Assembly (NCBI GenBank): GCA_032718475.1
Contig: JAUCBJ010005946.1
Coordinates: forward strand, 1-64,000
From: Nemertoderma westbladi
Taxonomy: Eukaryota; Animalia; Xenacoelomorpha
Direction of reading: 5' to 3'
Length of the DNA: 64,000 nucleotides
Below the pieces are notes generated by a model. That model was not told the origin of the DNA, ran no database searches, and saw nothing but the letters and a program-made list of their open reading frames with translations. Position numbers and translations under genes: made by a program. Shown here one piece after another: positions 1 through 64,000 of the stretch. The first letter of the stretch is position 1. Every line of letters starts with the position of its first letter.

Positions 1-3000
1 AAGGCAGTGGTTTTAAGCAGACTTCAAAATACTGTGCAGTAGTGAATGAAGGTCAAGTTTTACATGCTCATAAATATGAAACTAAATCTAGTACTGGATT
101 CTTAAAAATAGAAACTTTTAATTGCAAGGGTTTTATCAGAAATAAATCATATATCATACAAAGATTGAATACTGAGAAACCAGATGTTCTGATGTTACAA
201 GAACACTGGCTTGGGCCTAGACAAGCTGACTTTTTCTTCAAGAGACAGTCTCTACATAAAGAATATACATGTGTTGATTACACAATCTCGTCAGAGATGC
301 TTAAACCCAAGCGGCGGATACGGGGAGAAGGGGGAACGGTTATATATATAAAAAATAACCTACAAGTATTTTGCAGTCCTTTAAACTTAAACTCTGAACG
401 TTTAACTGGTATTAGAATTGCTGGAGCTTTTGATAGAGACTTGGCAATAATCAATATATATCTCCCTTCAGATTGCAACAGACCTGAAGATAAAAATAAT
501 TATTTTCTTACCACTACTCACCTGGCTACTGTCATTGAAGAATGTCAGGCAGCTGGTTTGGGTATAATCATAGGAGGTGATATTAATGGGTCACTTAAAG
601 CAGATATTTTTCATCCCAGAGGATCTAGAAGTTATTCACATTTTGGACATATTTTTAACAATGTCATATTGAGAAATTATGACTTTACAGTTGCTGACAT
701 GTGTATAAAGGCATCTGGTCCAATGTCTACATACACCTTCAATAACAAATTTGGAGATATCATTCGTGAGAGTTACATTGATCACATATTAGTTGGAAAT
801 GAAATGTATGAAAATATCCGAGAGTCACTTGTACTAGAACATGATGAGAAAAACCTCTCTGATCATAGGCCAGTAAAGATACTCCTCCAATATAAAAAGA
901 GTCTCCAAGTGGAAGACAATCTACTACGATCTCGAATTAAACAAACTAAATTTGATTTCAAAAAGGCAACAAATGTACAGAAGGTTGCTTACAGAGAGGA
1001 AATCCGAGGAAAGCTTGAATCTGTAAATCACAATGTAACTTTAGATGAGAAAGTGAATATCCTAACAAATACTATAAACGAAGCATCCAAAAACAATATT
1101 CCTAGATTTTACTGGAAACCAAAAACTCATTTGAAATATCGCAAAAACTTAAAGGTGACTGGAAAACGTAGCACAAATTACTCAAAAGACTACCAAGACT
1201 ATCAACAACATATAAGAGATATTATTGCAACAAACAGGCATGATCCGAAACTTTTCTGGAAAAATATTAAGCCAGTAAAAGACAACTTCATTGTTCCAAA
1301 TCCTACATTACTATATCATGAAGTTAAAACACAATTCAACAACTGTATGCAACACAATGAAGATCCATCACTTCATACACCTGATCCCACATGTAGTAAT
1401 TCAAAGCCCGAGCTGGGGAAGACAGTCAAAGATGACTGTTCAACGAAGACAAACCCAAATAATATAACCCCAACAGAAATTGAATCCAATATAAAGGACC
1501 TTAACCGGCAGAAGGCAGCTGATATCAACAATATCATCTCAGAATCTTTATTTTATGGCCTATCCGATACACTTACGGGTTTCATTGCAGATATTTTCAA
1601 TGAGATTAACCGCAAAGGGAAAACCCCTCTTTCCTTCTCAACTAGTATAATATTTCCTGTTCCTAAACCAGCCAAGAAGAACTCTGTAATACAAAATTCA
1701 ACACGATTTCGAAATATAAGTATTATCACTGTTTTGGCAAAATTATGGGAGCGAACTATCATTAAAGAGCTTGAATGTCTGACTCTAAATGAACTCCAGC
1801 TTGGTTATAGAAAAGGCATAGGCAGTGAAACTGCTTATTTATTGGCATCCCAGCTAATTCGAAAGTTTAACAAGAAAAACTCAAAAATATATGCCTTATC
1901 TCTTGATATGTCGGCTGCATTCGATAAAGTTAGCTACACTATGCTTTTTGACAAACTGAGACAGTCAAAATTAAATGGCAACATTGTTGATGCTATAGAG
2001 ACATACTATAGAAATTCGGTCGCATATTTGAATTGTAATGGATATTGTTATGCAGAGCCGATTGCCTTGTGTCAAGGTGTGCGACAAGGTGGAGTCCTAT
2101 CCCCACTACTATTCAACTATTACATGACGGATTTAATTACTGAAATAGTGGAGAGCGGCCTAGGAGTTCACATAGCAAGGGAATCTTTTGCCATTTTAAC
2201 ATATGCAGATGATGTACTGCTGCTTGCTACACTTAAATCAGATTTACAGGAAATGCTGCAATTATCGAGCTGCTTCCTCGAGAAACACAACATGAAATTG
2301 AACTTCTCAAAATGTCACTTTCTATCCATAGAAACAGATGGCAGGTGTTCTACTAATGATAGCATAACCTTCTGCGGTAAAGTAGTAGATGCGGCTGATG
2401 GTTGTTTTTATATGGGTCTCCCGCTACCTTCACATCGGAATAGGCTCAAAGATCATCTCAACACCAAAGTCTGGTCTAACCTTTCTATGTTAAAAAATCG
2501 GGGTCTAACTGTGGATCAAATAACGCTTAAAATCTCCAGCTTAGTTTGGCGTATGATATGTCTACCCTCTATATCATATGGGGCCCTAGCCTTATCCAAC
2601 AATGAACTGACTGAAGTTGCAAGCAGCTGTAGGTCTGCCATGAGGGATATTATACACTTAAAGAGCTACATGCCAAATGCAGTGTTAGCTCAACTTTTTG
2701 AGATTGATGTGGAAAGTCACCTACGACTTACTAACTTTCGAGGACTATATAATACATTTAACACCTCCAATAAAAAGATATCTTCTTTCTTTGGGTCTTT
2801 ACTGTGTGACCACTGGACAGACGAGGATAATAAAGACTCAATTTTTACTCTTTATCAGATGTCCAGCTGGTATCATGACTTGCCACCACTGAATTCACTA
2901 GCTGTGCATAATTACTCCCCTCAACACTGCATACAAAAACGGAAGAAAGAGTTGCAGCACCAAATCACTGATCGTGATATGTTCCTCACGCTGATTAATC

Positions 3001-3478
3001 TATCTATCCTCAACAGGCCAGACATACCTATGTCACTGAGAAAGGAGGTTTTGCAAGAGACTAATAAGATGGTCTTGGTGGGCTTATAACTTCTGTTTTC
3101 GCTGGACATACTTATTTAGTTAACTGCACATTCATTTCAAGTAATATTTTAATGCAATTTTAATGTGAATCCTTTTCAGCTAACTGCACATTTAATTCAG
3201 TTTAATATTTAAATGCAATTTTAATGTGAACCGTTTATTGTGGTTCTCTTTTACATATACTCTGCGTCTGCTCTATACATCAGATGTTAACTGCACATTC
3301 ATTTCAAGTAATATTTTAATGCAATTTTAATGTGAATCCTTTTCAGCTAACTGCACATTTAATTCTGTTTAATATTTAAATGCAATTTTAATGTGAACCG
3401 TTTATTGTGGTTCTCTTTTACTAATTATGACTCTAATATAGCCGCCGGGGCGCAAGCCGGATAATAATAATAATAATA
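1..3478 (+). mobile_element. LINE body with 3' UTR, GC hairpin and (TAA)n tail
   Basis: ORF followed by a 3' UTR with an internal ~135-bp duplication (~3118-3254 and ~3286-3421), the GC-rich segment gccgccggggcgcaagccgg, then (ATA/TAA)n at 3461-3478. Confidence 0.85.
42..3089 (+). CDS. Non-LTR retrotransposon ORF2 (APE endonuclease + reverse transcriptase), CR1/L2-group-like
   Basis: Uninterrupted 1015-aa ORF with APE motifs (TFNCKG, LQEHWL, GDIN, IDHIL, SDH) and RT motifs (LDMSAAFD, QGVRQGGVLSP, YADD). The frame is also open upstream of 42, so the true start may lie outside the window. Confidence 0.95.
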   Translation: MNEGQVLHAHKYETKSSTGFLKIETFNCKGFIRNKSYIIQRLNTEKPDVLMLQEHWLGPRQADFFFKRQSLHKEYTCVDYTISSEMLKPKRRIRGEGGTVIYIKNNLQVFCSPLNLNSERLTGIRIAGAFDRDLAIINIYLPSDCNRPEDKNNYFLTTTHLATVIEECQAAGLGIIIGGDINGSLKADIFHPRGSRSYSHFGHIFNNVILRNYDFTVADMCIKASGPMSTYTFNNKFGDIIRESYIDHILVGNEMYENIRESLVLEHDEKNLSDHRPVKILLQYKKSLQVEDNLLRSRIKQTKFDFKKATNVQKVAYREEIRGKLESVNHNVTLDEKVNILTNTINEASKNNIPRFYWKPKTHLKYRKNLKVTGKRSTNYSKDYQDYQQHIRDIIATNRHDPKLFWKNIKPVKDNFIVPNPTLLYHEVKTQFNNCMQHNEDPSLHTPDPTCSNSKPELGKTVKDDCSTKTNPNNITPTEIESNIKDLNRQKAADINNIISESLFYGLSDTLTGFIADIFNEINRKGKTPLSFSTSIIFPVPKPAKKNSVIQNSTRFRNISIITVLAKLWERTIIKELECLTLNELQLGYRKGIGSETAYLLASQLIRKFNKKNSKIYALSLDMSAAFDKVSYTMLFDKLRQSKLNGNIVDAIETYYRNSVAYLNCNGYCYAEPIALCQGVRQGGVLSPLLFNYYMTDLITEIVESGLGVHIARESFAILTYADDVLLLATLKSDLQEMLQLSSCFLEKHNMKLNFSKCHFLSIETDGRCSTNDSITFCGKVVDAADGCFYMGLPLPSHRNRLKDHLNTKVWSNLSMLKNRGLTVDQITLKISSLVWRMICLPSISYGALALSNNELTEVASSCRSAMRDIIHLKSYMPNAVLAQLFEIDVESHLRLTNFRGLYNTFNTSNKKISSFFGSLLCDHWTDEDNKDSIFTLYQMSSWYHDLPPLNSLAVHNYSPQHCIQKRKKELQHQITDRDMFLTLINLSILNRPDIPMSLRKEVLQETNKMVLVGL

Positions 3479-4011
3479 GGGGAGGGAGGGGGTTCTGTTT
3501 ACTTACCCACAGCACTCCTACACAACACCAGTGACATTCTAATATCTTTCGTCAATCAGAGACAAATAACACCAGAGACATATTGCGATATTGGCACACT
3601 AAATTGTGCAGCTGGTATTTCTATGGGAAGTATTTAATTTACTAAATTAATTCACACGTTTTATTTACAATATTTATGTTTCTTGCTGGTTGTTTGCAAT
3701 GGAACAAAATTAAACATTGCTAGTGGATGGCGCATTCATTTCCTAATATAGCAATGCATTACTTTTTATGTTCAATATTCAATTAAAGTATCAGTATTAC
3801 TTCGCGTAGCACGTGAACGATGTATGTTATAAGTATCAATCCGAAAGTATTATAAACAATTATAAATAATATTGTCCTCTAGGGCCAGACTGGGTATTAA
3901 GGTGAAAAAAATATCTGCCATATATCAACTCCCCTCTAACGGCGAATAGTGTAATACATATCTACAAAAGTAATTTAAAAATTTCACGTGCTGTGCGTTG
4001 TGCGAAGCGAA

Positions 4012-4151
4012 ACAGGGGGGAATCTGTCGCATATCCCATCTGGGATATTTAATATTTCGCCTCACTGTTCAATTATCAATTAAGGGAAAATAGCAGGTTG
4101 CAGTGACACGTTATTCTAACCAAAACAATAAACTAAAGTCAATATAACAGG
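4012..4151 (-). repeat. Short dispersed repeat family (copy 1)
   Basis: Reverse complement matches 6837-7004 and 41646-41787 (core ttggttagaataacgtg..actgtaacctgct..tttccct, poly-C then tgt). Confidence 0.7.
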
Positions 4152-4417
4152 TTATATTTTTAATTTTGGGAGTAAAATGATGTTATTATTTAAAGCCCCC
4201 CCCCTCCACCCCTACCCCGCACCTCCATTCTGGTCAAGGCACCACTTCCTTAATTAATTATTTTAATTGTCGTGGACGAGATAAAATGAACACATAAAAA
4301 AAATAAGGTTTTGGCATCTTAAAAAGGCCAGTGCTTTTTTTAATTGCTGCTTTACTTCCGTAAAAGCAAGTAAAAGTAAATGACACATTTAAGGAAGATA
4401 ATTCATATTGATTTCAG

Positions 4418-6726
4418 GTGAACCGGTTGTTCGAGGAGAGCGATTCGCTCCTTGTGCTCTAAGATCACAAGAAGCCTCGAGGAATAGTTCAAGTGTACAA
4501 GATATAGCACTGGACCTCAGCATTCGAAAGTATACGACCAAGGTCTCAGAGGAGGTTCATGGTACTGAAAATCGGGATTGGAGCACCAAGAGAAAACGAC
4601 GAGTTTCTTCTGAAATAAACGAAATCATGCAAATTCCAAATAAAACTGTGAAGAATCATAGTAAACAACGCGGAGATGGCAGGTGGTCTTCGGATATAAC
4701 AACATTCTACGATGGAATTCCTGATTACCTCGCCGCAGTCAGACCAGGATTTATCAGCTATGTAAAAGACAAAGTCTACGATTCCAAACTGCTCCTGGAA
4801 ATGTATAACAATGTCATTAAAACTTTGGACCCTCTGGCGGCAATAGTCTGCAATATTATTTGCCCAGTTTGTGAAAAACGCTTCGGAAATATGTACGAGA
4901 TTGCTGTTCACATCTCCAACTTCAACCATCAAGGAAATTGTAATCCAAAGTTAGTGAAATTATTCCAGAAATGGGCGACGAAAGGAGTAAATTTGGCACA
5001 TATTGATGAGGTTGATAATGTTGACTCTGGTGTCAGTGAACCACTGACAACTAATCAAAGTTTTTCATGCCTCGGTACAACGGAAGGTGGAGATATGAAA
5101 AACATGTACTTTGATGGAAGTAAATATTCTACAAAAAATTTAATTGTTTCTGATATTCCTAAGCCTTCCTCGAAAACTGCAACTATAGATACTGCTACCC
5201 TCATTGTAGAGAAACCAAGAACTAAGGAAGTCAGAAAGAAATGTAATCAGTTACAGCCAGATTTGCCAATTTGGTGGCAACCGTCGATGGGTCTTACACC
5301 AACTGCCGTGTCGCAGTTGTTGTCCTACGAAAAAAAGCAAATACCTGACATTAAAAGCAGCGCAGCCGTCTCCCCAATTAGTACCCAACCCATTACAGTG
5401 TGTCATTATCCTTCTCAATTACGCGTACCTTCAACTGCAGTTGGTAGTAATTCGCGAACATCATCAGTTCAAACTAGTGGTGGAAATAATGAAAATAAAA
5501 ACTTAAGGAACGAGATTCTCAAATGCCTCGTGTGCAGCGACACATTCGATTCGATTTCTTCTCTGACAATCCACATTGCAACAAGCGGTCATTATCCGCG
5601 TTTTCTAATGGCAGAAGATGGAAAACCTAACCAAACCAGCATAAAAAACAACAACTGCGACTCCAAAACACTTACAAAGTTTGAAAGTCAAGTATTTTCA
5701 GGTGCAAATTGTTCTCATTGTAAACGGTTATTTCTTTCCGCTGAAACTTTTCTTAGTCATATTGCGATCTGTCGGGATTCAAGAATAAGTCGCTATACCG
5801 AGGTCGTTACTAACCCCGATATTCTATCCTGCAGACAATGCTGCACAGAGTTCGGCTCCATCGACGAGTTGGCACAGCATCTACTAGCAGGGCATAAAAC
5901 ATTACCGAGTGAAAAATCGTATAAGGAAAACAGTGAAACTCCAATGAACGAGGAATTGTCGCCGAGTTTTTCTGATGCTGGGTTTATTTGTGAACCTTTC
6001 CCGGATTGCTCTACGAACAAGCAAGAAACTGATAAACCTGTGCCACCCACAACCTCTACAACCCAGTGCAGATCAACTGTGCCACCCACAACCTCTACAA
6101 CCCAGTGCAGATCTACTGTGCCACCCACAACCACTACAACCCAGTACAGATCTACTGTGCCACCCCCAACCACTACAACCCAGTGCAGATCTACTGTGCT
6201 ACCCACAACCTCTACAACCCAGTGCAGATCTACTATGTTGTCGATGAATACAACCGAGGTAGAAGCACAAGTGCCATCACCAAAACGACGACCAAAAGGA
6301 AAGAAAAAAATACCCAAAAGTAACCACCGTGTCGCCACCAACCAGTCTGCTATGGGATCATCAGTTGTTTCGGAAGACAGGAATGAATATAATTTGAGGC
6401 TATTGGAACTTAAATCCATAGGAGAAGGCAACGACACATCTAAAAATAATACAACCCTACCGTTTACGGAGCTTAACAATCCGCAACTGGATAAATTACT
6501 GCACAATGGTTGGATGAGTGTCCCAGGCCCGGCTGTCAGTGAGATGTCGGCAACTCTAGGGCCTTCAGCTCCAATGGTGTTCTACCAGAGTGGGGAACGT
6601 GGTGGCTGCTACGAATGTATATTGTGTTCTAGAATATTTCACAGCCGCCACGCAGTCAAGGTTCACCTAAGTAAGGCTCACGACAAATCACCCCAAGATC
6701 ATACTGATTTCCTAATTGTGCTTTAG
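4418..6726 (+). CDS. tsh: Teashirt/tiptop (TSHZ) C2H2 zinc-finger transcription factor, large terminal exon
   Basis: Acceptor tttcag|G at 4417/4418. CtBP-type motif ALDLS, widely spaced fingers, a teashirt-type finger (ILKCLVCSDTFDSISSLTIHIATSGHY) and the diagnostic C-terminal finger CILCSRIFHSRHAVKVHLSKAHDKSPQDH. Confidence 0.85.
6040..6236 (+). repeat. Coding 39-bp minisatellite, 5 copies (VPPTTSTTQCRST)
   Basis: gtgccacccacaacctctacaacccagtgcagatctact repeated in frame within the tsh exon. Confidence 0.95.
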
Positions 6727-6836
6727 GAAGATTTATAACGTTAAACTGGAACATAACATATTACATAGATTAGGAGATAGGTTGGGGGGGGGGGGGGGGG
6801 GTGACTTTACACGCAATCAAAAAATCGACGCAAATA

Positions 6837-7004
6837 ACAGTTGATTGATTCTTAATTTATTGCTTTGCTTTGGTTAGAATAACGTAACACTGTAACCTGC
6901 TCCTTTCCCTAAATTGCTAATTTAACATTGAGACAAAATATTATTTCTCCGAGATGATATTTGCGTCCAGTCACCCCCCCCCCCCCCCCCCCCTCCCCCC
7001 TGTC
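6837..7004 (+). repeat. Short dispersed repeat family (copy 2)
   Basis: ttggttagaataacgtaacactgtaacctgctcctttccctaaattg...poly-C tgtc. Confidence 0.7.
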
Positions 7005-8365
7005 TATAAGTGTAGAGTTTTACGAGAGTAGAATAGATTATTTACTACAGTAGATACACATTACACATGCTAACAATATTTATTGAGTGCGTTCGAAACT
7101 CATTAAACAATTAAACTCATTAAGCTTTGACGCAACTGAAAACCAGGGGCGTGCCAAGGGGGGACACCTGCCCCTGGCCAGTGTGGGGAAGCGGGGCGCG
7201 GCTGAGCACCGATTAAAGTCGACTAGTTTCGGCCAACAATACTCCTATTATTTTACTTAATAATACTGTTAATATTTTTATGCGCATTTCTACACTCAAG
7301 GAATATCGTCTTCCATGGGACTTTCTTCCATGATTTATCTCAATGATGTCTCCTTGGTAGCACCTAATAAACTGTGATCGTTGGTGGTTCACCCAGCCAC
7401 CTACTACGGCTGTGATTTGTGATCAGTCAGGGTTTTTTTTATTTTAACTTTGGTGTGGCGTTAGTAAATAGTCGTCTACAACTCGAATATTGGCTGCAGT
7501 AGATAATCCTTCATTTGATACTATCGACCTACTGTACAGTACTTTTCACGTCAGCGGAAAATAGTGGCGAAAAATTTGATATCTTTTCAATTTTTAACTT
7601 GAAATATGAACGAAAGTCTAATTTCTTGGTATCTTCTGAAATTCTATCTTAGATGTTGGTTTAGGTGTTTTGGTTGATAAGAAATAAAATACAAGAAACA
7701 ATGGTTATTGGAATTGTATAATTCTTAGTTATACATATCTGTTATTTCGTTGTGAAGTAGGTAAATTGCCAAGTTGCCAAAATATGGAACTTTAGAGTTT
7801 AACATTATATATCTTTCTAGAAATGCGCGTGATGTTTTTCCCTGGCTACCAAATTCATCAAAACTTAATCCATTATCTAAGATAGGATGTTATTATCATA
7901 TTTTAAATATTATTTTGTGGTAGATACTGTATTATATTTATTGATATTTATTGAGGATGGTCATCTGAAAGAGCGACTCGGGTTGTATCCTGGCGAAATT
8001 ATTCCAGAACATATTCCTGTTTTCAAAAAGTAATGTAAACGTGTGTGTCTATACCAGGGGCGCGCTAAACTACAGTTTAGAACGCCTTGGTTTCTACTAA
8101 GAGATCCTACTATGGATCGTAAGAAGCATTACTATTCAACTAAAAGATACTTACCTACAAAATAATATATGAATAAGATAACAGTTTTGATATAAAGGCA
8201 TTTAATTTATCCAACGGATAAGTAAAATAAGTAGTTTATAAAAATTAATACAGTAATACTGTAGGAAGCACATTATAGTAAAAATAAATAAAATAGATAT
8301 AAGTATTAATTACACAGCCACATATTAGGGAGTTATTATTTAAATAAAATCGGGTATTGTAATAT

Positions 8366-8630
8366 TTATATTTGCTGAAGGTGGAATGCGAGGCTGAGGG
8401 TTGTGGGGCGAGCCACGTTGGTCAGCCCATTGCAGCCCATCGCATGGGCGGCAGTGGACGCCTGACCGCTGCATAGGCGGCAAATACATGCAGGGGTGGG
8501 CCGCCAGCATCTTGTTGAGCTGCAGAGTTTGTGATGGAAGCCGTTGGAAAGGAACTGCGCTCCCACCCTCCGCCGCTGGCCCGATAAATATTTGAGGTTG
8601 GTACTGGAGTTGTCTCCATTGTCAACCGCC
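8366..8630 (-). mobile_element. Possible retroelement fragment with a CCHC-like knuckle
   Basis: GC-rich island in AT-rich DNA encoding CRLCSGQASTAAHAMGC. Confidence 0.3.
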
Positions 8631-9195
8631 TCAAATAACAGAATAACAGTTTTCATAAGTAATAGGATAACTTATATAGTTACAGAAAGATGAATTAAAA
8701 AATACCGTTGGTAATTCTGAACAATAATTGCCTTCGCCTATTAACACAAGGACTTCTAGAACATGGTATATATTCAGTATATTTATAGTATATATATAGT
8801 GAATATATAATATGTTATAGAAGTCCTTGATTAACATTAGAAGACATCGGTATTGCCAATATAACCCGGGCGTTAGCTGCTGGGATAGTGAACGCGGAAT
8901 CCCAGCGATGGGAAAACAACTCGTTTAATTTCCAACAACAAGATGAACCCGTTGATTCACGCAGCAACTGTCAACGCGATGTAAATATAGTCCTAGAGAC
9001 TTGTATCTCAATCAGTGTGGCGGCAGAGTTGATATCATAGCAAAATTAAGAATTTAAGGATGAATTTCCACGATATATTATCCTTCCCATACTCGAGTGG
9101 CTGCCAAGAATGGCCAAGGTATTGAGGACTTTAAATATGTCACATAATTATTAATGTTGTGTTACTTTACTTAATTTGTACTTATACGTTGTATA

Positions 9196-10397
9196 ATGTA
9201 CGTAATAAACAAATCAAATCAAATCGAAACAAGAAATATTTTACGAAGATTAGGCGACATTTCATGGAAACTTAAATATATTCCACCGAGTTTAAATGAC
9301 CAATTCAACCGCATACTCAAGAAAGCTTTTCCGATTAGGGGGGCTAGTTTTCCTTTTCTCACAACAATAAAAATTATTCACATAAATAATGCCATTTTTA
9401 CTGGATCGTAAACAGCTGCTCTAATCTGATAACTCTACTAATTCCTTATTCTACCATCGCCATCTTTAAACTAAGGAGGGGACTTCATCTGCATCTGCGG
9501 GAACTGGATATCCAGCACATAGTCAGAGTCAGAGATAGTGAGAGTAGTCGCATTAATATTACTCTTACATCGCTTACTACCGCGGGTTAACATTATTTCA
9601 GATCTAACACAGAAACTCGTAAAGATTTCAACATCCCGTTTTCGATATCCGATAATAATATTCGATAATCGTGAACACTCAATCACTAAGTATATAAGTA
9701 TGTTTCTATCAGTTTGTCGAGATACACAGTTTGTCAGATTGAAGCTCAATTAGCACTTTGTTTCGATTGAAATGCCTATTGGTTCAGATCTTCTATTATT
9801 TATACAACTCAATAACTTCCCTTTGCTATCTGTGTTGAGTTTATCATGGCGGTGTTCTCCATCAAGGTTTTGTAAAGTTCTATCAGAAACTTTTCGGCCC
9901 CAAGTAAGTCTTCCTCAAGTTAAGGATTTGGTGGTTGGAGATGTTGACCAACTCTCGCTGTCCGATATAGGTCTTATATTTCCGAACATAAACACGTTGT
10001 CATTAAGCTCTTGTGATATTGTTGTTACGAGTAACCAACCTAACAATAACATTTTAATGAAGTCCTTCACACTCAGTGTAACTACTGTACCTCCAACAAC
10101 ATAAGTTTAATGGTAGCACTCCATTTTCTCCCACGGTTCACAACACTTAGGATTTCCTTACGTCCATGCCGTTGGTATCGAAGTGTGGATCTGGCAACCG
10201 CAGACGATATCTTCGAATTTGTCGATTCTGGCAATCTCGATGAGTGGAAATCTTTTGCTTTGTATCACCATTGTCGTTTACATTTGACAGATTCTTTAGC
10301 TTTTGCAGCATACTTTACCTCCGCGGTGTGGAAACGATGTAAGAAGTTGGCGAATTTTAAAGCTTCAGTATTATTGGCAAGTGGAAACGAACTCTGA
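9196..10397 (+). pseudogene. Decayed LRR (F-box/RNI-like) coding sequence
   Basis: Consecutive broken ORFs with LRR-like segments (FPLLSVLSLSW, LPQVKDLVV, FPNINTLSLSSC, LPRFTTLRISL), separated by stops and frameshifts. Confidence 0.4.
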
Positions 10398-10992
10398 GAA
10401 AATGGAAGTTCTGATTTCAATAGAATACCTATAAGAATGAATGTAATAGATATTGCATTGGATTTAGAATTGGCAACATACGAGAAAATAATGTTATTCT
10501 AGAATTTGATATTCTAGAATTTGAGTGATTAGCAATTAATTTTCAATGACAACTGAACTGAGCAAATATAATAATATACCTTTATACAATGATGATTAAT
10601 AATATTTTTAGTTAATTAATAGTTATTCTTGAAATGGCGTTGACTTTAAGTTTACACCAACACACTTAACAAATTTTTTATACATTTGCAGCCACACCCC
10701 ACCCTAGGGCCTACGTGAGGGGGGGGGGGGGATTTCCCCTGCCCGTCAGATTTTCTGAACTTAGACTAGGTAAACCACCACCTTGTAATTTGGAGGCCTT
10801 CATGGTGGTCAAATTGATACCACTTCGTAAATATTTATTCCAGAACATTAAATTAATTAAACAATTGGTGGGCCAGTTTGTTGTGAAGTTGAGTTGATTC
10901 TATCAGTCTAATATCAAATATAAATGTGGCCAGGATTTACCACAATTGCGTTGCCCCAGCCGCTTTTTCCTCTCGACGGCCCTGCCCCACGA

Positions 10993-12595
10993 TTAGATGT
11001 TCTCTCTTAGATGTTCTCTTTTAGATGTTAGATGATAGTTAGACGTTCCCTCTTACATGTTGGATGATAGTTAGATTGTCTCTCTTAGATGTTAGATGAT
11101 AGTTAGACGTTCTTTCTTAGATGTTAGATGATAGTTAGACTATCTCTCTTAGATGTTAGATGATAGTTAGATTTCTTCTCTTAGATGTTAGACGTTCTCT
11201 CTTAGATGTTAGATGATAGTTAGACGTTCTTTCTTATATGTTAGATGATAGTTAGACGTTCTTTCTTAGATGTTAGATGATAGTTAAATGTTCTCTCTTA
11301 GATGTTAGATGTTAGATGATAGTTAGATGTTACCTCTTAGATGTTAGATGTTCTCTCTTAGATGTTAGACGTTCTCTCTTAGATGTTAGATGATAGTTAG
11401 ACGTTCTTTCTAAGATGTTAGATGATAGTTAGATTGTCTCTCTTAGATGTTAGATGTTAGATGATAGTTAGATGTTACCTCTTAGATGTTAGATGTTCTC
11501 TCTTAGATGTTAGACGTTCTCTCTTAGATGTTAGATGATAGTTAGACGTTCTTTCTAAGATGTTAGATGATAGTTAGATTGTCTCTCTTAGATGTTAGAT
11601 GATAGTTAAACGTTCTTTCTTAGATGTTATATGATAGTTAGATGTTCTCTCTTAGATGTTAGATGTTAGATGATAGTTAGATGTTCTCTCTTAGATGTTA
11701 GACGTTCTCTCTTAGATGTTAGATGATAGTTAGACGTTCTTTCTTAGATGTTAGATGATAGTTAGACGTTCTTTCTTTGATGTTAGATGATAGTTAGACG
11801 TTCTCTCTTAGATGTTAGATGATAGTTAGACGTTCTCTCTTAGATGTTAGATGATAGTTAGACGTTCTCTCTTATATGTTAGATGATAGTTAGATGTTCT
11901 CTCTTAGATGTTCTCTTTTAGATGTTAGATGATAGTTAGACGTTCTCTCTTAGATGTTAGATGATAGTTAGATGTTCTCTCTTAGATGTTAGATGATAGT
12001 TAGACGTTCTCTCTTATATGTTAGATGATAGTTAGATGTTCTCTCTTAGATGTTCTCTTTTAGATGTTAGATGATAGTTAGACGTTCTCTCTTAGATGTT
12101 AGATGATAGTTAGACGTTCTTTCTTAGATGTTAGATGATAGTTAGATGTTCTCTCTTAGATGTTAGATGATAGTTAGACGTTCTCTCTTATATGTTAGAT
12201 GATAGTTAGACGTTCTCTCTTATATGTTAGATGATAGTTAGATGTTCTCTCTTAGATGTTCTCTCTTAGATGTTAGATGATAGTTAGACGTTCTCTCTTA
12301 TATGTTAGATGATAGTTAGATGTTCTCTCTTAGATGTTCTCTTTTAGATGTTAGATGATAGTTAGACGTTCTCTCTTAGATGTTAGATGATAGTTAGACG
12401 TTCTCTCTTAGATGTTAGATGATAGTTAGATGTTCTCTCTTAGATGTTAGATGATAGTTAGACGTTCTCTCTTATATGTTAGATGATAGTTAGACGTTCT
12501 CTCTTATATGTTAGATGATAGTTAGATGTTCTCTCTTAGATGTTCTCTCTTAGATGTTAGATGATAGTTAGACGTTCTCTCTTATATGTTAGATA
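10993..12595. repeat. ~32-bp satellite (atgttagatgatagttagacgttctctcttag), truncated at an adapter
   Basis: Directly visible tandem array with short sub-repeat variants. Confidence 0.95.
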
Positions 12596-12647
12596 AGTAC
12601 TCTGCGTTGATACCACTGCTTAAGCAGTGGTATCAACGCAGAGTACT
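12596..12647. other. Inverted dimer of the SMART/PacBio ultra-low-input amplification adapter (assembly artefact)
   Basis: Exact AGTACTCTGCGTTGATACCACTGCTT + AAGCAGTGGTATCAACGCAGAGTACT, a 52-bp perfect palindrome joining two unrelated satellites. Confidence 0.97.
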
Positions 12648-13419
12648 ATTTAAACCAAGGTTGTATTGAACCCCGTTGACAAGGGATTCATTTAAACCTA
12701 GGTTGTATTGAACCCCGTTGACAAGGGATTCATTTAAACCTAGGTTGTATTGAACCCCGTTGACAAGGGATTCATTTAAACCAAGGTTGTATTGAACCCC
12801 TTTGACAAGGGATTCATTTAAACCAAGGTTGTATAGAACCCCGTTGACAAGGGATTCATTTAAACCAAGGTTGTATTGGACCCCGTTGACAAGGGATTCA
12901 TTTAAACCTAGGTTGTATTGAACCCCGTTGACAAGGGATTCATTTAAACCTAGGTTGTATTGAACCCCTTTGACAAGGGATTCATTTAAACCAAGGTTGT
13001 ATTGAACCCCTTTGACAAGGGATTCATTTAAACCTAGGTTGTATTGAACCCCTTTGACAAGGGATTCATTTAAACCAAGGTTGTATTGAACCCCTTTGAC
13101 AAGGGATTCATTTAAACCAAGGTTGTATTGAACCCCGTTGACAAGGGATTCATTTAAACCAAGGTTGTATTGAACCCCGTTGACAAGGGATTCATTTAAA
13201 CCTAGGTTGTATTGAACCCCGTTGACAAGGGATTCATTTAAACCTAGGTTGTATTGAACCCCGTTGACAAGGGATTCATTTAAACCAAGGTTGTATTGAA
13301 CCCCGTTGACAAGGGATTCATTTAAACCTAGGTTGTATTGAACCCCGTTGACAAGGGATTCATTTAAACCTAGGTTGTATTGAACCCCGTTGACAAGGGA
13401 TTCATTTAAACCTAGGTTG
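12648..13419. repeat. 42-bp satellite, ~18 copies
   Basis: atttaaacc(a/t)aggttgtattgaaccccgttgacaagggattc; stop-free on the minus strand (NLGLNESLVNGVQY)n. Confidence 0.95.
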
Positions 13420-13601
13420 AAATAAATGGGGATCCATTTAAGCACTGCTCAGATTTATGTAATCCTTCACATTAGTGATGCGTTTCTTTTCAATTTCTAG
13501 AGAGTTCCAAATTTCAAAGATAAATTGTTTTTGGTTTGTGGGATTTTATTGTTAAACATTATTTTATTTGCTACGTTTTATTTGTAGATCTATTATTGAG
13601 C

Positions 13602-15186
13602 TACTACTACTAGGATCGGCATGCTGCATTGCAGCTGCATTTTTAAGAATGCTGTGCCGGCTTGTCACAAAATTGCACCGCCACAACTCCCTATCACCCA
13701 TGATATTTGCTAGATCATCCGCATCTTTAAGGCCAGTGTCCTTTAAGATGCGTCTCAAAAAAGTCATGGGCTGTCCACCATGTTTATTCACTCCATAAGG
13801 CTGCCAAAGTACAAGATTATGCACTGGCTGGTGCTCACGGCGAAAGCAATGTCCTGCAAAGCGGAGGCGATTTTGTTCTAGTGTCAAGCTTGGGGGAACC
13901 AATGAGACACCTCCAATGTTATATAGTGTCTGGTTGGAGATGTGTGCATTGTACTTGACACAATGAACCCGGCGTAGCATTCTTGTGAATGTGCCATCCA
14001 GAGATTTGGTGTCCTCAGCAGTTAGAGCCCAGCATGGACTCCCGTAGAGGAGTACTGGAACTACTGCTGCTCTAAATAATCGGACCTTAAGTTTCCGATT
14101 AATTCTCGGTGACTTCCAAATCCTGGAAAGCCTATTCAAGGCTGCCAATGCCTTTCCCTTACGTATTCCAAGGTCCTCATCTGACTTCCGGATCCATGAT
14201 CCCAGGTAACAGAAGTCGTCCACATGCTCAAGCATACCATCCTTTGAGCTTATGCTCATCCGATCAGAGACTTGCTGAGGACTTTCGAAGTTAACTGTCA
14301 GAATTTTGGTCTTTCTGGAGTTAATAAAAATACCAACACTAGAAGCAGCATGTTCTAATGAGCTTAGGAGCCGTTGGGCTCCCTCTAATGATTCTGAGAG
14401 TACTCCTATGTCATCAGCAAAGTCTAGATCAGTTAGGTACTTGGCAGGATTTCCTCGACTTCTAGAGCCAGTAGGTTGAGTTATCATCACCCCATCATCA
14501 TTATAATGATCTAAGGACATGCATAGAAAATAGTCAACCACAATAATGAACAAGAATGGTGCAAGTGTGTCTCCTTGGAGGACGCCCCATAACACTTCAA
14601 ATGGTTCTGTGTCACCGTCAACAGTAGACACAAATGTTGTCGAACCATCGTATACTGATCTGATTGCTGCAATAATTTCATCAGGAATCCCATATAATGA
14701 AAGTATGCTGAACATACGTGAGCGAGAGACTGAATCAAAGGCCTTGAAGAAGTCAACAAAGATAACAGGCAGATGCCTGTCTTTCTTTTTTGATAACTCT
14801 TCAATTATCCTTCTAAGTGCCAAAATGGGCTCCATGGTCCCACGACCTTTACGGAACCCATTCTGATTTCCACGGAGCAGTCTCTCAATGGGATCCCTGA
14901 TGCGATTTAATAGAATCCTATTGTATAGCTTTGCAGCAATCGAGATCAATGAGATTCCCCGAAAAGAACCATAGAGTGTTAGGTTGCCCTTCTTGGGAAC
15001 TGGCACCAACTTATTTGTTTTCATTTCTTGTGGGACTCTTGTTGTTCGGTACATGTCTACTATGATGGGATAGATGAGCTTTAAACACTCAGGTATTTTA
15101 AAGACCTCAGGGGGAACACCATCTACTCCACTGGCACGATTGGTCTTAATGCTCTTTGCAGCAGCCTTCACTTCTGCAAAGGAGCC
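13602..15186 (-). mobile_element. 5'-truncated RTE-clade LINE (RT) with (TAG)n tail and long flanking direct repeats
   Basis: 535-aa ORF with FVDFFKAFDS, GVLQGDTLAPFLF, DLDFADD, YLGS and RLRFAGHCFR. Tail (tag)n at 13601-13613. Direct repeats at ~13544-13601 and ~15187-15245. Confidence 0.93.
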
Positions 15187-15607
15187 TTTTCTTGTTAAAC
15201 TTTATTTTATTTGTTTAAGTTTTATTTGTAGATCTATTATTGAGCAATGGCAATGTAAGGTGCAAGAATCGTATGCTTAGGTTGTAGATGTAATTTTTGA
15301 GTGCATTGTAATCTCGCATGGATCGTAGAGTATAAGAAATAGCATTGGTTTTAAGACTTTCTTCCGTTCCAGACAGAGTCAGCTCCTGTATTCGTTTGTT
15401 TTGAATAATTCGTAGTGCGTGATTTTATAGTTTTTCAAATCCGTACAAAAGATTGGTGTATCCGTGTTTGTTGTTTAAAGGTGCCAATATTTCGGTGCAG
15501 TAGTTGTGATATGGGAGAACCGTTGCTTTGTTGATGTTTAGTTTTGTTTTTTGAGATAGCTAGCTGTCCTTTTACTAAGCGTAAACAAGCTATCGATTGT
15601 GTCATTC

Positions 15608-15913
15608 AATATACAATGTAAATAGGCGTTTCCATAGCGAAAAATATCAACCGGCCCTATTGGGACTCGAACCCAGTACCTAGGTTTCAAACTTCTGGTT
15701 ATCATCAGCCGGGTGAGTGTACTGAGCTACCAGACCGGATGAATATTTCGCTGTGGAGTGGGAGAGGAAGTTTGAAACCTAGGTACCGGGTTCGAGCCCC
15801 AATAGGGCCTTTTGATATTTTTCGCTATGGAGAGCATTATCATATTGTCCTATTTACATTGTATATTTAATACACCGCGTCACTCGCCCCACAACAATTC
15901 ACTTATTATTATT
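15608..15913. mobile_element. Head-to-head (inverted) tRNA-SINE dimer with 13-bp TSD
   Basis: Arms ~15608-15695 and ~15767-15867 are inverted. Minus arm has A box tggtagctcagt and B box gggttcgagtccc. (TTA)n tail at ~15903-15913. gattgtgtcattc at 15595-15607 and 15914-15926. Confidence 0.7.
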
Positions 15914-16016
15914 GATTGTGTCATTCTATCTACTATGTGTGTTGCTTTCCAGTCAAGTCTGACATACCGTCTTCATTCATAACAATAATTGTAACAGAGT
16001 TGTTATCTATTTTTAG

Positions 16017-16356
16017 CACGTGGTGATGATTCTGCCACGGCTAGAACTCTTGGAAACGAGTCGACATACAGGAGTCATAAAAAAACGTCCCCGCCACCGG
16101 CGCCCACCAATGCACCACCAGCCACACCAGCTCCACCACCAAGCGTTAATGATTGGTCAGTGAAGGATCTTTTTACGGTTGATGGGGGAAAGCGGGCGAA
16201 GAGAGATGCAGTTGACCCCGATACGTTACCTAAACCAGCCGGCGCGGCAGATAGAGTGGCTGCCTTGAGTTCCTTAACTAAACGTTACGAACCGGCGGAG
16301 AATATTCGTAAAAGATCCATTGATAAACGAGACATGAATCCTTGGTTCCCTGACAG
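16017..16356 (+). CDS. Metallopeptidase-ShK-FN3 gene, exon A (Pro-rich propeptide with KR/RAKR/RKR sites); upstream exon not found
   Basis: ttttag| acceptor, open frame RGDDSAT...PPPAPTNAPPATPAPPP...GGKRAKRD...IRKRSIDKRDMNPWFPD, donor ag|gttaat (phase 2, matches exon B). Confidence 0.7.
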
Positions 16357-16464
16357 GTTAATTATTTAGTTTGTTCAGATTATTTTTTATCAGATTATTT
16401 ATTTCAAATTGCGATAATTTGTGATATATTAAATACACACAGCACCTGAATAATAATAATATTT

Positions 16465-16810
16465 TATTTATTTATTTATTTATTTATGAAAGGCGAGAGT
16501 AAATACCACCGATCAGACTAGACTGCTAGCTAGTGTGGTCTGGAGGGGAGTTTTAATGATGTTTTTAGTAATAACAATAATAACAACTGAATATAAACAT
16601 TAATATACAAACATATTAAACCGTAATACATTGTTGTCTGGGTTGAATATAACATGGATTAAAAACCCAGTCTATTGGTTTTGTTAGTTCAGAGAACGTG
16701 TGTGATATAAAAGGGTGTGGAGGTCATTCATTAGCAAAGTTCAATAAAGTAAAGTCATCAGCAAAAAGGGTACTTAATAATGTTGTAACGTTAGGAAGAC
16801 ATTAATTAAG
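16465..16810 (-). mobile_element. Decayed CR1/L2-type LINE 3' remnant
   Basis: Minus strand reads LPNVTTLLSTLFADDFTLL; (TAAA)n tail at ~16465-16487. Confidence 0.5.
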
Positions 16811-17675
16811 CGGATGAATAGAATCGGAGAGAGGGTACTTCCTAGTGGGAGTCTGCAGAGTAATTGTAGAAGAGAAGGGTTTATACCGTCAATGGAAACG
16901 TATTGTTTTCGATCCTGTAATGGATTTCGCGTGCATCTGGCACGATAATATCCTAAAACGGCTTTGTATCTCTAAGGTTTCCAAAAAGTGTTTCTTTTAG
17001 CCTTATTGTTTTGGTTTCTGGCTATCAATACTGTCATGTAAATATTTCCTACTAGTACACGGTCCTTCAATGACTTGTTATTTACGGACATCCACAACCC
17101 TTCATAGATAGTTCAAAAACACAGTGATTTCTGTTCTTTCCAAGATGTTATATTGCTCCCATTCTGGCATATAAAAATAGTGCATAGTTTTAGTATTTCG
17201 TGCTATAAATACTCTGAACAAATATAATACATGAAAAGGTCTATAGAAAATCTATAGGTAGTGAAAAAAGTCTAAATAAAAGGGCACAACGTCGGACAAA
17301 CGTCATGCGGTGTCAACGTCATACGTTGGTGCAGCTTCACGCTATTGGAACTTGGCGATAGTGCAGACTGCAGAACACCAGAATCACCGTCTGAGTCCAA
17401 ACAGGGCAGGGGTGGGACCGATTGGACGCAAATGGTTAGCTGCTACTCTGCCCTCAATATTATATACATCTACGGTGGTTAAACATTGCTAAATAGACAT
17501 TTTTTACGGGCTTGTTGTGTGGAAATATCTGAGAAATTGAAAAATCCGGGCAGGCCACCAGTAAGAAAAGGTGTCGATCTATCATCATATCGAATTTTGT
17601 AGCATTTTATTGAAATTTGAAAACAATTAGGGGGGGGGGGGGGCTCCGACCCCCTAAAAATGGTTGTTGTATTAA

Positions 17676-18460
17676 CCCTATTAAACCCGGGGGGGGGGTC
17701 AATATGACCCCCCCTCCTCCCCCGTGGTTTTTTTATTATAATTCTGAAACAAACGCAGTTGGGAATTTTTTTCCTAAAAATCTATTGTCTTCCTAGAAGT
17801 GAAAACCGTTTTCAAAAATATTGGGTAGTTTTCGAGTTATGGCACCATTTTTTACCCTACTTTTGGCACTTTTTTTGAGAGGTTTTTTGAAAATTACATT
17901 TCATTAAATATGAATTGTAACATCTCTATTTTTGATTTACACCGGTTTTTTGGTGTTAGCAATTGGATGGAATTCATATAAATTGATTTAGAAATTTCAA
18001 ACAATGTTTTTTTCAGCGGGTGCCAAATTTTGGTGCCTGCACCCAATTTTGAAATATTCAATTTTGTAAATTGATTGTTTGAAACTTGTTTTTTACGCAA
18101 TTGGGGTTTTTTGGGGTTCTGGTTTCGATGAAATATTTACGAGTTGCACCAAGCGTATCAAACTTGTATTTTCGGTGCTGTGTGCAAATTTTGGTGCTAG
18201 CACGAAATTTTGAAAATCCATTCAATAGATAAAATTGCTTGTGACAATTTATTTCCTGCGCGTTTAGAGGTTTATGGCTGTTCTGAATTCAATGGAATAT
18301 ATAATTATCGAACTAGACATCTCAAACTTGTATTTTTCGGAAGTGGGTATGTGGTACTAGCACCAAATTTTAAAAACCATCAAATATATCAATTGATGGT
18401 GTCACCTTGTTTATTGCGTTATATGGGTTTGTGATGGTTCTGAATTCAATGGAATCAGTA
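17676..18460. mobile_element. Possible piggyBac-like non-autonomous element, left part
   Basis: TTAA|CCCT terminus followed by a G-run/C-run hairpin and internal degenerate repeats; matching right TIR not found. Confidence 0.35.
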
Positions 18461-18474
18461 AAAATTTCATTTAT

Positions 18475-19450
18475 ATAATACGTATTTATTATAGACCAAG
18501 TTTTTATTATGTTAGAGGAGTGTTGATCGAATTGGTAGGTCTATTAATTCTTCTCTGCTACTTTTAGGATTTTCGATAGTTTGTTACGGAAGGTGTTGAA
18601 TATTTTGCGGTCAGTTTCAGAGTGAGATTTTAACAATTTCCTATATAGTTTATCTTTAAGTCTGATTGATTTTATGATACCTGAAATGATCCATTTTTTA
18701 CCAAATACTTTGGATATATCATCGTAGAAACGATCAAATTTGTCAGCCGGGAAATATAATTATCGGTGTACTACAAGTTTAGATGAGAGTTTATATCGTT
18801 TAAAAAACATTGTTCGTCATATTTAGAGTAATCGAAAGATAGTTTTGTTTTAGGATCATTGAAAACACATTTATATTTTTGGCAATGATGAAGGTAGTGT
18901 GGGGTCACAGTTAATGATGCATTTAATGTAGGTGATGCGAAATGAATTGAGTGGGAATAACAGCGTCTGTCTGACAGACGGTCGCTACTAGTAGATTGTG
19001 CCTATTATTAGCGATTTTGAATTAGGTCGAGAAATTTTAACTCATTAGTTTTCGAGTCCCTGGGATTTGGAACTCAGGAAACTCTGTGACTTGTATTGAG
19101 TCTCTTAAGTAGTAACGTATAAGTAAGTATAAGTAGTTACGTAGGTAACCGTTTATAAAATTCTATGTTTTTTTTAATTGAAAAAGTTTCCGTAAAAGTA
19201 AAAATATCAAATTTATATTCAAGAATTTTAAGAAACTGGCTTATTATGTAATCAAAATAAGAAAGGTTTTGACAGTTTAAATTAAAAAATACAGAAAAGC
19301 TATTTGGTTTCGTGGAAGAAAGTCTTAAGATAATGTATCTTTATCAAACTCCACATTGGTAATATTTAGCTCAGGGTCAATATTTGAAAAAGTTTGATTT
19401 AAATGATTTATTTCTAGCGCAATAACGAATCGTTTAAAATCTCCCTCGTC
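18475..19450 (-). mobile_element. Decayed CR1/L2-type LINE, endonuclease-linker remnant
   Basis: Minus strand gives DKLYRKLLKSHSETDRKIFNTFRNKLSKILKVAEK..KTWSIIN with stops. Confidence 0.5.
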
Positions 19451-19456
19451 TTCATC

Positions 19457-19665
19457 TAAAACAGATGAAAAGGGTAAACGTCATTAAAACGGCAAGAGAT
19501 ATAAAAAATAAAACAGATGAAAAGGGTAAACGTCATTAAAACGGCAAGAGATATAAAAAATAAAACAGATGAAAAGGGTAAACGTCATTAAAACGGCAAG
19601 AGATATAAAAAATAAAACAGATGAAAAGGGTAAACGTCATTAAAACGGCAAGAGATATAAAAATA
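19457..19665. repeat. 52-bp tandem repeat, 4 copies
   Basis: taaaacagatgaaaagggtaaacgtcattaaaacggcaagagatataaaaaa at 19457, 19509, 19561 and 19613. Confidence 0.95.
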
Positions 19666-19849
19666 GGTGTTACTTTTATTTGAGATAAAAATTCACCACG
19701 GGAAAAATGCTGACCACAAGGCAGATGAAAGGTTGATTCACATAGAGCACAAGAAAAATTTTATGTATGAATTTAAAATTGGGGAAAAGCAAAAAGCACA
19801 GGAATTGGGAATGGGATTTTGGTACATGGAATGGGGCGTTTGGGCATTC

Positions 19850-20318
19850 TAACATTCCTGGAAGACTTTAATGCAAGTCTGCATCAATCACCTACATCGC
19901 GTCACAAGTCCCAGATAGATTCATTTTCTGTTTCGTAGGAAATACAGGAGCTCTATACAAGACTGTAACGCATTTACACTTCGACCCTTCTCCAGTGATC
20001 ACCGCCTTATTGTGGCCAAGGTAAGACTAGTCTGCGTGCTAGCAGAACAACGAAATCTGCCTTGCCGCGGCATGACTGGTCCTCTTTGTTGCAACAGCCA
20101 AGTGTGAGATCCAGCTTCACACTACAGCTGAGCAATAGGTATGAGGTTCTTGTCTCTGAGGCGGCAGATCACTATGAGGGCTATACTGCCTTCACAGAAG
20201 CAGTTAAGTTAGCAGCTGCAGAAAAAGTTCCTGTATACCCTCGAAACAGGAAAAAGGCCCCCTGGACTGACCACAAAATTAGGAAGTGCCGAAATGACCT
20301 CTATAAGGCGCAGAAAGA
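19850..20318 (+). mobile_element. RTE LINE fragment (endonuclease end and linker)
   Basis: DFNA, SDHRLIVAKVRL, LQLSNRYEVL and KKAPW motifs; cut off by a SINE. Confidence 0.7.
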
Positions 20319-20562
20319 TGTCGTAGTGTCCGAGTGGATACGGCGCATGAACTGCTTACACAATAGTGTTTGGTGGCCCAGGTTCGAATCCGACTAAAGG
20401 CTGTAGAAATTTCGCATTGTTGTGTCCCTAGGCAAGACACTTTAGACATTAGTTAGTGCCTACGCCAACCCAGCGGTATAATGGGAACCTAGCTTTGCTG
20501 GGGTAATGATAATAAAAGCGCTTTGAGTATGCCGAGCATAATAAAGCGCTATATAATTAACC
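20319..20562 (+). mobile_element. tRNA-derived SINE, CORE-like centre, L2-like tail
   Basis: A box tagtgtccgagtgg, B box ggttcgaatcc, gtgtccctaggcaagacact, 3' aagcgctttgag...aaagcgctatataa; near-identical to the copy at 24239-24508. Confidence 0.85.
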
Positions 20563-20566
20563 AAGC

Positions 20567-21310
20567 AGGACAATTCGTTCTCGGGAAATTCGGTTCGGAC
20601 AATTCGGTCCCGGACAATTCGGTCCCGGACAATTCGGTCCCGGGCAATTCGGTCCCGGACAATTCGGTCCCATTAATTTTGTATTTTGGGACCGAATTGT
20701 CCGGGACCAAATTCTCCGTGACCGAATTGTCCGGAGACAGACTGGGACAAATTCGGCCCCAAAACATACATATTAATGGGACCGAATTGTCCGGGACCGA
20801 ATTGTCCGGGAACAAAATTGATAATGGTGAATGTTCTAGAAACTTAGTAGATATTTTTATAGTAGTTTATATAGGTTTTTATAGTGTTTTTTTTACTTTG
20901 TTAAAAGATTTTACTTTTTTTGTTAACATTATTACTTATGGTAGCTAGTGGAGCTAGTGAATTATTTACTATCTAGTAATAGTAGTATGTATTTAAAATG
21001 TTTAAAACTGATTTAAGTAACAGGTAAAAAAGATGGTGTTGACCAGTAGTACTATTAAATTAAAATAAGCTATTAATTTAACAGCAATTTATTCTTGAAT
21101 CTATACATATTAAATGCTAAATAAGTAGCAAAATATTAGTAATTCAATTTTCATAGTATTTTGTTTTTGGTCCGAATTATGTTTCTATCAGGAACCGGAC
21201 AATTAGGTCCCGGACAATTCGGTCCTAGGACAATTCGATCCCGGACAATTCAATCCCGAACAATTCCGTCCCATTTATTTAGTGTTTAGGGACGAAATTG
21301 TCCGGAACAG
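20567..21310. mobile_element. Element with 15-bp repeats (ggacaattcggtccc) in direct and inverted blocks
   Basis: Blocks at 20567-20812 and 21197-21310 that switch orientation around AT-rich spacers. Confidence 0.6.
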
Positions 21311-21585
21311 AATTGTTGAATTGAACAAATAAGTTGGTGCCAGTTCCCAAGAAGGCCAACTACCTAACACTCTATGGTTCTTTTCGGAGAATCTCATTGA
21401 TCTCGATTGCTGCAAAGCTATACAATAGACAGATGGCATTCCGGTACCATTACTAGTGCATAGATTCCATGCCTCAACATTCAATAGTGTCCTCAGCACT
21501 AGTACTGATTTGGATGCCGTAAAGTGCTGACAGCTATAGGTCCTGAGTGGCCCGGACCTGATCACCTGAGTACCTTGACACTGAC

Positions 21586-22481
21586 TCACCATGTCCTGGA
21601 ATGTAATGTAGTTATATAGTATAGTGTAGTACATTTTTCTAGAAACCTTAATGAAATTGCATGAAATTTGAAACATAGATAGTTCCACCTCCCTCCTCCT
21701 CCGTGGGTGAGCCAGAATTTTTATTTTTGCTTTCAATCGTGTTTGAAAAGGGTGTCTCCGACGATATTGTACCATATACACTGCAGTTATTCTTCAACCT
21801 TATAATGATTTGTTGATATTGTTAGAAAGCTGGCCCTGTAAGGATTCCAAATATGTAACATAATCTGAATTTCATTATAAAAAATGAGTATGATATGAAT
21901 CATATCATACTCATTATATATTAATACAATGAGATATGAGCTTTCGAAAGTTGCTTGGTTTTGCGCCTGTGCGAGGTTATTTTATTCTATTTAACAAATA
22001 AATCATATTCTGGAACACTTTGTTTATGTATGAATAGAGCTACAGTTATTGCATTGTTGCCCAGCTACGTATGGGATAAACAAAATGTTCTAGAAAATGG
22101 TGTATTTATTAAATAGAATAAAATAGCGCAGGTGTAAAACCATTCAACTTTAGAATGCCTATATCTCAGCTGTTTTACGACGAAATTCAGATTGTTACAT
22201 ATTTGGAATCCTTGCATGGCCAGCTTTCCATTGGTACCAACAAACAGCTATAAGGTAGAAGAATAACTGCGGTGTAACTGGTGTAATATCGCCGGAGACA
22301 CCTTTTTCAAACACTTGTAGCTAAAGAATGACAGCAAAAATAAAAATTCTGGCTCACCCAGCAAGGAGGAGGGAAGTGAAACTATCTCTGTTTAAAATTT
22401 TATGCGATCTCATTAAGATTTGTAGAAATATTTGGGGGTGGGGGGCAGGTACCTGAATAACGACACTATATTCCAGAATAT
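21586..22481. mobile_element. Foldback/MITE-like element with long imperfect TIRs
   Basis: gggtgagccagaatttttatttttgct (~21704) vs agcaaaaataaaaattctggctcaccc (~22333); arms align for more than 300 bp. Confidence 0.75.
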
Positions 22482-23083
22482 GTTCATAATTGTGGTTGAC
22501 TATGTTCTACGCATGTCTTTAGATCATCACGATGATAATGGGGTGATGCCCAACGGCTCCTCAGCTCATTAGAACAGGCTGCTTCTATTGTTGGTCTTTT
22601 TATTAACTCCAGAAAGACCAAAATTTTGACAGTTATCTTTGAAAGTCCTCAGCAAGTCTCTGACCGGATGAGTATAAGCTCAAATGATGGTATGCTTGAG
22701 CATGTGGACGACTTCTGTTACCTGTGATCATGGATTCGGAAGTCAGGTGAGTATATAACATTGGAGGTGTCTCATTGGTTCCCCCAAGCTTGACACTAGA
22801 ACAAAGCCGCCTCTGCTTTGCAGGACATTGCTTTCGCCGTGAGGACCAGCCAGTGCATAATCTTGTGCTTTGGCAGCCTCATGGAGTGAATAAGCATGGT
22901 GGACAGCCCATGACTTTCTTGAGACGCATCTTAAAGGACACTGGCCTTGAAGATGCGGATGATCTAGAAAATGTCATGGGTGATAGGGAGTTGTGGCGGC
23001 GCAATTTTGTCGACAAGCCGGCACAGCATTCTTAAAAATGCATCTGCAATGCAGCATGCCTATACTAGTAGTAGTAGTAGAAG
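22482..23083 (+). mobile_element. Internally deleted, 5'-truncated RTE copy with (TAG)n tail
   Basis: Same family as 13602-15186 with two internal deletions; flanked by tccagaatatg / tccaggacatg. Confidence 0.88.
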
Positions 23084-24238
23084 ATCCAGGACATGGTGTA
23101 GATAGGGTAGTATTTTTTATTTTTTATTTTTTAATTTTTATTACCTGACTTACGCCTTCGATGGCTATAATTAAAATTGTAGGTCTAATATATAATATAA
23201 ATTCATGACAGCAGGTAAAATTAGGTCAAACAGTTCTACGATAATGATAATGATAATGATAATGATAATCATGATGATAATCATATATGCATATGGAACC
23301 GTAACGAGATATAAGATATAATGAAATAAAATCTAAAGTCAAATATACAATTATAGGAGGCACATGAGGGTATAAAGTTCAGCAATATTTAGCCAGTGGG
23401 GGACAAGATTGGAAGGTGATAGCCAGTTTTGAGTGTATTTAATAGTCCAAGTTGAAGAAGCTGAGGATGCATGTTTGTGTTGAAGTTCAAAGTTATAGTT
23501 GTTTAAAATTGATTTTAAACATAGTACTTGATGTGTTTGTTTAAAACTCAGGTCCATTGTGTTGCGTCTTCGCGATCCATCTATACAATTCTTTATACAG
23601 TAATTATTTGTTGCGAGGCTTATAAGGCATGGAATATCTTCTCTCCAGGCGCCTACCGAGTATTCTTACATCAGTTGGTCGTAATATATCCCAGTTAGGT
23701 TTTGGCTCAGGATGGTTGTGAACAGATGTGACACCGTTTTATTGGTGGTACTGAGAGGATTGTAGATTACCCGGAGACAGACAGCGACTTCAGACACAGA
23801 CACTTATGCGACTACAGAGACAGCTACTTATTGTGGAGAAAGCGTAAACAGTGGGAATTAAGCAGTTTTCTTGATTGATTGGAATGCTTACTAAAATAAA
23901 AAAATAATTCATATGAAATATGTACTGTACAGTGTACACTAATTATTTTCTTTTTAATCATCTACGGTAATTTGGTGTTGCAGTTTGCCATATAGTGCAG
24001 TTTGCCATATAGTAAATATCTATTGAAAAATAATATTGAATTTTAAATCAGATAACCAAAATACAATTTTTATCGTGTAGGGAGTCGAGATATTATAGAA
24101 AATATATTTCAAAAAATTAGAATTTCTATGATTTTATGACACAGAACTGTTTATTAAGATTTATCTGTGTGTGTGCAGCGGAAAATACCATGTATAATGA
24201 AAATTGTTGTATCGTTTGTAATATTTTATAATTAGATT

Positions 24239-24508
24239 ATAATAATAATAATAATAATAATAATATTGGTTATTTATATAGCGCTTTATTATGCTCGGCA
24301 TACTCAAAGCGCTTTTATTATCATTACCCCAGCAAAGCCAGGTTCCCATTATACCGCTGGGTTGACGTAGGCACTAATGTCTAAAGTGTCTTGCCTAGGG
24401 ACACAACAGTGCGAAATTTCTACAGCCTTTAGTCGGATTCGAACCTGCGCCACCAAACACTATTGTGTAAGCAGTTCAGGCGCCATATCCACTCAGACAC
24501 TGCGACAC
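24239..24508 (-). mobile_element. tRNA-derived SINE, second copy with (TTA)n tail
   Basis: Reverse complement of 20319-20562 plus a simple-repeat tail; ends about 30 bp upstream of exon B. Confidence 0.85.
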
Positions 24509-24538
24509 TATAAGTGTAATTCGATAACCTAATTTTAG

Positions 24539-24733
24539 GGGCGATGCCTGGAGGAATGTCAACTGTCGTCATGTTTCTCCCCCTCCCAACGCGGTTGTTG
24601 CCGAAATGAATTTGGATCCTTTCTATAAGAAATACCTTCACGCCTATGGAATTCCGATACTCAGTTCGGAGAATGTTCCTGATGAGGCACTTCGGAGAGC
24701 CTGTTACATTACTTGGTTCATGATGTTAGATAG
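24539..24733 (+). CDS. Metallopeptidase gene, exon B
   Basis: ttttag|G GDAWRNVNCRHVSPPP...LDPFYKKYLHAYGIPILSSENVPDEALRRACYITWFMMLD ag|gtaggt. Confidence 0.9.
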
Positions 24734-27700
24734 GTAGGTTATACCTGTTACATTACTTGGTTCATGATGTTAGATAGGTAGGTTGTACTTGTTACATTAC
24801 TTGGTTCATGATGTTAGATAGGTAGGTTATACTTGTTACATTACTTGGTTCATGATGTTAGATACGTAGGTTATACTTGTTACATTACTTGGTTCATGAT
24901 GTTAGATAGGTAGGTTATACTTGTTACATTACTTGGTTCATGGTGTTAGATAGGTAGGTTATACTTGTTACATTACTTGGTTCATGGTGTTAGATAGGTA
25001 GGTTATACTTGTTACATTACTTGGTTCTTTGTGTTAGATAGGTAGGTTATACCTGTTACATAACTTGGTTCATGATGTTAGATTGGTAGGTTATACTTGT
25101 TACATTACTTGGTTCATGATGTTCGATATGTAGGTTATACTTGTTACATTACTTGGTTCATGATGTTAGATAGGTAGGTTATATTTGTTACATTACTTGG
25201 TTCATGATGTTCGATATGTAGGTTATACTTGCTACATTACTTGGTTCATGGTGTTAGATAGGTAGGTTATACTTGTTACATTACTTGGTTCATGATGTTA
25301 GATAGGTAGGTTATACTTGTTACATTACTTGGTTCATGGTGTTAGATAGGTAGGTTATACTTGTTACATTACTTGGTTCATGATGTTCGATATGTAGGTT
25401 ATACTTGTTACATTACTTGGTTCATGATGTTAGATAGGTATGTTATACTTGTTACATTACTTGGTTCATGATGTTAGATAGGTAGGTTATACTTGTTACA
25501 TTACTTGGTTCATGATGTTAGATAGGTATGTTATACTTGTTACATTACTTGGTTCATGATGTTAGATTGGTAGGTTATACCTGTTACATAACTTGGTTCA
25601 TGATGTTAGATTGGTAGGTTATACTTGTTACATTACTTGGTTCATGATGTTAGATAGGTATGTTATACTTGTTACATTACTTGGTTCATGATGTTAGATA
25701 GGTAGGTTATACTTGTTACATTACTTGGTTCATGATGTTCGATATGTAGGTTATACTTGCTACATTACTTGGTTCATGGTGTTAGATAGGTAGGTTATAT
25801 TTGTTACATTACTTGGTTCATGATGTTAGATTGGTAGGTTATACCTGTTACATAACTTGGTTCATGATGTTAGATTGGTAGGTTATACTTGTTACATTAC
25901 TTGGTTCATGATGTTAGATAGGTATGTTATACTTGCTACATTACTTGGTTCATGGTGTTAGATAGGTAGGTTATACCTGTTACATAACTTGGTTCATGAT
26001 GTTAGATTGGTAGGTTATACTTGTTACATTACTTGGTTCATGATGTTAGATAGGTAGGTTATACCTGTTACATTACTTGGTTCATGATGTTAGATAGGTA
26101 GGTTATATTTGTTACATTACTTGGTTCATGATGTTAGATTGGTAGGTTATACTTGTTACATTACTTGGTTCATGATGTTCGATATGTAGGTTATACTTGC
26201 TACATTACTTGGTTCATGATGTTAGATAGGTAGGTTATATTTGTTACATTACTTGGTTCATGATGTTAGATTGGTAGGTTATACTTGTTACATTACTTGG
26301 TTCATGATGTTCGATATGTAGGTTATACTTGCTACATTACTTGGTTCATGATGTTAGATAGGTAGGTTATACTTGTTACATTACTTGGTTCATGATGTTC
26401 GATATGTAGGTTATACTTGCTACATTACTTGGTTCATGGTGTTAGATAGGTAGGTTATATTTGTTACATTACTTGGTTCATGATGTTAGATTGGTAGGTT
26501 ATACTTGTTACATTACTTGGTTCATGATGTTCGATATGTAGGTTATACTTGCTACATTACTTGGTTCATGGTGTTAGATAGGTAGGTTATACCTGTTACA
26601 TTACTTGGTTCATGATGTTAGATAAGTAGGTTATACTTGTTACATTGCTTGGTTCATGATGTTTGACAGATATATTATACTTGTTACATTACTTGGTTCA
26701 TGATGTTAGATAGGTAGGTTATACTTGTTACGTTACTTGGTTCATGATGTTAGATAAGTAGGTTATACTTGTTACATTGCTTGGTTCATGATGTTTGACA
26801 GATATATTATACTTGTTACATTACTTGGTTCATGATGTTAGATAGGTATGCTATACTTGTTACATTACTTGGTTCATGATGTTAGATAGGTAGGTTATAC
26901 TTGTTACATTACTTGGTTCATGATGTTAGATAGGTAGGTTATACTTGTTACGTTACTTGGTTCATGGTGTTAGATAGGTAGGTTATACCTGTTACATTAC
27001 TTGGTTCATGATGTTAGATAAGTAGGTTATACTTGTTACATTGCTTGGTTCATGATGTTTGACAGATATATTATACTTGTTACATTACTTGGTTCATGAT
27101 GTTAGATAGGTAGGTTATACCTGTTACATTACTTGGTTCATGATGTTAGATAAGTAGGTTATACTTGTTACATTGCTTGGTTCATGATGTTTGACAGATA
27201 TATTATACTTGTTACATTACTTGGTTCATGATGTTAGATAGGTAGGTTATACTTGTTACGTTACTTGGTTCATGATGTGAAATAGGTAGGTTATACCTGT
27301 TACATAACTTGGTTCATGATGTTAGATAGGTATGTTATACTTGTTACATTACTTGGTTCATGATGTTAGATAGGTATGCTATACTTGTTACATTACTTGG
27401 TTCATGATGTTAGATAGGTAGGTTATACCTGTTACATTACTTGGTTCATGATGTTAGATAGGTTAAGTTTATACCTGTTACATTACTTGGTTCATGGTGT
27501 TAGATAGGTAGGATATACTTGTTACAATACTTGGTTCATGGTGTTAGATATGTAGGTTATACCTGTTACATTACTTGGTTCATGATGTTAGATAGGTAGG
27601 TTATATTTGTTACATTACTTGGTTCATGATGTTAGATAAGTAGGTTATACTTGTTACATTGCTTGGTTCATGATGTTTGACAGATATATTATACTTGTTA

Positions 27701-30700
27701 CATTACTTGGTTCATGATGTTAGATAGGTAGGTTATACCTGTTACATTACTTGGTTCATGATGTTAGATAAGTAGGTTATACTTGTTACATTGCTTGGTT
27801 CATGATGTTTGACAGATATATTATACTTGTTACATTACTTGGTTCATGGTGTTAGATAGGTAGGTTATACCTGTTACATTACTTGGTTCATGATGTTAGA
27901 TAAGTAGGTTATACATGTTACATTGCTTGGTTCATGATGTTTGACAGATATATTATACTTGTTACATTACTTGGTTCATGATGTTAGATAGGTAGGTTAT
28001 ACTTGTTACGTTACTTGGTTCATGATGTGAAATAGGTAGGTTATACCTGTTACATAACTTGGTTCATGATGTTAGATAGGATAAGTTTATACCTGTTACA
28101 TTACTTGGTTCATGGTGTTAGATAGGTAGGATATACTTGTTACAATACTTGGTTCATGGTGTTAGATATGTAGGTTATACCTGTTACATCACTTGGTTCA
28201 TGATGTTAGATAGGTAGGTTATACTTGTTACATTACTTGGTTCATGATGTTAGATAGGTATGTTATACTTGTTACATTACTTGGTTCATGATGTTAGATA
28301 GGTATGTTATACTTGTTACATTACTTGGTTCATGATGTTAGATAGGTAGGTTATACTTGTTACAATACTTGGTTCATGGTGTTAGATATGTAGGTTATAC
28401 CTGTTACATTACTTGGTTCATGATGTTAGATAGGTAGGTTATACTTGTTACATTACTTGGTTCATGATGTTAGATAGGTAGGTTATACTTGTTACATTAC
28501 TTGGTTCATGATGTTAGATAGGTATGTTATACTTGTTACATTACTTGGTTCATGATGTTAGATAGGTATGTTATACTTGTTACATTACTTGGTTCATGAT
28601 GTTAGATAGGTATGCTATACTTGTTACATTACTTGGTTCATGATGTTAGATAGGTATGCTATACTTGTTACATTACTTGGTTCATGATGTTAGATAGGTA
28701 TGTTATACTTGTTACATTACTTGGTTCATGATGTTAGATAGGTATGTTATACTTGTTACATTACTTGGTTCATGATGTTAGATAGGTAGGTTATACTTGT
28801 TACGTTACTTGGTTCATGATGTGAAATAGGTAGGTTATACCTGTTACATAACTTGGTTCATGATGTTAGATAGGTTAAGTTTATACCTGTTACATTACTT
28901 GGTTCATGGTGTTTGATAGGTAGGTTATACTTGTTACAATACTTGGTTCATGGTGTTAGATATGTAAGTTATACCTGTTACATTACTTGGTTCATGATGT
29001 TAGATAGGTAGGTTATACTTGTTACGTTACTTGGTTCATGATGTTAGATAGGTAGGTTATACCTGTTACATTACTTGGTTCATGATGTTAGATAGGTAGG
29101 TTATACTTGTTACGTTACTTGGTTCATGATGTGAAATAGGTAGGTTATACCTGTTACATAACTTGGTTCATGATGTTAGATAGGTTAAGTTTATACCTGT
29201 TCCATTACTTGGTTCATGGTGTTAGATAGGTAGGTTATACTTGTTACAATACTTGGTTCATGGTGTTAGATATGTAGGTTATACCTGTTACATTACTTGG
29301 TTCATGATGTTAGATAGGTAGGTTATACTTGTTACATTACTTGGTTCATGATGTTAGATAGGTATGTTATACTTGTTACATTACTTGGTTCATGATGTTA
29401 GATAGGTATGTTATACTTGTTACATTACTTGGTTCATGATGTTAGATAGGTATGCTATACTTGTTACATTACTTGGTTCATGATGTTAGATAGGTAGGTT
29501 ATACTTGTTACATTACTTGGTTCATGATGTTAGATAGGTATGTTATACTTGTTACAATACTTGGTTCATGATGTTAGATAGGTATGTTATACTTGTTACA
29601 TTACTTGGTTCATGATGTTAGATAGGTATGTTATACTTGTTACATTACTTGGTTCATGATGTTAGATAGGTATGCTATACTTGTTACATTACTTGGTTCA
29701 TGATGTTAGATATGTAGGTTATACCTGTTACATTACTTGGTTCATGATGTTAGATAGGTAGGTTATACTTGTTACATTACTTGGTTCATGATGTTAGATA
29801 GGTATGTTATACTTGTTACATTACTTGGTTCATGATGTTAGATAGGTATGTTATACTTGTTACATTACTTGGTTCATGATGTTAGATAGGTATGCTATAC
29901 TTGTTACATTACTTGGTTCATGATGTTAGATAGGTAGGTTATACTTGTTACATTACTTGGTTCATGATGTTAGATAGGTTAAGTTTATACCTGTTCCATT
30001 ACTTGGTTCATGGTGTTAGATAGGTAGGTTATACTTGTTACAATACTTGGTTCATGGTGTTAGATATGTAGGTTATACCTGTTACATTACTTGGTTCATG
30101 ATGTTAGATAGGTATGTTATACTTGTTACATTACTTGGTTCATGATGTTAGATAGGTATGCTATACTTGTTACATTACTTGGTTCATGATGTTAGATAGG
30201 TAGGTTATACTTGTTACATTACTTGGTTCATGATGTTAGATAGGTATGTTATACTTGTTACATTACTTGGTTCATGATGTTAGATAGGTATGTTATACTT
30301 GTTACATTACTTGGTTCATGATGTTAGATAGGTATGCTATACTTGTTACATTACTTGGTTCATGATGTTAGATAGGTAGGTTATACTTGTTACATTACTT
30401 GGTTCATGATGTTAGATAGGTATGTTATACTTGTTACATTACTTGGTTCATGATGTTAGATAGGTATGTTATACTTGTTACATTACTTGGTTCATGATGT
30501 TAGATAGGTATGCTATACTTGTTACATTACTTGGTTCATGATGTTAGATAGGTAGGTTTTACTTGTTATATTACTTGGTTCATGATGTTAGATAGGTAGG
30601 TTATACTTGTTACAATACTTGGTTCATGGTGTTAGATATGTAGGTTATACCTGTTACATTACTTGGTTCATGATGTTAGATAGGTAGCTTATACTTGTTA

Positions 30701-33700
30701 CATTACTTGGTTCATGATGTTAGATAGGTATGTTATACTTGTTACATTACTTGGTTCATGATGTTAGATAGGTATGTTATACTTGTTACATTACTTGGTT
30801 CATGATGTTAGATAGGTATGCTATACTTGTTACATTACTTGGTTCATGATGTTAGATAGGTAGGTTATACTTGTTAAATTACTTGGTTCATGATGTTAGA
30901 TAGGTATGTTATACTTGTTACATTACTTGGTTCATGGTGTTAGATAGGTATGTTATACTTGTTACATAACTTGGTTTATGATGTTAGATAGGTATGTTAT
31001 ACTTGTTACATTACTTGGTTCATGATGTTAGATAGGTAGGTTATACTTGTTACATTACTTGGTTCATGATGTTAGATAGGCATGTTATACTTGTTATATA
31101 ACTTGGTTCATGATGTTAGATAGGTATGTTATACTTTTTACATTACTCTGTTCATGATTTTAGATAGGTAGGTTATACTTGTTACATTACTTGGCTTATG
31201 ATGTTCGATTAAGGCAGGTTATACTTGTTATATTACTTGGTTCATGGTGTTAGATAGGTAGGTTATACCTGTTACATTACTCTGTTCATGATTTTAGATA
31301 GGTAGGTTATACTTGTTACATTACTTGGTTTATGATGTTCGATTAAGGCAGGTTATACTTGTTACATTACTTGGTTCATGATGTTAGATAGGTATGTTAT
31401 ACTTGTTACATAACTTGGTTCATGATGTTAGATAGGTATGTTATACTTGTTACATTACTTGGTTCATGATGTTAGATAGGTATGTTATACTTGTTACATT
31501 ACTTGGTTCATGATGTTAGATAGGTATGTTATACTTGTTACATTACTTGGTTCATGATGTTAGATAGGTATGCTATACTTGTTACATTACTTGGTTCATG
31601 ATGTTAGATAGGTATGCTATACTTGTTACATTACTTGGTTCATGATGTTAGATAGGTATGTTATACTTGTTACATTACTTGGTTCATGATGTTAGATAGG
31701 TATGTTATACTTGTTACATTACTTGGTTCATGATGTTAGATAGGTAGGTTATACTTGTTACGTTACTTGGTTCATGATGTGAAATAGGTAGGTTATACCT
31801 GTTACATAACTTGGTTCATGATGTTAGATAAGTAGGTTATACTTGTTACATTGCTTGGTTCATGATGTTAGACAGATATATTATACTTGTTACATTACTT
31901 GGTTCATGATGTTAGATAGGTAGGTTATACTTGTTACGTTACTTGGTTCATGATGTGAAATAGGTAGGTTATACCTGTTACATAACTTGGTTCATGATGT
32001 TAGATAGGTTAAGTTTATACCTGTTACATTACTTGGTTCATGGTGTTTGATAGGTAGGTTATACTTGTTACAATACTTGGTTCATGGTGTTAGATATGTA
32101 AGTTATACCTGTTACATTACTTGGTTCATGATGTTAGATAGGTAGGTTATACTTGTTACGTTACTTGGTTCATGATGTTAGATAGGTAGGTTATACCTGT
32201 TACATTACTTGGTTCATGATGTTAGATAGGTAGGTTATACTTGTTACGTTACTTGGTTCATGATGTGAAATAGGTAGGTTATACCTGTTACATAACTTGG
32301 TTCATGATGTTAGATAGGTTAAGTTTATACCTGTTCCATTACTTGGTTCATGGTGTTAGATAGGTAGGTTATACTTGTTACAATACTTGGTTCATGGTGT
32401 TAGATATGTAGGTTATACCTGTTACATTACTTGGTTCATGATGTTAGATAGGTAGGTTATACTTGTTACATTACTTGGTTCATGATGTTAGATAGGTATG
32501 TTATACTTGTTACATTACTTGGTTCATGATGTTAGATAGGTATGTTATACTTGTTACATTACTTGGTTCATGATGTTAGATAGGTATGCTATACTTGTTA
32601 CATTACTTGGTTCATGATGTTAGATAGGTAGGTTATACTTGTTACATTACTTGGTTCATGATGTTAGATAGGTATGTTATACTTGTTACAATACTTGGTT
32701 CATGATGTTAGATAGGTATGTTATACTTGTTACATTACTTGGTTCATGATGTTAGATAGGTATGTTATACTTGTTACATTACTTGGTTCATGATGTTAGA
32801 TAGGTATGCTATACTTGTTACATTACTTGGTTCATGATGTTAGATATGTAGGTTATACCTGTTACATTACTTGGTTCATGATGTTAGATAGGTAGGTTAT
32901 ACTTGTTACATTACTTGGTTCATGATGTTAGATAGGTATGTTATACTTGTTACATTACTTGGTTCATGATGTTAGATAGGTATGTTATACTTGTTACATT
33001 ACTTGGTTCATGATGTTAGATAGGTATGCTATACTTGTTACATTACTTGGTTCATGATGTTAGATAGGTAGGTTATACTTGTTACATTACTTGGTTCATG
33101 ATGTTAGATAGGTATGTTATACTTGTTACATTACTTGGTTCATGATGTTAGATAGGTATGTTATACTTGTTACATTACTTGGTTCATGATGTTAGATAGG
33201 TATGCTATACTTGTTACATTACTTGGTTCATGATGTTAGATAGGTAGGTTATACTTGTTACAATACTTGGTTCATGGTGTTAGATATGTAGGTTATACCT
33301 GTTACATTACTTGGTTCATGATGTTAGATAGGTAGGTTATACTTGTTACATTACTTGGTTCATGATGTTAGATAGGTATGTTATACTTGTTACATTACTT
33401 GGTTCATGATGTTAGATAGGTATGTTATACTTGTTACATTACTTGGTTCATGATGTTAGATAGGTATGCTATACTTGTTACATTACTTGGTTCATGATGT
33501 TAGATAGGTAGGTTTTACTTGTTATATTACTTGGTTCATGATGTTAGATAGGTAGGTTATACTTGTTACAATACTTGGTTCATGGTGTTAGATATGTAGG
33601 TTATACCTGTTACATTACTTGGTTCATGATGTTAGATAGGTAGCTTATACTTGTTACATTACTTGGTTCATGATGTTAGATAGGTATGTTATACTTGTTA

Positions 33701-36700
33701 CATTACTTGGTTCATGATGTTAGATAGGTATGTTATACTTGTTACATTACTTGGTTCATGATGTTAGATAGGTATGCTATACTTGTTACATTACTTGGTT
33801 CATGATGTTAGATAGGTAGGTTATACTTGTTACATTACTTGGTTCATGATGTTAGATAGGTATGTTATACTTGTTACAATACTTGGTTCATGATGTTAGA
33901 TAGGTATGTTATACTTGTTACATTACTTGGTTCATGATGTTAGATAGGTATGTTATACTTGTTACATTACTTGGTTCATGATGTTAGATAGGTATGCTAT
34001 ACTTGTTACATTACTTGGTTCATGATGTTAGATATGTAGGTTATACCTGTTACATTACTTGGTTCATGATGTTAGATAGGTAGGTTATACTTGTTACATT
34101 ACTTGGTTCATGATGTTAGATAGGTATGTTATACTTGTTACATTACTTGGTTCATGATGTTAGATAGGTATGTTATACTTGTTACATTACTTGGTTCATG
34201 ATGTTAGATAGGTATGCTATACTTGTTACATTACTTGGTTCATGATGTTAGATAGGTAGGTTATACTTGTTACATTACTTGGTTCATGATGTTAGATAGG
34301 TATGTTATACTTGTTACATTACTTGGTTCATGATGTTAGATAGGTATGTTATACTTGTTACATTACTTGGTTCATGATGTTAGATAGGTATGCTATACTT
34401 GTTACATTACTTGGTTCATGATGTTAGATAGGTAGGTTATACTTGTTACATTACTTGGTTCATGATGTTAGATAGGTATGTTATACTTGTTACATTACTT
34501 GGTTCATGATGTTAGATAGGTATGTTATACTTGTTACATTACTTGGTTCATGATGTTAGATAGGTATGCTATACTTGTTACATTACTTGGTTCATGATGT
34601 TAGATAGGTAGGTTTTACTTGTTATATTACTTGGTTCATGATGTTAGATAGGTAGGTTATACTTGTTACAATACTTGGTTCATGGTGTTAGATATGTAGG
34701 TTATACCTGTTACATTACTTGGTTCATGATGTTAGATAGGTAGCTTATACTTGTTACATTACTTGGTTCATGATGTTAGATAGGTATGTTATACTTGTTA
34801 CATTACTTGGTTCATGATGTTAGATAGGTATGTTATACTTGTTACATTACTTGGTTCATGATGTTAGATAGGTATGCTATACTTGTTACATTACTTGGTT
34901 CATGATGTTAGATAGGTAGGTTATACTTGTTAAATTACTTGGTTCATGATGTTAGATAGGTATGTTATACTTGTTACATTACTTGGTTCATGGTGTTAGA
35001 TAGGTATGTTATACTTGTTACATAACTTGGTTTATGATGTTAGATAGGTATGTTATACTTGTTACATTACTTGGTTCATGATGTTAGATAGGTAGGTTAT
35101 ACTTGTTACATTACTTGGTTCATGATGTTAGATAGGCATGTTATACTTGTTATATAACTTGGTTCATGATGTTAGATAGGTATGTTATACTTTTTACATT
35201 ACTCTGTTCATGATTTTAGATAGGTAGGTTATACTTGTTACATTACTTGGCTTATGATGTTCGATTAAGGCAGGTTATACTTGTTATATTACTTGGTTCA
35301 TGGTGTTAGATAGGTAGGTTATACCTGTTACATTACTCTGTTCATGATTTTAGATAGGTAGGTTATACTTGTTACATTACTTGGTTTATGATGTTCGATT
35401 AAGGCAGGTTATACTTGTTACATTACTTGGTTCATGATGTTAGATAGGTATGTTATACTTGTTACATAACTTGGTTCATGATGTTAGATAGGTATGTTAT
35501 ACTTGTTACATTACTTGGTTCATGATGTTAGATAGGTATGTTATACTTGTTACATTACTTGGTTCATGATGTTAGATAGGTATGTTATACTTGTTACATT
35601 ACTTGGTTCATGATGTTAGATAGGTATGCTATACTTGTTACATTACTTGGTTCATGATGTTAGATAGGTATGCTATACTTGTTACATTACTTGGTTCATG
35701 ATGTTAGATAGGTATGTTATACTTGTTACATTACTTGGTTCATGATGTTAGATAGGTATGTTATACTTGTTACATTACTTGGTTCATGATGTTAGATAGG
35801 TAGGTTATACTTGTTACGTTACTTGGTTCATGATGTGAAATAGGTAGGTTATACCTGTTACATAACTTGGTTCATGATGTTAGATAAGTAGGTTATACTT
35901 GTTACATTGCTTGGTTCATGATGTTAGACAGATATATTATACTTGTTACATTACTTGGTTCATGATGTTAGATAGGTAGGTTATACTTGTTACGTTACTT
36001 GGTTCATGATGTGAAATAGGTAGGTTATACCTGTTACATAACTTGGTTCATGATGTTAGATAAGTAGGTTATACTTGTTACATTGCTTGGTTCATGATGT
36101 TAGACAGATATATTATACTTGTTACATTACTTGGTTCATGATGTTAGATAGGTAGGTTATACTTGTTACGTTACTTGGTTCATGATGTTAGATAGGTAGG
36201 TTATACTTGTTACGTTACTTGGTTCATGATGTTAGATAGGTAGGTTATACCTGTTACATTACTTGGTTCATGATGTTAGATAGGTAGGTTATACTTGTTA
36301 CGTTACTTGGTTCATGATGTGAAATAGGTAGGTTATACCTGTTACATAACTTGGTTCATGATGTTAGATAGGTTAAGTTTATACCTGTTCCATTACTTGG
36401 TTCATGGTGTTAGATAGGTAGGTTATACTTGTTACAATACTTGGTTCATGGTGTTAGATATGTAGGTTATACCTGTTACATTACTTGGTTCATGATGTTA
36501 GATAGGTAGGTTATACTTGTTACATTACTTGGTTCATGATGTTAGATAGGTATGTTATACTTGTTACATTACTTGGTTCATGATGTTAGATAGGTATGTT
36601 ATACTTGTTACATTACTTGGTTCATGATGTTAGATAGGTATGCTATACTTGTTACATTACTTGGTTCATGATGTTAGATAGGTAGGTTATACTTGTTACA

Positions 36701-39297
36701 TTACTTGGTTCATGATGTTAGATAGGTATGTTATACTTGTTACAATACTTGGTTCATGATGTTAGATAGGTATGTTATACTTGTTACATTACTTGGTTCA
36801 TGATGTTAGATAGGTATGTTATACTTGTTACATTACTTGGTTCATGATGTTAGATAGGTATGCTATACTTGTTACATTACTTGGTTCATGATGTTAGATA
36901 TGTAGGTTATACCTGTTACATTACTTGGTTCATGATGTTAGATAGGTAGGTTATACTTGTTACATTACTTGGTTCATGATGTTAGATAGGTATGTTATAC
37001 TTGTTACATTACTTGGTTCATGATGTTAGATAGGTATGTTATACTTGTTACATTACTTGGTTCATGATGTTAGATAGGTATGCTATACTTGTTACATTAC
37101 TTGGTTCATGATGTTAGATAGGTAGGTTATACTTGTTACATTACTTGGTTCATGATGTTAGATAGGTATGTTATACTTGTTACATTACTTGGTTCATGAT
37201 GTTAGATAGGTATGTTATACTTGTTACATTACTTGGTTCATGATGTTAGATAGGTATGCTATACTTGTTACATTACTTGGTTCATGATGTTAGATAGGTA
37301 GGTTATACTTGTTACAATACTTGGTTCATGGTGTTAGATATGTAGGTTATACCTGTTACATTACTTGGTTCATGATGTTAGATAGGTAGGTTATACTTGT
37401 TACATTACTTGGTTCATGATGTTAGATAGGTATGTTATACTTGTTACATTACTTGGTTCATGATGTTAGATAGGTATGTTATACTTGTTACATTACTTGG
37501 TTCATGATGTTAGATAGGTATGCTATACTTGTTACATTACTTGGTTCATGATGTTAGATAGGTAGGTTTTACTTGTTATATTACTTGGTTCATGATGTTA
37601 GATAGGTAGGTTATACTTGTTACAATACTTGGTTCATGGTGTTAGATATGTAGGTTATACCTGTTACATTACTTGGTTCATGATGTTAGATAGGTAGCTT
37701 ATACTTGTTACATTACTTGGTTCATGATGTTAGATAGGTATGTTATACTTGTTACATTACTTGGTTCATGATGTTAGATAGGTATGTTATACTTGTTACA
37801 TTACTTGGTTCATGATGTTAGATAGGTATGCTATACTTGTTACATTACTTGTTTCATGATGTTAGATAGGTAGGTTATACTTGTTAAATTACTTGGTTCA
37901 TGATGTTAGATAGGTATGTTATACTTGTTACATTACTTGGTTCATGGTGTTAGATAGGTATGTTATACTTGTTACATAACTTGGTTTATGATGTTAGATA
38001 GGTATGTTATACTTGTTACATTACTTGGTTCATGATGTTAGATAGGTAGGTTATACTTGTTACATTACTTGGTTCATGATGTTAGATAGGCATGTTATAC
38101 TTGTTATATAACTTGGTTCATGATGTTAGATAGGTATGTTATACTTTTTACATTACTCTGTTCATGATTTTAGATAGGTAGGTTATACTTGTTACATTAC
38201 TTGGCTTATGATGTTCGATTAAGGCAGGTTATACTTGTTATATTACTTGGTTCATGGTGTTAGATAGGTAGGTTATACCTGTTACATTACTCTGTTCATG
38301 ATTTTAGATAGGTAGGTTATACTTGTTACATTACTCGGTTTATGATGTTCGATTAAGGCAGGTTATACTTGTTACATTACTTGGTTCATGATGTTAGATA
38401 GGTATGTTATACTTGTTACATAACTTGGTTCATGATGTTAGATAGGTAGGTTATACTTGTTACATTACTCTGTTCATGATGTTAGATAGGTAGGTTATAC
38501 TTGTTACATTACTCTGTTCATGATGTTAGATAGGTAGGTTATATTTGTTACATTACTTGGTTCATGATGTTAGATAGGTAGGTTATACTTGTTACATTAC
38601 TTGGTTTATGATGTTCGATTAAGGCAGGTTATACTTGTTATATTACTTGGTTCATGGTGTTAGATAGGTAGGTTATACTTGTTACATTACTCTGTTCATG
38701 ATTTTAGATATGTAGGTTATACTTGTTACATTACTTGGTTTATGATGTTCGATTAAGGCAGGTTATACTTGTTATATTACTTGGTTCATGGTGTTAGATA
38801 GGTAGGTTATACTTGTTACATTACTCTGTTCATGATTTTAGATAGGTAGGTTATACTTGTTACATTACTTGGTTTATGATGTTCGATTAAGGCAGGTTAT
38901 ACTTGTTACATTACTTGGTTCATGATGTTAGATCGGTAGGTTATACTTGTTACATTACTTGGTTCATGACGTTAGATAGGTAGGTTATACTTGTTTCATT
39001 ACTTGGTTCATGGTGTTAGATAGGTTTGTTGTACTTGTTACATTACTTGGTTCATGATGTTAGATAGGTAGGTTATCCCTGTTACATTACTTGGTTAATG
39101 ATGTTAGATAGGTATGTTATACTAGTTACATTACTTGGTTCATGATGTTAGATTATTACTGTTAATTGTTACTGTACCTGTTAATTTACTTCGTTCATAA
39201 TCATAATGTTAAATAGGTAGGTTATACTTGTTACATTTTCACTTGGTTCATGATGTTATTAGGTAAGGTTAGATCATTTACATTACTTGGTTCACAA
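24700..39297 (+). repeat. 44-bp satellite (~330 copies) = last 34 nt of exon B + first 10 nt of intron
   Basis: Unit c(c/t)tgttacattacttggttcatgatgttagatag|gtaggttata; the first unit is the coding exon end. Confidence 0.97.
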
Positions 39298-39342
39298 TGG
39301 TAGGTGGTAGATCTGTTCAATTTTTTTGTGGATTGTTTTCAG

Positions 39343-39458
39343 ACAAGATATCAGAAATGCAATGTATAACTCACATGCGAGACTGGCTATTATGTCGAAA
39401 GATGAAGCATCTAATGATATGCCTGAACATATTAACAGAGCTGATAGTGGTGTTAGAG
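39343..39458 (+). CDS. Metallopeptidase gene, exon C
   Basis: ttttcag|A QDIRNAMYNSHARLAIMSKDEASNDMPEHINRADSGVR g|gtgaag; phases 2/1 fit both neighbours. Confidence 0.88.
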
Positions 39459-40716
39459 GTGAAGTATTAATAGTTATTTTATAGTTAATTGAAGGAAACT
39501 CAAATACAATGTTCTGTTTGAAACTATTTTTAGTATCCAGTTGATTTAGTTATATTAAGATGTATACAAATTGAACCTACCCTCATAGCGATCCTACTGA
39601 AATCTCCTAAGCAAGTTCGACCATACAAATATGCGATGATATCAACCCTCCAGATACCAGCCCCCCCCCCCCCCCCCCCACCCCCCACAAGGCAGATTAA
39701 TACTTACTCATCAGAGGAAAAACTGAACAGCAGGGACGAAGTTTGACATGATCAATTGGTCAATTGAGGTTGCTCCAGATGCTGATGTTGTTAGCATATC
39801 CATTCGCTGCACCACCCAGTAAGAAAATGGGGAACTGTGATTTACGAATCACAACCAAGTATGCAATATCACCCAGAAGTAGTATTGCATACCAGAAGGG
39901 AAAGGGGCAATAATGCCAGCTTGGAGATGACACAAACACATCTCAGGGAGAAGCTGGCATAGGGCCAGGGGAGATAGGGAGTGGCCAAAGAGTAAACCAA
40001 TCAATAGTGGGGTGGCACACCATCAATTAGCGCGCATCTATTGGTAGGTCAAAAAAGTAGGTAGTATGTGTAATCTTCCATGCAATATCTATATAACTGT
40101 TACTCAGTGTTAATTATGATTCAGTTGGCTATTAACCAGTGTAGGAGTCAAACGGTTTTAACCGTCGTTGTTACTGCTGTCATTGTGCAATACTGATCGT
40201 GCTGTTTTACCGGTACTTATATATCAGACAACATTATCAATACGATAAACAAAACTCTGTGTTATTGTTACACCAGCAATCGGCCTTTCAGTCCCTTGAA
40301 TCACACTAGGCGGACACGGACATACGACAAACACCAGTCAGGATCCACTTGCCAACTGGGATCCCATCACAGATGCCGTGTTTCCCTGATGGCATCTGAA
40401 AGAGTTTCCATGCTGTCTTTCCTGGACTATATTCATATCACCACATCTTCAAGTCTCAATGGAAGTATGTGCTCGCACCACCCAAGAGGATTATAACCTA
40501 ATATCTTCAAATTACTCCTTTAGCAGTCCAACAGGGCATCATATAGGCCCCTTGAGACATCCAAAGGATATGTGTATCACCTCAAAAACTTCCATTATTC
40601 GGAAAGTGTATCGAAATCAAATAATAGCCTCGGATCAACCCTAAATCCAAAGTTCTGCCTGTGATCAGTGTCTTAGTATGATCAATTTAAACTGGATTAC
40701 ATTTATAAATATACAG

Positions 40717-40935
40717 GTTTGGGAGGAACGCAGATGGAACCACTGTGTTCTGGTGCTGAGGAGAACCTTCTGTATTATCCTTACACAGAAGATGCTTACT
40801 ATGGTAATAACATCTACCTTCACGAACTGGGCCATGGTATTCATCTAATCGGTGTCATGGGAGGCGACCCTCAACTTTACGCTGATATAGATAATACTTG
40901 GCAGACATCGAAGTCACTATGGGTAAACTGTTACG
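40717..40935 (+). CDS. Metallopeptidase gene, exon D (HELGH zinc motif)
   Basis: tacag|GLGGTQMEPLCSGAEENLL...NNIYLHELGHGIHLIG...LWVNCY g|gtaag. Confidence 0.92.
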
Positions 40936-41143
40936 GTAAGGAAGAAGAGACAAATTAGACAAACTGAATCTACTGTATGTCCAACATGCACCAATATTGT
41001 GTCTAAATTCCTGTTGTAGTATATCCTGGAAACTCACTATTTGCCAAGAAACTGTTCATTTTAATTACTGTGCTGTAATTACTGTGTTAACTATCATTTT
41101 CCATCATATGCGGCGTGATAAAAAAGTTTTCTACACTTTGCAG

Positions 41144-41370
41144 GAGCTTCGAATCCGGCTGAATGGATGGGAGAGAATATGATGTACTATTTCGATCAAT
41201 CCGTTGAATCGAGCAATGCTGATGGAAGTTGCGATGGCATCAAGAATTTCGTCAACACTCGAAATGAGTTAAAAAGTTATGATAGAGCAGCCTACGATCT
41301 AACTGAGAGAATCTTCCCATGTCAAAATGAAATCATAAAGCTTGAAAGTAGAGAAGATCCTGATATAACT
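41144..41370 (+). CDS. Metallopeptidase gene, exon E (third-ligand Glu region)
   Basis: ttgcag|GASNPAEWMGE...VNTRNELKSYDRAAYDLTERIFPC...DPDIT|gtaagt. Confidence 0.9.
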
Positions 41371-41645
41371 GTAAGTATATCAAGTAAAGGCGCATCACCA
41401 GCAGAAATGGGGGTAAACACATCGCCTACACCTACAGTAGGCCTATATGTACCAGTACGTCAGTAGGCCTATTCATCTGACTAATGATTCTCAGGTTGTT
41501 GAATCTTATTTATCTTAAATTGGGTTTCCAACAATATTCCTAACTCTCGTTTATTGTTTTGGTTCCTTTCATCCCTAATGCAAACACAGTTTGGTTTGAT
41601 GAGTTTCGACACAACAGCTAATTACTAACAAAAATATAACTGCAA

Positions 41646-41787
41646 CCAGTTCTATTGATTTTAGATTATGTATTGGTTAGAATAACGTGCCACTGTAACC
41701 TGCTCCTTTCCCTAAATTGGTAATTTAACAATGAGACGATATGGGATTTGAGTCATATCAGCCCCCCCCCCCCCCCCCCCCCCTGTC
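41646..41787 (+). repeat. Short dispersed repeat family (copy 3)
   Basis: ttggttagaataacgtgccactgtaacctgctcctttccctaaattgg...poly-C tgtc. Confidence 0.7.
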
Positions 41788-41992
41788 TCACTTAGGGTTA
41801 TTAGTACTGTATATGTAATACATGTCCTAATATAATTAGGATTATTACAGATACGACCAACTGGCAGCAAAATAATATTTTAGTCATTTTAATTCTAACA
41901 TTAGTAGTCAACTTAGAATTAAGAATTCACATCATTCTATTGGTAGTTTATCAGGTTGAACTAAACATTTTATTTTCCCCGTATTAATTTAG

Positions 41993-42262
41993 TGGGTTAA
42001 AGGACATTGCCAGAACGGCGGTTTCATGTGGTACACATTCAACGACTTCCATTTGGAATCCGTCAGTGTAGCTGCTTTGGGAGAAACTTGTGATGATGGA
42101 AGTAGCGCCTGTGGATTCTGGAAAGATATTGGGGAATGCCAAAATAATCCTGGGTTTATGTTCTCGGTATGCCGTGCTTCTTGCGGATACTGTTGGCATC
42201 ATTTCGCACCAGATCCACCTAAAGCTGTGTCGGCGATAGCTCTCGCTGATGGAAATATCCAG
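41993..42262 (+). CDS. Metallopeptidase gene, exon F (ShK domain, start of FN3)
   Basis: tttag|WVKG...CDDGSSACGFWKDIGECQNNPGFMFSVCRASCGYC...APDPPKAVSA...NIQ|gtataa. Confidence 0.9.
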
Positions 42263-42404
42263 GTATAACTTCTAACTCAGTACATTTCCTTAGTACATTT
42301 CAATATTAAATTTTTTAATAACTATAAATAAGTATAAGTTATAACTATAAATAAGTAATAATAAATAAGTTTTTGAGGGTTCTTTTTTCTTTGTCTAAGC
42401 AATT

Positions 42405-42860
42405 GTGGCTGGCCACGAGAAAAGGGACCTTATGTTACCGGAGGTCGATTTGGAGTTATTAGGCCTATGAGATGCAGAATTTTACAGAGATTTTAACAAA
42501 AAAAACGGTGTCTCAATATCTATTTCCAAAAAAAAGTTATAGCGATTTATGTGAAGGTGATTCGGGTAGCTCTTTTCCTACCTACCCGTATTAGTACCTT
42601 TTATTAAAGTCCTACATTCAGACATGAAAACACTAAAACAGTGTTATATACAACACTGCAACATCTTATATTGCTTCCTGTAATTAGTTATTTCCTAGGT
42701 ATCTTGAATATCAGAACCAATTTGAATTTCCCGCATCGTTTTATACATTTCTAACTTGATAATCCAATTAAATTTGTTCAAAAATAGAGGGAAACTTTAA
42801 ACGCGATTATCTCAGAATCAGGTTTTGCGACATAAGGTCCCTTTTCTCGTGGCCAGCCAC
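42405..42860. mobile_element. MITE with ~31-bp perfect TIRs flanked by AATT
   Basis: aatt|gtggctggccacgagaaaagggaccttatgt ... acataaggtcccttttctcgtggccagccac|aatt. Confidence 0.9.
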
Positions 42861-42924
42861 AATTTATATTTACTTATACCGAAAGAATGAATAATGATAT
42901 TTTGTACATTATATGTTATTTTAG

Positions 42925-43230
42925 GTGAGCTGGGTACCTGGACATAACGGCGACCTCCCAAATACCTACCAACTACTCATCAAAGATGAAAGCTCTTCCT
43001 TTCAATATGGTTGGAGTGTCTCCACTCCGGAGGCTATTGTCAGTGACCTTCCCAACAGCTCTTCTTATATAGCCAGTGTCCGAGCCTGTCATATGTCTAC
43101 TTGCGGAGAATACACCGATTCTACTCTATTTACCGTGGCTGGAAGTTGTTCCTGTAAACCCAACATGTCCGACATCCTCCCCGACGCTGTAATATTAACC
43201 TCTGGTGACGCAACAGCCTTAGAATATTAA
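42925..43230 (+). CDS. Metallopeptidase gene, terminal exon G (fibronectin type III)
   Basis: ttttag|VSWVPG...YQL...VSDLPNSSSYIASVRAC...GEYT, stop TAA. Confidence 0.88.
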   Translation: MSWVPGHNGDLPNTYQLLIKDESSSFQYGWSVSTPEAIVSDLPNSSSYIASVRACHMSTCGEYTDSTLFTVAGSCSCKPNMSDILPDAVILTSGDATALEY

Positions 43231-43547
43231 GTGACCACCCAAACCTGTAGACCTGCGACCATGATATTTACATATAAACACATCAGTTAAATGTGGTGAG
43301 ATGGTATCAATACTGACTATATAAAATATATATTGAAGCTAAATAACGCATGTTGATGTTGTCATTGTTTAATTTTGCCATTTACCTTCATCAACCCGGT
43401 TCATACAATACCGAAATAAAAATTGTCACCCCTGCATAATACGTTAATTCATTATTTAATGATAAATGTATGTGGGATACTGTAAAAGCAATACGTTAAC
43501 TTTGAAATGAAATACGTTAACTTTGTATTAAAAGATGTCCAAAAATA

Positions 43548-44890
43548 CTCACATTCACATCCACCTCCCCACATTCCCATCCTCCCGCACTCACATCTTC
43601 CCACATCCCCATCCTCCAACACTCACATCTTCCCACATTCCCATCCTCCCACACTCATATCTTCCTACATTCCCATCCTCCCACACTCACATCTTCCCAC
43701 ATTCCCATCCTCCCACACTCACATCTTCCCACATTCCCATCCTCCCACACTCACATCCTCCCACATTCCCATCCTCCCACACTCACATCTTCCCACATTC
43801 CCATCCTCCCGCACTCACATCATCCCACATCCCCATCCTCCCACACTCACATCTACCCACATTCCCATCTTCCCACACTCACATCTTCCCACATTCCCAT
43901 CTTCCCACACTCACATCTTCCCACATTCCCATCCTCCCACACTCACATCTTCCAACATTTCCATCCTCCCACACTCACATCTTCCCACATTCCCATCTTC
44001 CCACACTCACATCTTCCCACATTCCCATCTTCCCACACTCACATCTTCCCACATTCCCATCCTCCCACACTCACATCTTCCCACATTCCCATCCTCCCAC
44101 ACTCACATCTACCCATATTCCCATCTTCCCACACTCACATTTTCCCACATTCCCATCTTCCCACACTCACATCGTCCTACATTCCCATCCTCCCACACTC
44201 ACATCTTCCAACATTTCCATCCTCCCACACTCACATCTTCCCACATTCCCATCTTCCCACACTCACATCTTCCCACATTCCCATCCTCCCACACTCACAT
44301 CTTCCCACATTCCCATCTTCCCACACTCACATCTTCCCACATTCCCATCTTCCCACACTCACATCTTCCCACATTCCCATCCTCCCACACTCACATCTTC
44401 CCACATTCCCATCCTCCCACACTCACATCTACCCACATTCCCATCTTCCCACACTCACATCTTCCCACATTCCCATCTTCCCACACTCACATATTCCCAC
44501 ATTCCCATCCTCCCACACTCACATCTTCCAACATTCCCATCTTCCCACACTCACATCTTCCCACATTCCCATCCTCCCACACTCACATCTTCCCACATTC
44601 CCATCCTCCCACACTCACATCTTCCAACATTTTCATCCTCCCACACTCACATCTTCCCACATTCCCATCTTCCCACACTCACATCTTCCCACATTCCCAT
44701 CTTCCCACACTCACATCTTCCCACATTCCCATCCTCCCACACTCACATCTTCCCACATTCCCATCCTCCCACACTCACATCTTCCAACATTTTCATCCTC
44801 CCACACTCACATCTTCCCACATTCCCATCTTCCCACGCTCACATCTTCCCACATTCCCATCCTCCCACACTCACATCTTCCCACATTCCA
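43548..44890 (-). repeat. 32-bp (2x16) satellite containing GTGAGT on the minus strand
   Basis: Plus-strand unit cccacactcacatcttcccacattcccatcct. Confidence 0.95.
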
Positions 44891-45003
44891 TTCTTCCATC
44901 TTCACACAATGCCACCCAATATGTCAAAGGGGGAGCTTCTGTAGAATAAAGTCGACGGCATCTCATGCCATCGCCGTATTGGCTCAGAGGACGAATTGGC
45001 TCA

Positions 45004-46686
45004 CCAGCTAACACCACCTAGCCCCACCTGGGTTAAAAAGCAATCAGCTAACACCACCAGCCCCACCTGGGTTAACAACCAATCAGCTAACACCACCTAG
45101 CCCCATCTGGGAAAACAACCAATCAGCTAACACCACCGAGCCCCATCTGGGTTAACAACCAATCAGCTAACACCACCAAGCCCCACCTGTGTTAACAACC
45201 AATCAGCTAACACCACCAGCCCCACCTGGGTTAACAACCAATCAGCTAACACCACCTAGCCCCATCTGGGAAAACAACCAATCAGCTAACACCACCGAGC
45301 CCCACCTGGGTTAACAACCAATCAGCTAACACCACCAAGCCCCACCTGGGTTAACAACCAATCAGCTAACACCAACTAGCCCCACCTCGTTTAACAACCA
45401 ATCAGCTAACACCAACACCACCTAGCCCCACCTCTGTTAACAACCAATCAGCTAACACCACCTATCCCCACCTGGGTTAACAAGCAATCGGCTAACACCA
45501 CCAGCCCCACCTGGGTTAACAAGAAATCAGCAAATACCACCTAGCCCCACCTGGGTTAACAAGCAATCAGCTAACACCACCAGCCCCACCTGGGTTAACA
45601 AGCAATCAGCTAACACCACCTAGCCCCACCTGGGTTAACAAGCAATCAGCTAACACCACCTAGGCCCACCTGGGTTAACAACCAATCAGCTAACACCACC
45701 TAGCCCCACCTGGGTTAACAAGCAATTAGCTAACACCACCTAGCCCACCTTGGTTAACAAGCAATCAGCTAACACCACCTAGCCCCACCTGGGTTAACAA
45801 CCAATCAGCTAACACCACCTAGCCCCACCTGGGATAACAAGCAATCAGATAACACCACCAGCCCCACCTCGTTTAACAATCAAACAACTAACACCAACAC
45901 CACCTAGCCCCAACTGAGTTAACAACCAATCAGCTAACACCACCAGCTCCACCTGGGTTAACAAGCAATCAGCTAACACCACCTAGCCCCACCTGGGTTA
46001 ACAATCAATCAGCTAACACCACCTAGCCCCACCTGGGATAACAAGCAATCAGCTAACACCACCAGCCACACCTGGGTGAACAAGCAATCAGCTAACACCA
46101 CCTAGCCCCACCTTGGTTAACAAGCAATCAGCTAACATCACCAGCCCCACCTGGGTTAACAAGCAATCAGCTAACACCACCTAGCCCCACCTGGGTTAAC
46201 AAGCAATCAGCTAACACCACCTAGGCCCACCTGGGTTAACAACCAATCAGCTAACACCACCTAGCCCCACCTGGATTAACAACCAATCAGCTAACACCAC
46301 CAGCCCCACCTGGGTTAACAACCAATCAGCTAACACCACCTAGCCCCATCTGGGAAAACAACCAATCAGCTAACACCACCGAGCCCCACCTGGGTTAATA
46401 ACCAATCAGCTAACACCACCAAGCCCCACCTGGGTTAACAACCAATCAGCTAACACCACCAAGCCCCACCTGGGTTAACAACCAATCAGCTAACACCACC
46501 TAGCCCCACCTGGGTTAACAATCAATCAGCTAACACCACCAAGCCCCACCTGGGTTAACAACCAATCAGCTAACACCACCAAGCCCCACCTGGGTTAACA
46601 ACCAATCAGCTAACACCACCTAGCCCCACCTGGGATAACAACCAATCAGTTAACACCACCTAGCCCCACCTGTAATAACAACCAAT
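45004..46686 (-). repeat. ~40-bp satellite containing CAG|GTGGGG on the minus strand
   Basis: Plus-strand unit aacaaccaatcagctaacaccacctagccccacctgggtt. Confidence 0.95.
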
Positions 46687-47506
46687 GTGGTGGACATTCA
46701 TTAAGGATATTGGCAGTGAAATCAACAGAGGACTTGCCTAGAATGAACTGATATCGTTTTTAAACTCCTTCTTGAACAATGAACATCTCCTCATCCCCTT
46801 CAACAGAGGTGTACGGTTAATGGCACCTTAATCGCTAACAGTTTCTCATGTTCCCTTATCATCAGAGTACAATTGCTTTGATTTTGTTTTTAAGTTTTGT
46901 TCTACATTATCTTAATCCACACACAGTGAACTATAAAATGAACGAAATCATTGTATGTCTTCACCCGAGTCCAGAATATGTATGTATGGATGGAGGTTGT
47001 TGTTATTAATTTTTTATATGTCATCCGAAACATATTGTTTCACAGCAAGGAGTTCCAGGACGGTGTGGTTATTGGCAATACTGTTCGTTCAGCCATTAAA
47101 GCCATTTGGGTAACCACTGGTTTCTTGAGTGACTGACTCTATTTGAATTATGTTTAAAGGCATTCCACAATTACTCCAATGGAGTGCCAAAAAATCAACT
47201 AGGAAGAGGTTGAGAATGAATCCATAACATGGGGATCCTACTTAGAGTAAAAGTCACATGCTCCGGTCATATTATTTGCATTGTCGGTGACAATGGCAGT
47301 TCAATGGTCGTAGTATCAAACAACCTTCATCTTGAAGGTGAACCTCTCCCCAATGAATTAAAAGATAATGAAAAAATTTATGATATCATTGAATGAAGAA
47401 ACATTATAGAAAAGTTGTATACAGTGTGCAATAAAGTATGCAATTTGCTTGTGGATTTCCATAGTAAATTAAAGTTCAATATTTAAAGATGAGTGATAGA
47501 TCAAGA

Positions 47507-47674
47507 TCAAGCATCAACTTCTATTGCGTTAGGTTGAGTAGCTGGTAGATCAGTAGGTGATTGGATGTTTCCTTCCTCTACCATGCCCTCGCCCTGTGAT
47601 TGGCCACTCTCTTCAGCATGACGTCTGGCTGCCAGAATTGCCTCGTTGGTTACTTTAACTTCGTAGTCCACAGG
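47507..47674 (-). CDS. LRRC34: LRRC34 putative terminal exon
   Basis: ttttctag|PVDYEVKVTNEAILAARRHAEESG...NAIEVDA*; phase 0 matches the preceding exon ending YYTQ. Confidence 0.65.
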   Translation of the reverse strand, partial: PVDYEVKVTNEAILAARRHAEESGQSQGEGMVEEGNIQSPTDLPATQPNAIEVDA

Positions 47675-50600
47675 CTAGAAAAACAATTTCAATAGAATAG
47701 ACTATTTATTTCCGCGATTTACATTCCACGACGTCCTAGCATAGTACGCAGTGAACTTGTTTATCCGTTTTCACCCAAACAACACCGGACTGGAGAAAAT
47801 CAGCTACGTTATAAACGTATTGTAGAGGATCTCTGACTTCTGATTGGTGGAAATTTGCCGGGAGGAAATTATATAGGCCTAAATGATATTCGTTTACTTT
47901 TATTATTGAATGGTGACGTTATACAAAGGTATTTATCAAAATTAGACCCATTTTGTTTTTTATTATTAAATTTGCTGATTTTGGAACAAATTTCATGGTA
48001 TTAATTTCAATGCATACTATTACTATTATAGATTTATTATAGAATTATATATTATTATATACTGCCTACTATTATAGATATCGCTTCTACAGTATTCAGG
48101 TAATGGAAATCGGAGCCAATAAATAAACGTTGATTAGTGGAAAGTATTGCAAGTTCCACCTTGATTTAGTGGATATTGAATTTACATCTCTCGGAGGTCG
48201 TGGGTTCAATCCTCGCTGTAATAAAGCGACCAATAGGAGGCGTGCTACCTGTTTGTAATAAAGCAACCAATATATATGAGGCGTGCTACCTGTGTGTAAT
48301 AAAGAAACCAATATCTATGACGTGTGCTACTTGTGTGTAATAATATAAAGCAACCAATAGGAGGCGTGCTACATGTGTGTAATAAAGCAACCAATAGGAG
48401 GCGTGCTACCTGTGTGTGATAAAGCAACCAATACCTATGAGGCGTGCTACCTGTGTGTAATAAAGCAACCAATATCTATGAGGCGTGTTGTTACCTGTGT
48501 GTATTATAGCAACCAATATCTATGAGGCGTGCTACCTGTGTGTAATAAAGCAACCAATATCAATGAGGCGTGTTACCTGTTTGTAATAAAGCAACCAATG
48601 TCTATGAGGCGTGTTGTTACCTGTGTGTAATATAGCAACCAATATCTATGAGGCGTGCTACCTGTGTGTAATAAAGCAACCAATATCTATGAGGCGTTCT
48701 ACCTGTGTGTAATAAAGCAACCAATATCAATGAGGCGTGTTGTTACCTGTGTGTATTATAGCAACCAATATCTATGAGGCGTGCTACCTGTGTGTAATAA
48801 AGCAACCAATATCTATGAGGCATGTTACCTGTGTGTAATAAAGAAACCAATATCAATGACGTGTGCTACTTGTGTGTAATAATATAAAGCAGCCAATAGG
48901 AGGCGTGCTACATGTGTGTAATAAAGCAACCAATATCAATGAGGCGTGCTACATGTGTGTAATGAAGCAACCAATAGGAGGCGTGCTACCTGTGTGTAAT
49001 AAAGCAACCAATATCTATGAGGCGTGTTGTTACCTGTGTGTAATAAAGAAACCAATATCTATGACGTGTGCTACTTGTGTGTAATAATATAAAGCAACCA
49101 ATAGGAGGCGTGCTACATGTGTGTAATAAAGCAACCAATATCAATGAGGCGTGCTACATGTGTGTAATGAAGCAACCAATAGGAGGCGTGCTACCTGTGT
49201 GTAATAAAGCAACCAATATATATGAGGCGTGCTACCTGTGCGTAATAAAGCAACCAATATATATGAGTCGTGCTACTTGTGTGAAATATAAAGCGACCAA
49301 TAGGAGGCGTGCTACCTGTGTGTAATAAAGCAACCAATAGGAGGCGTGCTACCTGTGTGTAATAAAGCAACCAATAGGAGGCGTGCTACCTGTGTGTAAT
49401 AAAGCAACCAATATCAATGAGGCGTGTTACCTGTTTGTAATAAAGCAACCAATGTCTATGAGGCGTGTTGTTACCTGTGTGTAATATAGCAACCAATATC
49501 TATGAGGCGTGCTACCTGTGTGTAATAAAGCAACCAATATCTATGAGGCGTGCTACCTGTGTGTAATAAAGCAACCAATAGGAGGCGTGCTACCTGTGTG
49601 TAATAAAGCAACCAATATCAATGAGGCGTGTTACCTGTTTGTAATAAAGCAACCAATGTCTATGAGGCGTGTTGTTACCTGTGTGTAATATAGCAACCAA
49701 TACCTATGAGGCGTGCTACCTGTGTGTAATAAAGCAACCAATATTTATGAGGCATGCTACCTGTATGTAATGAAGCAACCAATAGGAGGCGTGCTACCTG
49801 TGTGTAATATGCTACCAATAACTATGAGGCGTGCTACCTGTGTGTAATAAAGCAACCAATAGGAGGCGGGATACCTGTGTGTAATATGCTACCAATATCT
49901 ATAAGGCGTGCCACCTGTGTGTAATATGCTACCAATATCTATAAGGCGTGCTACATGTGTGTAATAAAGCAACCAATAGGAGGCGTGCTACCTGTGTGTA
50001 ATATGCTACCAATAACTATGAGGCGTGCTACCTGTGTGTAATAAAGCAACCAATAGGAGGCGGGCTACCTGTGTGTAATATGCTACCAATATCTATAAGG
50101 CGTGCTACCTGTGTGTAATATGCTACCAATATCTATAAGGCGTGCTACATGTGTGTAATAAAGCAACCAATATATATGAGGCGTGCTACCTGTGCGAAAT
50201 GAAGCAACCAATAGGAGGCGTGCTACCTGTGTGTAATAAAGCAACCAATATCAATGAGGCGTGCTACCTGTGTGTAATAAAGCAACCAATATCAATGAGG
50301 CGTGCTACCTGTGTGTAATAAAGCAACCAATATCTATGAGGCGTGCTACCTGTGTGTAATAAAGCAACCAATAGGAGGCGTGCTACCTGTGTGTAATAAA
50401 GCAACCAATAGGAAGCGTGCTACCTGTGTGTAATAAAGCAACCAATATCAATGAGGCGTGCTACCTGTGTGTAATAAAGCAACCAATAGGAGGCGTGCTA
50501 CCTGTGTGTAATAAAGCAACCAATTGGAGGCATGCTACCTGTGTGTAATGAAGCAACCAATAGGAGGCGTGATAACTGTGTGTATAATAAAGCAACCAAT

Positions 50601-53600
50601 ATATATGAGGCGTGCTACCTGTGTGTAATAAAGCAACCAATTGGAGGCGTGCTATCTGTGTGTAATGAAGCAACCAATAGGAGGCGTGCTACCTGTGTTA
50701 ATAAAACAACCAATAGGAGGCGTGCTACCTCGTATGTAATGAAGCAACCAATAGGAGGCGTGCTACCTGTGTGTAATAAAGCAACCAATATATATGAGGC
50801 GTGCTACCTGTATGTATGTAATGAAGCAACCAATAGGAGGCGTGCTACCTGTGTGTAATAAAGCAACCAATATATATGAGGCGTGCTACCTGTTTGTAAT
50901 GAAGCAACCAATAGGAGGCGTGCTACCTGTGTGTAATAAAGCAACCAATATCTATGAGGCGTGCTACTTGTGTGTAATATAAAGCAACCAATAGGAGGCG
51001 TGCTACCTGTGTGTAATAAAGCAACCAATATATATGAGGCGTGCTACCTGTATGTATGTAATGAAGCAACCAATAGGAGGCGTGCTACCTGTATGTAATA
51101 AAGCAACCAATATCAATGAGGCGTGCTACCTGTGTATAATAAAGCAACCAATATATCTGAGGCGTGCTACATGTGCGAAATGAAGCAACCAATAGGAGGC
51201 GTGCTCCCTGTGTGTAATAAAGCAACCAATATCTATGAGGCGTGCTACCTGTATGTAATGAAGCAACCAATAGGAGGCGTGCTACCTGTGTGTAATAAAG
51301 CAACCAATATCTATGAGGCGTGCTACTTGTGTGTAATATAAAGCAACCAATAGGAGGCGTGATACCTGTGTGTAATAAAGCAACCAATATATATGAGGCG
51401 TGCTACCTGTGTGAAATGAAGCGACCAATATCTATGAGGCGTGCTACCTGTGTGTAATAAAGCAACTAATATCTATAAGGTGTGCTACCTGTGTGTAATG
51501 AAGCAACCAATATGAGGCGTGCTACCTGTGTGTAATGAAGCAACCAATAGGAGTCGTGCTACCTGTGTGTAATGAAGCAACCAATAGGAGGCGTTCTACC
51601 TGTGTGTAATAAAGCAACCAATAGGAGGCGTGCTACCTGTGTGTAATAAAGCAACCAATATCTACGAGGCGTGCTACCTGTGTGTAATAAAGCAACCAAT
51701 AGGAGGCGTTCTACCTGTGTGTAATAAAGAAACCAATAGGAGGCGTTCTACCTGTGTGTAATAAAGCAACCAATAGGAGGCGTGCTACCTGTGTGTAATA
51801 AAGCAACCAATATTTATGAGGCATGCTATCTGTATGTAATGAAGCAACCAATAGGAGGCGTGCTACCTGTGTGTAATAAAGCAACTAATATCTATAAGGT
51901 GTGCTACCTGTGTGTAATGAAGCAACCAATAGGAGGCGTGCTACCTGTGTGTAATGAAGCAACCAATAGGAGTCGTGCTACCTGTGTGTAATAAAGCAAC
52001 CCATAGGAGGCGTGCTACCTGTGTGTAATAAAGCAACCAATATCTATGAGGCGTGCTACCTGTATGTATGTAATGAAGCAACCAATAGGAGGCGTGTTAC
52101 CTGTGTGTAATAAAGCAACCAATATTTATGAGGCATGCTACCTGTATGTAATGAAGCAACCAATAGGAGGCGTGCTACCTGTGTGTAATATGCTACCAAT
52201 AACTATGAGGCGTGCTACCTGTGTGTAATAAAGCAACCAATAGGAGGCGGGCTACCTGTGTGTAATATGCTACCAATATCTATAAGGCGTGCCACCTGTG
52301 TGTAATATGCTACCAATATCTATAAGGCGTGCTACATGTGTGTAATAAAGCAACCAATAGGAGGCGTGCTACCTGTGTGTAATATGCTACCAATAACTAT
52401 GAGGCGTGCTACCTGTGTGTAATAAAGCAACCAATAGGAGGCGGGCTACCTGTGTGTAATATGCTACCAATATCTATAAGGCGTGCTACCTGTGTGTAAT
52501 ATGCTACCAATATCTATAAGGCGTGCTACATGTGTGTAATAAAGCAACCAATATCTATAAGGTGTGCTACCTGTGTGTAATGAAGCAACCAATATGAGGC
52601 GTGCTACCTGTGTGTAATGAAGCAACCAATAGGAGTCGTGCTACCTGTGTGTAATGAAGCAACCAATAGGAGGCGTTCTACCTGTGTGTAATAAAGCAAC
52701 CAATAGGAGGCGTGCTACCTGTGTGTAATAAAGCAACCAATATCTACGAGGCGTGCTACCTGTGTGTAATAAAGCAACCAATAGGAGGCGTTCTACCTGT
52801 GTGTAATAAAGAAACCAATAGGAGGCGTTCTACCTGTGTGTAATAAAGCAACCAATAGGAGGCGTGCTACCTGTGTGTAATAAAGCAACCAATATTTATG
52901 AGGCATGCTACCTGTATGTAATGAAGCAACCAATAGGAGGCGTGCTACCTGTGTGTAATAAAGCAACTAATATCTATAAGGTGTGCTACCTGTGTGTAAT
53001 GAAGCAACCAATAGGAGGCGTGCTACCTGTGTGTAATGAAGCAACCAATAGGAGTCGTGCTACCTGTGTGTAATAAAGCAACCCATAGGAGGCGTGCTAC
53101 CTGTGTGTAATAAAGCAACCAATATCTATGAGGCGTGCTACCTGTATGTATGTAATGAAGCAACCAATAGGAGGCGTGTTACCTGTGTGAAATAAAGCAA
53201 CCAATATTTATGAGGCATGCTACCTGTATGTAATGAAGCAACCAATAGGAGGCGTGCTACCTGTGTGTAATATGCTACCAATAACTATGAGGCGTGCTAC
53301 CTGTGTGTAATAAAGCAACCAATAGGAGGCGGGCTACCTGTGTGTAATATGCTACCAATATCTATAAGGCGTGCCACCTGTGTGTAATATGCTACCAATA
53401 TCTATAAGGCGTGCTACATGTGTGTAATAAAGCAACCAATAGGAGGCGTGCTACCTGTGTGTAATATGCTACCAATAACTATGAGGCGTGCTACCTGTGT
53501 GTAATAAAGCAACCAATAGGAGGCGGGCTACCTGTGTGTAATATGCTACCAATATCTATAAGGCGTGCTACCTGTGTGTAATATGCTACCAATATCTATA

Positions 53601-56600
53601 AGGCGTGCTACATGTGTGTAATAAAGCAACCAATATATATGAGGCGTGCTACCTGTGCGAAATGAAGCAACCAATAGGAGGCGTGCTACCTGTGTGTAAT
53701 AAAGCAACCAATATCAATGAGGCGTGCTACCTGTGAGTAATAAAGCAACCAATATCAATGAGGCGTGCTACCTGTGTGTAATAAAGCAACCAATATCTAT
53801 GAGGCGTGCTACCTGTGTGTAATAAAGCAACCAATAGGAGGCGTGCTACCTGTGTGTAATAAAGCAACCAATAGGAGGCGTGCTACCTGTGTGTAATAAA
53901 GCAACCAATATCAATGAGGCGTACCTGTGTGTAATAAAGCAACCAATAGGAGGCGTGCTACCTGTGTGTAATAAAGCAACCAATTGGAGGCATGCTACCT
54001 GTGTGTAATTAAGCAACCAATAGGAGGCGTGCTACCTGTGTGTATAATAAAGCAACCAATATATATGAGGCGTGCTACCTGTGTGTAATAAAGCAACCAA
54101 TTGGAGGCGTGCTATCTGTGTGTAATGAAGCAACCAATAGGAGGCGTGCTACCTGTGTTAATAAAACAACCAATAGGAGGCGTGCTACCTCGTATGTAAT
54201 GAAGCAACCAATAGGAGGCGTGCTACCTGTGTGTAATAAAGCAACCAATATATATGAGGCGTGCTACCTGTATGTATGTAATGAAGCAACCAATAGGAGG
54301 CGTGCTACCTGTGTGTAATAAAGCAACCAATATATATGAGGCGTGCTACCTGTTTGTAATGAAGCAACCAATAGGAGGCGTGCTACCTGTGTGTAATAAA
54401 GCAACCAATATCTATGAGGCGTGCTACTTGTGTGTAATATAAAGCAACCAATAGGAGGCGTGCTACCTGTGTGTAATAAAGCAACTAATATCTATAAGGT
54501 GTGCTACCTGTGTGTAATGAAGCAACCAATAGGAGGCGTGCTACCTGTGTGTAATGAAGCAACCAACAGGAGTCGTGCTACCTGTGTGTAATAAAGCAAC
54601 CCATAGGAGGCGTGCTACCTGTGTGTAATAAAGCAACCAATATCTATGAGGCGTGCTACCTGTATGTATGTAATGAAGCAACCAATAGGAGGCGTGTTAC
54701 CTGTGTGTAATAAAGCAACCAATATTTATGAGGCATGCTACCTGTATGTAATGAAGCAACCAATAGGAGGCGTGCTACCTGTGTGTAATATGCTACCAAT
54801 AACTATGAGGCGTGCTACCTGTGTGTAATAAAGCAACCAATAGGAGGCGGGCTACCTGTGTGTAATATGCTACCAATATCTATAAGGCGTGCCACCTGTG
54901 TGTAATATGCTACCAATATCTATAAGGCGTGCTACATGTGTGTAATAAAGCAACCAATAGGAGGCGTGCTACCTGTGTGTAATATGCTACCAATAACTAT
55001 GAGGCGTGCTACCTGTGTGTAATAAAGCAACCAATAGGAGGCGGGCTACCTGTGTGTAATATGCTACCAATATCTATAAGGCGTGCTACCTGTGTGTAAT
55101 ATGCTACCAATATCTATAAGGCGTGCTACATGTGTGTAATAAAGCAACCAATATCTATAAGGTGTGCTACCTGTGTGTAATGAAGCAACCAATATGAGGC
55201 GTGCTACCTGTGTGTAATGAAGCAACCAATAGGAGTCGTGCTACCTGTGTGTAATGAAGCAACCAATAGGAGGCGTTCTACCTGTGTGTAATAAAGCAAC
55301 CAATAGGAGGCGTGCTACCTGTGTGTAATAAAGCAACCAATATCTACGAGGCGTGCTACCTGTGTGTAATAAAGCAACCAATAGGAGGCGTTCTACCTGT
55401 GTGTAATAAAGAAACCAATAGGAGGCGTTCTACCTGTGTGTAATAAAGCAACCAATATTTATGAGGCATGCTACCTGTATGTAATGAAGCAACCAATAGG
55501 AGGCGTGCTACCTGTGTGTAATAAAGCAACTAATATCTATAAGGTGTGCTACCTGTGTGTAATGAAGCAACCAATAGGAGGCGTGCTACCTGTGTGTAAT
55601 GAAGCAACCAATAGGAGTCGTGCTACCTGTGTGTAATAAAGCAACCCATAGGAGGCGTGCTACCTGTGTGTAATAAAGCAACCAATATCTATGAGGCGTG
55701 CTACCTGTATGTATGTAATGAAGCAACCAATAGGAGGCGTGTTACCTGTGTGTAATAAAGCAACCAATATTTATGAGGCATGCTACCTGTATGTAATGAA
55801 GCAACCAATAGGAGGCGTGCTACCTGTGTGTAATATGCTACCAATAACTATGAGGCGTGCTACCTGTGTGTAATAAAGCAACCAATAGGAGGCGGGCTAC
55901 CTGTGTGTAATATGCTACCAATATCTATAAGGCGTGCCACCTGTGTGTAATATGCTACCAATATCTATAAGGCGTGCTACATGTGTGTAATAAAGCAACC
56001 AATAGGAGGCGTGCTACCTGTGTGTAATATGCTACCAATAACTATGAGGCGTGCTACCTGTGTGTAATAAAGCAACCAATAGGAGGCGGGCTACCTGTGT
56101 GTAATATGCTACCAATATCTATAAGGCGTGCTACCTGTGTGTAATATGCTACCAATATCTATAAGGCGTGCTACATGTGTGTAATAAAGCAACCAATATA
56201 TATGAGGCGTGCTACCTGTGCGAAATGAAGCAACCAATAGGAGGCGTGCTACCTGTGTGTAATAAAGCAACCAATATCAATGAGGCGTGCTACCTGTGAG
56301 TAATAAAGCAACCAATATCAATGAGGCGTGCTACCTGTGTGTAATAAAGCAACCAATATCTATGAGGCGTGCTACCTGTGTGTAATAAAGCAACCAATAG
56401 GAGGCGTGCTACCTGTGTGTAATAAAGCAACCAATAGGAGGCGTGCTACCTGTGTGTAATAAAGCAACCAATATCAATGAGGCGTACCTGTGTGTAATAA
56501 AGCAACCAATAGGAGGCGTGCTACCTGTGTGTAATAAAGCAACCAATTGGAGGCATGCTACCTGTGTGTAATTAAGCAACCAATAGGAGGCGTGCTACCT

Positions 56601-57650
56601 GTGTGTATAATAAAGCAACCAATATATATGAGGCGTGCTACCTGTGTGTAATAAAGCAACCAATTGGAGGCGTGCTATCTGTGTGTAATGAAGCAACCAA
56701 TAGGAGGCGTGCTACCTGTGTTAATAAAACAACCAATAGGAGGCGTGCTACCTCGTATGTAATGAAGCAACCAATAGGAGGCGTGCTACCTGTGTGTAAT
56801 AAAGCAACCAATATATATGAGGCGTGCTACCTGTATGTATGTAATGAAGCAACCAATAGGAGGCGTGCTACCTGTGTGTAATAAAGCAACCAATATATAT
56901 GAGGCGTGCTACCTGTTTGTAATGAAGCAACCAATAGGAGGCGTGCTACCTGTGTGTAATAAAGCAACCAATATCTATGAGGCGTGCTACTTGTGTGTAA
57001 TATAAAGCAACCAATAGGAGGCGTGCTACCTGTGTGTAATAAAGCAACCAATATATATGAGGCGTGCTACCTGTATGTATGTAATGAAGCAACCAATAGG
57101 AGGCGTGCTACCTGTATGTAATAAAGCAACCAATATCAATGAGGCGTGCTACCTGTGTATAATAAAGCAACCAATATATCTGAGGCGTGCTACATGTGCG
57201 AAATGAAGCAACCAATAGGAGGCGTGCTCCCTGTGTGTAATAAAGCAACCAATATCTATGAGGCGTGCTACCTGTATGTAATGAAGCAACCAATAGGAGG
57301 CGTGCTACCTGTGTGTAATAAAGCAACCAATAGGAGGCGTGCTACCTGTGTGAAATGAAGCAACCAATAGGAGGCGTGCTACCTGTGTGTAATAAAGCAA
57401 CCAATAGGAGGAGTGCTACCTGTGTGTAATATGCTACCAATATCTATAAGGCGTGCTACCTGTGTGTAATAAAGCAACCAATATATATGAGGCGTGCTAC
57501 ATGTGTGTAATAAAGCAACCAATATATATGAGGCGTGCTACCTGTGTGAAATGAAGCAACCAATAGGAGGCGTGCTACCTGTGTGAAATGAAGCAACCAA
57601 TAGGAGGCGTGCTACCTGTGTGTAATGAAGCAACCAATAGGAGGCGTGCA

Positions 57651-57739
57651 ATAGGAGGAGTTGTGGCGGTGCAATTTTGTTGACAAGCCGGCACAGCATT
57701 CTTAAAAATGCAGCTGCAATGCAGCATGCCGATCCTAGT
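57651..57739 (+). mobile_element. RTE 3'-end fragment inside the satellite (copy 1)
   Basis: gagttgtggcggtgcaattttgt...gcagcatgccgatcctagt matches the reverse complement of ~13610-13693. Confidence 0.9.
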
Positions 57740-58159
57740 GCTACCTGTGTGTAATAAAGCACCAATAGGAGGCGTGCTACCTGTGTGTAATGAAGCAACC
57801 AATAGGAGGCGTGCTACCTGTGTGAAATGAAGCAACCAATAGGAGGCGTGCTACCTGTGTGAAATGAAGCAACCAATAGGAGGCGTGCTACCTGTGTGAA
57901 ATGAAGCAACCAATAGGAGGAGTGCTACCTGTGTGTAATGTGCTACCAATATCTATAAGGCGTGCTACCTGTGTGTAATAAAGCAACCAATATATATGAG
58001 GCGTGCTACATGTGTGTAATAAAGCAACCAATATATATGAGGCGTGCTACCTGTGTGAAATGAAGCAACCAATAGGAGGCGTGCTACCTGTGTGAAATGA
58101 AGCAACCAATAGGAGGCGTGCTACCTGTGTGTAATGAAGCAACCAATAGGAGGCGTGCA

Positions 58160-58248
58160 ATAGGAGGAGTTGTGGCGGTGCAATTTTGTTGACAAGCCGG
58201 CACAGCATTCTTAAAAATGCAGCTGCAATGCAGCATGCCGATCCTAGT
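58160..58248 (+). mobile_element. RTE 3'-end fragment inside the satellite (copy 2, 509 bp downstream)
   Basis: Identical insert and flanks to copy 1. Confidence 0.9.
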
Positions 58249-59066
58249 GCTACCTGTGTGTAATAAAGCACCAATAGGAGGCGTGCTACCTGTGTGTAAT
58301 GAAGCAACCAATAGGAGGCGTGCTACCTGTGTGAAATGAAGCAACCAATAGGAGGCGTGCTACCTGTGTGAAATGAAGCAACCAATAGGAGGCGTGCTAC
58401 CTGTGTGTAATGAAGCAACCAATAGGAGGCGTGCTAGCTGTTTGTAATAAAGCAACCAATAGGAGGCGTGCTACCTGTGTTTAATGAAGCAACCAATAGG
58501 AGGCGTGCAACCTGTGTGTAATAATGCAACCAATAGGAGGCGTGCTACCTGTGTGTAATAATGCAACCAATAGGAGGCGTGGTACCTGTGTGTAATAATG
58601 CAACCAATGGGAGGCGTGCAACCTGCGTGTAATAATGCAACCAATAGGAGGCGTGCTACCTGTGTGTAATAATGCAACCAATAGGAGGCGTGCTACCTGT
58701 GTGTAATAATGCAACCAATAGGAGGCGTGGTACCTGTGTGTAATAATGCAACCAATGGGAGGCGTGCAACCTGTGTGTAATAATGCAACCAATAGAAGGC
58801 GTGCTACCTGTGTGTAATAATGCAACCAATAGGAGGCATGCTACCTGTGTGTAATAATGCAACCAATGGGAGGCGTGCTACCTGTGTGTAATAATGCAAC
58901 CAATAGGAGGCGTGGTACCTGTGTGTAATAATGCAACCAATGGGAGGCGTGCAACCTGTGTGTAATAATGCAACCAATAGGAGGCGTGCTACCTGTGTGT
59001 AATAATGCAACCAATAGGAGGCGTGCTACCTGTGTGTAATAAAGCAACCAATAGGAGGCATGCTAC

Positions 59067-59328
59067 CTGTGTGTAATAATTCTTCCGTGGTCCGTTTGGC
59101 AGCTCCGCCATATAAATCCTCTCGTCTACAACGTACGTCATCACATCGGTGTTGCGTGCCAACAATCTCCCGTTGCTTATTAACTCGTGAACGGGAATAG
59201 CGACCTCTTCTTCGTCAGTGTGGTTTCCCCACAGGTATAGGATATCCAAGGATGAGTTGATTGACATCGCGTCCGCAATTAATCTCAGGCCTTTGCCGTG
59301 CAGATGGTTATATTTTAGATTCAATGAG
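59067..59328 (-). CDS. LRRC34: LRRC34 exon
   Basis: cacag|C SLNLKYNHLHGKGL...LYLWGN...NTDVMTYVVDERIYMAELPNGPRKNYYTQ|gtagca; resembles the recalled LRRC34 C-terminus (IYIWGN..NTDVEPFVVDGRVYLAEVSNGLKKHYY). Confidence 0.9.
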
Positions 59329-59596
59329 CTGTGAGTAAAATAAAAATATAATGTTACAGTACGAGGCGCATCACTTCCGAAAAATAAACGCACACAAAAG
59401 TAAAGTTAGAGAGCAACACAATATAGTGATGAAAATCACCTTACAGGTTTAAGGAGGTCTAACATCCCTGAGTAGTAAATAAACCGAACATCTCACTAGT
59501 TATGGAAAATAAATTTGAATATTTATATAATTTTATGTTAAAATCTCATGCTATGTAGTTAAGTTCTCTATTTTATGGTAGAGTGAAAATGGTGAT

Positions 59597-59897
59597 TATA
59601 CTTTAGATTAAAGTTACATTGTAAGGTTCGAGCCGATCTGGAAAAGAAACTCACTTTAAAGTAAAGTTATATTGTAATGCTCGCTCCTATGTGGCAAAGA
59701 GACTCACTTTTAGACTAAAGTTACATTGTAAGGCTCGCTACTATATGGAAACTAAACTCACTTTAGAGTGAAGTTACATTGTAAGGCTCGCTTCTATATG
59801 GAAACTAAACTCACTTTAGAGTGAAGTTACATTGTAAGCCTCGCTTCTATATGGAAACTAAACTCACTTTAGAGTGAAGTTACATTGTAAGGCTCGC
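59597..59897 (-). repeat. ~53-bp repeat, ~6 copies = LRRC34 exon end + GTGAGT donor
   Basis: Minus-strand unit cgagccttacaatgtaacttcactctaaa|gtgagtttagtttccatatagaag, decaying away from the exon. Confidence 0.92.
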
Positions 59898-60150
59898 GCC
59901 ATGTGTCCAGCGCCTTCATCTTCCATCCGATTGTAACTCAAGTCCAATATCTCCAGCGTGGTGTTCTTCTCCAACATGTCGCAGAGAAAGCGAACTCCGT
60001 CACGTGTGATACGGTTACAGCTGAGGTTCAGTTCCACCAACGAGGAATTCTCGTAAAGGCCCGCAGCCAATCGCTCGGCTCCGAAGTCGCATACGTGGAC
60101 CTTCATTAAATTGAGTTCCCGCAAAGTATTGTTGATAGACAACATTTGTC
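59868..60150 (-). CDS. LRRC34: LRRC34 exon (RI-like LRRs)
   Basis: ctcag|GQMLSINNTLRELNL...LNLSCNRITRDG...LDLSYNRMEDEGA...CNFTL aa|gtgagt. Confidence 0.92.
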
Positions 60151-60358
60151 CTGAGGTTAAATAATTGGAATCATTACTAGAGGATGTTACAAAACTAAAA
60201 ATAAACAAAACAAATATGACTACAAGGCATGTGTTGTGTAGTGTAGTGACACAATAATGTAGACAAGTAATAAATAACCACAATCAAAACTTGAATTAAT
60301 TAATAAATTAAAATTTATTAATAATTAAGAATTAATTAAATACTAAAGTTGTACAAAC

Positions 60359-60559
60359 CTAGGTGAACCTGTGTCTCTTCCTGTACGCTATAGAGTAAAG
60401 GGCGGCCTAAGTTAATGGATTGGATGCTGTGGTTGGATCTGAGAACAGTCGACAGAGCTATCATCGATTCCATGGTCAGATCGCACTCGTTTAGATCCAA
60501 ATTCACGAGACCGGAGTTGATCTGCAGAGCGCCGGCAATGTGCATTCCACCCCTGTTAC
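60359..60559 (-). CDS. LRRC34: LRRC34 exon
   Basis: aacag|GNRGGMHIAGALQINSGLVNLDLNECDL...INLGRPLLYSVQEETQVHL g|gtttgt; upstream exons not found in the window. Confidence 0.9.
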
Positions 60560-61870
60560 CTGTTAACGATTCACAAATGTAATCTACTGTAAAAGCGTTT
60601 GCGGACATAACATGTCATTTTACGCAATGCGCAGAATACTCTAAAACAGCCCTAAAATTGTTCAACTAAGCGTCGGAAGGAAATTAGAACCAAGATGACG
60701 AAATCTGTCAGCTGATTCTTTGTGTACGTGGAGATCTCTTTGTCCCAGCTTATTCAGCCAATCAGAGCAATCTTCCCAGTTATGCCAGCAGAGACCTACC
60801 TGAGAAAACTAGCGCATGCGCATTTAGTTATCGTTTTTCTGAGAATTAGATTCCTCTCAGAATTCTGTACTAAGTACGGACTTTTCAGACTTTAGCCCAA
60901 GAACATCTGATGGCTGGAGTTACAAGGACGTAAATCTATTAACGCATCGTATGACGACGCATAACATAACTACTTAATACGACGCATTGCACCAAACTGA
61001 ACTTCATGAACACATACTGACTGTTCACCGCACTGTTTTACTGCTATTTTATATTGTGTTAATTGTTGTTTATATTAATGGATGTTATATTTAGAGAATA
61101 CCGATAAATAATTGTAAACCCCCTCAATCTTCTTGATTACTGAGGTAAGCGGAGAAAGAGTTTACCGGTAGCAACTGCGACTTAAATTATAGTGGTTTTT
61201 GTGTGAATTAAATGCTATTTCATAATCCCTACGTGTGTCAGTTGCAATCCTCCTTATATATGATCAAAATCAGTGACGGTCGGCAAATTAGTGTGAATTA
61301 GTGTAAATTAGTGTGAAGTAGTGTGAAGTCGTGTGAAGGTTAATAAAGCATCTCCTAAAGAATGCGCTATTTACGAAACTCTGTGGCCATCTAGTTGTGA
61401 TTAGTGTAAGTCATAACTCTGTTTTTATACTTAAAGCGCCACGTCCTAAAGGAACTGTTAATATTTCCCCGAAAGTAAATATAGTTGTCAGAGATTATAT
61501 AGTAGCGATCAATCGAATAATACAAAGTAGCTTAAACCGAAATACTTCCTCCGGAACCCGAATCCAGTCTCCCACACCGTGGGTCATACGCCGCGCACGG
61601 ACTGGCTTCGGCAGATGTAAATTCAGTACACCAGGTAATTGGTACGGGCAAAGTCGATTCATAATCAAAAGGACAATTCAAATTGGCAGGTTAAACTGCT
61701 AAAGGTCTGAAAGCGCGAACATCTACTGTACCATAAAAGGGCCAACCCAACCTTGTAGAACAGATATCCACTATAAATTATAAAGTGCTTTAAAAATATA
61801 AATATATATTAAATATATATATTATATAAAATAAATATTGCTTATCATTTTGAGCACCATTCCCAGAAAA

Positions 61871-64000
61871 GCTAGCCTTTTCACTTCGTGCAGAAATGCT
61901 GGTTTACGTGGGTAGCCTTTATACTTCACAAAGAAATACTTGTTTATGTGGGTAGCCTTTATACTTCACAAAGAAATGCTGGTTTACGTGGGTAGCCTTT
62001 ATACTTCACAAAGAAATACTGGTTTACGTGGGTAGCCTTTATACTTCACAAAGAAATACTGGTTTATGTGGGTAGCCTTTATACTTCACAAAGAAATACT
62101 GGTTTACGTGGGTAGCTGTTATACTTCACAAAGAAATACTGGTTTAAGTGGGTAGCCTTTATATTTCACAAAGAAATACTGGTTTACGTGGGTAGCCTTT
62201 ATACTTCACAAAGAAATACTGGTTTATGTGGGTAGCCTTTATACTTCACAAAGAAATACTGGTTTACGTGGGTAGCCTTTATACTTCACAAAGAAATACT
62301 GGTTTACGTGGGTAGCCATTATACTTCACAAAGAAATACTGGTTTACGTGGGTAGCCTTTATACTTCACAAAGAAATGCTGGTTTACGTGGGTAGCCTTT
62401 ATACTTCACAAAGAAATACTGGTTTATGTGGGTAGCCTTTATACTTCACAAAGAAATACTGGTTTACGTGGGTAGCCTTTATACTTCACAAAGAAATGCT
62501 GGTTTACGTGGGTAGCCTTTATACTTCACAAAGAAATACTGGTTTATGTGGGTAGCGTTTATACTTCACAAATAAATACTGGTTTACGTGGGTAGCCTTT
62601 ATACTTCACAAAGAAATACTGGTTTATGTGGGTAGCCTTTATACTTCACAAAGAAATACTGGTTTACGTGGGTAGCCTTTATACTTCACAAAGAAATACT
62701 GGTTTACGTGGGGAGCCTTTATACTTCACAAAGAAATACTGGTTTACGTGGGTAGCCTTTATACTTCACAAAGAAATGCTGGTTTACGTGGGTAGCCTTT
62801 ATACTTCACAAAGAAATACTGGTTTATGTGGGTAGCCTTTATACTTCACAAAGAAATACTGGTTTACGTGGGTAGCCTTTATACTTCACAAAGAAATGCT
62901 GGTTTACGTGGGTAGCCTTTATACTTCACAAATAAATGCTGGTTTACGTGGGTAGCCTTTATACTTCACAAAGAAATACTGGTTTACATGGGTGGCCTTT
63001 ATACTTCACAAAGAAATGCTGGTTTACGTGGCTAGCCTTTATACTTCCCAAATAAATGCTGGTTTACATAGGTAGTCTTTATACTTGATAAAGAAATACT
63101 GGTTTACGTGGGTAGCCTTTATACTTCACAAAGAAATGACGGTTTACGTGGGTGGCCTTAATACTTCACAAAGAAATGCTGGTTTACGTGGGTAGCCTTT
63201 ATACTTCACAAAGAAATGCTGGTTTACGTGGGTAGCCTTTATACTTCATAAAGAAATGACGGTTTACGTGGGTGGCCTTTATACTGTACTTCACAAAGAA
63301 ATACTGGTTTACATGGGTGGCCTTTATACTTCACAAAGAAATGCTGGTTTACGTGGGTAGCCTTTATACTTCACAAATAAATGCTGGTTTATGTGGGTAG
63401 CCTTTATACTTCACAAAGAAATACTGGTTTATGTGGGTAGCCTTTATACTTCACAAAGAAATGCTGGTTTACGTGGGTAGCCTTTATACTTCACAACGAA
63501 ATACTGGTTTACGTGGGTAGCCTTTATACTTCACAAAGAAATACTGGTTTACGTGGGTAGCCTTTATACTTCACAAAGAAATGCTGGTTTACGTGGGTAG
63601 CCTTTATACTTCACAAAGAAATGCTGGTTTACGTGGGTAGCCTTTATACTTCACAACGAAATACTGGTTTACGTGGGTAGCCTTTATACTTCACAAAGAA
63701 ATGCTGGGTTATGTGGGTAGCCTTTATACTTCACAAAGAAATGCTGGTTTACGTGGGTAGCCTTTATACTTCACAACGAAATACTGGTTTACGAGGGTAG
63801 CCTTTATACTTCACAAAGAAATGCTGGTTTACGTGGGTAGCCTTTATACTTCACAAAGAAATACTAGTTTACGTGGGTAGCCTTTATACTTCACAACGAA
63901 ATACTGGTTTACGTGGGTAGCCTTTATACTTCACAAAGAAATGCTGGTTTATGTGGGTAGCCTTTATACTTCACAAAGAAATACTGGTTTACGTGGGTAG
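61871..64000. repeat. 40-bp satellite running off the window end
   Basis: ggtttacgtgggtagcctttatacttcacaaagaaatact, more than 50 copies. Confidence 0.97.

Follow-up and report, generated by a model that had tools for sequence, protein, structure and literature searches.

Tandem arrays spanning predicted 5′ splice sites in introns of two adjacent genes

What brings tandem repeats to the very ends of exons, where their first unit carries a splice donor and the remaining copies fill the intron behind it? An earlier note on the stretch of DNA analysed here (64,000 nt in all, hereafter the window) raised this question for five arrays and proposed that a mutational process targets donor sites. We located the five arrays by TRF across the window and built two genes by homology. 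As the note had claimed, arrays of this kind occur on both strands and in two genes, with gene 1 (plus strand) and LRRC34 (minus strand) as hosts, and those with 44- and 53-bp units start in an exon end and span its GT, with homology supporting the exons at either end of the intron. Copy numbers do run from about 6 to about 330: the 53-, 37- and 44-bp arrays, which are unrelated to one another, counted 5.6, 278 and 331 units.

The window DNA carries spliceosomal genes, and the two hosts are adjacent. The product of gene 1 is an uncharacterised protein in which an HExxH motif and a ShK domain (Pfam E = 3.4e-8) were recognised; 27 of 32 candidate homologues matched at E <= 0.001 (best E = 1.9e-33), most of the named ones came from Branchiostoma, and the gene 1 exon was 48-68% identical to homologues including those from Branchiostoma. 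For LRRC34, 104 of 232 candidates matched, mostly named LRRC34 and with the best E (2.8e-37) in exon 59868..60150; its first ~147 residues fall outside the window. Together, the two genes have eight introns that are wholly visible. The final exons were placed without a direct tblastn match, that of gene 1 by frame and splice signals and that of LRRC34 by these plus tail similarity (Table 1). The four downstream exons of gene 1 (40717..43230) have introns of 208-1258 nt, without an array at any junction. A search for related genomic loci yielded eight (L001-L008), of which L006-L008 bear introns. A word-index search with LRRC34 exon 59070-59327 gave no match, and the neighbouring LRRC34 exon did match; no tRNA genes were found in the window.

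Table 1 Positions of exons, arrays and interspersed-repeat ends in the window
Feature	Position	Strand	Remarks
Gene 1 coding exon	24539..24733	+	First 44-bp unit opens with the final 32 nt of this exon; tblastn match 24537-24734; acceptor placed from sequence
44-bp donor-spanning array	24702..39313	+	~331 units, 70 unit types; donor GT 24734; last 4 units decayed
Gene 1 next exon	39343..39458	+	Phase 2, in register with the first donor
Gene 1 exon with HExxH motif	40717-40935	+	Homology
Gene 1 exon	41144-41370	+	Homology
Gene 1 exon with ShK domain	41993-42262	+	ShK E = 3.4e-8; homology
Gene 1 last exon	42925-43230	+	Open frame and splice signals; no homologue match
32-bp array	43552..44889	-	~42 units (TRF 43568-44889, 41); donor-like GTGAGT, first at 44874
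40-bp array	45005..46686	-	42 units; donor-like CAG/GTGGGG, first at 46669, also acceptor-scoring in the last unit
LRRC34 likely last coding exon	47507..47674	-	55 codons and stop; placed by tail similarity, ORF length and GC
37/41-bp array	48217..59079	-	278 units, 88 unit types; weak donor GT 59066
Two identical 90-nt interspersed-repeat ends inside the 37-bp array	57651-57740, 58160-58249	+	Duplicated together with neighbouring units
LRRC34 coding exon	59067..59328	-	Ends in the first 37-bp unit; tblastn of LRRC34 homologues reaches 59073
53-bp donor-spanning array	59600..59897	-	5.6 units; donor GT 59867
LRRC34 coding exon	59868..60150	-	Last 30 nt start the 53-bp array; best E 2.8e-37
LRRC34 most upstream exon seen in the window	60359..60560	-	Homology; donor without array

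The 44-bp array makes up 99.8% of the 14,609-nt gene 1 intron, its first unit beginning at 24702, 32 nt inside the exon and ahead of the GT at 24734. TRF called 328 copies (24702-39153), and a decayed tail extends the count to 331 units, to about 39313. Exon-junction alignments were run with eight gene 1 homologues, three of which were printed and examined; in 3/3, the match ending at 24734 and the match starting at 39341 have one residue in common, an overlap that puts the donor in the first 44-bp unit in register with the next exon. Phase 2 alone keeps the junction from 24734 to 39343 open. Read-through meets an in-frame stop at the next codon after the donor, and 121 downstream 9-mers are identical to the real donor. 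A search for the junction pattern of this array returned 0 matches among metagenome contigs.

The 53-bp array starts within an LRRC34 exon, 30 nt short of the donor at 59867, and LRRC34 exons were recognised by homology on both sides of the array; the next exon starts at 59328, and again phase 2 alone is open. All three intron-bearing relatives (L006-L008, read from their sequences) carry a phase-2 intron one codon further on, which places the array near an old intron position. A stop stands immediately behind the donor, and four downstream 9-mers are identical to it. Among the exon unit and the two copies that follow it, differences amount to one base at most, whereas distal copies, where whole, show 9-10 edits (units 3-4, against 0-1 for the proximal ones). 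A single codon divides the copies in the same way, the exon unit and two proximal copies reading TTC and the three distal copies the synonymous TTT. On the simplest reading of this one array, with its one informative site, the exon-bearing unit gave rise to the most recent copies; the TTC common to exon and proximal copies suggests that copies are added at the end next to the exon.

The junction of the 37-bp array is the least certain of the three. The array begins 13 exonic nt ahead of the donor at 59066, which scores 1.8 (weak) on the approximate weight matrix used for all splice-site scores here, and an intron at this junction is absent from 3/3 intron-bearing relatives. Both observations would suit a reading in which the array is not intronic but invaded the last coding exon of LRRC34, replacing a dispensable C-terminal tail and sitting in the 3′ UTR, so that two donor-seeded arrays would be left. 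The tail does appear dispensable, since five of the eight related loci (L001-L005) end before the YY motif region. Homologue tails nevertheless point the other way. Scored against the 70 of 96 proteins that have the anchor motif, the unspliced continuation past 59066 reached -6.7, whereas an exon at 47674 (phase 0) reached 2.6 and ranked first of 97 candidates, many of which are repeat units, the next best scoring 0.26. A proline stands three residues after the YY motif in 66 of the 70 tails; the 47674 exon begins with that proline, and the unspliced continuation lacks it. This exon is also the longest ORF among 147 phase-0 YAG starts, and has a GC content of 49%, close to that of other LRRC34 exons (47-50%) and away from that of its flanks (33-35%); Pfam returned no family for 47510-47674. 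From these comparisons, the junction 59067/47674 is very probably real, a lineage-specific intron in LRRC34, and we consider a 3′ UTR position improbable. The claim that this array, too, starts in an exon end thereby has the top-ranked 47674 exon in its favour and the three intronless relatives against it. The putative intron would measure 11,392 nt, 95% of it array; with the 14.6-kb gene 1 intron likewise almost wholly array (99.8%), these repeats account for both giant introns, in line with the earlier proposal. Read-through here would reach a stop after 25 codons, and 186 downstream 9-mers are identical to the donor.

The 32- and 40-bp arrays had been described as probably alike. They do hold donor-like sites, scoring 3.5 (32-bp) and 6.2 (40-bp) on the minus strand, a score of 3.5 being reached on either strand by 4.5-5.3% of random units of matching length; no exon beside them was supported by a homologue, by Pfam or by the Atlas. 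The 47-residue open frame between the arrays (44877-45017) had no Atlas match, Pfam searches over six frames read through stops near both arrays gave no family, and a structure search for host frames returned chance-level matches alone (best E = 0.07). A minus-strand chain of acceptors and donors can be drawn (46669, 45027, 45004, 44938, 44874 and 43479), with most joins running into stop codons. The two arrays may flank candidate exons of an unrecognised or non-coding transcript.

The precedent that the earlier note saw in amphioxus is sound. Lancelet mirages occur in Adh3, the BflGb6/BflGb9 globins, troponin C and PGBD5, at both exon-intron boundaries, and the passages cited report splicing as undisturbed (PMC3087553, PMC3902484) and call the origin of boundary repeats unclear (PMC3087553). 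Like them, the arrays described here repeat an exon-intron boundary in tandem, in more than one unrelated gene of a single invertebrate genome; according to the same passages, lancelet units measure 10-160 bp and edge units escape homogenisation, as they do here. In the passages cited, lancelet mirages have 2-7 copies, however, against 278 and 331 in the window, and include donor- and acceptor-side cases, whereas those in the window are donor-side alone. The defining mark of a mirage is a unit that straddles a genuine exon-intron boundary, with bases from either side, and such units were found in the 44- and 53-bp arrays and, on weaker evidence, in the 37-bp array.

Arrays of 10-15 kb had been thought to lack precedent, which human ABCA7 contradicts: alleles of the 25-bp VNTR in its intron 18 reach 10,678 bp (~427 units) and enlarge the intron eightfold (PMC5954066), and array size is therefore not new. 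Each ABCA7 unit repeats a real donor, and the size class equals that of the two large window arrays; in the portion of that paper cited here, the unit starts at the GT without exon bases, whereas window units copy 13-32 exonic bases, and some second-donor use and length-dependent splicing are described (PMC5954066). ABCA7 is also a single locus, whereas the window has a giant array in each of two neighbouring genes. In human F7 intron 7, a 37-bp VNTR of 5-25 copies likewise has a first unit that spans the exon-intron boundary and is followed by identical pseudo-donors, and the most upstream donor is chosen (PMC1557585); that choice is experimental, whereas we infer it for the window. According to these sources, the first donor alone is used in F7, LMNB2 and PDGF (PMC1557585), and splicing at the closest decoys occurs to some extent in ABCA7, IFI6 (6-16) and CBS (PMC1557585, PMC5954066), so the silence of decoys may be overstated. 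The giant introns of Drosophila Y genes are also enlarged by tandem repeats, being filled with satellites (PMC6508621, PMC11207136), but they extend over hundreds of kb to Mb, and the passages cited give no sign that the satellites stem from the introns' own donors. In the open-licence literature, we found no paper with a genome-wide donor-enrichment test or with two giant donor arrays in adjacent genes, and none on a donor-targeted mutational mechanism. The finding is a dense, extreme set of examples within a known repeat class.

Much of the bulk of the large arrays is internally duplicated. The 44-bp array has block duplications of 1-4 kb and an exact internal repeat of 1927 nt at a lag of 4056; the 37-bp array has block duplications up to a lag of 2.6 kb, with an exact repeat of 1295 nt at a lag of 2563. 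The 90-nt repeat ends in the latter match window copies at 13609-13690 and 22987-23069 (94-99%) and, judged by eye from flanking sequence, may belong to a LINE. These exact kilobase-scale repeats, together with an interspersed-repeat end duplicated along with its neighbours, indicate growth by blocks. The decay described for the far ends was present in part. Interior 44-bp units differ from the first one by about 2 edits and the last four by 8-14, giving diverged edge units and a homogenised interior, and the 53-bp array splits into two unit groups; the divergence gradient in the two large arrays was weak (Spearman 0.13 and 0.12, with units non-independent). The 37-bp distal edge is not decayed (3 edits), and the 40-bp array has its first unit 5 edits away from the commonest unit and its last 3. 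First units of the 44- and 37-bp arrays are only 1-2 edits off the commonest unit. That the exon is the first unit, as the earlier note observed, is forced by geometry when any donor-spanning segment duplicates, and arrays of graded size within a single assembly do not establish successive stages of one process, which the range of sizes had been likened to. The splice signal is kept in most copies of the 44-, 37- and 53-bp arrays; in the two large arrays the donor GT is altered in 1-4% of units, as often as the remaining unit positions, so decoy donors are neither weeded out nor preferentially retained. Each of the three introns ends in a repeat-free 3′ portion (~30, 270 and 540 nt) that supplies the acceptor. 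The Rogers model of tandem duplication of an AG/GT proto-splice site, as outlined in the cited part of PMC3087553, calls for an intron built throughout of exon-derived repeats with the acceptor in the last copy; it was rejected on this ground and because what follows the donor in each unit does not correspond to the opening of the next exon.

We then asked how far the coincidence of arrays and donors exceeds chance. Arrays stand at three of the eight donors and at none of the eight acceptors of gene 1 and LRRC34. With each array collapsed to one unit, three of the five arrays coincide with a supported donor within the two-gene region, against an expectation of 0.2-0.3 (P(>=3/5) = 0.0008 for all DNA of the region and 0.0023 with coding DNA excluded); when the 37-bp case is dropped, 2/5 gives P = 0.018-0.035. 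These local values are no fair genome test, because the window was singled out for donor arrays. An excess over intronic DNA is not predicted by plain survival, and the local excess therefore favours some donor-linked bias. Among the seven other arrays in the window, none holds a donor-like site scoring at least 3.5, and three of them measure 0.8 to over 2 kb; array expansion here thus needs no donor. Decayed array copies were found at none of the eight acceptors, and at five other donors the matches were at shuffle level in four and marginal at 42263 (16/500 shuffles). A further 40-bp array, at 61.9 kb, was weighed as a possible sixth case; it has no donor-like site (score 0.0) and runs off the window. 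Derivation of array units from other window repeats was rejected, the matches being just 11-16-nt chance ones.

We favour, with a probability of about 0.6, donor-spanning minisatellites of the mirage, F7 and ABCA7 kind, each arising from one local duplication, growing by blocks and tolerated through first-donor splicing. A short segment with an exon end and GT donor would have been duplicated locally once, by slippage or repair duplication, leaving the message unchanged provided that the first donor is used. The array would then expand as any minisatellite, via unequal exchange or repeated block duplication, and minisatellites of this genome appear to expand readily with or without a donor. 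Donors would be over-represented mainly by survival and ascertainment, coding-exon duplications being purged whereas donor-spanning ones leave the message intact. Correct splicing would need first-donor choice among the 121 and 186 identical 9-mer decoys; the first donor may be chosen 5′ to 3′, as in human F7, or through exon definition, and mis-spliced messages may be removed by nonsense-mediated decay.

The process put forward in the earlier note would differ at birth: transcription- or splicing-coupled lesions at the exon end would re-copy the donor segment next to the exon and so swell introns. The local excess (P = 0.0008-0.0023), the restriction to donors (3/8, against 0/8 acceptors), the state common to the exon and proximal 53-bp copies, the first units so near the commonest in the 44- and 37-bp arrays, the decayed distal edge of the 44-bp array and the donor-like sites of the 32- and 40-bp arrays all speak for it. 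Yet the window was picked for this feature from a very large scan and contributes n = 5 arrays, P climbs to 0.018-0.035 without the 37-bp case, the big arrays show no smooth gradient and consist in bulk of internal block duplications, seven other arrays lack a donor, and acceptor-side mirages occur in lancelets (PMC3087553, in the passages cited). We regard birth at the donor as unlikely, although it retains some weight; the excess is post hoc and, within the window, indistinguishable from selective survival. The same standing belongs to a bolder form, in which a polar donor-linked process would keep re-copying exon ends, making a large share of long introns satellites of their own donors; as many as five would lie within these 36 kb, their distal units standing for older exon ends. 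Polarity of this sort was seen in the 53-bp array and at the edge of the 44-bp array, was reversed in the 40-bp array, and did not take the form of a smooth gradient in the big arrays. Under another reading, arrays are born anywhere, and only those carrying U1 sites on the sense strand reach 10-15 kb, as they would act as recursive AG/GT points or shield long introns by telescripting, in which U1 binding protects long introns from premature cleavage and polyadenylation. Both of the largest arrays do carry their donors on the sense strand, and the 37- and 40-bp units have an AG resembling an acceptor immediately ahead of the GT (scoring up to 5.6 and 4.5 as acceptors, predicted to be moderate for recursive splicing). 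Donor positions, however, are no more conserved than other unit positions, the 44-bp array has 244 AG/GT sites that score poorly as acceptors (median -2.9 on the approximate matrix) and the 37-bp donor is itself weak, and we hold this reading to be very improbable.

Assembly quality bears on the lengths of the arrays. A PacBio ultra-low-input adapter pair stands head to head at 12596-12647, between two unrelated satellites; the adapters were identified from PMC13694257, in the cited part of which such reads average 9 kb. The pair marks the contig as PCR-amplified DNA that is chimeric at 12.6 kb, and array lengths are therefore provisional. Beyond the adapters, the shortness of such reads relative to a 14.6-kb array and the long exact internal repeats would fit great lengths that are partly an artefact of amplified long reads and assembly, the true arrays being shorter. 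Against this, the 70 and 88 unit types stand in ordered higher-order blocks that are hard to obtain via PCR slippage, the exact repeats are shorter than 2 kb and could be spanned by such reads, and the adapter motif was seen at 12.6 kb alone, with none within 24.7-59.9 kb. We judge artefactual length to be quite improbable, and unit diversity argues that the arrays themselves are real.

The two large arrays offer natural test cases of how one 5′ splice site is selected when 120-190 identical decoys follow it; they also call for caution in annotating genes and in using assemblies built from PCR-amplified DNA. If arrays across the genome proved to start on donors far more often than chance and to grow from the exon end, splicing would be linked to local mutation and would offer a route to giant introns; were the polar donor-linked process true, intron gigantism would be a by-product of splicing-coupled DNA instability. 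A minor feature of the same region is a set of short motifs at 46.7-47.4 kb, which are reminiscent of a decayed hAT transposase.

Two PacBio ultra-low-input amplification adapters, joined head-to-head, sit between the 32-bp and 42-bp satellites, and the join between these satellites is chimeric. Sequence to the left of the adapter pair may not be contiguous with the remainder of the window. On the plus strand, the 32-bp unit contains a pyrimidine run followed by TAG, an acceptor-like combination that scored 2.6 on an approximate weight matrix. From its sequence, the 32-bp satellite is a possible acceptor-side array, the exon of which would fall past the chimeric join. By eye, four perfect copies of a 52-bp repeat, read on the minus strand, stop just before an acceptor-like pyrimidine tract and AG.

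Features of the window and their positions
Feature	Position	Strand
LINE-like open frame	~40-3090	+
Zinc-finger-like exon	4417-6727	+
39-bp repeat	6038-6234	
32-bp satellite	11007-12594	
Adapter pair	12596-12647	
42-bp satellite	12648-13419	
Proline-rich stretch	16020-16355	+
52-bp repeat	19457-19663	
Broken frames	46700-47400	-
tRNA-like remnant	48165-48216	
LRRC34 exon	59067-59328	-
CpG-rich sequence	60.7-61.0 kb	
40-bp array	61892 to window end	

The LRRC34 exon listed lacks a mid-exon intron that is present in all three intron-bearing relatives (loci L006-L008), and on sequence comparison the gene appears to carry a lineage-specific intron near the C-terminus. Residues 1-147 of LRRC34 are absent from the window; the gene may be 5'-truncated or may have another long intron upstream. 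The place expected for the upstream intron (60560-64000) holds CpG-rich, promoter-like sequence and the 40-bp array.

The proline-rich, exon-like open stretch could be an upstream exon of the plus-strand ShK/HExxH gene. Elsewhere, a long exon carries C2H2 zinc-finger-like motifs, recognized by eye, and includes five in-frame copies of a 39-bp repeat.

The broken minus-strand frames contain short motifs, the spacing of which we take to resemble that of hAT transposase; Pfam and structure searches with these frames returned no match. Adjoining the distal end of the 37-bp array is a remnant with tRNA-like A and B boxes, by eye a possible SINE head, in which ARAGORN found no tRNA. The long open frame near the left end has, by eye, the appearance of an endonuclease/reverse-transcriptase LINE and is followed by two copies of a 167-bp repeat.
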